Below are positions 1 to 64,000 of a DNA stretch of 64,000 bases, in pieces. The notes beneath the pieces were generated by a model. The model saw only the letters and a program-made list of their open reading frames with translations. It was not told where the DNA came from and did not search any database. Source of the DNA: Diplonema japonicum (taxonomy: Eukaryota; Protista; Euglenozoa: Diplonemea); the NCBI GenBank assembly GCA_964019335.1, contig OZ025690.1, forward strand, positions 489,868-553,867. Reading direction: 5' to 3'. Within the stretch, counting starts at the first letter, position 1. Each line of letters opens with the position of its first letter. A program made the translations under genes and the position numbers.

Positions 1-3000
1 CTCACGTATCGCAAAGCAGGCTGGCACGTGCGGGAGCTCATGAAGCCGTCACAGACAGCAACCTCTGATGACTGTTTTGCTGACGCAGCGGCGAAAGGTA
101 TAACCTGTGTACTACTACAGTCCTTGGGACCAGAGATCCTATCTTCCTTTGGTTCCAAGTATGTTGACCCTTCATCGCCGTTCTTGAGGTAGCACTTCTT
201 TGTCGAGACCTTCCACGTCCAGAACTGACATCGACTGTTTGCCTTGCAGTACGTAAGACAGTGCAACGCTGAAGTTGCTGTCTTCTTTCCAATGGCATTA
301 TCGTAGCCGCGTGCGACGTAGATTGCATTCCTGTACATGCAGCTGCATGCCTTGCACTCTGGATAGGCGTCTCCTATATACGATTTGGCGTAGTTTGGGG
401 CCTCTCCCTGTCCCACGAGGTCAGTGATGAGAGATCCACATGTCGTTTTCTGATAAGCAAGGGTGTTCCACGTGGGGCTATCTACACCACACGGGTCTGG
501 AGTGCATGCACCACATTTCCACGCCTGCTGAGTTGCAGCCATGGTGCGTGCTTCGTACTCAGATAAACCATTCGCAATGTACGTAGATATCATCGACCCA
601 CACGTTGAAGAACCCACGGCCACGTCCCACACATCGCTACAGGGGTCGGGACAGTCAACACGTACGGCGTGTAAACTAAAGGCACTGTCGCCGTCTTGGT
701 CTGCAGCACCGAATACCAGCTTAATGTGCGTAACACTGTTGTACTTCCTTCCAAACGCGTGTCTAGTGAAAATACCGAAACGGAACATAGGTGCCATCTC
801 ACGATACGTAGTATAAATGTGCGCCCCATAAGCATCTCTGCGGGCATCGTAAGTGCCATACATGAGCTCGCTGTTGTAAGCAAGCAGCCACGTCCTGCCC
901 CTGTCTGTGGACACATAGGCACGGATGCCTGAGTACCCTGTGGACACGGTCTCTTTGTTTACTAAAATAGACACGGAGCCCACATCATGTGACCCATGCA
1001 AGTCCAACGACATACTGTACTCAGATGAGTTCGCAGTACGGTACCTAATCCAGTTGATGCCGCCGTTTAAGGCGTCATTCACAATGCCACGCGCGGAGAA
1101 CTTGTCGCGGTTGACGCTCTTGTCGGCACTGTGGATGGTGCCTGTGAGGTCTTTCAAGAAACATGTGCCTGGTGCGAATTCCGGCTCCCACTTGTTGATG
1201 GGATTGAGCACAATGCTATCGAAGGTAACTGCTGCGCCACGCGGCGTGAAAGTCAAACGCATGTGCCTTACATTTTGTCCATCTTGTAAATTGTGCACAA
1301 AAGACTCTGCGTTGCCTGCTGTGCTGGGGAAAAAGCTGCCGACCATTTGGAAGGCTTCATTCCAAGCAATGCCATCTGACGAAACAGTGATAACTAAGCC
1401 AGCGTAGCCACCAAGGGGGTCACTCACTGAGACCGACACGCTGCGGATGTCCTGCTCACCAACCTGGAGCACCACTGTGACGGTGGCACTGGTGCTCTGT
1501 ATTGTGATCGGGTTCTGGTCCCCATTCAGTACAGGAGACAGGTCGGTGAGCAGCATGACATTTCCTGCAGAAGCATAACCACTCACGAAAGGCACTGACG
1601 GTAGACCGCAACAACTGTGGTACTCACCATTGTCACCAGGGCAGCAGTTCCCTTCTATATTTGTACACTGCGGGTGCGCAGCACATTGTTCGTTTGTAAA
1701 CTCTTGTGAAGCGTACCCACTAGCGCACAGGTTGCACTCTTCGCCCGACCATCCCTCTTTACACTCGCACACACATCTGCCAGCGGAGTAAATAACCGAA
1801 TGAGCATTCCCGCTGCAGTGTTGCTGCAGACCGCAAGGTATGCACCGTGGATAGTCAACATAGCCGGTTGCGCATTCATCGCAATCACTTCCTGCAATGT
1901 TGTAGGGACAAGCCTTGCAGTCGGGAAGCGACCATTGGTTGCGACACTCACAGAAGCACTCGCTCTGGTCAAGATCCAGTCGGGCCTCGTTGGCATGTCC
2001 AGCACAAGACGTCTCGACGGTACAGTAGCTACAGGTTGGAAAACCGTAGCGCCACTTGCCACACTTTGTGCAGCTATCGCTGTATTGCGGTGGACACACC
2101 TCGCAAGTGTCACCTGTCCACAACCCCACGCATGTGCACTTGCATGTTCCCGTGCGCGACGTTTCTTGCACATTAACAAAACCGTTGTTTAAACACACGC
2201 ATTCACGGCAGGTGGGGGGATCCACCCTGCCGTCTGCACACTCGTTGCAATTGCCTCCCTGACGGTACTGCAAATCGCATGTGTCGCACTTTTTACCTCG
2301 CCAGAAGTTGTTGCATGCACACAAGCACTCTTCCTGATTGCTTGTCACACTGTCAGCATGGCCGGAACAGTGCTCAGCCACCAAACATTCACCGCACGCT
2401 GGGTACCCGAAGCGCGATGCAGCGCACTCGTTGCAGTTGGTACCACTGAAACTGCTGGGACAGGTTTGGCATTGCTGACCAATCCATTGGTTGAAGCAGT
2501 TGTTGCAGATGCATGTGTCCCTAGCGGCGTTAGATGTCACATCCGCTTGGGGAGAGCGCCCTTGGCAGTGAATGGCAGCCTCGCACTTCACACACTCGGC
2601 AGCAACAGAGACGTAGCCTTCCATGCACACAGCGCAGTCATGAGCAGTACTGTAGCCATACGGGCACAAGTTGCATGTTTGGCCATGCCAATGGTTCCTA
2701 CATGAGCAAACGCAGGCACCGTTAACAGCGTTTGCCTGGCCATGTTCGGTGCAGTCGGCACTCGTGCACTGCCTGCATGTGGGGTAGTAGGCGTATTGTG
2801 CTGCGCACCTGTCGCACGTTGACTGGTCGTACTTCTCTTGGCAACTATCGCACCGCGCTCCGGTCCATTTTTTGTTGCAGTTGCAAACACACGACACCCT
2901 ATCTAACGTAGATGAGTAAGGCACCCCGTGATCACCACAGTCAATAGCGTTGCACTGCCTGCAGTGTGGTGCCACACCTACGTAGCTGTCACTGCATTTC

Positions 3001-6000
3001 TTGCAGTCCTCATCTACGTCAATGCCAGTGGGGCACACAGCACAGGCAGCCCCCGTCCACGAGTTGCGACAAGAGCAAAGACACGTGTCCTTGAGTACAT
3101 TACTAGTCACAGACAGTGCATTGCCCGTGCAGTGTTCTTGGGTGTTGCATTTCGTGCACAACGGGAATCCGATGTGGCCTTCTGCGCAAGTGCTGCACGT
3201 TGCTTGGTCATACTTCACAGGACACACCGAGCACGTTGGTCCCTCCCACTTTGCTGCGCATGTACAAGTGCAGGTGTTGCCATCCGTAGACCCAACGTCC
3301 ATTGCGTGGTCGCTGCAGTGTGTGCTGAAAGAGCACTGCTCGCACCCCGCAGCATAATTAATCCAATTATCGAGGCATCTATCGCAAAGTGCTCCAGTAA
3401 AAGGAAACGGGCATGTTTGGCACGCAGCGCCGACCCATTGGTTGTCACATGTGCAGACACACTTGCTGTGGTCAGAATTGGACATTGTTGTTAATGCGTG
3501 GTTGCTGCAGCTTTCCTCCACTGTGCAGCGCGTGCACTCAGGGTAGTTGATATAGCCGAGCTGGCATTCCCCACAGTCCCGTGCAGGGTCGTAGACGGGA
3601 GGGCACACATTGCACTGTAGGCCCGTCCAGCTGTTGCGGCATGCACAGTGACAAGTAGTGTTGTCAAGACTCTGCACACTTGATGCGTGGTTGCTGCAGT
3701 GCGTTTGGACCTGGCACGGTATGCAGTCAGGGTACATGATGTGGTTAGCTGCGCACTTGTTGCAGAAGCTCCCTGCAAACTTAGGCAAGCAAGTGCACCT
3801 GCACTCAGAACCAAGACTACTAACTACACTAGATGCATGCCCATTGCAATGCACAGCTGAGGAACACGGCTCGCAGTTCGGTATGTTATGATTGGCCGCA
3901 CATATGTCACATGCCGTACCGCCATACTGCTGGGGACACGTCTCGCAGCTGTCACCCGTCCAGTGCCCCGTACAAGAGCATTCACACGCTTGGCCGTCGT
4001 ATGATGTTGCGCTCGACGCGTGCCCACTGCAGTGCTCTGCAACGGTGCACCGCAAGCATCCCTGGTTGTATTTAATAAATCCGGTGGCACATGCGTCGCA
4101 ATCCAGCCCCCCAAATTCGGGGGTGCATTGATTGCACTTCAAGCCTGTCCATGAGTTTCTACACGTGCAAACACATGCTGTGTGCAGATTGTTCGAGTAC
4201 ACAGCAGTAGCGTGTCCTGAGCAGTGTGCGTCCGTATCGCATTTGCCACATTCAGGGAACACGACAGCCGCGTACCCAGGGGCACACGTCCCACAGTCAT
4301 GTGCCTCGTCGAACTTTGGTGGACATGTTGCACAAGAAGTCGCCTCGCTCCATTGATTGCGACATTCACACAGACAGCGCTGCTGATCAGAGCTCGCCTG
4401 GACAGCCATCGCTTTGTTGTTGCAGTGCCTGCCCACATCACATAATGTACACGTAGGGTACGAGATGCGATTGGCACTGCAAGCACCGCAATCAGAATGT
4501 GCATCGTAAATACTAGGGCAGATATCACAATTAGGGCCCGTCCAGTGGTTCCTGCAGAAGCACACACAAGATACTTCGTCTATTGCAGTTACATTATGAG
4601 CATGATCTGAGCAGTGCAGAGAAACGCTGCATTTGTAGCAAGTGGGATACGAGACATGTCCAACCGCACATGAAGCACAGCTATTCTCTTCGTAAATAGG
4701 ACTGCAGTGGTCACAAGAGGCACCCGCCCACTCCCCAGCGCAATCGCACACACACATGTCGAGCTCAGACGTCACAGCCACAGCTCGTCCATTGCAGTGC
4801 TTTGCTGTGGTGCACTGCTCGCAAGTAGGGCCCACGTACCCCGTGGCACAAGTCGCACACGTCAGTTGATTGTACTGTACAGGACATAAGTTGCAAGTGT
4901 CACCAGTCCAGTGGACGGCACAGCTGCAGGTGCACAAGGTATTATTGCCGTTGGAAGTCACTGTGCGTGCATGACCCGAGCAGTAGGCATCGTTGGTACA
5001 TTTTCGACATGCCGGGTAGTTGATGTGCCCAACAGCGCACTGATTGCACTTCTTACCTGTGAAACCAGTATTGCACCCTTCTTCCGGGGGCGTTTCAGGT
5101 AAGCTCTTGCCATCGCAAAGTGGACGCGCCACGTACGTGACAAGGGGCGCTCTGGTACAGATGTAACTATCGAATTCCGTGTTAATGACGCCATTGCCTG
5201 CAACAGAGACAAACTGGCACGTGTGCCAATCGTCGCCGTTCTTTTTCCACGACGTGCCTGAACACCCATATGTTTCCTCACACATCTTGCGGCACTCATC
5301 TGCAGAGGAGGCAGGGCGTGGCACTTCTTTGTACATGCTCTGGGACCTCCAGTCCAGCGACTGCTGGATAGCTTTGTTCGACAGTATCGACCATGTGCAT
5401 GGGGCAATGGGTCGCTTGCAAACCATACTGCTGAAGAGGCCTGAAGCCACACCCCGTCCTACTTTCGCGACGAAGAAGCACTTGTGGTACTGCGGGTGAG
5501 ACGGGTCGTCTTTACGCCATGAGAAACCTATGCAGTCCTCCATCCCTTCGCACAAGATTTGACACTCTGCAAATGTCGCAGCATCGCTATGCAAGGCATA
5601 CGACGAGTCTTCAGCAAGACTGTCGTAGTCCTTCATCAGTGCTGTGTTGTCCATCACCACCCAGTCACAGGCAATGTTTAGTGTGCTCCCCTCACATGCA
5701 CAACTATGTTTCACTCCATTTTCGTCTTTCGCACAGTGCTCGTTGTTACTACACGTATTAAGGAAATTACATGTTACGCCAGATGGCTCCCTGCAAGACT
5801 GTTTACTTAGCAAGCACTCAGGTACTTCACCAGGTGGTGTCATACACAAGCATTCCGACTTATCAGCACTTGGCCTTGCACTGTGAGCATTGCTGTTGCA
5901 ATGGTCCAGGTCACAAATCGTGCAGTTGTTCCCTGCAAAGTCTTTTTTGCAAGTACCACAGTCCAATTGCGGATCAAAGCCATGCCGGCAGACACTACAC

Positions 6001-9000
6001 TTATCACCCTCCCACTTGTTCCTGCACGTACACGTACACTGCGTGCTGTTCGGTTCCGATCCGACAGCTGAGGCATGCCCGCTGCAGTGGGTGTCGAGGG
6101 AGCACGGAAGACACAGCCCGCCCACCTCGACGAAGCCAGCCGCGCACACCGGGGAGATCCCGCTGCAGTCGTAGTTCGGGGGACAGATCCCACAGGCCGA
6201 TCCCGTCCAAGGTACCTTGCACACACAGACGCACTCATCGTTCGCAACGTATTCATCGCTGGAGTGCCCGTTGCACGCGGCCCCGTCGCACAACTTGTCG
6301 CACACGGGCCACCCGTGCAAGCCCTCGCTGCACCCGTCGCACTCGTCTCCGCCATACTGCGAGGGACACACGTCGCACCCCTCCCCAGTCCACTGGTTCG
6401 AGCATCCACTCGAGTTGCACACACAACGCTGCTGCCCAGCATCCGTAGACACGAGAACAGCCCGTCCAGAACAGTCCGCACCGTTGTCACAGGCCCGACA
6501 CCCAGCCTCGCTCTGCACCGAGATGTGAAGGGAAGAACACCCATCGCAGGTAGGCCCGTTTTCCTCGAAGCGGGTTGGGCAGGTCTCGCATTGAGAACCC
6601 TCCCACCTCCCGGTACAGGTGCAAACACACTGCGAGTGGGTCTCGTCAGAGGTCACAGAGGAGGCGTGGCCTGAGCAATCCCCTCCCACAGTGCAAGCCC
6701 TGCAGCTCGCTCCTTCCCACACGTGTCCAACAGAGCAGGTTGCACAGTTCGGGGGAGAGTAGGCCGCAGGACACCCACAGTCGCAGCCTGTTTGGGTCGC
6801 GTTCGCCGAAGAGCTCCCGCGCCCGCTGCAGTGTCCGACAGAGGTGCACGGGACACAGGCCTCGCCGACAGAGATGTGGTTCGAAGCACAACCGTCGCAA
6901 GTGGGTCCTGCAAAGGTGGCCGCACAAGAGGAACAGTTGGATCCCGCCCACCTTGTCGTGCAGGAACACAAGCACTCGGTGCCCCCAGAGCCCACAGTCG
7001 CAGTCACAGCCCTCCCGTTGCAGGAGGCATCTACACTGCACACCTTGCACTCCGGATAGTCGAACCTCCCAACAGCACACTCCCTGCACCCAGACCCAAG
7101 GGAGTACTCCTCAGGGCACACCTCGCAGTGCAAACCGGTCCAACTGTCCACGCAAGCCCCGCAGCTGCAAGCATTGTTGTTCCCAGTCACCTGCGCCCCA
7201 GAGAGCAGGCGGCCGTTGCAGTGGTCATCGTTCGTGCAAGCCGAACACATCGGATAGCCAGACCCGAAGCCCACACCGCACGCCCCGCAGTCAGCTGAGG
7301 CATCGAAGCGCCCAGGGCAGACAGAGCAGTCGGGACCGCCCCATTGGTTTCGGCAGCTGCAAGAACAGGTCGTCCCGTCGCTCGTCACCCCGGTTGCGTG
7401 CCCAGAGCAGTCACCGCTCGTCGTGCACTGCCGGCACTCGGGGTGGTTCGTCCTCCCGTTCGCACACGTCCCGCAATCCAGAGAGGAGTTGAAGCGTCCC
7501 TCGCACACAGAACAGTCGTCCCCACTCCACATTGCACGACAGGTGCATGAACACCCGTTGATCTGCACCGCGTGCCCGCTGCAGTGCGTCTCTGTAGTGC
7601 ACTCCGCACAAGCAGGGTATCCGGTGTAGCCGAAAGAACAAGCCCCACAGTCTTTTGCAGGGTCGTACCGAACAGGGCACTCGTCGCACCGCACACCTTC
7701 CCAGAACCCGGGGGCATCACAGCTGCACACGCACACCCTGCTCCCTCCCCTCACCTCGATACCTGCCGAGGAGGCCCGACCGTTGCACTGGGCCGTCGTG
7801 CAAGGCTCGCAGGTAGGGTAGTTGTCCAAGCTTGTGGGGGCACACTCGCTGCAGTTCGATCCCGTGAACCTCGAAGGACACGTCCCGCAGTTCGTCCCGG
7901 TCCACTGGTGCCAGCACTCGCACTCGCAGGTGCTCCCGTCGCTCTTTGCAACTGAGTTCCCGTGGTTGCTGCAGTCTCCCTGCACACACTTTCGACACCC
8001 ACCGGTCCCGTCCCTCGCGTACCCGGCGTCGCTGTCGCACTGCTCACAAAGCCTCCCTTTAAAGCCAGCTGCACAAGTGCAAACACACAATGTCTTTTGA
8101 CTATTCGATGTCACCCACGTTGCCTCACCTATGCAGTCTTGCAAAGTGCACAGCTTGCATGCCGCACCGTATCTATGAAGAGCACACTGATCGCAGTTTG
8201 CACCAGCAAACTGAGGCAAGCAAGTTTCGCAACTAGAACCTGTCCAGTGATTGGTGCAGGTGCAGATACAAGTGGTCTGCGAGGGTCCAGGTACTGCAAG
8301 TGAAGCATGATTGTTGCAATGTGTCACAACGTCGCAAGTTGTGCAGCGCTTGATGCCTTGAGTAGATGAGCAGTCACAGCCACGGGGCGAAATACAAGAT
8401 GTGATTTCAGAATGTGAATCAGCCATATCTTGGCACGCGCCGGCATAGACGGCGCAGGCGCCGTTGATAAAGGACGTGTAGTCACCGCCTGATGTGTGCC
8501 CATGTAGCAAACATTTGCTATTCGTGAGCATACTGCTCCAGCCGAGAAGCACACAGTCAGCACCCTCAACAAGCGACTTGTGTGTGAAGGTTTGACACGA
8601 GGTTCCCGATGTCCCTTCAGACACTGAGGAGGCAGTGCAAGTGTGACAAGTGTCCCCTGACCAAGTAGGCATGCAGGTGCATACACAAACTTTATTGCTG
8701 GCATCAGAAGTCACTGCCACAGCGCGCCCATTGCAATGATCTTTGTTTGTGCACTCGACACACACGCTGAGTTCGTTTATATATCCAATGTCACATGTAT
8801 CGCAGTCTGTCCCAGTGTAGGGGAATGGACAAAGTGCACAAGACGGGCCAGTCCAGTGTGTGCGGCATTGACAGCTACATGTTGTTTTTGTTTTACTCGT
8901 GACACCTGTAGCACGGCCATTGCAGTGTTGAACCGATGTGCATTCGATGCAGTCAGGGTAACTGATATACCCAACAGCACATTCGTTGCAACCCTCTCCG

Positions 9001-12000
9001 CTGAAGCGGGGAGGACAAGTCTCGCAGAAACGGCCCGACCACATCCCCGCACAGGTGCACGCGCACATTGTGTGGTCGTGGTTGGATGTCACAGACACGG
9101 CATGGCCGCTGCAGTGCCCAGCTGTTGTGCACAGGTAACACTGAGGGTAGCTAATGTATGAGACAGCGCATGTGTCGCAGTCATCACCGCCGAACTGAGG
9201 TTTGCACACATCACACATCTCGCCTTCCCATTTGTTTCTGCAGCTACAGGTGGGACAGCTCGTAGCACTCCCGCCAACAAGGTCTCCGTGGCCATTGCAG
9301 TTCGTCACTGCACAGGTGCAGCTTGACCCAGCATAGCCTGGAGCACAGCGGTCGCAGTCAAACCCTGCGTAATTATAGGGGCAATGCTGACAGGAAAGGC
9401 CACTCCAGTGGTTTGTGCATGTGCAAGCGCACACCACGCCATTGGATGTCACTGCCGTGGCACGCGATGAGCAATGTTCTGCAATCATGCACCGTTTGCA
9501 AGGTTCCACGTGGCTTCCAGGATAGTAACCCGTGTTGCACCTGTCGCAGTTGTCGCCTGTGTACCGCGCCGAGCATGTCTGGCATTGGGACCCCGACCAG
9601 AAGTTGCTACATTCACACAGACATCTTGTCTGTTGTTCGTTTGCACGCACTGAGACAGCATGACCACTGCAATGCATGTCTGTACTGCACCTCGTGCATG
9701 TAGGATAGTTTACGTGGTCGGTGGTGCACGATGCGCATGTGCCTTGTTTGTATTGAGAAGGGCAGACTGTGCAGTCTGAGCCTGTCCACTGCATTGTGCA
9801 AGTACACAGGCAAGACTCTTTGTTCACATCAATAACATCAACAGCACGCCCGTGACACGCTCCTGCAACGGTGCACCTTGTACACGCGGGGTAGTTGATA
9901 TGATTATTCTCACATGCTGCACAATCTTCATCACTAGAGTACTTCGAAGGACAGTACGAACACGCTGCACCTGTCCAGTAGTTGCCGCAAGTGCAGACGC
10001 AGCGGTCATGATCTTCGTTTGAAGTGACAAGTGTAGCATGTCCCGAGCAGTGCTCCTGCGTTGAACATTCAATGCAGCTTGGATAGTTTATATGCCCTTC
10101 TGAGCACTCGCCGCAATCGGCGCTAGCATCGAACTGCGTGGGACACTCATCACAATTTACACCCTCCCAACTGTTAAGACAAGTGCATATGCACTCCAGT
10201 CGTTGCGCATCGGAAGTCACAAATACAGCATTGCCACTGCAGTGCTCTGCGACTGTACACTTCGGGCAGTTCTGTGCGTAACTATAATGTCCGACTGTGC
10301 ATTCGTTACAATCAGCGCCGCTATACTGCTGCGGGCAAAGCTGGCATTGAGCACCCGTCCACTTATGCTCGCACGTGCACGTGCATTGCATAGCGTCAAA
10401 ATTCGATGTCACCGTCGCAGCATTTCCAGAGCAGTGTTCAGACACGTCGCAAGATGTGCACGTGGGGTAGTTGATGTGCCCCTCAGCACATGCGTTGCAT
10501 AGATGGTTGAGGCGTTCATCACATTCAGCACAGTCAGAACCTTGCCACTGGTCAATACAAGTACACACACATTCTGTATTGTCCGCGTTAGACGTCACAG
10601 AGGAAGCATGGCCGCTGCAGTGCACAGCTTCGTGACACTCGATACAATTGGCACCTACCGCCACGTACCCCAGGGCACACGAACCACACGAGAGGCCAGT
10701 GTAGCCCGCTATGCATTCACACGTGCATCCTTGGTTGTCAGCGTCTGACGTAACACTATGGGCGCGGCCGTTGCAATGCATTTCGGAGGTGCACAGAGAA
10801 CACGACGTTGGCTGGAGCTCTGTGGAGTAGTACCCTACAGCACATCGTGCGCAGTCAGAATCACGGGAGAACATGGCAGGGCACTCAGAGCAGCGTGTCC
10901 CTTCCCAGTGATTGCGGCATGTGCACGCGCAGGCAGTCCTGGTAGGGTTGGCAACAACTGACAAGGCGTGGAGTGAACAGTCAACTAAGCTGCACTCATG
11001 GTCACACCCGCTCGTGTAGTTTACATGCATTGTGCTACACTCGTCGCAGTCGCTACCACCGTAGTTCGGAGGGCATACAGAGCACTTTGGCCCAGTCCAT
11101 TTATTCCTGCAGGTGCACAAGCAGTTCGTGTTACCGGAATCTGCTTTGACGCTGGAGGCATGCCCGCTGCAATGGTCAGCCACAGTGCACTCGCTGCATA
11201 TTGGAGGATTGATTGCTTTGTCAGAACATTCACTACAGTCGCTAGTGATATCAAAGTTACTCCCACACGACTCGCACGCGGTTCCGCTCCATTGATGCCT
11301 GCACTCACACACACATGAAGTACCTTCAGCGTCTGAAGTGACAATGTCTGCATGCCCGCTGCAGTGGTCGTTGTTCGTGCATTGTTTGCAGTCTGGGTAT
11401 GAAATGTAGCCTGTGCTGCACCTATCGCAGTCAGTTCCTCCATAACCCTGCGGGCATATGTTGCACTGACTGCCTGTCCAGTAATTTCTGCACTGACAGA
11501 CGCAGTCTAGCTTCGCGGAATCCGAGTCAACGCCCACAGCATGCCCGCTGCAGTGACGAAGAACTGAACATACTTCACACGCAGGGTAGTTCGTATGGCC
11601 TTGAGCACATGCATTGCAGTCCGACGATGCGTCGTACCGCGCGTGGCATGTACACGTAGGGCCCTCGTAGCTATTGCGGCATGCACAGATGCATTCTGTG
11701 CGCGCGTCATTAGATGAAGATGACGTGCCATGGTTGCTGCAGTGCAGGGGACCACATTTCGTACAGTTCGGTGCTGTGCCGATATACCCGTTGGCACATG
11801 TTGCACACGTGAGCGGGTTTAACTCAACAGAACACACATCACACGCCTCCCCCTTCCAGTGTGCGGCACAGGAGCAAACGCATGCAGTGTTTGCTGCATT
11901 AGAAGTGACGAAGTCGGCGTTCCCCGAGCAGTGCCTGTTCACAGTGCACCTGGTGCACAAAGGATAGTCCACCCTGCCTGTGCTGCATGAGTCGCAGGTA

Positions 12001-15000
12001 GGAGACGTGAAACCTTCTTCACACTCACAGCTACACTGAGTCTTGGATGCATCTGGCGCTACGTGCACAGCGTGGTTGTTACAATGGACCACTGCAGTAC
12101 ACAACTCGCAAGCAGGGAAGTTGAAACGGCCTTCTCCGCACTCATCACATGCGGCGCCAGCATATTTATTAGGACACGTTTCACAGCTCGCGCCTGTATA
12201 TTGGTTCACGCAACCCAAGCACACGCACCTTGTGTTATTATCATTTGAGGTCCAGTCTAGAGCCCTGCTGTTGCAGTCCCTGTTGGTGCATTGTCTGCAA
12301 GTGGGGAAGTTAACGTAACCAGGGTTGCATGTTGTCACGGGACCGATGCCACCACAGTCGTACTGAGGAAGGCATTGTAGACATGTGGGGCCGAAATAAC
12401 CTGGAAAACAGTTGCAAACACAGTCAGTCTTGTCGAAGTTTGAGATCACTGTTGCAGCGCGCGAATTGCAGTGTGTGGCAACGCTGCACGCGGTGCACGA
12501 TGGATAGTTGACGTAGTTTGTCTTGCAAGACCGGCACTTGGTAGGCTCGTACTGTGCTGGGCACGTACCGCAGTCGGTTCCCGTGTACTGTCCTGTGCAC
12601 GCACACGTGCATGTATTGAGTGTCCTATCGGCAGTCACAGCCCCGTGTGCGTTGCAGTGTTCGGCATCGTTGCACATTACATCACAAGCCGGGTAGTTCA
12701 CCCTTCCGAGAGCACATCTGTCACAGGTACCGAAGCCCTCTATCGGACCTACTCTTTCGTATTCGGGAGGGCAGTACGAACACGTGTCTCCCTCGAACAT
12801 CCCTGTGCACTGACACAAGCATTGCGTGTTGTCGCTATTTGACCCAACTGACGATGCCTGACCTGTACAGTGCCTGATAATGTCACACTGCACGCAGCTT
12901 GCCACCTCGCCGATTCCTGGCAGGGTGGGCAGAGCGAATCCTGGCAAAGGTGGCAATGATAGAACAGATGGCAAGATCAATACGGTATTCCAAATGTAGT
13001 CCTGTGCGCACTCATCACAAGTGTTGCCTCTATAACCGGGCTTGCACGTACAGAGACACCTTGTCTGGGTAAGATCGGTAGTCACAAAAGCAGCGCGGCT
13101 GTTGCAGTGCACGTCTGCAGAGCATTTCATACACACTGGGTAAACGATGTACCCAGGAGCACATTTGTTACAAGCACCGTCTTGTAAGTACTTACTAGGG
13201 CACGTGCCGCAGTTAGCACCTGTGTAACCGTCCTTACAGTGGCAGACACATGTGTTGGGGTGCTTGGACGCTCCCCCGCACTGTGGTTGTGACATCTCAA
13301 GGGTACACAATTCTTGTGCTCCACAAAAGACATTTTCACGGGTTGCGGTGACTCTGTACTGTGCATCACATGACGTGTCCACATGTAGATACCCTTCGAT
13401 CGTCCAAGTTGTCGCCGATGGCACACACCCGGAGGGCGAAAAGACGAAAACCACTTCACAGTGGTTTGGCTCCGTGTGGACTGCATTGCCACTACAGTGC
13501 TTATTGTTAGAGCATAGTTCGCAGTCTGGAAGGATCCTCCCTGTGGCACACATTTTGCAACTCGCGCTTTCGTAAATATCAGAACACTGGTCACACTTGT
13601 CACCTGTCCAGTGGTCAATGCATGCGCCACACACACACATGTTGTTGCTGCTAGTAACATTAGATGCTGCTCTCTCACTGCAGTGGTCTTCGTTCGTGCA
13701 CTCAGAGCACATCGGGTAGCCAGACCCGAAGCCCACACCGCACGCCCCGCAGTCAGCTGAGGCATCGAAGCGCCCAGGGCAGACAGAGCAGTCGGGACCG
13801 CCCCATTGGTTTCGGCAGCTGCAAGAACAGGTCGTCCCGTCGCTCGTCACCCCGGTTGCGTGCCCAGAGCAGTCACCGCTCGTCGTGCACTGCCGGCACT
13901 CGGGGTGGTTCGTCCTCCCGTTCGCACACGTCCCGCAATCCAGAGAGGAGTTGAAGCGTCCCTCGCACACAGAACAGTCGTCCCCACTCCACATTGCACG
14001 ACAGGTGCACGAACACCCCGTCCTTGCAAAGTTCGAAGTAACCTCGACCGCATTATTCGAGCAATCAGACAGCTCGCAGCGCACACAGTCAGTGTTTTGG
14101 GTGTAGTACCCTTCGCCGCACTTGTCACAGTTTGGCGAGCTAAAGGCAGGTGGACATATGTCGCATGCTACACCCTCCCATTTATTTTTGCATATGCATT
14201 CACACGCCTGGTTGTCTGTGCTCGTTAACACAGTAACTGCATTGCCACTACAGTGTATTTCAGTCATACACTGCGGGCACCCTGCCGCGTAGTTGTGATA
14301 CCCAGGGTGGCACTGGTTGCAATCAGCACCAGTGAAGGGGATTTCACACGCCTCACATGAAACCCCTGACCACCCATTGAAACAGGCACACAAGCACTGG
14401 GTTCTATCGGCAGAGGTTGTGACCGAGCTTGCATGGTTACTGCAAGAGATTGCTGTTGTGCATTTAGTGCAAGTCGGGTATCCGATGAACCCAGGGCTGC
14501 ACATATGGCAGGTACTTCCAGTATAGCCCTCGCTACATGCACACAGACACATAGACCGATCAGTAGAAGACGTCACCGTCCTTGCGTTGCCGTTGCAGTG
14601 AGTGGCCGATGTGCATGGAGCACAGGTGGCGCCGTAGAATCCTTCTGCACACTCTTCGCAATCATTGCCATCCCACCCCTCAGGACATTCTTCACATGCA
14701 GCACCCACCCATGCGTTACGACAGGTGCACACACATGCCGTCTTTGCAGAATTTGGAACGACCGACACAGCATGATCACTGCAATGCACGGCAAATGAAC
14801 ACGACGTGCAGGTGTCTCCATCCAACATGTGGCCGGGAGCACATGTGCCACACGTTTCACCCGACCAACCAGCTTTGCAGCTGCAGACACACTTGATCTG
14901 TAGCACATCAGGAGCAACGTCAACAGCATTCCCGTTGCAATGCACCTTCTTCTTGCATTTAATACACTGTGGGTAGTTTATTCTATCGCTGCTGCAGGAG

Positions 15001-18000
15001 GCACAGGTGTCTTGGTCGTATTTTCTAGGGCACGTAGAGCAGCTGTCCCCAGACCATTTATCCTGGCATTGGCACACGCATGCCGACTTAAATGTGTTGG
15101 CGCTAACTGACACCGCATGGCCACTGCAGTGAGCATCAGTCCCACACTCTGTGCAAACAGGATAGTTGATACGATCCCCATCACAAGCATCACAGTTGTA
15201 ACCAACAGCTCCCACCCACTTACAACCACTGGCAGAGCATGACGCTTCGTCACTCATCGAACCACACATGGCTTCACCCAAGCAAGCCCCACGTGTCGAA
15301 GATGTACGGTACTCCATGGCACACGTACTGCAGTCACTGCTCTGCCACTTATGCAAACAGGTGCACGAACACAAGTCGTCGACCACATTCACATCACTAG
15401 CCCTTGCAGAGCAGTGCGTGTGAACGGAACACAGCTCACACACTGGATAGCCCCTTCGCCCGTGTGCACAAACAGCACAGTCATCCCCACTATACTGTGC
15501 TGGGCAGGTCTGACACTGCGCACCAGTCCATTGGTTGCGGCAGGTGCACAAGCACTCACTGTTGTCAAGTGAAGACGTGACGGAAGTGGCATGGCCAGAG
15601 CAATGCGCATGCGTGCACTCCCCACAAACTGGCGGCACTCCTATGTAGCCGACAGCACACATGTCGCAATCATCTCCGGCATAAGCAATTGGGCATTCAG
15701 CACATGTTGGGCCTGCCCAAGAGTTGGAGCACTCGCAGACACAAGCCGTCTGAGAAGGGTTGGCACGTACGCTGCCAGCATGCCCGCTGCAGTGAACATC
15801 CTTTCGGCACATAACGCAAGAGGGATAAGTGATGCGCCCTGCTGCGCAAGCCATGCAGTCACGAACGGCATCGTACATGGCAGGGCATGCATCACACGTG
15901 CTGCCTGTCCACTGGTTGCGGCACGTGCAGCTGCAGCTGTCAATGGAGTCAAGTAAATCAATAGATCCGTGACCTGAGCAGTGAATGTCAGGGCGACACT
16001 GGTAGCACTGTGGGTAGTTGACGTAGCCACTTGCGCAAGACTGGCAGTCATCCTGTTCGCTGTACCTGGAGGGACACACGGCGCAGGCTTCACCTTCCCA
16101 TGGCAAGTCGCATGTGCAAACGCACGCAGTGCGGTCCTCGTTGGAGGCTGGGGCGCCACGGTTGTAGCAATCACCAGGTGTGCACTGCTTGCAGTCGGCA
16201 TCATAATCAGCATAGCCATCTGCGCATGCACCGCAGTCCATATCGGCATCAAAATTATCGGGACACATCTCACAGCTTTCACCTTCCCACTCGTTCGAGC
16301 ACTCGCACACGCACACTCCAAGGACAGCATGGACAGCCACTGCATTCCCAGAGCAGTCAGCTACAACATCACACATCCTGCACACATCGTATTCTATGTG
16401 TCCAGCAGCGCATGCACCGCAGTCCTCACTACTGTCGTATTGGACAGGACATTCATCACATTTGGCACCTGTCCACATGTTGCGGCACTTGCAGACACAT
16501 TCGCTGTGTTCGGTGTTGCTTGTTACGCTGAGTGCATTCCCGTTGCAGTCTTGTTCCACAGTACACTGGTGGGGAGCGTCAGGACACCCTACGTATCCTA
16601 CAGCGCAGCCGGTGCACATAGCATTGTACTCTGGGGGGCAGGACGAGCAGTCGCTGCCCTCCCAGTATCCCAAGCAGTAACACACACACGTTTTTTTGTC
16701 CTCGTCCGTTGTTACTGAAGCAGCGCGGCCGTTGCAATGAGTGCTTGATGCACATTGCACGCACAATGGGTATAGGATTCTGTCAACAGAGCATTCATTA
16801 CAGTCAGAACCACTGTACTGAGGAGGGCACGTGTCACACGGTGAAGCAGTGGTGGTCCACTGGTTTCTGCATTTGCATTCACATTGTGTGTGTGTATGGT
16901 CAGAAGTGATTCCTGAAGGAATAGCATGGTTACTGCAATCCTGCTGTCCGCACATCCGACAGGTAGGGTAGTTTACATAGTCGTCCGCGCACTCGTTACA
17001 CGTTGTCCCTGTGTATCCAGCAGAACATGTGCACAAGCAGGTTTCGTGTTCATCGTCGGACCAGGTCACATCTGCGTGTCCACTGCAATGAGCAACGACG
17101 TCGCACATTACACAGCCGGGCTTAATATAATTCGTGGAACAGCCCACACACCCTTCTTGAGTGTCATACTGCACTGGGCACTCAGAACATGTTTTACCGA
17201 AGAAGAAACCTGCGCACGTGCACACACATTTCTTCCTGTCAGGACTTGACGTCACACTACTAGAACGCTGTATCCCGCCACAGTGCTGTTCAATGGTGCA
17301 TTGCTTGCAGTCGGGGTATGTACCGTAATAGCCTACAGCACACACATTGCAGTCGCCGCCATACTGCGCTGGGCACGTGGAGCACTTGGGACCCACGTAC
17401 TGGTTCTTACACGTGCAGACGCACACGGTGTGCTGTGTGTCCGACGTTACTGACAAAGCCCGACCATTGCAGTGATCATCGCTACTGCACTCGCCACATT
17501 CTGGGAACGCCCCAACGTAGCCAACTTGGCACGCGTTGCACGCTTCGTTCGTGTCGAACCTGTGAGGACACACATCACAGGCACTACCAGTCCATTGGTT
17601 CATGCACTCGCACACACATGCTGTCTTAGCGTCATTAGACCACGTGGCTGTGGCATGCCCACTGCAGTGAACCTCTGTGGAGCAACTGGTACATGTCGGG
17701 AAGTTTATCCTGCCACTGACACACTCGCTGCAGTCATTGGTGTACTCCGCATTGCAGTCACCGCAGGTGACACCATGCCAGGAGTTCCTGCATTGACACA
17801 CACAATTCGTTGCATCATTGCTTGCTGTAACCGACGTTGCACCCCTTGAGCAGTGGGTGGCCAAGTTGCATTCTTCGCAGTTCGGCTTGATGTGATTGGC
17901 AGCACACTCCATGCACCCAGTCTGCTCGTAAATACGTGGACAGACGGAGCACATGTTGCCTTCCCAGTACGCACTGCATGCACAGACACATCTTGTGTGG

Positions 18001-21000
18001 TCGGTGTTGGCGGTAACCGCCACAGCATGGCCGCTGCAGTGTGTGGTGTTGCTACACGGAACATTGCAGGTGGCGCCAATAATACCCTCAGCACATGTGT
18101 TGCAATCACTGCCGCCATACTGAGGTGGGCAAGTATCGCAGTTGGTACCTGTCCAGTGGTTTACACATGAGCAAACACATGTCTGCCTCTGCGCATCACT
18201 TGTAACTGCTACAGCATGACCACTACAGTGATCTGTGATGGTGCAAGCAGAGCAAACAGGATACGCAATGAACCCTTCAGAACACTTGCTACACCTCGAC
18301 CCCGAGTAGTTAGCTTCGCAAGTGCATTTACACTCTTTACCATTGGATGCCGGGACCACCATGTCATAACTAGTGATGTGGACAATACCAAAGTCAGATG
18401 AAGCGGGTATTTCATGGCACGTGCTGTGCAGAGTGCACATCGGGATGGCACTCCAATCTGTACTCACGGACACACATTCCGCCTGTTTTTTGCAGGTGTC
18501 TACACATATTTGCGAGAACCCTATTCTCTGTACGGAAGACGGGGCAGTGAGGATCCTCAAGACACCTACACCAGGGCTGCACATCTTGTTGCTTGCAACA
18601 GCACCGCGGTCACGTTTCTTAGCAGCGTGTCCACTGCAGTGCGTGTCGGAGCTGCACACTACACAATTTGGTGCCACGCCCACGTACTTCTTGAAGGTAG
18701 CACATGTATCGCAGTCTCCTGTGTAACTAACATTGCACGAGGCACAAGTAGGACCTTCCCATGAGTTCCTGCAAGCACAGATGCAAGAACGCTGGCTACC
18801 ATCACTGGTGGCCGTGTCGGCGTGATTGTTGCAGTGGTCCAGTACGTTGCACATCGTGCACTGCGGGTAGTTGATGCGGTTTGCTGCGCACTTGTCACAG
18901 TTAATTCCTGCAAAGGGCAGCGGGCATTTATTGCACTGCCTACCTGACCAGTTCCCGTGGCATCTGCACTTGCATCGAGTGCCCGCACTATTTGACGACA
19001 CAGTACCCTGGTTGCTACAGAAAGAGGGAAGACATTGCGTGCAGGTGGGGTAGTTGATATGGCCTGTTTTGCATTTGTTGCAATCAAAGCCATCGTACTG
19101 CCCAGGGCACGTGTTGCAAGTGGCACCCGACCACTGGTTTCTGCAACTGCACACACATGCATCTTGAGCTGTTGTTGCATCCACACGATAAGCTCTGCCG
19201 TTACAGTGCACGTGCGTGTTGCACGCTGTGCAGGTGGGGTAGTTGATCCTTCCAGATGAGCAGCGACCACAATCTGCACATTCTTGGTAGATTGAAGGGC
19301 AGCGGCTACAAGTTGCACCTTCCCACTTGTTTCGACATGTGCACTCACATTGTTCTCCCGATGCATCTGACGTAACTTGTGTGGCGTGTCCCGTACAATC
19401 GCGTGTCAAGCTGCAGGCACGGCATATAGGCCACTTCACAAAGCCTATCTTGCACTGGTCACATGTGTCACCAGTGAAACCCGGACGGCAAGTGCATTCA
19501 CAGTAGTCACTGTTGCTATTTGGGGCAACTGCAGTGGCCCTCCTGTTGCAGTGCGTGTCGACCCCGCACAGAGTGCACGCCGGGAAGTTGATTCTCCCTG
19601 ATGAACACCTGTCACAGTCAGTGCCTGTGAACCTACTGGGGCACACTGAGCAAGAAGGCCCTGTCCATGCATTTTTACATCCGACACACTCACACTTCGT
19701 TACAGGAGTGCGTGAAGGATTTGCGATGCCGCATTCCTTAATGCCTCCATGGTTGGAGCAGTCATACGAAGTTGGCCTGCACGTGCCATCGGAACACATC
19801 CTTCGGTAGTTGCTCGGGCACCTCTCAATCCCACCGTGGGCAGAGCAGCAACCCCATGTGTGGATCCGTACGTCGCAGAAGGTGCCATCGAGACATTTCA
19901 CAACGTCGTCCTCTGCCGTGTGCATCAACCAGGCACATGGACCGCGTAGGTGCGAGCCACGTATACTTTGTGCTCTGTTGCTGCAGGAGCCAACATTGCT
20001 GCACAAAATACACCTCGGGTAGTCTAGCCTTCCTTCACCACAGGCGTTGCAGTCCCCGTTGTACTTTGGGTCACACACGCCACACCGAGAGCCTTCCCAT
20101 TGATGACGACAGGTACATATGCACACGTTGTTAGCACCCACTACTGCGGTTGCGTGGTTGTTGCAGTGATCTTCAACCGTGCATTTCTCACAGGCTGGAT
20201 ATCCAGGGGATCCCCCGTAAGTGGGGGCACAAGCAGCACAATCTTTTGTAGGATCGAACCTTCGTTCGCACAGCATGCAAGACCCCCTGCAATTGCCACA
20301 GCTCGCAGGGCACAAGTTTTTCACATAAGACCCTCTGGGGAGGCGTGGGTCAGTGTGATAATAGTCCGCTTCGCAGTTCGAAGTGACGATCTGTTGGCAC
20401 GTCAGCTGCCGTGCTGCAAGAGTACCTTCGGGGTCGTTGATGCACGTGCGCTGTGGTGCGGGGTGCGAAGACCACTGCTCTCTGCAATCACAAATACACC
20501 TGTCCCCATCACTGCGCACGGAGTCTGCATGGCCGCCGCAGTCTGTTTCCAAGTCACACAACCTGCAAGTGGGGTAGTCAACTCGTCCATCGGCACACTT
20601 ATTGCAGTCAGAGCCACCGAACCTCTTATGGCAGATGTTGCATTTTGGTCCGGACCACGAATTGCGGCACACGCAGCCGCACTCATTTGGATCACCAATG
20701 CACTGGCGGCAGGAGTGAGGGCATAAATCTCTCACTAGGACGTTCGGTAATGCTACTGAGATTACAGCATTCGCTCTGCTGGTGCAGCCAAGACGGCTAA
20801 CAGTGGAACAAACTAAACCGAGTACACCAAGCTTCCCCTCAGGATCATCTAAGCAAGGCACAGGTACAACGGCTTGCCCGTGTGTCGAGCAGTCGTGCCA
20901 CGCGTCGCACCTCTTACAGCACTTTGCTGCATTGTATTGAGGCCCGGTGCAGTACTTGTACCCCACACGCCCTACTCTGCATCGGTCGCACGAGGTACCA

Positions 21001-24000
21001 GTGAACTTCCATGGGCAATTCTGACAGTAAGTTCCAGTGAATTGATTGTCACACGTGCAGCTGCAGACCGCACCATCAGATGAGACTGTGACAGCACGTC
21101 CGTTACAACGAGCTTCCGAAGAACATATGTGGCAGTGTGGATAGTTCCACCTTTGCACGCCGGATTGGTCATAGCCGCAAGTATTGCAACTCGAGCCGGA
21201 GTACTTCTCAGGGCACACACTGCAGTCAGCACCTTGCCAGTTTCCTGTACAGCTACACACACAGTCTGAGCGAGCAGCATTAGGCCGGACGGATGTGGCC
21301 CTATTGTTGCAGTCTGCAAACATTGTACATGCCCTGCATGTAGGGTAGCGCACGTAGTTGTCGGCACATTTATTGCATGTCGCGCCCTTGAATCCGGGTC
21401 TGCAGTTGCACAGACATGCAGTACGTGTGAAGTCAGAAGTGACAGAAGAAGCATGGCTGTTACAATTGCCCTCGTTGGTACACTTCAAGCAGCCCGGGTA
21501 GCTTATGTAACCAGCGGCACATGTGTTGCAGTTACTCCCTGCTTTCGGGTGTGGACACGTGTTACACGAACTCCCTGACCAGCTGTTCTTACAAGTACAA
21601 ACACAGGCGGTCTTGTCGGCGTTGGGTGCCACGCTGATAGCATGGTCACTGCAGTGCTGCTTCACACTGCACTGCACGCAGCTGGGGTACCCAATAAAAC
21701 CATCGGCACATGATTCACAGATTGCCCCAGTGTAACCAGTGACACACTGGCACCCCTGTCGACAGATCCCTTTGCCGCTGCATACTAATCCTGCGGCATT
21801 CTTGTCACAAGTCTCTGTTTGGCACATATCACCTTTGTAGCCGTCCTCGCACATACATGTCCCTTCGGCCCACGAAGCGTAACTACCTAGTATCTGGAAA
21901 GCAACAATGGTGTCGTCGCCGCCACCGCACATTGCACCCATTCCGCACGGACTACCGCAAGACGAGGCTTGCAGCTGTGCCATCGGCAGTGTGTTTCCGC
22001 AGTAACACTCAGCATTCTTGCTGTTAATCGCAAAGTGGGTGAAGGCGCTCCTTCTGCAGGTATCATGACATTTTGCAGGTGTCGCCGTGCCACTAAGCAA
22101 AGCCACCTTCAGCCCCAGCGTGCCCCTGAAGCACCCGACTCTAGTAAATGACAATGCTGATGTTGCACTAAGGCCATCGCTGGATATCCTGGCGCGCTGT
22201 GTCTGCGTCAAAGGTGTTGACAGAAGCACTACATGCGACAATTTGTACTTCGTGGCATCTATCTCAAGCTCGTCAATAGCAGCTGTCTCCTTCAGCTCTG
22301 CAAACACAACATGCCAGCTGTTATCGGACAATGTCGGGCATGTGGGATGGGCTACTGTGTCTCTTCTCCCGCAGTCGAGGCAGTCAGTGCCCAGGGCGCA
22401 CCTTGCGGTATTAGACCTTGGCCCACCATCATCGCATGCGCTATTGCCCGACCAGGGGCACGTGTTTGTGCAGGGCTTTATGATTCGTGGGCCGCAGTCA
22501 GTGCAGTCGGTGCCATACTTGCATGCCCTATATCCCGACCCTGTACCTCCGTCGTCACATGTCCCGTCTCCCGCCCACCTGCTGTCGCCGCCTTCGCAAG
22601 TGTCTGAGCAGAGTTCGTTCGCAGACGGGGGGGACAACGTCAGCTCATTGGTGCCTTCATCAACATGGACAGATGCCCATGCACTTCCAGGTCGCCAGTC
22701 GCCCATGCTGAGGCCAGAGCTTGCTACTGACGTAGTTAGCATGTGACTCCTGCTGCACACGGTAGCAGGCACCTGAACACGCATCACAACAGTGCGAACG
22801 CGCAGTGTCTTTGGGGTACAAGAGACTTCGGGGAGACACTGTCGTAGCCCTCCGTAAGATGCCTCGCAGATAGACTGCGACACAGCGCAGATATGGTCTG
22901 AGTGGTGCCTGCTCGTGGGTAACGGTGACTTATCGTTGCACATGTACGGGTAGTCTGAGGAACATCTCTTTCTGCCCCCTTGATTGTGACAGCATGCCCA
23001 ACCTCTTCGCCTCGAGTCACAGGTGCTGCCATCATTACACTCCAGAACACCCCACTTTCCAGTATGAGTACTCCATGCACAAGATGCCGTCGGGGTGCCT
23101 GGACTTCCCAACTCGGAGCACTTCTCCACGATGAAGATCGACCGGAGGGACTGGCGGAGCCTCGTAAAGCAGCCGCCAAGATCCTGGTTACACCTCCTCG
23201 CAGAGTCTGTGCAAGAGCGCTGGTTTCTGGAAGAGCAAATAGAGCGACTCACCACACACAATGCCCCGCACCTGTAAGGGTGAGAAGAAGGGCATGCATT
23301 CGCAAAACACATCTGGCCTACAGCTTGGTAACCGCTCTTGCATGGTTGTATGCAGTATCGACGCGAGTACTGTATGTGACCTCTCCTGCACCTCCACGAC
23401 TTCCATGAAATTGACCTGTAGTACATAGTAGGCATGCATGCATCAGACATGCTGCACGGGCTGCAATCACCACCGCAATCAACACCTTTTTCGTTCCCAT
23501 TCTTGATCCCGTCGTGGCATGAACTGGGGCACTTTGGTGCCACAAGCTTCAACACGTTGCCAGTCACAGAAACCTGCGTAACCGACACTCTTCCTGCTTT
23601 TGGTTCTAACGGCCACTCGGGGCCTGCCGAGTTTCCCCACTGCAACAGTGCACCAGCTCTTGACTGCACTCGCCGGTTCACGTACCAACCCGCCGTGACA
23701 TCGACACCCTGCAATACTTTTGGCATGGGTGTGGATGAACGGGAGGGGGCTACGTCTGGCACCCACGAACACTTTACGTCGTTGTAGCATGGCTTTGGGA
23801 AGGTGTGTGCCGCACATCGCGACGCAGACACTGACCCCGCTGCAGGCGAGCACTTGCCAACAACACCATCATTACAAATGCCTTTCCCGTTGCAGGTCAC
23901 ACCCTTCCATTTAGGACAGGAGTTCTCACAAGCGTCACCGTAGTACCCATCGTCGCACGTGCATCTTCCCGACCCTCTGCTGCCATCGCTGCATGTGCCT

Positions 24001-27000
24001 CGCCCGCTGCACACACCGGTACCTGTTGCGTAGCCTGGGCATGTCTCTGTGCAGCGTGTGCCAGCGACACCACGGTAGCATTTACAAGACCCATCGCCAG
24101 TTATGCCCGAGTGACATGTCCCTTTATTGCAGTTAGGACAGTTGTTCTTGCACTCACTCCCATAGTAGCTTGACTGGCAGCCTTGGCATTTTTCACCAGT
24201 CCAATAGCCGTGTGAGCTACTCGAGCGGCATTTACAAAAGCCATCACCATTCACCCCATCGTTGCAAACTCCATGTTTCCCACACCGGCACACTCCACTG
24301 CAGTCTTCACTGTAATATCCTGTGGCACAAGTGCAGATGCCAATTTTGGTGTTTGAGGGGTTTGCCGTGTCGCACGATCCATGGCCGCTGCAGTCATTCT
24401 TGCACACGAAGTCATTATCATCCACACCTACGATGACCTCTCGTGCGTAGCCAGGGCACTGAAGGTTGGGCAACTGCAAGGTTTGCAAAATCCTCGTATT
24501 CCTTCGTGTACCCGTCACTTGTGTGTCATCGATGGCTCTGAAGCGTGAGTTTTTGGACTGCCCGGCGGTGCCATATACGACATCGCCTCCACCTGGTGCA
24601 TAGGAAGCCAATGCATCGAAGGAGTGCTTTAAGACAGCAGATGCTGAGGTTGCCCACGACCCTGTGATCTTGAATGGCACAGTAAAAGAATCGCCCTCCT
24701 GTACTACAAGGTTTGAAGTAGTTGTGGTTGTGCTGACAACTCTGAGCTGCATAGGGAATGAGTGCATGGACCCCGCCCTAACTATCAAGCTTCCCCGATA
24801 CGTACCCGGGCTGAGCAGAGATGGTATTTTGATAACTAAATTGACAGTAGTCTTGTATTTGCTGCCCTGCCTCACGACAGCCATGAAACCCTGCGGTGCA
24901 ATGTTCACAGCGTTGCTAGAGATCTTGTCGCTCCTGGAGGCCTGCAAGTCCGATATCTCAACAAGTCCTGAAAAGGGCGCGCCCTTCGAAAGGGTAGCCG
25001 TGATGGGTACATTACAGCCAGGTGCCCCAACAAACGTCCCGCTAGAGACCTCAGCCACGGAGCTGAAGTCAACAGCGATAGGGGCCGTAGGGGGTGCCCT
25101 GTTGACGGTGAAGGTTCTATGGACAGTTCTTGAAAAAGTAGAGTTGCCAGCACAGTCATGGGTACCGGAGGCTACGATCGTCGTCTGATATGTCCCCACT
25201 TGCGAGGTGTCTAGGTAGTACCCTCGGAACTCGCCTGGGCTCATGCCGTCCGAAAGCGTCACCGACGCAGTGCCTCCTTGTGGACGCGTAAGGGTGACCT
25301 CGACAGTAATTCCGGTAAGCTTTCTACCCGTAGTGATGTCCGTGACCGTGGCTGTGAAAGGGACAGGGTTCCCGAGGTTGTAGCTTTGTTGCAGTTGTAC
25401 TGTGAGGACCAAAGTGCTGACACCTGTGATGCGTGTTAATACGGATACAGCAGATGAGTGATATCCCACAGGGCTGATTCTGACACGGTACGCCCCTACT
25501 TTGTTGCCCTTCCCTATCGTGTATGTCCTGAACGGTCCTGAGGTGCCGTACGTCACAAGGTTGCTTGATGCGCTGCTGATAACAGCACCCCCAGGCACAT
25601 GCAGGTAGGTCTTATATTGGAAGGACGTCAGCCCATCACCCACCAAGATCCTCGCTTGTGTGGGAAGTGACCAGCTGTCTATGTTTATATCAGCCCACAC
25701 ATCATCATTCCTAATGGTGCCAGAGATGCGTGCCAGCTCCGACTCTCCCTTTACCTCTGTGAACAGGTCGTTGTAAATGTCACCCAGCTCAGACGCCGTT
25801 GCGGCGTACTTGAACATCCCACCAGTCCATGCTGCGATTAATGTGAGCTTTTCAGGATCCTGCGCACACCCCGAGCCGAGACACACGGTGTGGATTTTTA
25901 CGTGCTTCGCGGCTAGGTTTTCATCAATCCACCTTTTCCAATCCTCAAGCATCTGGCTCTCCGTGCGTCTGGGATTCCAGGACTCTATGCCGTCTGTCAT
26001 CACCACCATCACCTGCGGCCTATTGCCAGAAGCAGCTTTTAGCTTCTCCCACATTCTCTTTACACCCGCAAGGATATTGGTACCACCGCTGGCGGGTATG
26101 TTGATCTTATTCCTGAGCGTGTTACGGTTGTTGTCCATGATCTCCGTCAACTCGATCGAGTTATGTGCATAGCTGCTGAACATCACCAGTGCGATGTGGT
26201 CTCCGTTTCTCGACTGGTCCACGACGCGCCGTGCATACTCTGTCCGCATGTTCTTCCTGTCGTTCCAAGACATGGATCCTGACCTGTCAAGCACGAGGCC
26301 GATGTCCAAACGTGTCTCACGCTCTTGAGAGTAGTGCACAGAGACCGTCATGTCTGTCACCATTGCCAGTATGTTACACCCTCTCGCGAGCCACACCGAC
26401 AGAGGGTACGTGCCACCCGACGGTTGGGGCGGGGTCGCAATGGTGAGCACGTAGCTCTCGCTTGCCTCTTCGTAACCCAAGGTGAATGACACAAACTTAC
26501 TGCCAACGGCCACTGCAAGGTCCTCGTGCCTGATGCCCAAGGCCGTGCTGCCGTCCACCGTCACCTTCACCGTTGCCAACAGCGAGGGCAGAGGCTGCTC
26601 GTGACTACCAGCGAAGAAGGGACTCGATGCCAAGGGCGACAAGATCTTCACAGCAACATCTCCTGATACAAACAAGGGCATTTTCTTGCTGAACTCCGTC
26701 AAGCCCTGCAGCCCAGCGCGCGACCAGAAAGCACTGATGTACATGTAGTAAATACCTCCACTCGCTCCTGGTAGTGTGAAAGATGAGGTAAGTGTCTTGG
26801 CCTCTCCTTCCGCAAAGGACAGGGCCCCGTTGCCAAGGTTCAGATTAGACTGCAGAGTGACCCCTTGCATTATGATGCTAGTCAGGCCTGTGACTGTGAC
26901 AGGGTAGGGGTTGGTATTAGTGATCTTTAAAGTGATCTGTACATTTTCCCCTGCGGCGTATTGCTGCTTCGAAGTTTGAGGACACAACGACACCGTGGGT

Positions 27001-29953
27001 GGCAAGGGGCACGAAGTGCACAAGCTAGGTGATGCACCTGCTGCCGCTTCCACAGGTGCGTTGATTTGTTTCTCGCGACAGGTGCACACTTGATGAACAC
27101 CTGACTCGTCCTTGCAGCCGGGGTGCAGGTTGGTCGTACCAGGCGCATAGCAGTTTGCGTCGCACCATGACACAGCAATATTTTGCAGCGAACCCCGTGC
27201 AGTTGTCGTCCATACGAGACACTTCCCTACATCATTTTCTTGGAAGGGGTTCTCACAGTTCTGAACACAGTTTTGACCAGCCTGCTCTACGCACCTTCTG
27301 GTGCTCTTTTCATGCTCCCCACAGCATTCCATTTCAGCATAACACATTTCACTCCTTACTCTGCCTTTCATACAGTTCTGCAAGGCTTTCTTTGTGCACA
27401 GTGAACACGACACTTGAGGTTTGCGAAGAGTGCATTGCTTGTACTCCCCTATTCCCGATGAACAATAAACAGTTTCTGTTGAACCTGAACCACGCACCTC
27501 AAACCTGCCCTTGCACCCGTCCTTTACATAGAAGTGACCATCAGGTGTGAAGCCATAGGTCGTGTGGTAAGTGCAGGTCCGGCATCCAGATGTCCTTTGT
27601 ATGAGACTCACAGCGCACGTGGATGTGCTTGGGGCAGCAACAGCAGCGCAGCTCGAGCACTGGGGCATGGGTGTCCGGAGTGAACACTCCTTGTATTGAC
27701 CCCAGCTGGAACATGCAAAAGTCCTCCCGTTAACACGGAATTTAGCGCGGCAACCATCGTTCACAAAGAACTTACCATTTGGTGCGAAACCGTAACTAAC
27801 CTGATAGACGCAGTCTTGAGAGCTGTACCGCTGCTTGATCTCAGCATCACAAGAAGCGGGTGGAGTGGTCAGGCATCTTGAGCAAGAAGGCCGTCGTGGT
27901 GAAATGTCGCAAGTCGTGTACATGCTGCTCCACGAAGAGCAAGTAAAGACGTAGCCGTCTGATAGTTCGAATTCGCCTCTGCAGTTGTCATCTACGTAGA
28001 ACTTGCCGTCAGGTGTAAACCCGTAGCTTACGTGCAACACACAGTTGGCAAGCCCCTTCACAGCACGTAGTTTCACGGAGCACAAGTCGGTTTTGGTGTC
28101 GACGGGCGGGAGCGCATCAGAAGCAACAGGTGCCTGAGCAATGCAGCTATAGCCGTCTTCGATCGTGCACGAAGCACTACATCCGTCGCCATTTTGCAGG
28201 TTGCCATCATCGCACTCCTCATTCCCGTCGATGGACCCATCACCGCACGTTACAACTGTCCAGTGAAGTACCACCTTCCCATTGCCTCCGTCTTTGTCAA
28301 ACACGTCACCCCCTCGTGCCACACGCCCTGAGTAGTAAACCTCACGTGTTGCAGGCGGGGATGCACCATTACCTGACTCGACATTGCCATTGAAGGTGTA
28401 GCTGCTGCCACCACCCCCTCCACCACCCCCTCCTTGCTGCCCCGAACCGCCACCGCCACCACCTCTGTATCCAGCGCCGCCACCTCCTCCAGCACCTCCT
28501 ACGTAGACAACTTCCGTAGGTGCCTGTAGTTTGTTTGAACACTCGCAACACATACCGGAGTGTTTTGGGGCTCGTCAAGCACTCTGCATGTCCATCCGTA
28601 TCTCCGGTTGCAAGACCTCTTGCACTGCGCGTACCACCTGTTGTACTCATAGCATCTTGTGTTCCCTGCGCAGCAGTCACCCACGCGGCAACTTTGCCAT
28701 TCCCATTTTCGTCTACACGAAGTGCTTCCCGACCCTGACCCAGATGGTGAGGTAACTTGAGTATTGATAACGGCGACGCTTGTCCCTCCCACACCTCCAG
28801 CACGCCACCCTGTGCCACTTCGAATGGCAGTGTTACTTGAAGTATACCCCCCAGCACCCCCAGTGCCAATGGTGCTACCTGCGACACCGTTCCCACCCCC
28901 ACTACCAGGCAAGGTAGGAGAGGCGCCTCTCCCGTGCAACTGCGTGCCCGTTGAAGATGCGCCATCAGCACCATTTGCACCACCAGCACCTCCACGGTGG
29001 CACCTGCCAGTACGGCAGCCACCAGACCCGCCGCCACCTGCTGCGACAGCCAGAAGTTCTGTACCCCGCAGAACAGCTGTAGCCCCACCTCCAGATCCAG
29101 AGGTGCCCGAAGCCGTGCTTCCAACACCACCGGAGGCAACGATGACAGTCAGCACATCGCCTTCATTGACAGTCACACGGCTAGTTGTGTAGCCCCCAGC
29201 ACCACCCGTGGCTAGGTAAGAAAGCCACGTATCACTGCTAGCCGTGCATTGTGCCTCCTGCGCTGTGTTGAAGGCCATGGAGCTAGACACCCGTTTCCAG
29301 CACTGCCCGTTGTCTGAGTCTCCTGAGCCACCGCCCCCACCCCACAGCTTCAGGAGCACGGAAGAAACCCCAGAAGGTACCGTGAAGGTGGTTGTGCCAG
29401 AGGTGTAAACCTGCGCACGGTTGAAAGACACGGAAGGGTCTCTGTTAATAGTGGAAGGCCAGTCGTATGACATATGCACGTCATTGATACAGGCACCTAC
29501 GCCGTTAGGAGCTACATCGATGCGTGCGATAGGTGCTGTAGTCGAGAGGAAGCCAATGAGCCCGTCTGTGGTGCTGCTCGTGGTGGCGATCTTGTTCCCT
29601 TTTGAGTCATATGAGGTGAGCGCCCACCCTGAGGCGTGTGGGTCCCACAAGTCAAGAAGTACCTTTGTAACGTGAGGAGTGAAGTGCATTTTAAATGGTT
29701 CTGTTTTACTGCAGTCTGCTGCATTGTTGATACCCCACCCATCTCCCCTTAAGTTGATGTCCCCAGGCCCGTGCTCTGGTATCATCATCAACCCTTCCAA
29801 CACTCGCATCGAGCTCTGCGACTCCATCCGCACCCACTTGAAGTCCGTTGTCATCACCTTCTCACCAATGAAGGTCACTGTCTTGTCGTACGTGCCTTCC
29901 AATCTTGCTAGTGCGCATCCTAGCAGCAGCATTACCACCCCACCAGGGCCCAT
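1..29953 (-). CDS. Giant secreted multidomain Cys-rich adhesin/ECM-like protein, >9,970 aa, incomplete at the 3' end; exons 29953-28556 and 28523-<1
   Basis: ATG at 29953 starts MGPGGVVMLLLGCALA (signal peptide-like) after a poly(T) tract. Removing the GT..AG intron 28524-28555 joins ..QNTP to APTEVVYVGGAGGG. No listed minus-strand ORF between 1 and 28.5 kb uses this frame (left end = 0 mod 3), as expected if it has no stop. Spot translations near 28.2, 27.9-27.4, 26.3, 20.8, 18.5, 1.4 and 0.05 kb all give coherent domains. Not every codon was read. Confidence 0.92.
680..1600 (-). other. Two discoidin/galactose-binding-like beta-sandwich domains in the giant protein
   Basis: VITVSSDGIAW..VRHMRLTF and SLDLHGSHDVGSVSI..AYVSTDRGRTW..VTHIKLVF. 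Confidence 0.5.
5140..5660 (-). other. Two PAN/Apple-like domains inside the EGF array; others near 18400-18580 and 120-330
   Basis: TFAECQILCEGMEDCIGFSW..KCFF, SADECRKMCEETYGCSGTSW..TCQF and SALHCLTYCKANSRCQFWTW..KCYLK..ISGPKDC. Confidence 0.75.
7255..7547. repeat. 293-bp exact intragenic duplication, copy 1
   Basis: Identical base for base to 13717-14009. The offset of 6462 is a multiple of 3. Confidence 0.95.
13717..14009. repeat. 293-bp exact intragenic duplication, copy 2
   Basis: Identical to 7255-7547. It forms a GC-rich island in a ~50% GC context. Confidence 0.95.
21890..22140 (-). other. WSC-like carbohydrate-binding domain in the giant protein
   Basis: RVGCF..AKCHDTCRRSAFTHFAI..ECYCGN..CGSPC..CGG..IVAFQ. 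Confidence 0.7.
22365..22615 (-). other. Two CDDGG..C..GTDC.DCG Cys repeats in the giant protein
   Basis: CDDGGTGSGYRACKYGTDCTDCGPR and CDDGGPRSNTARCALGTDCLDCGRR. Confidence 0.75.
25760..26310 (-). other. von Willebrand factor A domain with an intact MIDAS, followed by Ig-like beta domains to ~24500
   Basis: DIGLVLDRSGSM ... SGGTNI ... VMVVMTDG ... IHTVCLG ... IAAWTGG. Confidence 0.9.
27430..28090 (-). other. Three tandem DUF3011/lectin-like beta modules in the giant protein
   Basis: CVLHVSYGFTPDGKFYVDDNCRGEF, CVYQVSYGFAPNGKFFVNDGCRAKF and CTYHTTYGFTPDGHFYVKDGCKGRF. A divergent fourth copy lies near 13310-13440 (GYLHVDTSCDAQY). Confidence 0.65.
28140..28250 (-). other. Myxococcus-type cysteine-rich repeat (DUF4215-like) in the giant protein
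   Basis: CGDGSIDGNEECDDGNLQNGDGCSASCTIEDGYSC. Confidence 0.85.
28260..29410 (-). other. Glycine-rich domain of the giant protein, interrupted by a CBM1-like module (~28622-28720)
   Basis: [61 protein letters not shown]. The insert CCAGNTRCYEYNRWYAQC resembles the CBM1 C-terminal motif C-x-x-G-x-x-C-x3-N-x-W-Y-x-Q-C. Confidence 0.7.
28524..28555 (-). other. 32-nt spliceosomal intron (phase 0) in the giant gene
   Basis: GTATGTGTTGCGAGTGTTCAAACAAACTACAG. Its removal fuses ORF 28499..30013 to the 28.5-kb open frame and restores a continuous Gly-rich domain. Confidence 0.9.
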
Positions 29954-30219
29954 TGCCAGGCCCGACTGTTTTTGGTTTTCCTTTTTTTTTTTTTTTTGGT
30001 TTGTGTAAGTCAAATGAGCGTTCCTGGAATGCAGTGCTTACATAGTATGCAGTGTGAAGGAATACAGTCTATCTAAGAAATCTAAGAGCACCCGGCATCC
30101 TACTCTTCGCGGACAACAAAATATGAGCGAGTACAATATTTTGGGGGAGGGAATATGTCTTTTTTTTTCTTCTTCTTCTTTTTTCTCCTCGTTCTTCGTT
30201 TTCTCTTAACTCCGGTGAT

Positions 30220-33200
30220 CTACATGACGGTGCATTTATCTTTTTTATTCTTAGCACGCGACTTGCTCCTTGTAGGAGTGGCACCTGTGTTTGTTGGGAG
30301 GTCTTGGAAGGGTGCGCGCTGCTTGAGCTTGGGGGAGGCGGCCTTGGAGGTGGAGGGCTTGGCTTCCTCGGGTGTGAAGAAATCCTCTACGAAGGGTGCC
30401 TGCAGCTTGACAATGCCCTGTGCCAACTCACGTGCGTTTTTCAGAGGAAGGATCTCCTCCTCAAGTTGGGGGAGCGTGCTACTAGAGGCCTGCAAGGCAG
30501 ACACAGACATTGAGAGCCTCTTCATGTTGTTGGCAGGGGACTTTGACCTGCGAGACGAAATGCATCTCTCAGCGCTGAGTGTTACCCTTTTAACCGCTCT
30601 GGGCACTTCCTTGGGACCGCAGTCCCTGATCTCGTTGAAGAGGTCCACCAGTGCTTCCACAGCAGTGTCCACTGCACCCTCCTCATCCGTGCTCGAGTAG
30701 ATGTCGTAGAAGGTGCTGCTGTGGCCCATCACAGCGTCTAGCTTAGCAGCCACCTTTGCCTCCTTCCTTTTTGCGTCCCTTATATGCGAGTCGAAGTGCA
30801 GCATCATGTTGTCGTACTCCCGCTGTTCGAACTGCAAGTACAGGCAGCTGTGCGCTTGCTTTGTGTTGATCATTTCCGTCACGCAGTACTCGCGCAGCTG
30901 CTGGTATCTCAGCTCCAGCTGCATCCCCTTTGAAGGGTTCACCCTTTCATTTTCCGACTTCTGGAGCAGCAATGTCTTTGACTGCAGTTTATCGTCCAGG
31001 TTGTCGATCTCGTCCCTCTGTTGTGCGAGGGATGTCTGTAGTCTGTTGGTCTCTCGCTTGAGCGCTGTGTTTTCCTTACTCAGTTTCAGGTGCACATCAG
31101 CATTGCTCGCAGTGTATTCGAGCAGTAAGTCCTTCCACCTCCTGAGATCTTTGTTGAGTTTCTTGTGCTTCTCAGCTGCCTTCTTCGAACTCGCCACGCG
31201 TTTGAGGGCAGCAGCCTTCTGTGTTCTCGCAGTCATCAGCTTCGCTTGCAGTGCGGCTATCGCCATCTCCGCAGCCTGTCCTGCTTTGGTCTGCTGCGTA
31301 GCATAAGAAATTTTTAGGTTCTCTGTCACAGCTGTCAAGGTCTGTTGTGTCCTTCTGCTCTGCTGTTCTTTAGACCACAGCACCCATTTCCAGAATGTGT
31401 TGCATCTGATAAGAGCCTTGCAGTGTAGCACATGCGCCACTGACGTAAGTACTTGCTTCTTCCTTGCTGCAACCTTCGCCTCCAAGAGCTCTTTAATCTC
31501 TGTGCTCTCTAAGCTCAGTTTCCCTACAGGCTTCATAATACCCTCTTTGGTAGTGTCCACAACTGTCTTGTTCTGTAGTTTGGTGCGGAGGGAGGCGTTG
31601 TCCTTCGCCATCTGCTGCTGCGTTGCGTTCAAGGACTCGATGTGCTGCTCAAGCTTCCTCTTCTCCTTTTCGTGGGCGTTGTTCACATATACCATGCTCT
31701 CGATCTTGCTGAGGAGACCTTTCTTTTCTTCGCTTGCATTCCGTTTTGCAGCAGCTGCGTACTCTCTCTGCATGGAGGTCACTTCGTGCTTGTGCAAGTC
31801 GTTTACTTTCACCTGCAGTTCGTTGATGGCTGCAATATCCGCTTCCAAACTGCTCACCTTATTCCTCAATTCAATGTTGGCCTTTTGCATCCCGGCCACT
31901 GTCTCTTGCGAGTCCCTGTTCATCATCTGCTCGAGGAGCTCTTGTTTCAGCTCGTCCACCTTGGCCACCTCCACTCTGAGCGTCGCCAGCTCCTGCTCAC
32001 TGGCTTCGTTAGCAACGGTCAAAATGTCGTGGTTCCCCTGCACTTCGACAAGTCTCTTCGTGAGCTCCTCTTTGCTGTTATTTGACTTCCGTAATGTGTT
32101 GTATGCCATTTGCAAGTCGTTCGTGAGACCCTCGATCCTGGTTGCTGAAGCTTCTTCCTGCTCGGAAAGCAGTGACCTCTGCTCGGCAAGCATTGCCCTC
32201 AGTTCGCCCGCCTCATCAAGGTGCTCTTCCAAATTGCTCGTAAGCCTGTCCTCGAGCGAAGTGACTTCTGCCATCAGCTGCGCGATTTTAGTACTATTTG
32301 CGTCCTCCACGACCAGCTCCCACTTCTGCACGAACAGAGGCGCCTTATGACGTGCATCAGTAACTGCTAACTGATGCTTCAGCTCAATGTTCTCCCGCTC
32401 GAGGCTCGACATCTTGCTTTTCATGTTCGCTGTCACGTTCACTTCTTGCTTCATGACTTTGATGTGGCGTGCTTCGCCTGCCTTTGAGTTCGTTTTGACA
32501 TCTTTCAGCACACGTTGCAAGTTGTTGAGTTCTTGGTTTTTTTTCTCTACCAACTCCTGCACATGGGTAAATTCACTTGCCTTTGCTGCTGCAGCCTCCT
32601 TTTCACTCTCCAAGGCGACGACTGTTTGCTTCAGATCCACGGTTGTATCATTCATGTTCTTGCATTTGGTTTTCAACTTCTGGTGATTGTACGTCAGCTC
32701 CTGCAGCTCTTCGATGAGTGCATCATTCTCCTCAGCCAGCTGTGTGTTGACCATGTCAGTCTCGCTGAGCCTCTGGCGTAGCTCGCCCGCCTTTACAACA
32801 GAAGCTTCTTTTTTTTTCTCTGTTTTGATTGCCAGTTTCTCATGTTTGATCACAAGCTTTTTTCTCTCCTTTTCAGAAGTTTTAAGATCGTCTTTGAGCT
32901 TCACCAGCTCTTTCGAACTCTGTGGGTCTACCACCTGCACTTTTGACGCGCTTTTAAGACAAGACACCAATTTCGGCTCCGGCTTAGGAGGCGCCTTAAG
33001 CTTCTTGATATTCGGCTTGCTGGTTGTTGCCTTCTCGCTGCGTGCCTTCAACAGTTCGTTTTCGGACTTAAGATTAATTATGTCCGACTTCATATCCTCT
33101 GCTGCAAGGGTTGTCTTCTCCCTAATTGTGTTCATCTGTCTCTTGAGCTTCTCGTTGTCCTCCCTGAGCTCCCTGATCCTCCTCACGGTAGGGTCCTCGT

Positions 33201-34287
33201 TTGTGACTGCGTTGTTGACGACGTCACGTGCCCGCGATGCGTAGCGCAGCGTGTTGAGTGTCTCGTCGATGCTGCTGCAGTGCGGGCTGATGGTCGCTAC
33301 CATTGATGTCTTGGAGTTCCCGCCCACAGAGTCAGACAAAATGAACGTCAACATGCTGTCGCGGTAAGGCGGTGCCTGGGCACCCTTCACCTTCCTGCTG
33401 ATGTCGCACAGCGAGTCGATAACCCTCCCCAACGTGGTCAGAGACAGGTTGATGTTTGTGGCCTCGGCAAAGGTCACACCCTCAGCACCACTCTTCGCTA
33501 CAACCTCGCTCCCTGCAAGGTCCACAAGGTGTAATTTCGAAGTCTTTGTGTTTTCGTGCACGCCGTACAAAACCTGATCCACCTCAGGCAGCTCCTCAGT
33601 GCTGCAGAAGTTGATGGTGAAAATAGCGTGGGATCGCGATGAGTTGGTGTTCATCTTCGTTTCTGCTGTGTGTCGTGAAGCACTGCCCTCCTGTAGAATA
33701 GACAGCAGGGTCTCAAGGTCTTCGAAGGGTTTCTGCACAAGGTTCTCGACAAAGACGCCAGATGTGGGGTGTTGTCTGACCCGCAGGCTGCTGCCGTAAC
33801 TATCCTTGCCAAGCAAGTCGTACACCTTCTCCATGTAGATCTCCATGTAGCTAGCTGTCATGGAGATAGCACTTTGCTTCGCACGTTCAGAGACTACTTT
33901 GCTTATAAGATCTTCGCACATCCTCGGGATCACGCCCCTGCTCTCGCCCTTTCCGCCGATCATTGTGTACGTCTTGCCTGTCCCAGTTTGCCCGTAGGCG
34001 AGGAGGCAGTTGTTATACCCCTTAAAGGTATTCCCCACCAAGTCGGAGCATAGCGTTTTGTATGTAAACTCTTGCGAGGCCACTGCCACGCCCTGTGGCG
34101 GGTCTTCGTCCACCGACCATAGCACGCCGTCAAAAGGGTACAATTTCTCTGTTTTGTAACCTTTGTTGGGGTTCAACACCGACACCATGTTCCTGCTATC
34201 CATGCCAACCACGGGGCGCGTGTTTCCCCTTTCTGCCTCTTGCTCGCTGAGGGGTCTCACCCTCACCGCCACTCTTACAGATGACAT
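30220..34287 (-). CDS. Kinesin with an N-terminal motor domain (kinesin-3-like) and a long coiled-coil tail, 1355 aa
   Basis: VRVAVRVRP, P-loop GQTGTGKT, LRVRQHP, switch I NSSRSH, switch II DLAGSE, PYRDSMLT and ETLNTLRYA. Confidence 0.95.
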   Translation of the reverse strand: MSSVRVAVRVRPLSEQEAERGNTRPVVGMDSRNMVSVLNPNKGYKTEKLYPFDGVLWSVDEDPPQGVAVASQEFTYKTLCSDLVGNTFKGYNNCLLAYGQTGTGKTYTMIGGKGESRGVIPRMCEDLISKVVSERAKQSAISMTASYMEIYMEKVYDLLGKDSYGSSLRVRQHPTSGVFVENLVQKPFEDLETLLSILQEGSASRHTAETKMNTNSSRSHAIFTINFCSTEELPEVDQVLYGVHENTKTSKLHLVDLAGSEVVAKSGAEGVTFAEATNINLSLTTLGRVIDSLCDISRKVKGAQAPPYRDSMLTFILSDSVGGNSKTSMVATISPHCSSIDETLNTLRYASRARDVVNNAVTNEDPTVRRIRELREDNEKLKRQMNTIREKTTLAAEDMKSDIINLKSENELLKARSEKATTSKPNIKKLKAPPKPEPKLVSCLKSASKVQVVDPQSSKELVKLKDDLKTSEKERKKLVIKHEKLAIKTEKKKEASVVKAGELRQRLSETDMVNTQLAEENDALIEELQELTYNHQKLKTKCKNMNDTTVDLKQTVVALESEKEAAAAKASEFTHVQELVEKKNQELNNLQRVLKDVKTNSKAGEARHIKVMKQEVNVTANMKSKMSSLERENIELKHQLAVTDARHKAPLFVQKWELVVEDANSTKIAQLMAEVTSLEDRLTSNLEEHLDEAGELRAMLAEQRSLLSEQEEASATRIEGLTNDLQMAYNTLRKSNNSKEELTKRLVEVQGNHDILTVANEASEQELATLRVEVAKVDELKQELLEQMMNRDSQETVAGMQKANIELRNKVSSLEADIAAINELQVKVNDLHKHEVTSMQREYAAAAKRNASEEKKGLLSKIESMVYVNNAHEKEKRKLEQHIESLNATQQQMAKDNASLRTKLQNKTVVDTTKEGIMKPVGKLSLESTEIKELLEAKVAARKKQVLTSVAHVLHCKALIRCNTFWKWVLWSKEQQSRRTQQTLTAVTENLKISYATQQTKAGQAAEMAIAALQAKLMTARTQKAAALKRVASSKKAAEKHKKLNKDLRRWKDLLLEYTASNADVHLKLSKENTALKRETNRLQTSLAQQRDEIDNLDDKLQSKTLLLQKSENERVNPSKGMQLELRYQQLREYCVTEMINTKQAHSCLYLQFEQREYDNMMLHFDSHIRDAKRKEAKVAAKLDAVMGHSSTFYDIYSSTDEEGAVDTAVEALVDLFNEIRDCGPKEVPRAVKRVTLSAERCISSRRSKSPANNMKRLSMSVSALQASSSTLPQLEEEILPLKNARELAQGIVKLQAPFVEDFFTPEEAKPSTSKAASPKLKQRAPFQDLPTNTGATPTRSKSRAKNKKDKCTVM

Positions 34288-34347
34288 TTTAACCTTAAGT
34301 GAGATGAGTTGTTTTTGAACAAAACAGTGACATGAACTGATGACGCA

Positions 34348-35984
34348 CTACCGTGCCCAGTTGATAGCGCTCTGGAGAATGCGTTTTTGGCCTACCCTGT
34401 ACACCAAGGCCATCTCCAAGTGTGATGTAGACAGCACCTGTGTGCGCGTGCCTTGTGTTAGTGTTTGCAGCATACCTCTGTGTGTGACCTTGTTTCCTGT
34501 GCGCTCCGCACCCGCTGTAAGATTAGCATGTCGTCCTCCAGAGAAGTGGGGTACTCTCCGAGAAGCTGCTCCACGAGCCAGATGAATGTTTCCTTCGCCG
34601 CCTCTTCGTTTTCGTTGCTCACAGGCCCCTTGATGCACTGAGAGTTCTTCGTGCAGGCGGCTATCGTGTCAAGCGAGTCAGCAACAACAACACGTAGCAC
34701 TGCCATGAGGTAGTGGTAGGGGTGCTCGGTGTCTTTTTCCACGTAATGCAGCAAGTGCGGTGTGGGGATATGCAGCGCCTCTACCGCCATCTGCTTCGCT
34801 TCGTACAGCTCATCATCTTCATCCAGCTCCACTTCCACCACACACGTCTCAATGGCGTTCTTCTCCTCAGCAAAGCCGTAAGACATGAGGAGCTCCGAGT
34901 TCTGCATCGGTCCGTAGTTCATCCGTGCCTGGGTCCCTTTCTTCGATGTGCCAAGAGACTCCAGTAGCATACACTGCGTCTCGGTGTCGAACCTCCTGAA
35001 CGAGACATGGCCCACTTTGCTTGTGTGGTTGATGTACTCCGCCCATGGGATCAGAGTTGTGAGCTGCTTTCCTTCCAAATTGATGACGAAGCCCCTCGAG
35101 TCAAAGACAGCACGGGCCCACAGCATGTGATTGAATGTAAAAACAGCTGCTGGGAAAAGAGTAGGGTATGCCTCTGTGAGTCGCGGGAAGAGGTCATCGT
35201 AGACAGAGCGCAGGTGCTCCTTCTGCGAAAGTGCCTCGGGCAGCAGCCGCGAACCGTTAAGCTCTGACAGTTCTGCGTCATCCCAGAAGAAGAGAGTGGA
35301 GTACTTTTCCGGCAGGAGGGAAACGAAGGCTTCCCACTTTCCGGGGCCTCCGAATTTTTCATGCATGAGGAACAAGATGAGTCTTGTGTCGTCGTCCAGC
35401 TGCAGAGCATCGAAGGCCGGGCACAGAGTGGACTCTGTCACTTGCTCAGCGTTGAAGAGGAGCTTCCTAGGGACGGACACGATGGGCTCTGGGTGGTGCA
35501 CATCTCTTGTGAAAACAAGCCCCCTACCTGTGGTCTGTGGGTAATTCGCGGGGGACACTGCCATCTCTCTCATGCCGCCTTTGGCAAGGAACTCCCGCAA
35601 CTTTACGTACTTCTCGTTATTGATCTCCTCACACACGGGGTCCTCTTCCTCTTCGTACATCCGTTCGCACTTCTTCCTCAAATCTGCTTCCAGAGATTTT
35701 AGATTCATTTTCTTCACGGCTGTCTCCAGCATTCTGACTGCTTTCAACTCGTTCCAGTGGCTCACGTAACCCACCTCCTTTGTCACTAAAGGGTTCCACT
35801 TGTACATCTCGATCTCATCCATGCACAGCATACGTGCCCTGTACAGGGCCTCCATGGGAACTCCGTCCCCTTCGTTCAGGAGGTACTCCTCAGGGTACCC
35901 AGTTACTTTTAGTAGCCGTGTTTTGCTCTCCCTCATTTCTGCCGGGTCCAGATGGGAGACCGGCAGCTGCAATGCCCCTGACAT
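34348..35984 (-). CDS. SET-domain protein lysine methyltransferase (Rubisco LSMT/SETD3-like); exons 35984-34476 and 34437-34348
   Basis: GRGLV, WARAVFDSRGF, LIPWAEYINH and NYGPMQNSELLMSYGF. Splicing restores the LSMT-type C-terminus YPTSLEDD..MALVYRVGQKRILQ. Confidence 0.9.
34438..34475 (-). other. 38-nt intron in the SET gene
   Basis: GTATGCTGCAAACACTAACACAAGGCACGCGCACACAG, with an ACTAAC branch motif. Removal restores the conserved C-terminus. Confidence 0.9.
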
Positions 35985-36380
35985 CTTGTAGTACCTGACT
36001 ATGATGGATTAAAGGTTGCAGGTTGAAGAAACAAAGAAACACATGAAACACTTTTTAAAAGGATGGCGCCGGGGCCAGTAATCATTTTTTTACCTTTCAG
36101 GTTCCTTTTCTTTTTTTTTTTCAGCAGAAAAATAGGCATCGTGATGGCGGAGTATGCTTGGCACTCAGAAAGAAAAGGAGGAAAAGCCACTATGATGGGG
36201 GGAGCGCTGGCAGCAACACCCCCTCCAAAAAAATAATCATAAACTGCTACGGCAGCGCACACTGCCTTTTGTAGACACTCTGGGGTACAGGGCAGCAATG
36301 TTGCGATAAAGTCGGAAGCCAAATGATAATCAAGGAAGCTAGAGGAGCCGCACAAATACGTACAGGTCGCTGCATCACTT

Positions 36381-38256
36381 TCAATGCTCTTCAGGTTCAG
36401 GTAGATTTGCCATCTGTAGTGGTTGTGTGGTGTGATGTAAAGCGTACCTTGCGCATCTCGGCGCCTGTTAGTGTGTCGTTCTCTAGCAGGCCCTCTGCAA
36501 TAGCATTGAGGACGCTCCTGTTTGTCTCGATGGTCGCGAGGGCGTCTTGGTGTGCTTTGTCGATCAGGGTCTTCACTTCCCGTTCGATTTTATTTTTTGT
36601 GTCATTTGAGAGGAAGACACCGTTGGGGTCGTCTGCAAAGGAGTAATCCACACACCCCATTGAAGACGAGAGCCCGTACTTCCTGACCATTGCGCGTGCC
36701 AGCATCGTTGCTTGTTCCAAGTCGTTTGAGGCCCCGCTCGTTACCTCCTTCTCTCCGAACACCACCTGTTCCGCAATGCGACCGCCCATCAGAACCCGGA
36801 GCCTTGCGTTCATCTGCGCCAGCGACGTGCTGATCTGGTCATCAGGTGGCAGCTGCACGGTGAGCCCCAGAGCTTGCCCTCTTGGAATGATGGTTGCCTT
36901 ATGCAGCGATGCCGCTTTGTCGGTGAACATGGCCACCAGCGCATGCCCCGCCTCGTGGTAGGCCGTGTTTTTCCGTTCGTGCTCTGGTATCTTACGTGAC
37001 CTGTGCTCCATCCCCATGGACACTCTGTCTTTGGCCTCTTCCAAGCACCCGGAGGTCACGTCGTCTAGCCCCATTTTCGCAGCTGACAGTGTCGCAATGT
37101 TGACAATGTTCGAAAGGTCCGCGCCTGTCATGCCAGTCGTGCCGCGTGCGATCTGTTTCACATCTATGTTGCCAGCCTTTACCTTTTTCAAGTAGTGCTC
37201 TAAGATCTGGACCCTGCCCTTGAGGTCTGGTGGGTCAACAGACACCATTCTGTCGAGTCTGCCGGGCCTCGTGAGGGCCTTGTCCAGTGTCTTGGGGCTG
37301 TTCGTGGCAGCAATCACAATGATGGAGTCTGAGGAATTGAAGCCGTCCATCTCTGACAAGAGCTGGTTGATGGTCGCCCTGTCGTGCGAGGCGTCCAGCT
37401 TCGACCTCTTAGTACCCACCGCATCAATCTCGTCGATGAAGATAATACACGGCTTCTTCTCGCGTGCCGCTTTGAACAACTCCCGCACTCGTTTGCTGCC
37501 CACACCAACGAACACTTCCTCGAACTGTGCGCCGCTGGTGTAAAAGAAAGGTACATCTGCTTCCTTTGCAATTGCCTTGGCCAGCATGGTCTTTCCTGTG
37601 CCCGGAGGGCCTACAAGCAGGTATCCTTTCGGGAGCTTGCCACCAAGCTTCGTGAATTTATCGGGGTCCTTCAAAAATTTTGTAACTTCAACCAGGTCGG
37701 CCTTCGCCTCGTCACACCCCAAGATATCATCCCATTTCACGCTGTGCGCGACCTGGTTCAGGTCCACAGGCACCACAGCGTCCCGCTTCGCTAAGCCAAA
37801 TATAGACGCGAAACTGCCTCCCCCCTCCGCCTTCACCTGGTCTTTGCCGCCGTCTGTTGTCGAGTCTGAGCTGCCTTTTGGCGACGGGATGATCTCAATC
37901 GTGAATATCTGCCCCAGAAGGATCAGGATCACCAAGTTCCTCATCCAGTCCATCAGGATCTGCATGTCGGAGCGTGTCACTTGCATCACCACAGGATTGG
38001 GCCACGACCCTTTTTCGTTTGCTTCACTCCCCCTCCCTTGCGGCGGAGGGGAGTGAGGGTGCTGTGGCGGGTACTGTGCATAAGGGTACTGATACTGCTG
38101 GTACCCAGGCGGCGGTGGTGGAGGGGGTGGGGGGCCTTGCCTGTGCTGGTAGGGGTACTGCTGGCCATTGTAGTAAAACCTCTTCCCGGACCGCAGCCGC
38201 GCTTTGCACACTGCCCTGTGATAGGCCACAAGTAGCCTTTTACTTCTGGCGTGCAT
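36381..38256 (-). CDS. FtsH/YME1-type ATP-dependent zinc metalloprotease, probably mitochondrial; exons 38256-36448 and 36413-36381
   Basis: Walker A GPPGTGKT, Walker [31 protein letters not shown] zinc motif and GASNDL. It has one TM segment and a basic N-terminus. Confidence 0.95.
36414..36447 (-). other. 34-nt intron near the FtsH 3' end
   Basis: GTACGCTTTACATCACACCACACAACCACTACAG. The spliced end reads [14 protein letters not shown]-stop. Its A/C-rich composition matches the other introns. Confidence 0.75.
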
Positions 38257-38384
38257 CTTCACCCACTAAGGAAACAGCCTGTCTTTACAACTACAATGTC
38301 AATATTCTTTTTTTAAAAAATAAGAAAAAAAACATATAAATGTTAACTGAGAAAAGGGGAAAAGTTACTGTTTTTCTTTCTTTC

Positions 38385-39788
38385 TTAATTTTGCGGCTTA
38401 AGGAGAGTTCTCATGAAATCCACTGCGAGGAGATAATGCCCTCTCGCGTTAGGGTGGATGCCATCTGCGAAGTTGTACTCCGCGCACCAGCTGAGAGGGA
38501 CGTTTGCGTTGTACACGGTGACCCAGTCATAGCTGCGGTTGCCCTTTTTGTGGACTTCGTTGTAGGTAGTGCGCGTCCAGTCGGCCACAGCATGCACGGT
38601 GTTGACAACTGCCGACCGCCAGTCATAGACGCCTTTCCCGTTGGGGAACTCCCTCTTCCCACTCGCTGGGAACGGATGGATCGCCAAGATCAGCCCTCTG
38701 AGTGCACCCCTTGACCAATGCTGCATCTTCCCAACGAGCCACTTCAGGTTCTGCTCGTACGCAAAGATGTTCGTATTATCCAAAAAGTCATTTGCTCCCA
38801 TGTTCAGGATTGCCGTTCTGGGTATCCTGTCCGAACGGGTATCTTTGAAGCACTTGTGAATCGCCTTCTTCGGTGCGTTCGTGACGTAGTAGTGCTTCGA
38901 TATCCCCTTCCCTGCCATCTCCAGCTTCAGCTTATGAGTCGAAAGCCCATCTTTTGCAACGAGGCACGTGTCACCCTTTCTGAGGCCGAGAGCTTCCTCC
39001 CCCCAGTTCTTCGCACCCCAGTACAGCCTGATGCCCCACCCATTAGCACGCTTCTTGTGGTATCGGTAGGCACCGGTCCCTCGGGTGATGCTGTCGCCGA
39101 TAACGACAGTGAACTTCCCAAGGAAGTCCCGCAGGATCTCCTCTTTGAAGTCTTTGTTCTTTACAATGAGAGGCTCGAAGGCATGTTTAAGCTGCTTCAG
39201 GGTAGGGCAGGTCTTGCCCAATTGTCTAATATGCAGTCTGTTGGCAGCCGTCTCGTTCTTGCACTCGTGGTCGATGATGGAGGTGCTGTTGAGGCAGCGG
39301 TCCACACGGTGTGTGCAGCCCGTAAGGGTGCTGGGGGGGAGGATGTCCCAGCATTCTTTTTTGTTCTGTTTATTGTGGAGCACAATAGAAGTGTTTGCAA
39401 GATCGGGCTTTGACGCCCAGTAGTCCCTCTCGAACCTGTGCACAGTGCACGTAGGGGACGTCTGGTAGCCTTTAGTCTGGTTGTGATCAAGGCTCATCTC
39501 TTGCTCCTCCTCCATGGGGCACTCGGCAGCAGGGTTCTCGCGAAGCAGGGACTGCATCATAGCAGACAGATTGCGGTATCCCCAAGGCTCTGTGTTCATC
39601 CCCGTTTCCATGTCGCAGAACTGTCGCGCTTGTACATCTTCGGTCAAGTCAAACCTCCTTGCGCAGTAAGCTTGCCACCGAAGTTTTGAGTCGATCCTCC
39701 CCCCGCATCCGTCGGTGAAAACCCCCACGTCCTCCTCTGTGTCGTTGGTCCCTGATGCCACAACCGCAACCGCCAAGATCGCAAACAT
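38385..39788 (-). CDS. Secreted SGNH/GDSL hydrolase-fold protein (esterase or acyltransferase-like)
   Basis: Block I VVIGDSIT, block III NMGAND and block V DGIHP. The hydrophobic start MFAILAVAVVASG is at ATG 39788; an alternative ATG is at 39830. Confidence 0.8.
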   Translation of the reverse strand: MFAILAVAVVASGTNDTEEDVGVFTDGCGGRIDSKLRWQAYCARRFDLTEDVQARQFCDMETGMNTEPWGYRNLSAMMQSLLRENPAAECPMEEEQEMSLDHNQTKGYQTSPTCTVHRFERDYWASKPDLANTSIVLHNKQNKKECWDILPPSTLTGCTHRVDRCLNSTSIIDHECKNETAANRLHIRQLGKTCPTLKQLKHAFEPLIVKNKDFKEEILRDFLGKFTVVIGDSITRGTGAYRYHKKRANGWGIRLYWGAKNWGEEALGLRKGDTCLVAKDGLSTHKLKLEMAGKGISKHYYVTNAPKKAIHKCFKDTRSDRIPRTAILNMGANDFLDNTNIFAYEQNLKWLVGKMQHWSRGALRGLILAIHPFPASGKREFPNGKGVYDWRSAVVNTVHAVADWTRTTYNEVHKKGNRSYDWVTVYNANVPLSWCAEYNFADGIHPNARGHYLLAVDFMRTLLKPQN

Positions 39789-39847
39789 GTTATGTGTAAA
39801 TGTGTCTGCAGTAGTATTGGCGTGTGGCATAAAAGCTTTTCAAATTT

Positions 39848-40780
39848 TCAGACCCACAAGCCTTCCACATGAATGAATCTGCACTTCTTCGGATACGTGC
39901 ATCTGCCTTTGAAGTAATGGCTTCTGCACATGGTGGGGTCATCGAACTCCTTGGGCGGTGGGGGGATGATGCGTTCAGGACCAGTGCCACGGCTGAGGGT
40001 TAGGAACGTAGACTTCCTGTGCTCCGAGCCCTTGAGGGGGGCGATGATAAGGCGTTTAGTGACAGGGGGTGCTGCGGGGAGGGAGGAGTAGAGGAACTCG
40101 CACCAAGTGGCAAAGGGGTCTTCTGCGGCTTTGATATCGCAGGGGAGGATGGTGTTGCCGTTGAGCTCAACGTCATTCCCATTCGGCAAGCAGCAGGGGG
40201 CTAAGACCATCGAGTCCATGCCCTCCAGGAACAGGAAGAGCTTCAAAAATCTAACGCTGATCCTCCTGCACAGATGAATGCCCACCCATATGCCCCTGCT
40301 GGTCCTATCGATGCCCAGATTCTGCTGGACAGTGAGGTCATGGATGTTGCCACGAACGTATACCATTTTCGGGAGTGCTTCATTAGCGTTGAGGATGTCC
40401 AGATGCGACATGTCCATGGCACCTTTGGTCTCATTGTCGAGCATTATAATCTTCTCGATCCTTGAGAACACACACCCCACCTCCCCTGCAAGGCCCTGCA
40501 CAAGGCACGACGCGTAGCCCTTCCCGCAGCACACGTCGTATAGCACTCTCGTCTCCCCTTCCGTGTCCTTTTCCAATTCCTCTTGCACTAGCATGGCTAT
40601 CACCATGGCCTCTTCTACTTCTCGTTCAAATCTCTCTAAGTTCCTAGTCAGGATACCCTTCTCTATCCATACCCCCACTACACGCTCTGTTGCTTCCATC
40701 AGCTCTTGCCCAACGAACTTCCCAACCTCACCCTCTCTGATGCGCTTCACCCTCTCCCAACATCTACTCAACTTCGACAT
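39848..40780 (-). CDS. Class I SAM-dependent methyltransferase with a C-terminal CCCH zinc finger, probably acting on RNA
   Basis: Motif I LYDVCCGKG, VGIHLC and LAPCC. The C-terminus reads CRSHYFKGRCTYPKKCRFIH. Confidence 0.8.
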   Translation of the reverse strand: MSKLSRCWERVKRIREGEVGKFVGQELMEATERVVGVWIEKGILTRNLERFEREVEEAMVIAMLVQEELEKDTEGETRVLYDVCCGKGYASCLVQGLAGEVGCVFSRIEKIIMLDNETKGAMDMSHLDILNANEALPKMVYVRGNIHDLTVQQNLGIDRTSRGIWVGIHLCRRISVRFLKLFLFLEGMDSMVLAPCCLPNGNDVELNGNTILPCDIKAAEDPFATWCEFLYSSLPAAPPVTKRLIIAPLKGSEHRKSTFLTLSRGTGPERIIPPPPKEFDDPTMCRSHYFKGRCTYPKKCRFIHVEGLWV

Positions 40781-40913
40781 CACTGTGGTGCGTAAAAGGG
40801 ATGGCGTGCAAAATCAACAAAGAGGGCACCCAGAAAGGTATCGCTCGGAAAAGGCATTTGTCATATTCATCAACAGATAGAGACGTGGTGCCGTCTAAGA
40901 TAGTGTCGATTGG

Positions 40914-41857
40914 CTAGACGGGGCTTGGGGGTTTATTGATGAGCTGTGCTTGTAGCTTTGCGATCTCCAGTCTGGTAGTGACAAGTTCCTCTGCAAGATT
41001 CGTGTTTTCTCGTTCGAGACGGCGCTCCTCTAGTGACTTCGAAGCTTGAGAGGGAGCACTAAACCCGATGCCCATCTTTGCGGCGTTATACAGGGCGTCG
41101 CCTGCCATGTGTTATGCGTTGTCATGTGCATACCTGCAGTAGCTTGTACATGTTCGTCCCTAACAGTGTCAGTGAGCACCTTGACTACAAGGTCCACCAG
41201 CTGGTCGTGGAGGACTTTGTCCTTCGCCAGCGTATGCAACCCCACAGTGGCAAGGGACGTGACCTTGTCCTGAATCCACCTGTGAAGTATTGTTAGTTTG
41301 CTGTGTTGCACATACGGATCGACAAGTATTTCAGCAATGAACTTTTTCGTGTTCTCTTTGGTGTAGGAGTCGAGGAGCAGGTTCTCTAAGAGATATACTA
41401 GATTTTTCTTCGTTTCTTCCTGCTGCATGAGGTTCTTTAGCAACACTACTAGAAGGTCAAGACTTGGGTCATCTTGAAGAATCTGCGACACAATCTCTTT
41501 CGTGGCGCCAAGTGCTTCCTCCTGCACTTTCTTCTCACCAATAACACGTTTCGCGACATCTGCTGTCTGTGTCACGGTGTCTGCCTTCAGCGGCTCCTTG
41601 AACACGTATAATATTATGCCAATCGCAAGTAGCAGCCCACTCCCAAACAGCATGCCCTTATGCGCCGAAATCGCCACCCCCAGCCATCTCCCCTCCGACG
41701 TTAAAATGCGCCACTGTTCCGCCACCTGTTGCACCACCTGCCGCTGGCTCGACTTCTGTAATTCGTCTTTCGACGTGTGCAACTCCCCACCGCTCTTCCA
41801 TCTCCGTGCCATTCTACCAATCCTGCAGGAAGAACGCAACTGCCGCTGGCACATCAT
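40914..41857 (-). CDS. Single-pass membrane protein, probably mitochondrial, function unknown; exons 41857-41316, 41279-41134 and 41101-40914
   Basis: Arg-rich N-terminus MMCQRQLRSSCRIGRMARRWK, TM segment MLFGSGLLLAIGIILYVF and a helical body. Splicing joins ORFs 41030..41896 and 40914..41108. Confidence 0.8.
41102..41133 (-). other. 32-nt intron
   Basis: GTATGCACATGACAACGCATAACACATGGCAG. Removal gives ATAG-DALYNAAK. Confidence 0.85.
41280..41315 (-). other. 36-nt stop-free in-frame (3n) intron candidate
   Basis: GTATGTGCAACACAGCAAACTAACAATACTTCACAG, with an ACTAAC branch motif. The spliced protein reads ILVDP-WIQDK. Confidence 0.8.
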
Positions 41858-41915
41858 TGTAATCCTAGGGGAGGAGAAATAGTTTGAAGAAGCCACAAGA
41901 AGAAGTATAAAAGAA
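41858..41915 (-). promoter_or_regulatory. Putative SL trans-splice acceptor (polypyrimidine tract + AG)
   Basis: TTTCTTTTATACTTCTTCTTGTGGCTTCTTCAAACTATTTCTCCTCCCCTAG-GATTACA-ATG. A similar tract lies upstream of FtsH (38257-38335). Confidence 0.6.
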
Positions 41916-41947
41916 ATACGGATCGCCCACCTGTAAAGGTGAGCATA

Positions 41948-44900
41948 CTAACTACTAAGTGTAAACAGTACGATAAGCAGCCACCAGGAAGGGAATACAC
42001 CCGCTGCGCTGCTGATAGGGGATGTATCATTGTAGCCGGGGGCGGCCCCTGCAATAGGAGCCATGATGGGGGTACCCTTGATGGGTGTTGGTGTGGCTTC
42101 TGGTTGGAGGTAGAAGAATTCTATTTGTGCCGTAATTCCGTATACAGTGCGGAAAGAAGAGGACGGGTCGTCTAAGAGAAGCGTTACACTTTCGAACAGC
42201 GTGATGACGGAAGAGGCACCTCTCACGCGGAACTCGAAGAGCATCGTGCAGTTTGCGAGGCACGCCTCCTGTATGCGGCCTACTCGCCTTGTAAAACTCG
42301 TCTGCAGCATACACAATGTGGTGTTGATCTTCATTGCAGGGCTGATCAGCGCCGATCCAAGTGCCCTGTTCTTCACCATAGTCACGGGCACTTCACACAC
42401 CCAGTCCAGCACCACTGTGATATTTTCCTTCAGGCTGTTGTTTAGATCCTTTTCCCACACGCCCTCGAACTGCGCCCCCGATAATAGATTGATACTGCTT
42501 ACCACGATCTGCACTGTTGGATCTGACACCCAGCTTTGCGGCGCAGGCGTACCCGGTACACTCGTTGAAGGGATGCTCTGAGAGAGCGCTCCGCACTCAA
42601 AGGGCGGGAAGTGGATAGTCTTTCCATTAAACATGTTCCCTAGGTCAGCAGTGTCACCTTCACATGTGATTTTCATCTCCACCTGTGCACAGTACCCTCT
42701 GAACATCACCTCAGTCCATTGCGCTACCCCATCATCAAGTACCTTCTTCCCTATAGGACCTTCTGTGTCCACCACCTCGAAGCCATCGCCTCCCATCACA
42801 CACGTTGCTGTCAGCACCAGTGCACCTTCAAGCTCTTTCAAGATACTGTCCTCTGCCCACACCTCCAAGCTCATGTTGAAGGGAGTCTCCTTGCGCACCC
42901 TGCGGAAATGCTGGATGACGTCGTAGAACGGAGTCGCAGGGACCCTATTTACCTGGTAGAAAACACCTTCTTGGAGGCTACAAAAATAGCCTCCAGAAGC
43001 TGCCACGCAGTTGCTTCCATCTGCTTGCCTAAAGTACCGAATACTGCGCACCTTCACACCCCCGTCGTAGAAAACATGCCCCGTGTCTGATACAACTGAG
43101 AAGGGCACTAGCCCGGAACCAAACACACTGACATTGTAAATATACGCACTCCCACGCAGCAATGAAAGTCTGTGGCTACTGAGGCTCCAGGCAAGTGCAT
43201 CACTACATGAAGGTGGCGCTTCAAACACACATATTTGGGTCGTGGTAAGGCATGCCGCATGAAATGCGTGCGCTCTCCCGCAGGGCTCGGTGTGAGGTGT
43301 CAAGACTAGTGCGGTGCTAACATCGTACTCAGAGCTAGGCACCACTCCTGCCACCCCAAAAACAGTCAAGCGGAAGTCTAAGTGGTACCCTGACAGAATG
43401 GTGAAGTCACCGTTGATGTCATCCCAGTCCTCATTCCCGCTGGGCCTGCCAGACACTGCCACCCTTGTCTGGCCAGTCACTATGAATAGAAAACCGAGAT
43501 GTACAGTGTTCAACACTTTACCCCCCCGTTCAGCATGCAAGGCCATCTCCCATGGTGTATGGGGACCACGGGTAGTGCAGCATCGAGTACATTGTTCACA
43601 GTTCTCGCTGCAACAAACAACATCTCGTGTACTGTACTGTAAAACAAAAGCGGCCTCTGCACGGCCTTGCATAATAGATGTTGAAATGTTGTGCCATGCT
43701 GTCCCCGTTGCATTGCTGCGCCTTAGGCTGAGGTGCACGGTTGTGTGCATGTCACCCACCGCCACTGCACCGCTGCTGGTGAGGGTCTGAACCTTAACCG
43801 TCAGCTTGTCCCCAGAAACAGCAGCTACGCGCCCCATACCCATGGGCACCATCAGTCCAGACACATTGTACAAAATCCCACTATAGCCCCGTTGTTGTTC
43901 CACGGACAGTGTAGCTACATTCTCGGCCGAAATTTCAAGACTCTGAACTACGGAGGTGCCTGATGGCAGGCCAGTGACGTCGTTGATGAGGCACCTGCCT
44001 TCCTGGAAGGTGCCTGTGAACCTAAAGCCGCTACCAGTCACAATCCTATTGCTGATATCGAAGCACCCAACAGGTGACAGTTGCAGCGCGACGAGAGAGA
44101 CATCTGCTGTGCTATATGGGTGGACACTGAGAAGAGAATTGCCGCCAAACGCACGCAGGAGCAGTGTGTGCTGCACCTCTGTTGTAGCAATTGCCTCAAC
44201 AGATGAACGGTTGCCACCAACTACTCTGAAGTCGGCGGAGCTCACCCAGTACCATTTGGCCACAGGTGGCGAGGTGACGTGGATCTCGACATGTACCGAA
44301 GACACGTGCGAGAAGGCTTGGCTAGCAGGTGAGAACTTGGCTATGCAGCTGCCGGTACCAACAATACGCACATCGACAGATGCAACACCCAACCTGTCTA
44401 AAGGGAAAGGTGATGCACTACCAGTGGTGGTGCAGAGGGGGCACTTACTGCAATCATACACTACCGACACAAGGGATGCGTCTACGGTCTCCCTGACGGC
44501 AGTGAAAACGTGGCCCAAGGCATTGCCGTTTCCTCCCACCAGTTGGATTGTTATCTTCGAACTAGATCCACTGAGGACATGTAGCGTACCGCCTGCAGCC
44601 GATATCATCATGCTCGGCGGTACCAGCCAAGCAATTGGTTCCAGCACCGAACCCCTTTGCTTTATTTTTATACTCCGTCCATTCAGATCGAATGAAGGCA
44701 CATAGCCCTTCACGGGGCCTCCGTACAGCGTGACGTTGGCCTTGGTCGACAGTACTCCATCAACTACTGTCACACGCGAGATGTCGTTACTGGCGCCTGC
44801 ATCGGCTACGGTGACAGACGTGGCACCCTCAGCATTGTACTGAGTTGATGTGACAACGCTGTGCTGTATCGCAGATAGCCCTAACACTTCCGGTACCACG

Positions 44901-47900
44901 GGACGCCTGTTCATTTTTTTCTGCCAGTACAACAATGAGGGACCCCCCGCTGTCACTGCCTTGTCTCCCAGTTCGTCTCCAATGTAGCCTGAGTACATGA
45001 GTGTCATGCTAGCGTTTACATGAATGTGTTCAGCAGGGGCGTACTCTAGCTCCGTCACAATGAAGTAGTCAGGCGTGGTAGCCACGGTCACAATATTTTC
45101 TTGAAACCCGCATTCAAGAACGCACTCCCAACATGCCCTCGAAAAGGTGATGCGTACGATGGCGACACCATCAAAACTCTTCATATCGCTCCTCCTGTGC
45201 TCTAGGTATACGTCGCCACCTTCACCATTGCCCACCTTCTTCGCAACAGTCACACTTACTTCATGCTCGCCACGCCACGTTGGTATGTTTTGTGCATCCA
45301 CCCTCAGGAGTGACAACGCAAAAGGGCGTCTCCGACGAACTGCAGTGAATGGCTGACTAATGAGCCAGGCCTGAGGACAGGTTATCACCTTAAATACCGC
45401 CTGTGCGCCCTGCGGACCGACGAGGACGTCAACATGCTCCTTGCCATTGCTAATCACAAGGACGCATGCTGAACATGGACGCGTGAAACTGACAGAAAAC
45501 GACGTGTGCGGACCTGCTGCCGTGCCGAACAGCCAGCTGAGGTGCAATTTTTTTTCCACAGCAACACCACACGTTCTGGCGCCTTGGTTCAAAAATCCAC
45601 CATTGCCATACTTCAGCTCTTCCAAGGTGGTGCCTACCCACCTGTGAGAGATGCTCAGCGTAGGGTACGGCCCGTGAGTCGTGTCTGCTACCCAGCCGCC
45701 CGGTTGCAACAGTGCGTACATTACATCAATCTCAATAGACATTCCGACACTGTGCTCCAGAGGCGGCAGCTTCTGTCTACTGACGCCAAAGCCTATGTGT
45801 TGGGGTTCAATGGTACGGAAGCTGGGGGACACCGCCTTTCGAAGTGACATGACAGGAGGCTCGCTCGACGGAGCCGAAAGGCAGGTGCTGAGCGATGCCC
45901 CTGCATAGCACACTGTCGCTGATATCCTGCATGCAGTGCAAGGTGTTTTCAGCGTTATCCAAACAGTAGCCTGACCGTTGGTCGTAAATATTTCTCGTCC
46001 AGTAAGCACACCACTGGTTTCAAGAACCTGTACTGTGAAACCCTGATCGGTACAGGTGGCACCACTGTCTAAAGTAATTTTAACGAGACTGCTCGGATGC
46101 GAATATGCCCTATAACCTGTAGCAGTGATAACTCTAACCTGTACCGGGAAGGGCACACCCACGATAAGACCCATTTCCATAGCCCATCCCGCCCCAGGGT
46201 TCGTGGCGTTCTGGAAGTAGCCATTTAGCAGCTTAAGCTTCTTGTGTGCCCAGTAACACGAGTCATCGGTGTCAACATTCTGCAACACCACAGATACTGC
46301 CGTTCCTTCCTTCATCCTCCAGCTGTGCATGACACTCGTGGTGCTAGTTGACCCGTCTTGACTGGCCACAATGGCCGCGTCGAGCTCGTGCAGACCGTAG
46401 AACGAAACAGTTGTGCTGCTCTCTTGCATAGGAAACGTGATAGACGTACCATAAGTGGTGTAGTTGTCAGCTGCAACAAGTATCTGGTTGGCAGTGGATG
46501 TGAACTCGAAGGCAGACTGTGTGTAAGCCCCCACGAAAAGAGGGCCTCTCATCCAACGGTAAGCGCGCACTACGCGATAACTGAGAACGGTTGCCGGTGG
46601 ACCACAATTACTGCCAACACCAGGAACAAACGTGCCCGAATGCTGGTAGTTTTTGTACAGCCGTACCTCATAAGGAGGCGTGAAGTGACTAACAAGGGTC
46701 AGAATGATCTTTTGACAGATTAAAATAGCAAGCAGCCTGTTGTCTGCCTCCACGACAGACGGTGCAGCAAGCAGGCATATTGAAAAGGTCGTATTTGCAA
46801 CAGGCGACAAGTACACCCCTTCGACTTGCGTTTCGAGTCTGATCTTACCTGTGCCGTTGTGTATCAGCACAGAGTTAGCACCTGTGTATAAAGATGAAAA
46901 TCTAAGAGTAGGTGAACCGTATGTGAGTGTCTCTGTGGCCCCTGCTTCTGTGGTGAAGGTCATGTTGGGTACTGAAGAGTGGAGGAGCAAGGCACTACTC
47001 ATGCACTTCTTGGGCACTGTGGTGCAAATCCACGTCTCCGCGAGCTCTGGTTGTGCACCGGAGGTTGGGATACCCACTGTGAGGTTGTAGTCATCGAAGT
47101 CTCTAGTCCATCCGCTGTGCGCTTCCCGCTCTACACTGAGATCCAAAACCGTCTCGAAGTATGTGCTAGTTGTAGCTGTGACCGCACACCCTTCTTCCGG
47201 ACAGGATGCACCACCCACGAGCAGCCTTAGTGCCGGGAGTGGCTTGTTGTAGATCTGTGTCATCACAAGGAGGACTTCGCACTCTTTCCTGGTTGTGTGC
47301 GTTGTGATGGTGCCCGATGCTTTGCTGTCGTAGTGCACCATGTGGGTGATAAATGTGATAGCAAAGGTCTGCCCGTCGTGGAAGGTTCCCTGCAAAACTA
47401 AAGAGTCAAATGCTGCTGAACCACGAACCATGTCGGCCGCCCGGGGACCAACGAGCACGGCACTCACACCAGAGGCATCTAGCACAACAGACCACGAAGG
47501 CCAACTCACTCGACCCAAGAACTCATTAATGGCGACGACCAACACGTCGAAAGGCTCAGACATGTCGTTGAAGAAAGGCACCTGAAGAGCACCCGGGCAC
47601 TGAATATCTGTCACATCACTGTAGAGCGTGAAAGGCAGGATGCCATGCATAGCAGTGCTACCTCCCTCTTCTGGGTCAGGCCCTATGCCAGCAGTGGAGT
47701 GGAATGTCACTTCGCATTTAATACATGGGAGCGTTGTAGCCAAGATCCATGAGGTGCCCCATGTGCCATTCATGTAGGAACACTCCTTTCCTTGCGAAGA
47801 GGGCGTCAGAGCAGTCCCGTCTCGTGTGGTGCCATCAGCAGCTATCGGTCGAGGCGCAGATAGCCAGGCAAACAAGCTCCCTGTGTGGTACTCGTCATTG

Positions 47901-50900
47901 AGAAACCCAAACGGCGATGGTGTGCCTGGCACCACAAGTACAGAGATGCCGGTACCGAGGTCAGCTATGGTAGACGACATGTGCACTTGCAGTGTGACAG
48001 CAGGCACTCTAACCGATACTTGTACTTCGCTAGAGAGCGCTAGTTCGTTCAGCTGTGAATGGAGCTGCAACCGTAGTTTGCAGGGACTTAACCTGCTGCA
48101 CCCAATGTTGTTAAGAACACGCACAGACGTCCTCCAGACACCTGGTGCCAAGTACTCCGGTGCCGATCGCAACTCCACAAGCTTTGCCTCCATATCAGAG
48201 GGCAGTACCTCGAGCGTCTCACCTGTTGGATCAAGCAACATGTTGTTTGCAGTGCTGCTGTTGATGGTTGAAAATGTCCTCACACACTCCCACCACTGTA
48301 GCTCTTCAAGCGTGTCGCCATTTGCATCAGTCACCGAGAACAAGATAGAATAGGGCATCGCTGCTTCGATGTAAGAAATAGCAGCATCACGACTCCAGGT
48401 GTCAGCAGGTATCCTGTGCTCCCTCAGGCTGCCCATCCAACTGTCATGGGGCACAAGCCCTCTTATGTGCACCGCGACCGCCCTGGGCCTCTCGATGACG
48501 ATGCGCGATGCCCACTTGTTTGTCTCTAGTTGTATCTCGACACCTATCTCTAAGCCACGCACTTCATTATTCAAAACTGGAGTGAAGCTGAGGTTGTATT
48601 TGCCACCCACGTTCCATCCCACGCTGACAGCATTCTCTATGGCCGTAGTGAGATTTGTCCTATTGTACATCAGCAGCACTGATAGCTTTCCTAAAGGTGC
48701 AAGCTCAGGAACCTGGTTCCACAAAGCTTGGAATGTTAGCTTACAGTGCTTTCGATGCATGCAGTGATACACCGGGTCTACAGTGATACCGTTTGGAATG
48801 TGCGGTTGGACGTTTACCCACATGGGTGGGGAGGCCAGACGCAGGTTGCTGATGACAGTGCTGAACACGAAACCGCACCCAAAGGGCCCAGGGCAAGCTG
48901 ATAATATTTCGATTTCAAAAACAGCCCTCCCATCAACAAACTGCCTACAACGCTCACCCCCGATTACATAGGGAGGGTCATCTACCTCGAGGCACGACAG
49001 ATCCTTTGTTGAGGTAGCTGGTGTGCAAGTAGATAGATGCACTAGCCAACTGCCATAAGGAACCTGTACGCCCAAGCGGTGGAGCACAACCTCCACTGAC
49101 ACAAAGTTACCTAGCAATACACTCGAATAAGAGGCAAAGCCCGTAGGCCCTGTCGGCGGCGTGCTGCCCACTACCACAGAGTTGTTATAAAGGCTGAACC
49201 TCCCAGCGGTGTCTTCGAACTGGCTATTCTGAACTTCGATGCGTAAATCGTCAGCAGTCAGTCCTTCCTGATAGTATCTAGTGCCGGCTCCTGTCGATGT
49301 GTCATCACCGTTCAGCAGTTGATATACAGTCCCGTCCTGCAGTCTGGCGCAGACTAGGTATCTGCCGTAGCTATTCCTGTAGACTGGTGGCAGTGGTTGC
49401 TCGACAGACACCCAAGACGCACTGCTTATCGCAGGTGTCCAACTAGAAACCTCAGAGCACGTCACGTTGGCCACCCCAATAGCCTCAACAGAAGGGTCGG
49501 AAACAAGCAGCCTTGAAGCATCGACTCTCACGAAGAATCTATGCGCAGAGGATTCCACAGCTAGGTAAGACGAGCCAGCTGGGCCGGTGACTGCTGCCCA
49601 GCCATTGCCCACTCTTACACAGACATAAAACCGCCCAGCAGCTCCCGGCATTTGAAGGATCACATTATTTCCATCGAAGGTAGGCTCGACGCCCAATACA
49701 GGAGTGCCAAGGCAGTAGTCAGGAGAGTGAACCACAAGCCTCATCTCCAAGTTGTCTATAGGTGAGTGATTGGTGAACACGAACCCCACCTGCGGCCCGT
49801 TAGATGTGTAGTAGAGTGACGACAGCCCTGCGTACGTAGTATTCGCGTAGAGCTTTGTGAGCTGTGGATGCAGAAGCCAACTGGACACTGGGGACGACTG
49901 CGTCCTCAGCACGCCTGACGTCGATCGCACTTCGATCCATTGTCGCTTAGCTGGTAGCTCTGGAACAATTGCAAAGATACATATCTTGTACACTTGCTGG
50001 CTGTTCGTCGGTGTGAGTGGAAGTGTCACCACCGCAAACGCCTGATGGACTGGACCGTCCCCAGGGCCCAGGTCCCGAACGTCGATGCCCTCCGTGTTGC
50101 AGGGTTTGTTGTGTGCCTGCAAACGCACCATGTCGCCTGCAGGGTGGGGGCTAGTCTGAACAGGGAAGGAGGGGCTTGTGATGCTGACAATAATAGTCTC
50201 GCTGTTTAGAGGATTGAGTGAGCTACTTGACCATTGGATGGCGCTGTCAAAAACCGAATAAGGCCCCAGTCTGTGCCAAGTGTGTGCATCTAACAAATAG
50301 CAGAGCCAATAACAACCAATGGTATCCGACGCCGTAACGCTGAATCTGAGAACTCCAGCATCTTCGGTGTATTCTTCGGTGCTGGCACCATAGGGCGAGG
50401 CCTCCGTGCCCGATGGAGGCGAGGCACACAATGCCGCGGCCTCGCACGGCACAAGTCTAGCAGAAAAGTCATTAGTGGTGCGTGTGTACCTCTCAACTTT
50501 GAACTCCTGTACCAGCCCACTTCTGACAAGTGACCGCTCGGGTGACACACCGGGGCGTTGATACTTCTGTGTCAACCATGTGACATTTGCGATAATCCAG
50601 TTGTTTGACCAGTGCTGCCGGAGGCATATCTTGTAGCTACCTTCGCGTGGCACAGTAATGTATGTACCAGTCTGCTTCAGGCCTGTCACTGCAGTAGATG
50701 TCGTATCAAGTAACTTAAACACTGAAGGTGTGTAGTAGGGGGCGTGTTGCATGTGGCGCAAGTCGAAGACAATAGAATGTTCCAGGCTTGATGCAGCCTC
50801 GCAGTGTCCTTCGGATGGTACCACCTTGAAGACATCCATCGTGGACAGGCTGCTGTCAGCATCGTGCACCTCAGCCAAGGTGTCCAATCCAGACCTGTCG

Positions 50901-53900
50901 TCTAGTAGTTGTACATCGATCTGTGGAAGGTCTTCTGTCAGTAAGAGATATGCCGATGCTAGCCAGTTGTACTCACCTGTCTTGTAGCACACTTTGTAGC
51001 GCCCCTGTTGCAGTGGTATTGATATGAACAATGGTTTACCAAAATCCGAAGGTTGTACTGCAAACGAGGGTGGTAAATTGGCAAGGTTGCTGCTTTGCGA
51101 TCCTTCTTCCCAGTAGTACAGATTGGAGTAATCACATGGCTTATGTTCGCCTACTAACCGTGCCACAGGGCTGACTGGAGGCCGCGACGTGTCATTGAAA
51201 TGCCTGACCCATATAGGACCCCACGTCCCCTGTCTCGTGTCATTCATAAACCACTCCAACGGGCCAGGCTCAGGCGAGTAGAAGGGGCCAGCTACAAGTG
51301 GTTGTGGCGGCGCTGCAAGCGGCAGGAGGGCGCTCCAACTGTCTGTACTATCCCACGGGAGCACCCGCCACCCTTCCCCGGTCTGCCGCCGTCTGTAGCA
51401 AATAAACCTGCTACTAAGCTTCGTTCCCGTATACACCACAGAGTACGTAGTGCTCACGTCATCTTTATCGTTCTCGCTCTCCACCCCAGGGGGCGCAATA
51501 AGATCCCGTGACCTACTTGGAAATTCATAACCATTTTCTGCATATTGTTCGCCTTGCAGCCAACACCCGAGATTTGGGGGCTGTTCAGCAGTCTCCCGAA
51601 AATACGATATGTCAACTAACCGCAGAGCATCACCGGTTGTTTCCCAATGATTCTCGACCGTGTTGTTGTTTGGCACTCTGCTGAGGTGCGGCCCTCGTAT
51701 CTGCATGAGCCCCCAGCTCTCGGCAGTAATGTCTTTCATTGACCACGCCATTGTCTCTTCCTTTACTATGAGCTCGGGAAGGGTCCCGTGACCCAGGTAC
51801 TCAGTGAGAGGGCCCTGTGGTGCACCGTCAGAGCAGCCCTTTACACAGTTCCAAAGTTTTCTCCACATTGGACGAGATTTGAGGGTCTCGTTTCCAGCGG
51901 CAGACTTTAAAACCGCTCTGTGTTCATAAGCTGAAAAACAGACTTCGTAAGCACCGGCCACTTGAGGCAGCCTCACGAAGGCATGTGTGTATGGCATGTC
52001 ATTGACAAGACTGGGCACGTTGTCCAACAAGGGGTGCTGCGTCTCCGTCCCGAAAAGACCAACACCGCCAGGCGTGGCTTTGGACACAATGGTGCCGTAG
52101 GCAGCAGGCAGCCATTCACCGAATGCTGTAACTAGCTCGGAGCCTGGGAAAGGAGCACTCATGAATGACGTTGCCTCGTCGCTACAGGCATCGCCCCTGG
52201 CCACTATCTTGATATTGTCGCCTGTGGCACAAGCACCGTACGAAAGCTGGCCACATGCAGACCCACTGAGCGTGAAGTTCCATGTCGTGTCAATGGAGTG
52301 AACACGAAGCACCGCGTACTGGCCGACCGTCGGGTGGGATAATTCGTACCAGATTTTTGCCTTTTTTGACTTCCAAACATATGAATGAAAAGGTGGCTGT
52401 GCCTCAGACAGCGAGTAGCCTTGTGCTGTGAAAAGGAGCCACTTTGCAGAGTCTTCGAAAGACACATAGTGCGGTTTGTGTCTGAAGCAAACGATCCACT
52501 TCAGCATGTGGTGAGGTGCCGCGAACACTGTGTGCGCAGACAGGATGAACATGTTGCCATCTGTCAGGTCGCTGGTGCCGAGACCAAATTTATTTGTTGA
52601 GAAGAATGCCTGTCGTGTGCGTACATACAGTTCGCACTTGTGTCTGTACTGTGGGTGCCACGTGAAGACCTTGAACTCTATTTCGTTTCCAAGTTCGTTG
52701 TTTGTAGCGTTGAACAGCTCATGTTCGACGCCAGTTACTGCAGTGCGCAACTGGAGCCTCACCTCCTGACCCTCCTCCATGCTGAGGGGCCACAAGGTTG
52801 TTGTGTAATTATCGAACTTCACTATGCTCCTCGTCTCGGTAAGGGAATGGCTGTGGGTTTCTGAGTACGTGGCACTGTGTGTCTTCGAGAGGGTGTGTGA
52901 TAAACTACTTGTCATGGTGCTTGACTCAGTATGAGAAACCGTTGATGATTCAGAAAACGTAAGGGACTGGGTGTGTGAAAAAGTATACGACAGTGAACGC
53001 GACAAGGTGAGGGACTCGGACATTGACTGTGTTAATGACACCGTCGCAGTGGGCAGTGACAACGATGCAGTGTGGGTAAAGGTGGCCGACTCGGTGAAGG
53101 TGCTGCTCTGCGAGTAGGTGTGCGAGAGTGTGAAGGAAGGGGTCAAAGACAGCGTGGAGGTAAGTGTAGGGAGAGACATTGTAAATGTTGCAGAGGCGGT
53201 CTCAGACAAGGTGCGCAACGACACACTCAGCGTGTCGGATCCTGTAGGAGTACTGGTAATGGTGGCCGACAGTGTGAAGAGAGACGCAGAGATTGAGTTG
53301 CTGAAGGATAAAGTGCTTGTAGCAGAGGCTGTGATCAGCGATATGGAGCTTGTATCAGTCGACGAAACCGTTCCTGTGCCTGTGGGAAGACTCACAGTGG
53401 AACTTAACGTGGGCAGTGTGAAAGTGGACGATGCTGTAGGGGTTTCTGTTCCTGTGTATGTTGCAGTGAGGGATATAGTCATGGTTGGCACGCTCACCGA
53501 GGCGGTCCCCGAAGGGAGGGAAAACGTCTGTGACCGGGTCAGTGAAGGCAATGTGAAGCTTGCAGATCGTGTCTCTAAAGATGCCGAGACAGTTGCTGTA
53601 GGGAAAGAGAGCGACGTTGTCCCCGTTGGGATCGACATTGACACTGTGGAGGAAGGAACGGTAACTGACGATGTTGCTGTGAGAGAGGTGCTGAATGTCT
53701 CGGATAAGGAGTAGGTGGGTGTCAGTGACAGAGAAAAACTAAAAGAGCCAGAGTAAGTGGAGGTGGCGGACACAGTGGACGTAGGCAGTGAAATTGACAC
53801 ACTAGCTGTGGGGACGGTCAAGGTCTTAGTCTCTGTCGCAGAGCACAAGGTGGCGGTGTACGTACTAGTCAGTAACGATATGGAAATAGAGGCTGTGGGC

Positions 53901-54211
53901 ACAGACAGCGTGGTGGAAGCGGTCGGTGCAGTGATTGAAGCGGACCATGACTGTGTTTCAGTTAAAGTAGGCAGTGTCACACTGCTGGAGACACTATCTG
54001 TCGGCAATGTTGCGGAAATGGTCTCTGTCGGCAGTGAGAACGACGCCGTCATGGTGGCGAGACTCACTGTGAGCGTCTCAGTGTTCGTGCCCAGCGTAGT
54101 CGTCAACGTCTCTGTCCCCGTTTCAATTGTCGCTGTAACTGTTTCTGTGAGGGTCACGGTCCGCGTAACTCCCAATAGACATATATGCCAAGCTGTCCAC
54201 CAGACGATCAT
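41948..54211 (-). CDS. ~4,087-aa cell-surface glycoprotein: signal peptide, ~440-aa Ser/Thr-rich region, repeated beta domains and a GPI-like C-terminus
   Basis: Single long ORF with first ATG at 54211 (MIVWWTAWHICLLG). The T/S-rich block spans ~54150-52830. G-x-Y-x-(V/I/L)-C..W motifs recur. It ends SSAAGVFPSWWLLIVLFTLSS with no cytosolic tail. Confidence 0.88.
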   Translation of the reverse strand: MIVWWTAWHICLLGVTRTVTLTETVTATIETGTETLTTTLGTNTETLTVSLATMTASFSLPTETISATLPTDSVSSSVTLPTLTETQSWSASITAPTASTTLSVPTASISISLLTSTYTATLCSATETKTLTVPTASVSISLPTSTVSATSTYSGSFSFSLSLTPTYSLSETFSTSLTATSSVTVPSSTVSMSIPTGTTSLSFPTATVSASLETRSASFTLPSLTRSQTFSLPSGTASVSVPTMTISLTATYTGTETPTASSTFTLPTLSSTVSLPTGTGTVSSTDTSSISLITASATSTLSFSNSISASLFTLSATITSTPTGSDTLSVSLRTLSETASATFTMSLPTLTSTLSLTPSFTLSHTYSQSSTFTESATFTHTASLSLPTATVSLTQSMSESLTLSRSLSYTFSHTQSLTFSESSTVSHTESSTMTSSLSHTLSKTHSATYSETHSHSLTETRSIVKFDNYTTTLWPLSMEEGQEVRLQLRTAVTGVEHELFNATNNELGNEIEFKVFTWHPQYRHKCELYVRTRQAFFSTNKFGLGTSDLTDGNMFILSAHTVFAAPHHMLKWIVCFRHKPHYVSFEDSAKWLLFTAQGYSLSEAQPPFHSYVWKSKKAKIWYELSHPTVGQYAVLRVHSIDTTWNFTLSGSACGQLSYGACATGDNIKIVARGDACSDEATSFMSAPFPGSELVTAFGEWLPAAYGTIVSKATPGGVGLFGTETQHPLLDNVPSLVNDMPYTHAFVRLPQVAGAYEVCFSAYEHRAVLKSAAGNETLKSRPMWRKLWNCVKGCSDGAPQGPLTEYLGHGTLPELIVKEETMAWSMKDITAESWGLMQIRGPHLSRVPNNNTVENHWETTGDALRLVDISYFRETAEQPPNLGCWLQGEQYAENGYEFPSRSRDLIAPPGVESENDKDDVSTTYSVVYTGTKLSSRFICYRRRQTGEGWRVLPWDSTDSWSALLPLAAPPQPLVAGPFYSPEPGPLEWFMNDTRQGTWGPIWVRHFNDTSRPPVSPVARLVGEHKPCDYSNLYYWEEGSQSSNLANLPPSFAVQPSDFGKPLFISIPLQQGRYKVCYKTGEYNWLASAYLLLTEDLPQIDVQLLDDRSGLDTLAEVHDADSSLSTMDVFKVVPSEGHCEAASSLEHSIVFDLRHMQHAPYYTPSVFKLLDTTSTAVTGLKQTGTYITVPREGSYKICLRQHWSNNWIIANVTWLTQKYQRPGVSPERSLVRSGLVQEFKVERYTRTTNDFSARLVPCEAAALCASPPSGTEASPYGASTEEYTEDAGVLRFSVTASDTIGCYWLCYLLDAHTWHRLGPYSVFDSAIQWSSSSLNPLNSETIIVSITSPSFPVQTSPHPAGDMVRLQAHNKPCNTEGIDVRDLGPGDGPVHQAFAVVTLPLTPTNSQQVYKICIFAIVPELPAKRQWIEVRSTSGVLRTQSSPVSSWLLHPQLTKLYANTTYAGLSSLYYTSNGPQVGFVFTNHSPIDNLEMRLVVHSPDYCLGTPVLGVEPTFDGNNVILQMPGAAGRFYVCVRVGNGWAAVTGPAGSSYLAVESSAHRFFVRVDASRLLVSDPSVEAIGVANVTCSEVSSWTPAISSASWVSVEQPLPPVYRNSYGRYLVCARLQDGTVYQLLNGDDTSTGAGTRYYQEGLTADDLRIEVQNSQFEDTAGRFSLYNNSVVVGSTPPTGPTGFASYSSVLLGNFVSVEVVLHRLGVQVPYGSWLVHLSTCTPATSTKDLSCLEVDDPPYVIGGERCRQFVDGRAVFEIEILSACPGPFGCGFVFSTVISNLRLASPPMWVNVQPHIPNGITVDPVYHCMHRKHCKLTFQALWNQVPELAPLGKLSVLLMYNRTNLTTAIENAVSVGWNVGGKYNLSFTPVLNNEVRGLEIGVEIQLETNKWASRIVIERPRAVAVHIRGLVPHDSWMGSLREHRIPADTWSRDAAISYIEAAMPYSILFSVTDANGDTLEELQWWECVRTFSTINSSTANNMLLDPTGETLEVLPSDMEAKLVELRSAPEYLAPGVWRTSVRVLNNIGCSRLSPCKLRLQLHSQLNELALSSEVQVSVRVPAVTLQVHMSSTIADLGTGISVLVVPGTPSPFGFLNDEYHTGSLFAWLSAPRPIAADGTTRDGTALTPSSQGKECSYMNGTWGTSWILATTLPCIKCEVTFHSTAGIGPDPEEGGSTAMHGILPFTLYSDVTDIQCPGALQVPFFNDMSEPFDVLVVAINEFLGRVSWPSWSVVLDASGVSAVLVGPRAADMVRGSAAFDSLVLQGTFHDGQTFAITFITHMVHYDSKASGTITTHTTRKECEVLLVMTQIYNKPLPALRLLVGGASCPEEGCAVTATTSTYFETVLDLSVEREAHSGWTRDFDDYNLTVGIPTSGAQPELAETWICTTVPKKCMSSALLLHSSVPNMTFTTEAGATETLTYGSPTLRFSSLYTGANSVLIHNGTGKIRLETQVEGVYLSPVANTTFSICLLAAPSVVEADNRLLAILICQKIILTLVSHFTPPYEVRLYKNYQHSGTFVPGVGSNCGPPATVLSYRVVRAYRWMRGPLFVGAYTQSAFEFTSTANQILVAADNYTTYGTSITFPMQESSTTVSFYGLHELDAAIVASQDGSTSTTSVMHSWRMKEGTAVSVVLQNVDTDDSCYWAHKKLKLLNGYFQNATNPGAGWAMEMGLIVGVPFPVQVRVITATGYRAYSHPSSLVKITLDSGATCTDQGFTVQVLETSGVLTGREIFTTNGQATVWITLKTPCTACRISATVCYAGASLSTCLSAPSSEPPVMSLRKAVSPSFRTIEPQHIGFGVSRQKLPPLEHSVGMSIEIDVMYALLQPGGWVADTTHGPYPTLSISHRWVGTTLEELKYGNGGFLNQGARTCGVAVEKKLHLSWLFGTAAGPHTSFSVSFTRPCSACVLVISNGKEHVDVLVGPQGAQAVFKVITCPQAWLISQPFTAVRRRRPFALSLLRVDAQNIPTWRGEHEVSVTVAKKVGNGEGGDVYLEHRRSDMKSFDGVAIVRITFSRACWECVLECGFQENIVTVATTPDYFIVTELEYAPAEHIHVNASMTLMYSGYIGDELGDKAVTAGGPSLLYWQKKMNRRPVVPEVLGLSAIQHSVVTSTQYNAEGATSVTVADAGASNDISRVTVVDGVLSTKANVTLYGGPVKGYVPSFDLNGRSIKIKQRGSVLEPIAWLVPPSMMISAAGGTLHVLSGSSSKITIQLVGGNGNALGHVFTAVRETVDASLVSVVYDCSKCPLCTTTGSASPFPLDRLGVASVDVRIVGTGSCIAKFSPASQAFSHVSSVHVEIHVTSPPVAKWYWVSSADFRVVGGNRSSVEAIATTEVQHTLLLRAFGGNSLLSVHPYSTADVSLVALQLSPVGCFDISNRIVTGSGFRFTGTFQEGRCLINDVTGLPSGTSVVQSLEISAENVATLSVEQQRGYSGILYNVSGLMVPMGMGRVAAVSGDKLTVKVQTLTSSGAVAVGDMHTTVHLSLRRSNATGTAWHNISTSIMQGRAEAAFVLQYSTRDVVCCSENCEQCTRCCTTRGPHTPWEMALHAERGGKVLNTVHLGFLFIVTGQTRVAVSGRPSGNEDWDDINGDFTILSGYHLDFRLTVFGVAGVVPSSEYDVSTALVLTPHTEPCGRAHAFHAACLTTTQICVFEAPPSCSDALAWSLSSHRLSLLRGSAYIYNVSVFGSGLVPFSVVSDTGHVFYDGGVKVRSIRYFRQADGSNCVAASGGYFCSLQEGVFYQVNRVPATPFYDVIQHFRRVRKETPFNMSLEVWAEDSILKELEGALVLTATCVMGGDGFEVVDTEGPIGKKVLDDGVAQWTEVMFRGYCAQVEMKITCEGDTADLGNMFNGKTIHFPPFECGALSQSIPSTSVPGTPAPQSWVSDPTVQIVVSSINLLSGAQFEGVWEKDLNNSLKENITVVLDWVCEVPVTMVKNRALGSALISPAMKINTTLCMLQTSFTRRVGRIQEACLANCTMLFEFRVRGASSVITLFESVTLLLDDPSSSFRTVYGITAQIEFFYLQPEATPTPIKGTPIMAPIAGAAPGYNDTSPISSAAGVFPSWWLLIVLFTLSS

Positions 54212-54366
54212 CGCGGGCAATCATATTTATGATTGGCATGTCATTCCTGTGTGTGGTGAGGACTACGGGATGTGTGCCGAATGCAAAGATGCCACAGTCA
54301 CAGCTGTATGCAAAGAAATACACTGTTAAGTTAACTGGTTGCACTTGTTACCAATCACCATAAGGT

Positions 54367-55553
54367 TCAGTCAGCAGGGGTCCCACGGTCGTGTTCTTTT
54401 TTCTTTGTGCTGCACAATTGCAAGTAATCATCGTATCTGTGTGCAGTTTAGTGTGACTGTAGCCATACCCCATGGATGCAATGTCCACGTCGTCCTTGCT
54501 GTGCATATTGGCGGGAGTAGAGGTGGAGGCGAAGGAAGAGGGTGCTTCTTGAATGAGCTTGCATATTGCCGCCCCGTCTTGTGGCGACAAGGAGTGTCCA
54601 TCGGGCATCGATGCAGCTTGGACGGAGGGGAGCCTTGCGAAGTCAACCATACCCACACCTTTCCACTGCACGCCGATAATATGTTCCCACGACAGCGGAA
54701 GGCTGGGCGGCAGGTGCGAGAACGATGACCGCACAGCTGCCTGTGAAGAGAGTTCGGCGTACCCAGAGTAGTGGTTACGGCCTCGAACAGAGAATATTAT
54801 CACCACTTTCGGACTGGTGGTGAACAGTTGGTTTATCCGTGTCACAAGTGGCTGGTCAACATGCCATACCTCGTGCTCCACAGACTGCGTTAGGTCGTCG
54901 TGTGCCGACGCCTTCAGGAGTATGTATGTTACATTGCTCTGTCCTGCTTGGTCTTTCTGTACTAACTCTAATAACTGGTCTCTCAGATTAGTCAGCACGT
55001 CAGGCTCCTGAGACTGGAGCATCTGAACAACCTCCATAAGCCCACCCATGTCTTGCCCTTGTTGGCCTTGCTGGCCTTGTCCCACACGGCTATGAGGGGC
55101 ATCGTAGTACACCTGCAATTTAAAGACACCATCGATGGGAGGGAGATGCATGGCGTGAGCCACAACGTTCTCTGTATCGCCATTTCTATGGAACGACAGC
55201 AGCGCCTTCCCTGGCATAACTATTTCGCATTCTTGTACTGATCCAAACTGCGTGAAGTACGACCCTGTGTCAGAGGTCGTCCAATGTGGGGGGAGCCCTG
55301 TGATGACTATTTTGCGGCGATGTGGCTGCGTATTTTGGTTGTATCCCTGCTTGAAATCACCGCCGTTCGCTAAATATGCTTCAACAGCTTTGGGGTCATG
55401 GCTAAACCGGCAGGCATCGCCATAGTTACACTTCTGCCGTGCAAAGTGCCGGCAGACCTGTTGATATTGCTGGTGGTGGTGGTGTTGGTGGTGGTGGTGG
55501 TGGTGGTGTCCCTTGTACTGAACATTCCCTTCATTTCTAGTATTCTCATCCAT
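54367..55553 (-). CDS. CCCH zinc finger + RRM + YTH-like domain protein; exons 55553-54469 and 54436-54367
   Basis: His/Gln tract, then CRHFARQKCNYGDACRFSH. RRM: IVITGLP..YFTQFGSVQEC..ALLSF. YTH-like: YILLKA..SVEHEVW..VVIIFSVRGRNHYSGYAEL..GVQW..DGHSLSPQDGAAICKLI. The spliced tail reads DIASMGYDDYLQ. Confidence 0.85.
54437..54468 (-). other. 32-nt intron near the YTH gene 3' end
   Basis: GTATGGCTACAGTCACACTAAACTGCACACAG. Removal yields SMG-YDDYLQLCSTKKKEHDRGTPAD-stop. Confidence 0.8.
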
Positions 55554-55799
55554 TTTTAATTGTCCCTGAATGTAGTTTATGCAACAAATAAAGTTTAAAG
55601 AAAAGAAGAACAAGAAAAACATGGAAGAAAGGCGGTTTATGACAATTGTTCAACAGAAAATTGTGCAAATTCGCCAGTACCACTCCTTCTAATAACACAT
55701 GCGTGTGTTCTGGTTCACGAAGAATAAGAGCATCATGTCTTGGGTTGTTGAGAGAATTGTGCAACAAGGGTAGCATTACAATGTATCAAGCCATAAGGC

Positions 55800-56515
55800 T
55801 TCTCGTACATGGATGATGTCTCGTATCTTATCATCTCCTGTACCGCCACAGCCTTGCGATTTTCAGGAGGTCTTGGATAGGTGTCGTAGGAAGGCAGCCT
55901 GTTATGATGCATGCTGCTGTGTTGTGTGCTACTTCAAGCGTTGCGATGTCTCTGGCTGTCAGGGTGGGTCCATACACTCCAAGGGCGTATCTCACCACAG
56001 GTAAGACATAGGTGAGGTAGACGGTGCGGAGGGTTGATGCCTTGCACCCCCACTTGGTACCTGCAAGTGCCTTCGTGACTGCTGTGTCGCCGGAAGCGAT
56101 TGATCATGAATACAGAAGTTCATCTTCTCATCGAATTTCACCCCAAGGAACACTGGCTCTTCTTGGTACGTTACCGGTGTTTGCTGCCCTGCCGCATCCT
56201 TGCGGTACACGACTGGTCTGCGTTCTGTCTTTTTGTTTGGCCCTGATGCCATCATGCATGTCTTCATCTTTGACAGATTCAGGACCCACATTTCTGACCA
56301 CCTGCCCACCATGTCCAGCACTTCTTGCGCTTGTGCCTCCGCTTCTTCCATACTGTTTCCACTTGCCACCACAGCCATGTCATCTGCAAACAGTGATGTG
56401 ATCACTCCAGTGTCCACACCCGCTTTGTGCAATCTTGTTGCAATGTCATCCACATAGCAGATAAAAAGCAGTGGGGAGAGGACCGTCCCTTGTGGAACTC
56501 TCTCTTCTTTTTTCA
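55800..56515 (-). pseudogene. Truncated, frameshifted non-LTR retrotransposon reverse transcriptase (ingi-like)
   Basis: VPQGTVLSPLLFICYVDD, LFADD and FLGVKFD. After a frameshift comes KWGCKASTLRTVYLTYV..RYALGVYGP. The upstream RT motifs are absent. Confidence 0.88.
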
Positions 56516-56751
56516 TAGATCGATAGGATTTCAGTGTGCATGGGGGTGCTGTTAGTAAAAAAAATAATTCTTTATGACTATATGTCTTTGTTGTTCGCTT
56601 TTTATTTTTAAAAAGCTGCGAAAATTTTTTGCTCGGCACAAGTTGCATATAGTTATAAAATCATTTTTTGAAAGATAAATATTTGTAACAAAAAAAAAAA
56701 GAAAAAAACCTTATCTTCTTTTTCAGGTGGTGGGGATAACATGAAAAAATA

Positions 56752-57033
56752 ATATATGAGTTAAAGGAGGCCGGTGTTGGTGGCGCCCTGCACAAGAACT
56801 GTCTACTTGATTACAGGGGGCGCACCGCGGCCGGGTTGTAGCTTCTTCTGCGTTCCGCGTCGTGTCCTTAATGCATGCGGTGTGTAGCTCAACCCCAGCC
56901 GGGACGTCCCGGGTAACCAAGATTCTGCGCTCGTGCAGTTTGCTGCCAATTCATCACCCTGAGCATCTGCAATACGTTCTTCCACTCAGGCGCTACTGGT
57001 GATGACCAACGAGGAGGTCAGCAGCGAACAATA
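56752..57033. repeat. Non-coding dispersed repeat, copy 1
   Basis: ATATATGAGTTAAAGGAGGCCGGTGTTGG..CAAGAACTGTCTACTTGATTACAGGGGGCGCACCGC..GGTAACCAAGATTCTGCGCTC.., shared with 57612-58095. A further fragment lies at ~57480-57530 and an inverted one at ~60490-60525. Confidence 0.85.
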
Positions 57034-57611
57034 CATTTGCTCCTCTTATTGGTATTTTTCCCCTTCAAATTGTACTCTATCTTGGGTTATTACAGCCAAA
57101 AATAGGCTAAAAATGGTGAATATCACCCTTAGAAAGTAAAAAAGAATTTTTTTTTAACCATTAAAGGACAGGGGTTTTTGGGCAAAAAAAAGGTCACCAT
57201 CGACTTTTTTATTTTCTAAAATTAAAACATCCTCAAGCATGCAACCATAGAATGACGCTTGTGTAAACATGATGTGTTTACCTTTTTTTTTTTTTTTTTT
57301 TTTTTTTTTTCCCTTCTTTTTTTCTTGTCTTCTCACATTTTTTCGCACACCTAAGCCAAGCTGTTGTTTCTGCTTTCCGCATCAAATGTTGTATTTGGAT
57401 GTAATAGAAAAGGGGGGAAATAATAAATAATATGTATAAGAGGAGGGTGTGTATGTTTATACAACAACAGATCGGTTCCTTGCTTTCAGCGCCGTGCCCC
57501 TAATGCGTGCAATGTACAGCTCAACCCCTGTATCACACTGCCTGTTTGTTGCACATATTTTCATGTTATCCCCCCCCCCCCCCCCACCTGAAAATAATAT
57601 ATAGGAGATAA

Positions 57612-58095
57612 ATATATGAGTTAAAGGAGGCCGGTGTTGGCAGCACCCTGCACAAGAACTGTCTACTTGATTACAGGGGGCGCACCGCAGCCGAGTTGTA
57701 GCTTCTTCTGCGTTCTGCATCGTTTCCTTAACCACCACGGCCGGGTTGTAGCTTCTTCTGCATTCCACATCGTGCCCTTAATCACTGCAGCCAGGTTGTA
57801 ACTTCTTGCATTCCGTGTCATTTCCTTAACCACCACGGCCGGGTTGTAGCTTCTTCTGCATTCTGCATTGTGTCCTTAATCACCGCAGCCGAGTTGTAGC
57901 TTTTTGTGTTCTGTGTCATTTCCTTAATCACGATGGCCGGACAGCCGGGTTGTAGTTTCTTCTGCGTTCTGTGTCGTGTCCTTAATGTGTGTGGTGTTCA
58001 GCTCAACCCCAGCCAGGACACCCCAGGTAACCAAGATTCTGCGCTCATGTGGTTTGCTCAGTGATGACAGATGAGGAGGTCAACAGTGAACAACA
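57612..58095. repeat. Dispersed repeat, copy 2, with an internal ~50-bp minisatellite expanded to ~6 units (57690-57990)
   Basis: Unit GCCGGGTTGTAGCTTCTTCTGCATTCYRYRTCRTKTCCTTAAYCACCRCR. Copy 1 has a single unit. Confidence 0.85.
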
Positions 58096-58147
58096 CACGT
58101 TTTTCTTATATTTTCATGTTATCCCCACCACCTGAAAAAGAAGATCA

Positions 58148-58186
<39 letters not shown>

Positions 58187-59255
58187 TATATTGTCACCAG
58201 GAGGTGCACATTGTGACACCTGCTTTTCCCTGTGCAGCATAGTGGTACATGTTATAAAACACGTGCCATGTTGTGCACCCTGTGTTGCATACATCATGTG
58301 GAACATCAGGTATGCGAAATATGGTGTAAAATATGTCACAACACACCACATGGTGTGGTCGAAAATTTGCGGTGTTGGGGTGGTTTGTGGGCCAGACCCC
58401 TCAGACCCCACCAGTCTGGCCAACACTGCCCATCCCTTTTTTACTTTTTTTTTTTTGCATTGTACTTTTCTTGCAAAGGCCTCTTTTAATATTTTTTTCA
58501 AAGCAGGTCTCCAAACCCCCTGACATTTTTTTTAATTTTTTTATTTCACTCTTCAGAAATTACTTCACGCACTGGGGGGCCCATTACTTCATGCTAAATC
58601 TCATTACTTCATGGTGAAATAATGGCCTGTTTTCCGTGAAGTAATAGGGGGTTTCCGTTAAATAATATGCCTCAGTAGGCCAATTTTTGCCTCGGTTCGG
58701 TTCCCAGTGGGGCTACTTTTTCCTCTCAGTTTGCTATTTCCCCCCAGGTTCAGCTCAATTGGCCAACTTTTGCCTCGGCTCAGTTCCAAGTTGGACTACT
58801 TTTTCCTCCCAATTTGCCCACTTTTGGCTAGGCCTTGTTCCCAGTTTCTGTGGGTAACTCTTCTGTGGGTAAGGGTAACTTAGTCAGCTTAGCAAGACTT
58901 CAAAATACCGAAGCAGCAGAAAAAAAGGAGCCAGTGTAGGTATGGGAAGGCCTGATTAGAGATGGTGACAGTGGCAATGCCAGCGACAGTGGCAGCTCTT
59001 AGTCAACAAAAGGAGGAAAAACAACTTGTATTGTAACCTTTGTAACCCCTCTTGTTGTACCCCTTGTCACCCTGTTGTGCCCCTCGTGGTGAAGTAATTT
59101 CAGAGTGTCGTGAAATAAAACCACTTACCTACCACCAAGTAATGCTTTACCAACCTCTTGGTTCTGCATTTTACCATCTTGGGCCCTGTGGGCCCTCGAC
59201 GGTAAAATGCGGAACCTCGAGGTAATGGTAAAGTCATTACTTGTTGGCAGTAAAT

Positions 59256-59302
<47 letters not shown>

Positions 59303-59462
59303 TGGTCACAACAAGGTAGTATGAGCCTTGCCTCACATCCCACCCAAACCTAGGACCTCTTTTTTTGAACCTTTGAAACCAAAAGTGCCAAAAAAATGCA
59401 AGCCCCAGCCTAAATTTGGGCCTTTGTGACACAAAAAACACAAAGAAATTTTTTGGTCCCAA

Positions 59463-59524
59463 GAGTCCCCTGAGTCCCTTGAGTCCCTTGAGTCCCTTGA
59501 GTCCCTTGAGTCCCTTGAGTCCCC
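59463..59524. repeat. 9-bp tandem repeat (GAGTCCCTT), ~7 units
   Basis: Directly visible. Confidence 0.9.
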
Positions 59525-59628
59525 TCCAGACCCCTGAAAATTTCAGGGGACTCCTGTCCTGTCCCTTGGAGTCCCCTGAGTCCCTCAAGGGTCTGGACCA
59601 ACACTGTGCTGCCCCATGCACAGCACAA

Positions 59629-60063
59629 ATGGTGGCAATGACGCTCCACCTACAGGAGCCCCACGAGCGGCAATTCGACAATTCTTTACACAGCCTTTAC
59701 CCTGTGTATGAAATTTACCAGGAGAACAAAATGCAAAACCGAGCTGTGACCGCGTATGGCCCCACGTTCTGTATTGACACCATTGGTCATGCTGTTGAAG
59801 TTCTAGAATTATCCAACTCCGTTCGGGAAAAGCAAATTTATCTTGGAGTGGATGAGGGAACCATTGGAGGGGAGGAAGACTCCACCAAGGCCTTGACGAT
59901 GTGGTCCTACATTCTCAGCGACACCTTGGAAGAGATGGAAATGAGGGCTGAGGCAAAACGTTTCAAGCCTTTGAAAGACCTGACCACTGGACTCTCTGTT
60001 TTTGTATGCAGTATTTATTCTTTTCCACCCCTTTTTATCTATTTCTCCACTTCTCTATTCTAA
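59629..60063 (+). pseudogene. Possible gene fragment of unknown function
   Basis: Protein-like stretch containing IYLGVDE (Walker B-like) that runs into a pyrimidine-rich tail. No other support. Confidence 0.3.
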
Positions 60064-60354
60064 CTTAAAATCATTTCAGCTACCCCTGTGTCACTCTTGC
60101 ATGTTTCTTTTCCCTTTCGTCTGCTTCTCCTCCCTCTTTCCCCCTTGTCAATTCACTTTTTCACTACTGCTCTCTTTGGCTTCCTTCTGTTAACTCTTCT
60201 CATCATTTAAAACCTACCCTCTCACCCTTTGTATTATTATTTTTGTTTACCATAGCTCACATTGGTTTCAACCAAAGCTTACTTACAGGAGGTGCCATGT
60301 GAAGGCTGTGAGTCGGGTTTTAACCTCCCTTTTTTTTGGCTCCCCCTGTTGGGA

Positions 60355-60480
60355 TGTTCTGCTGTTCCACCATGTTCCACCAGTTCCACCAGTTTCACCA
60401 TGTTCTGCCAGTTTTGCCATGTTCCACTGGTTCCACCAGTTCTGCCAGTTCCACCAGTTACATGTTCCACCAGTTCCACA
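60355..60480. repeat. Degenerate 9-10-bp tandem repeat (GTTCCACCA/T)
   Basis: Directly visible. Confidence 0.85.
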
Positions 60481-60667
60481 ATGTCCATTGCACACTGCAT
60501 GCATTAAGGACACAATGCAGAACTTACCTCTTTTATTATTGGGTGGGGATGACACAGAAATATGGAAATATAAAGAAGTACATCAGATGTCTTGTTCACT
60601 GTTGACCTCCATGTCAGACCTTGCACTCTATTATTTAGTTTCCACCCTTTCCATTTTCTTCCCAATC

Positions 60668-61222
60668 TTTTTTTCTGAGGTAAAATATCACTATTCAGGT
60701 GTTTTTGACAATTTCTTTTGTGAGGAAAAAAATTCTTTGGGCACTTTTTTTTTGACCCATGACCATCTCACTTTCACTATTAGCCTCATTAAGGTCTAGA
60801 ATAGGTATTTTTGAGGGATTTTTTTTTTTTTTGAGAAAAAATCAATTTAAGGGTGTTTTTGGCCACTTTTTTTTGGGAGGAAAAGCAATTTTTTTGGACA
60901 CTATTTTTTTTTTTTTTCCAGCACCCCATGCACCCAATAAAGTACAGTAAAAAAAAGGGGGTCAATACAAAGAATGAGAAGGGTAAGTCATAAAGGAGAG
61001 AAAACCAACAGATAGACCATTACTAGGCCTGATATAGGCACCCTTATGGAAAAAAATCAATTTTTCTGAGGTAAAAACCACTTTTCAGGTGTTTTTGACC
61101 ACTTGTTCATGTGAAAAATAGTTTTTTTTTTGGGCACCTTTTTTTTTGACCCCCAAACATCTCACTTTCACCCCACTTCACTAAATGCCTCTATTGAGGC
61201 CTAGGATAGGTACTTTTGAGAA
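60668..61222. repeat. Two diverged ~160-bp direct repeats (60668-60815 and 61060-61222)
   Basis: Shared TTTTTCTGAGGTAAAA..CACT.TTCAGGTGTTTTTGAC..TTTTTTGACCC..CATCTCACTTTCAC..CTAG.ATAGGTA.TTTTGAG. Confidence 0.8.
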
Positions 61223-61232
61223 AAAAAAATTA

Positions 61233-61644
61233 GAGAACCGTTCAGCTGGAGGAGCTTGAGAGCTCAGAAGTGGTTTCAGAGCTTGAGGAGCTTGTGACAG
61301 CTGACCCTGAGCTGGTTCTGGTGGTGGAGGTGGGGAACTCGCCAGCTGTCGAAGTCTTGTCCATGAAGACGATGGTCCTTCCTTCCGGACTTCGGTTCCT
61401 CGTTGTCACCGACTCCATAGGCTGTGTTACAAGGATAGGCTCTTGGTTTCTTGAAGAGTGCGACCACCTGACGTCTGTTGATCTCATCCTCCCCAATGTT
61501 TCCACCATTGATGAAAATCTTTTATATGAGTGCAAAAAACTAGAAACCATCAACTTGAATGCGATGACCAATCTTTCTTCCATTGGTGATGGCTTCTTGT
61601 TTGGGTGCGAAAAACTAGAAACCATCGACTTGAATGTGATGACC
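61233..61644 (+). pseudogene. Partial duplicate of the LRR gene, lacking the ATG and Ubl domain
   Basis: 412 bp matching 62226-62637 (offset 993) with 8 substitutions. Confidence 0.9.
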
Positions 61645-61962
61645 GGAACGCATCACTCGACTTCGCAAGACGCTCACAGCCTCGATTGGGATGAAAGCAA
61701 TGCTCCAGAAGGGGAGTATTAACAGATAGACCCCCCCCCTCCCATAGGGCGGCCCTCTAGCGGGGGCTTGTCCTGTACTCTGAGTTTAATAAATAGTTAT
61801 TCGTCACCTTTTTCTTAAGATGTTCGTTTCACAGTAGGTTTTTTTATTTTCTGAGGTTCTTCTTCTTCATTTGACTCCTGCAGCCTTTGAGACAAAGCAC
61901 ACAGGGAAAATACATTAGAAAAAAAGAAAAAGAAAGAAAAAAAAAAACAATATTAAAACAAC

Positions 61963-63222
61963 ATGAATGGAAAGAGAGAGGGATCAGGTGAAGAGGTGAA
62001 CGATATGACAGTGTTCGTGAAGACGGGAGGCGGGGTTCACGATGTGGAAGTGTCGGGGAAGGAGACGGTGGGGATCCTGTACAAGAAGGCGGGTTGTGCT
62101 GCTTGTTTACTCGAAGGCAAGTTCGAACTGGTTTGGGAGGGAGAGGTCCTGGACAGGAACGGGGGTGAAGATATCCAGGAACTCGGGCTCGTGGAGGGCA
62201 GCGTGGTCCATGTGGAGGCGAAGATGAGAACCGTTCAGCTGGAAGAGCTTGAGAGCTCAGAAGTGGTTTCAGAGCTTGAGGAGCTTGTGACAGCTGACCC
62301 TGAGCTGGTTCTGGTGGTGGAGGTGGGGAACTCGCCAGCTGTCGAAGTCTTGTCCATGAAGACGACGGTCCTTCCTTCCGGACTTCGGTTCCTCGTTGTC
62401 ACCGACTCCATAGGCTGTGTTACAAGGATAGGCTCTGGGTTTCTTGAAGAGTGCGACCACCTGACGTCTGTTGATCTCATCCTCCCCAATGTTTCCACCA
62501 TTGATGAAAATCTTTTATATGAGTGCAAAAAACTAGAAACCATCAACTTGAATGCGATGACCAATCTTTCTTCCATTGGTAATCGCTTCTTGTTTAGGTG
62601 CGAAAAACTAGAAACCATCAACTTGAATGCGATGACCAATCTTTCTTCCATTGGTTATTGCTTCTTGTCTGGGTGCAAAAAACTAGAAACCATCAACTTG
62701 AATGCTATGACCAATCTTTCTTCTATTGGTGATTACTTCTTGTCTGGGTGCAAAAAACTAGAAACCATCAACTTGAATGCGATGACCAATCTTTCTTCCA
62801 TTGGTGATTACTTCTTGTCTGGGTGCAAAAAACTAGAAGCCATCAACTTGAATGCTATGACCAATCTTTCTTCCATTGGTGATTACTTCTTGTCTGGGTG
62901 CAAAAAACTAGAAACCATCAACTTGAATGCGATGACCAATCTTTCTTCTATTGGTGATTACTTCTTGTCTGGGTGCGAAAAACTAGAAACCATCGACTTG
63001 AATGCGATGACCAATCTTTCTTCTATTGGTGATTGCTTCTTGTCTGGGTGCAAAAAACTAGAAACCATCAACTTGGATGCGATGACCAATCTTTCTTCCA
63101 TTGGTAATCGCTTCTTGTTTAGGTGCGAAAAACTAGAAACCATCAACTTGAATGCGATGACCAATCTTTCTTCCATTGGTAATGGCCCAGGTCCAGGACC
63201 ATCTGCGGAAGATGGGTGTTGA
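61963..63222 (+). CDS. Ubiquitin-like domain + BspA/TpLRR-type leucine-rich repeat protein, 419 aa, possibly truncated at the C-terminus
   Basis: Ubl-like region MTVFVKT..VEVSGKETVGILY..LVWEGEVL..IQELGLVEGSVVHV. About 8.8 near-identical 25-aa units xCKKLETINLNAMTNLSSIGxxFLx span 62521-63183. No signal peptide. Confidence 0.85.
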   Translation: MNGKREGSGEEVNDMTVFVKTGGGVHDVEVSGKETVGILYKKAGCAACLLEGKFELVWEGEVLDRNGGEDIQELGLVEGSVVHVEAKMRTVQLEELESSEVVSELEELVTADPELVLVVEVGNSPAVEVLSMKTTVLPSGLRFLVVTDSIGCVTRIGSGFLEECDHLTSVDLILPNVSTIDENLLYECKKLETINLNAMTNLSSIGNRFLFRCEKLETINLNAMTNLSSIGYCFLSGCKKLETINLNAMTNLSSIGDYFLSGCKKLETINLNAMTNLSSIGDYFLSGCKKLEAINLNAMTNLSSIGDYFLSGCKKLETINLNAMTNLSSIGDYFLSGCEKLETIDLNAMTNLSSIGDCFLSGCKKLETINLDAMTNLSSIGNRFLFRCEKLETINLNAMTNLSSIGNGPGPGPSAEDGC

Positions 63223-63339
63223 AGAGGTCGACCTGCAGTCAGCGGTGGTGACGGTCCCGGGGTTGTTCGAGGACGTCTCCTTTGAGAGGTACCTTGGGCT
63301 GTTGGCCCGGAAGAAGGAGGAAGACAGGGAGAGGCGGCC

Positions 63340-64000
63340 AACCCGCAAACCCGCAAACCCGCAAACCCGCAAACCCGCAAACCCGCAAACCCGCAAACCC
63401 GCAAACCCGCAAACCCGCAAACCCGCAAACCCGCAAACCCGCAAACCCGCAAACCCCACAAACCCGCAAACCCGCAAACCCGCAAACCCGCAAACCCGCA
63501 AACCCGCAAACCCGCAAACCCGCAAACCCGCAAACCCGCAAACCCGCAAACCCGCAAACCCGCAAACCCGCAAACCCGCAAACCCGCAAACCCGCAAACC
63601 CGCAAACCCGCAAACCCGCAAACCCGCAAACCCGCAAACCCGCAAACCCGCAAACCCGCAAACCCGCAAACCCGCAAACCCGCAAACCCGAACCCGCAAA
63701 CCCGCAAACCCGCAAACCCGCAAACCCGCAAACCCGCAAACCCGCAAACCCGCAAACCCGCAAACCCGCAAACCCGCAAACCCGCAAACCCGCAAACCCG
63801 CAAACCCGCAAACCCGCAAACCCGCAAACCGCAAACCCGCAAACCCGCAAACCCGCAAACCCGCAAACCCGCAAACCCGCAAACCCGCAAACCCGCAAAC
63901 CCGCAAACCCGCAAACCCGCAAACCCGCAAACCCGCAAACCCGCAAACCCGCAAACCCGCAAACCCGCAAACCCGCAAACCGCAAACCCGCAAACCCGCA
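63340..64000. repeat. (AAACCCGC)n 8-bp satellite, ~82 units, running off the window
   Basis: Near-perfect array with a few variant units near 63455, 63690, 63828 and 63980. Confidence 0.97.

What the first reader, a model, noticed from the sequence alone, without database searches (positions are those of the whole stretch)
1..29953. Hidden >9,970-aa secreted protein encoded almost entirely by one exon of at least 28.5 kb
Seen: a 32-nt intron links a signal-peptide exon to a minus-strand frame with no listed stop down to base 1. The ORF track omits it because it never terminates in the window. A head of binding modules (Gly-rich, CBM1-like, 3x DUF3011-like, vWA with MIDAS, WSC) sits on ~90-100 disulfide-rich units, followed by discoidin-like and PAN domains. 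Known: these families mediate glycan or protein adhesion, and EGF/LE arrays form rods. Inference: a tether several hundred nm long that presents several ligand-binding heads, for example for prey, host or substrate capture.
Basis: partly seen in the sequence, partly recalled or inferred. Interest (0 to 1): 0.9.

Follow-up and report, generated by a model that had tools for sequence, protein, structure and literature searches.

The report
Giant 21,000-residue diplonemid surface protein
A marine protist (Diplonema japonicum) carries a 64.6-kb gene whose single 59-kb exon would encode most of a 21,400-residue, 2.25-MDa membrane-anchored rod of about 240 laminin-EGF-like modules. The rod carries sugar- and protein-binding domains, which would make it one of the largest proteins and exons predicted in any eukaryote, but no RNA or protein evidence for this gene is in hand yet.

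Summary
The open frame is real and twice as long as reported. It runs 19,776 codons without a stop, from window 28574 to 30.7 kb beyond the window start (chance about 1e-354).

My model has five exons:
- E1: 466 aa, signal-peptide-like start.
- A 32-nt GTATGT..ACAG intron.
- E2: 59,247 nt.
- Three short 3' exons ending in a transmembrane helix and a 31-aa tail.

The total is 21,397 aa and 2.25 MDa.

No RNA run could be identified, so splicing is inferred from four lines:
- The splice signals match those published for D. japonicum.
- It is the only short GTATG/CAG pair that joins the two frames.
- A paralogue (C74) has the same head in one uninterrupted frame.
- 16 of 22 differences from a 98.5%-identical relative are synonymous.

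Pfam confirms Gly_rich_2, VWA (MIDAS intact), WSC, EGF, PAN, C-type lectin, LamG and TIG. REJ, discoidin and CBM1 are weak or contextual. DUF3011 is not supported.

The roughly 63-aa, 10-Cys unit (239 copies) folds at pLDDT 97 as a laminin-EGF-like module that Pfam does not recognise. Relatives in other diplonemids are transcribed, one as a 16-kb transcript.

Most likely it is a membrane-anchored glycan-binding tether about 0.7 um long. It is a functional analogue of Drosophila Dumpy, not a family member. I call it a new variant of a known kind.

The parts
28556..29953 (-). Exon 1 (466 aa). ATG at 29953, signal-peptide-like start (MGPGGVVMLLLGCALA), an N-terminal domain, and the Gly_rich_2 domain at 28721..29215.
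   Evidence: PF21722, 31.5 bits, cut-off 24.3. 10 of 14 differences from the related strain are synonymous, and there is an in-frame 3-nt indel at 28595. Colinear with the C74 paralogue.
28619..28717 (-). CBM1-like Cys knot (E1 aa 413-445, ...CCAGNTRCYEYNRWYAQCK) inserted in the Gly-rich domain.
   Evidence: No Pfam hit on the window. It is homologous to modules appended to LPMO_10 and GH5 cellulase genes elsewhere in the genome. Those modules score 19.7 and 17.4 bits for CBM_1, cut-off 20.6.
28524..28555 (-). Intron 1, 32 nt, GTATGT...AAACAAACTACAG. It shifts from the E1 frame to the E2 frame.
   Evidence: It is the only short GTATG/CAG pair among 189 frame-compatible GT..AG pairs. It matches published D. 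japonicum intron features (PMC12621601). No RNA evidence; one contig of uncertain kind spans it unspliced.
1..28523 (-). In-window part of exon 2 (9,507 codons).

The gene continues beyond the window start; the schema does not accept coordinates outside the window, so they are given here.
- The whole exon 2 runs from 28523 to window -30723 (C43:459144), 59,247 nt = 19,749 codons. The outside part holds 142 more units, EGF modules, a C-type lectin domain and the start of a LamG domain.
- Intron 2: -30724..-30759, 36 nt, with an in-frame TGA.
- E3: -30760..-30873.
- Intron 3: 224 nt.
- E4: -31098..-32207 (LamG end, TIG, LamG_3).
- Intron 4: 73 or 49 nt.
- E5: -32281..-34602 = C43:455265-457586 (REJ-like region, stalks, transmembrane helix, 31-aa tail). 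The stop is at -34605..-34603.
   Evidence: The 3' exons are colinear with P0017 and the C74 paralogue.
25770..26306 (-). VWA domain with an intact MIDAS motif (DRSGS...T...D), E2 aa 740-918.
   Evidence: PF00092, E 1.1e-12, 49 bits. The motif was read.
28167..28247 (-). DUF4215-type Cys-rich repeat (E2 aa 93-119), followed by three repeats of about 95 aa with no Pfam match.
   Evidence: 25.8 bits, just under the cut-off of 27. The same motif occurs in the C74 paralogue.
23844..24491 (-). EGF-like modules (E2 aa about 1345-1560).
   Evidence: EGF_2 24.3 bits, EGF_Teneurin 23.4 bits.
21921..22139 (-). WSC domain.
   Evidence: PF01822, E 1.1e-8, 35.6 bits, cut-off 27.8. Conserved in the transcript-derived orthologue fragment P0019.
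1677..21818 (-). In-window part of the array of ~63-aa, 10-Cys laminin-EGF-like units (97 of 239 units), interrupted by short non-repeat islands.
6006..8048 (-). First copy of a GC-rich (63%) 2.04-kb / 681-aa module. It occurs five times in the exon at >=99.85% identity. The other four copies lie beyond the window start, inside and beside a 4,467-nt tandem super-repeat.
5079..5930 (-). PAN/Apple-like island (E2 aa 7532-7815).
   Evidence: PAN_4 20.9 bits, PAN_1 18.6 bits; both below cut-off.
1..1676 (-). Island with two discoidin-like stretches (about 846..1079) and a PAN_1 domain (117..281). It continues 228 nt past the window start.
   Evidence: PAN_1 31.7 bits above cut-off; F5_F8_type_C 18.2 bits below cut-off.

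Best explanation
What it is: a real, intact protein-coding gene of Diplonema japonicum, about 64.6 kb long with five exons, one of them 59,247 nt. It encodes a type I membrane glycoprotein of about 21,400 aa (2.25 MDa).

Shown from sequence:
- A signal-like N-terminus.
- A distal head with a glycine-rich domain, a CBM1-like knot, a VWA domain with MIDAS, and EGF and WSC domains.
- A rod of at least 239 disulfide-locked laminin-EGF-like units, interrupted by PAN and discoidin-like islands.
- A proximal part with EGF, C-type lectin, LamG, TIG, LamG and an REJ-like region.
- Ser/Thr/Pro stalks, one transmembrane helix and a 31-aa tail.

Inferred mechanism:
- The helix anchors the molecule in the plasma membrane.
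- The stiff Cys-rich rod holds the head up to about 0.6-0.8 um from the surface.
- The many lectin-type modules and the metal-dependent VWA site bind polysaccharide or glycoprotein ligands on prey cell walls, detritus or substratum.
- The protein therefore acts as a long-reach adhesion or capture tether.
- Near-identical in-frame duplications show that unequal recombination is still changing the rod length.
For: Gene reality:
- 19,776 codons without a stop (P about 1e-354). The other two frames have 391 and 1,049 stops.
- 16 of 22 differences from a 98.5%-identical relative are synonymous third-position changes (P=1.8e-4), and there is an in-frame indel.
- An independent Illumina assembly is identical over 25000-30900, except across two short simple repeats at 29966-30010 and 30153-30197 that the tool skipped.

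One protein:
- The C74 paralogue has signal peptide, N-domain, Gly-rich domain and DUF4215 in one frame, colinear with E1 and the E2 head. It also has LamG followed by REJ-like in one ORF.

Introns:
- They have the GTATG/CAG, A-rich and short form published for this species (PMC12621601).
- The 32-nt intron is the only short candidate of that form.

Domains.

Rod:
- AlphaFold pLDDT 97.4 for three units.
- Best matches are netrin/laminin/perlecan LE arrays, probability about 1. EGF cores align at 1.5-2.6 A.

Anchor: a hydrophobic helix and tail at the end of E5. The same layout occurs in P0017 and P0020.

Expression of the family: P0019 is a 5,351-aa product of a 16,151-nt transcript from another diplonemid. 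It is colinear with E2 aa 2083-4424 at 43-45% identity.

Glycan theme: the CBM1-like module is shared with LPMO and GH5 genes. A related diplonemid is reported to be rich in secreted cell-wall-degrading enzymes (PMC10161547).
Against: - No RNA or protein evidence for this gene. No listed run is on record as RNA, and no spliced joint was seen.
- The only possibly-RNA contig over intron 1 is unspliced.
- Exon 1 has no relatives outside this genome in the length range searched.
- The signal peptide and transmembrane helix were judged by eye and hydropathy only.
- The copy number of the 4,467-nt super-repeat (99.985% identical copies) could be off by one in the assembly.
- No ligand is known. The binding function rests on domain names, several of them below Pfam cut-offs (REJ, discoidin, CBM1).
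- The rod length is extrapolated from recalled laminin LE dimensions, not measured.
Confidence: 0.6

Rival explanations
1. Structural surface-coat or matrix anchor, like Drosophila Dumpy. The rod is a load-bearing link between the plasma membrane and an extracellular layer (mucilage, cyst or sessile-stage matrix, neighbouring cells), not a capture device for food.
For: The overall plan is the same as Dumpy's: hundreds of EGF-type modules, a transmembrane anchor near the C-terminus, and concerted evolution of internal repeats (PMC2930355). A large mucin-like surface gene lies nearby. At least ten paralogous array genes suggest a coat-like repertoire.
Against: There is no ZP domain or other known polymerising or cross-linking module. 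The head is rich in lectin-type and MIDAS ligand-binding domains. None of the diplonemid papers read here mentions a structured extracellular matrix for D. japonicum.
Confidence: 0.22
2. Sensory or recognition receptor of the suREJ/polycystin-1 type. The ectodomain (WSC, C-type lectin, EGF, REJ-like) binds a specific glycan signal, such as a mate, an endosymbiont or an environmental polymer. It triggers a cellular response through a partner channel.
For: The domain vocabulary is shared with sea-urchin REJ (EGF, C-type lectins, REJ module; PMC2120838). E5 matches Pfam REJ weakly (21.5 bits) and matches P0018, which has a strong REJ domain (113 bits).
Against: REJ is below the Pfam cut-off. No GAIN/GPS fold was recovered, and the HL of the GPS-like strand is not conserved. 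There is only one transmembrane helix and a 31-aa tail with no signalling domain. A 240-unit rod is unnecessary for a receptor.
Confidence: 0.08
3. The gene model is wrong in part. Either intron 1 is not removed and E1 and E2 are separate products, or intron 2 is retained. Intron 2 carries an in-frame TGA, so retaining it would make the main product a secreted protein of about 20,200 aa without a membrane anchor.
For: No spliced reads were seen. One contig from a related organism of uncertain library type spans intron 1 unspliced. Intron 2 retention adds 10 codons and then a stop.
Against: Without intron 1 removal, E2 would start at an internal Met with no signal peptide, although it is 12% Cys. 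The C74 paralogue shows head continuity. LamG, TIG and REJ-like domains are completed only by the downstream exons, and P0017 and C74 are colinear across them. The splice signals fit the species consensus.
Confidence: 0.1

Closest known systems
Drosophila Dumpy (giant apical extracellular-matrix protein)
   Same: A multi-megadalton protein made mostly of hundreds of EGF-type modules. It has a transmembrane segment near the C-terminus, and its internal repeats evolve by unequal crossing-over (PMC2930355, PMC8520396).
   Different: Dumpy has EGF-DPY-EGF triads, a ZP domain and 78 coding exons. This protein has a 10-Cys LE-like unit, no DPY or ZP, a lectin/VWA head and one 59-kb exon. It is an analogue, not a homologue.
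Laminin-type EGF (LE) rods of laminins, netrins and perlecan
   Same: The predicted fold of the unit array is closest to netrin-1/laminin/perlecan LE arrays (Foldseek probability about 1). Both have a rod-like tandem arrangement and the CxCxC...G..C..C core.
   Different: The unit has 10 Cys in about 63 aa instead of 8 in 50-60. Pfam EGF_laminin scores only 15-16 bits (cut-off 21). There is no LN or coiled-coil domain. The array has 239 units against at most about 20 in laminins (the laminin figure is recalled, not checked here).
[quoted passage not shown]
   Same: Both combine EGF, C-type lectin, WSC and an REJ-like region next to the membrane (PMC2120838).
   Different: The REJ match is sub-threshold. 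No GPS/GAIN fold was shown, there is no 11-TM channel-associated part, and this protein is ten times larger.
Array proteins of other diplonemids known only from transcriptomes and metagenomes (P0019, P0020, P0001, P0002, P0017)
   Same: They have the same 10-Cys unit. P0019 shows the same WSC-to-array junction and islands at 43-45% identity. P0020 and P0017 show the same transmembrane helix and tail at the end.
   Different: They are fragments or smaller members (at most 6,168 aa), unnamed and uncharacterised.

Membership tests
Laminin-type EGF (LE) module, Pfam PF00053 | Profile match above the gathering score | tested here: not met
   Best 15.2-16.2 bits against a cut-off of 21. Some relatives do match (P0006 97.8 bits, P0002 23.4 bits).
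Laminin-type EGF (LE) module | Eight cysteines per module of about 50-60 aa | tested here: not met
   The unit has 10 conserved Cys in 61-68 aa.
Laminin-type EGF (LE) module | LE/EGF fold in tandem rod arrangement | tested here: met
   Model pLDDT 97.4. Foldseek top hits are netrin-1, laminin and perlecan LE arrays, probability 0.97-1.0. VIA Z 4-4.5 with rmsd 1.5-2.6 A over 36-47 residues.
von Willebrand factor A domain | Pfam VWA match and an intact MIDAS motif (DxSxS, T, D) | tested here: met
   PF00092 49 bits. The sequence reads LDRSGSMS...GGTN...VMTDG.
WSC domain | Pfam PF01822 above cut-off | tested here: met
   35.6 bits against 27.8.
C-type lectin | Pfam PF00059 above cut-off | tested here: met
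   44.9 bits against 22.6. The domain lies outside the window.
PAN/Apple | Pfam PAN_1 above cut-off | tested here: met
   31.7 bits against 21.4 at window 117..281. The island at 5079..5930 is below cut-off.
Discoidin (F5/8 type C) | Pfam PF00754 above cut-off | tested here: inconclusive
   18.2 bits against 28.2.
CBM1 cellulose-binding module | Pfam PF00734 match | tested here: inconclusive
   No hit on the window piece at E<=1. Homologous modules on LPMO_10 and GH5 genes score 19.7 and 17.4 bits against a cut-off of 20.6.
DUF3011 | Pfam PF11218 match | tested here: not met
   No hit at E<=0.1 on E2 aa 95-520.
REJ module / polycystin-1 family | Pfam REJ above cut-off | tested here: inconclusive
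   21.5 bits against 25. There is a transitive link to P0018, which has REJ at 113 bits.
REJ module / polycystin-1 family | GAIN domain with GPS (HL/T) next to the membrane, and a multi-pass membrane part | tested here: not met
   The GPS-like strand is not conserved. The model has pLDDT 48.6 and gives no GAIN hit. There is a single transmembrane helix.
Dumpy family | DPY modules and a ZP domain | tested here: not met
   No ZP or DPY match in any Pfam scan of the head, islands or tail.
Type I membrane protein | Cleavable signal peptide and a single C-terminal transmembrane helix | not testable with these tools
   Read by eye: MGPGGVVMLLLGCALA at the start, and VYLFVVLFVVVVLLFLITASFCCYL followed by 31 aa at the end. 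There is no other hydrophobic window in E2. No signal-peptide or topology predictor was available.

The most novel reading that the evidence does not exclude
The 59,247-nt exon may be the longest protein-coding exon, and its 21,397-aa product one of the three or four largest proteins, so far seen in a eukaryote. It would be the flagship of an undescribed diplonemid family of micrometre-scale, membrane-anchored rods. These rods are built from a new 10-Cys laminin-EGF-like unit and are used by abundant ocean heterotrophs to reach and hold polysaccharide-walled prey or particles.
Probability: 0.35. Interest if true: 0.8.

Novelty: new variant of a known kind. Interest (0 to 1): 0.64.

Why it matters
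[quoted passage not shown] A family of giant surface rods with cellulose-, glycan- and metal-dependent binding modules gives a concrete, testable candidate for that contact.
- Scale: a 59-kb exon is more than twice the longest exons listed for model animals (17-27.7 kb, PMC3563967). A 2.25-MDa product raises questions about transcription, trans-splicing, translation, ER import and folding of about 1,350 disulfides in a single-celled organism.
- Evolution: the near-identical in-frame internal duplications offer a live example of repeat-array evolution by unequal recombination.
- Annotation: the D. japonicum genome is not yet annotated. Standard pipelines and ORF listings will miss or fragment this gene and its paralogues.

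Tried and rejected
- RNA evidence: the run search gave no run on record as RNA. A run I did not lay (X5) or X3 might be the species' RNA-Seq; I could not tell.
- Exon 1 search of the 5.8-billion-protein set found nothing at 256-815 aa.
- Exon 5 search of 1.84 billion representatives found only two relatives. The fold prediction from five sequences was therefore poor (pLDDT 48.6), and the GAIN/GPS idea could not be supported.
- PDB sequence search with exon 1 gave only weak sialidase hits, which I judged uninformative.
- Upstream minus-strand ORFs as part of the same gene: rejected. They are kinesin, LSMT-like, FtsH, GDSL lipase, methyltransferase and YTH genes.
- A flanking duplication, suggested by two 1,375-aa ORFs: rejected (6% identity).
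- EukProt hits P0001 and P0009 as transcripts of this species: rejected (at most 50% identity to the genome).
- Literature searches for diplonemid giant or EGF surface proteins found nothing relevant.
Full report
OBSERVATION

It is open from window 28574 to base 3, which is 9,524 codons. I located the window at G000:C43:489868-553867, at the end of a 553,867-bp contig, and fetched the sequence below base 1. The frame continues for 19,776 codons in all, to window -30753.

From base composition the chance of such a stop-free run is about 1e-354. The other two frames of the same strand contain 391 and 1,049 stops. The ATG at 29953, the hydrophobic start MGPGGVVMLLLGCALA and the 32-nt element GTATGTGTTGCGAGTGTTCAAACAAACTACAG at 28555..28524 are as stated.

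ORGANISM AND ASSEMBLY

Earlier notes of this scan call the genome a diplonemid, probably Diplonema japonicum. The size (62.5 Mb, 132 contigs) fits the published D. japonicum YPF1604 assembly: 62.3 Mb, 118 pseudomolecules, 102x HiFi plus Hi-C, QV 59. A poly(A) RNA-Seq run is listed, and the paper says the genome is still to be annotated (PMC13598402).

GENE MODEL (inferred, not shown by RNA)

Just before the stop at -30756 there is a second short intron of the same form, GTATGT...ACAG, 36 nt. More coding sequence follows and completes a LamG domain. Two more introns (224 nt, and 73 or 49 nt) lead to a last exon. That exon ends in a hydrophobic helix (VYLFVVLFVVVVLLFLITASFCCYL), a 31-aa tail and a stop at -34605. 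T-rich intergenic sequence and the next gene follow.

The model is:
- E1: 29953..28556, 466 aa.
- E2: 28523..-30723, 59,247 nt, 19,749 codons.
- E3: 38 aa.
- E4: 370 aa.
- E5: 774 aa.

The total is 21,397 aa, 2.25 MDa and 2,708 Cys, over a 64,559-nt span. I did not build or search a joined protein. All exons were handled separately by reference.

EVIDENCE THAT THE EXONS BELONG TOGETHER

(a) Published D. japonicum introns are 98% GT-AG, have a median length of 41 nt, a (G)/GTATG 5' site, a CAG 3' end and an unusual A-rich tract (PMC12621601). Introns 1 to 3 here fit that form, but intron 4 begins GTTGTT (or GTTTGC), not GTATG.

(b) There are 189 GT..AG pairs of at most 400 nt that could join the E1 and E2 frames. 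Only 28555..28524 (32 nt) and 28555..28437 (119 nt, same donor) have GTATG plus CAG.

(c) A paralogue on C74 (open frame 11,559 aa) has signal peptide, N-domain, Gly-rich domain and DUF4215 in one uninterrupted frame. It is colinear with E1 aa 67-411 (31% identity) and E2 aa 5-163 (33%). The same paralogue and the remote relative P0017 run from LamG into the REJ-like region without interruption, matching E4 to E5.

(d) A 98.5%-identical relative (run X1) differs at 22 sites in E1 and E2. Of these, 16 are synonymous third-position changes (P = 1.8e-4), and there is one in-frame 3-nt indel.

(e) Without intron 1 removal, a 12%-Cys extracellular protein would lack a signal peptide.

WHAT IS MISSING

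No listed run is on record as RNA. The single read-laying run (window 25000-30900, 5,901 letters) showed only contigs and no joints. X4 is an independent study with 16-25 kb contigs and confirms the sequence exactly. X6 has GATC loose ends typical of Hi-C. One X1 contig of uncertain kind spans intron 1 unspliced. Splicing and expression of this particular gene are therefore unproven.

ANATOMY

Pfam hits above the cut-off:
- Gly_rich_2 in E1.
- VWA, with a readable DxSxS...T...D MIDAS motif.
- EGF-type modules.
- WSC (35.6 bits).
- PAN_1 (31.7 bits).
- Lectin_C (44.9 bits).
- Laminin_G_3 and TIG.

Below the cut-off:
- DUF4215 (25.8 bits against 27).
- REJ (21.5 against 25). Its relative P0018 has REJ at 113 bits.
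- Discoidin (18.2 against 28.2).

DUF3011 has no hit.

The 'CBM1-like' knot at the end of E1 has no Pfam hit. It is homologous to modules appended, after Pro-rich linkers, to LPMO_10 and GH5 cellulase genes of this genome. Those modules score just under the CBM_1 cut-off.

THE REPEAT

An HMM built from the sequence finds 239 units, 97 of them in the window. Most have a period of 61-68 aa and 10 conserved Cys: C..C.....HCSGHA..V.......C.C.C.N.W.G..C..CP..Y....C..C..G...YP. About 14 non-repeat islands interrupt the array. Pfam does not recognise the unit.

A three-unit AlphaFold model is very confident (pLDDT 97.4). Its best structural matches are netrin-1, laminin and perlecan LE arrays (Foldseek probability 0.97-1.0). 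EGF cores superpose at 1.5-2.6 A, with VIA Z 4-4.5, which is low in absolute terms as expected for such small domains. The protein-atlas search also points to EGF/laminin-EGF clusters. The unit is an LE-like variant, not a canonical LE.

RECENT DYNAMICS

A GC-rich 2.04-kb (681-aa) module occurs five times at >=99.85% identity. A 4,467-nt block is tandemly repeated about 2.5 times at 99.985%. All offsets are multiples of three. The rest of the array is only about 39% identical between units. The array is therefore old, with fresh unequal-recombination events on top. The copy number of the super-repeat is the one place where the assembly might be off.

FAMILY

The unit occurs in at least ten other loci of the genome. 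Their open frames include 11,559 aa (C74), 8,600 (C9), 4,123 (C11), and about 1,000-2,250 aa on C55, C19, C99, C89, C8, C46 and C68.

Outside the genome the relatives are:
- Transcript-derived proteins of other diplonemids and marine metagenome proteins, at 31-39% identity.
- P0019, a 5,351-aa product of a 16,151-nt transcript. It is colinear with E2 from the WSC domain through aa 4424 at 43-45% identity, so it is an orthologue fragment.
- P0020, 6,168 aa, with 72 units, a transmembrane helix and a tail.

The family is thus transcribed as very long mRNAs in relatives. I found no paper describing it.

NEIGHBOURS

The long minus-strand ORFs upstream in the window are unrelated genes in a same-strand cluster, as expected for Euglenozoa.

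MECHANISM

Shown: the domain order and the rod-like unit fold.

Inferred:
- A type I membrane protein whose helix anchors a stiff, disulfide-locked rod.
- At about 2.5-3 nm per LE-type module (my recollection of the laminin LE crystal structure, not tested here), 239 units give about 0.6-0.8 um.
- The distal head (Gly-rich domain with CBM1-like knot, VWA-MIDAS, WSC), the lectin-type islands and the tail modules would bind glycans or glycoproteins.
- This makes it a long-reach adhesion or capture tether. That fits the reported richness of secreted cell-wall-degrading enzymes in a related diplonemid (PMC10161547).
- The tail contains YSPL, a possible YxxPhi sorting motif. This is weak evidence.
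- Intron 2 carries an in-frame TGA, so its retention would give an anchorless secreted form. This is speculation.

Rivals:
- A Dumpy-like structural matrix anchor.
- A suREJ/polycystin-like sensor.
- A partly wrong gene model.

COMPARISON AND NOVELTY

The protein works like Dumpy, which has more than 300 EGF modules, a transmembrane segment and concerted repeat evolution (PMC2930355). It lacks DPY and ZP modules and is not a family member. It uses LE-like modules but fails two LE criteria: the Pfam score and the 8-Cys pattern. It shares the suREJ/PKD1 domain vocabulary but not the GPS/GAIN or multi-pass parts.

The exon is more than twice the longest exons listed for model animals (17-27.7 kb; PMC3563967). 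I rate it a new variant of a known kind, namely giant EGF-array surface proteins.

Interest is 0.64. The scale is remarkable and the gene is a useful handle on diplonemid cell-surface biology. Expression and function are untested, and giant repetitive adhesins as a class are known.

Noticed in passing
window 41951-54220 (-): A separate 4,090-codon open frame. It has a signal-like start (MIVWWTAWHICLLGV), a long Ser/Thr-rich mucin-like N-terminal part and a hydrophobic C-terminus (possible GPI signal). It has no Pfam match, so it is a second large surface-protein candidate.
   Followed up: partly
window 30223-55649 (-): A same-strand cluster of ordinary genes: kinesin (30223-34347), Rubisco-LSMT-like (34461-36008), FtsH-type AAA protease (36400-38265), GDSL lipase (38388-39839), methyltransferase with CCCH (39851-40813) and CCCH-YTH (54351-55649). 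This fits polycistronic-type organisation.
   Followed up: partly
G000:C74:327509-366339 (+); also C9:33475-45132, C11:721270-726852: Paralogous giant array genes. C74 has an 11,559-aa open frame with the same head (signal, Gly-rich, DUF4215) and a LamG/REJ-like tail in downstream exons. C9 has an 8,600-aa and C11 a 4,123-aa open frame.
   Followed up: partly
L035 (C13:482600-485600), L036 (C63:268000-271000), L034 (C39:208800-212200): LPMO_10 and GH5 cellulase genes carry one or two C-terminal CBM1-like knots (...WYAQCL) after Pro-rich linkers. The modules score just below Pfam's CBM_1 cut-off, which suggests a diplonemid-specific CBM1 variant.
   Followed up: partly
outside the window: C43:459108-459143 (window -30759..-30724), readable in L013: Intron 2 (36 nt, a multiple of three) contains an in-frame TGA. 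If retained, the product would end 10 codons later without the membrane anchor, giving a possible switch between secreted and anchored forms.
   Followed up: no
window 27126-30900: Run X1 (organism A) holds contigs about 98.5% identical to the window, mostly with transitions. It is a closely related strain or species, useful for dN/dS work across this genome.
   Followed up: partly
window 19674-21026 (E2 aa 2526-2933): The islands between units contain ShK-like endings (...LCPHSCRQC, ...LCPASCGNC) and another Cys-rich module also seen at E2 aa about 1800-1900. Neither is recognised by Pfam.
   Followed up: no
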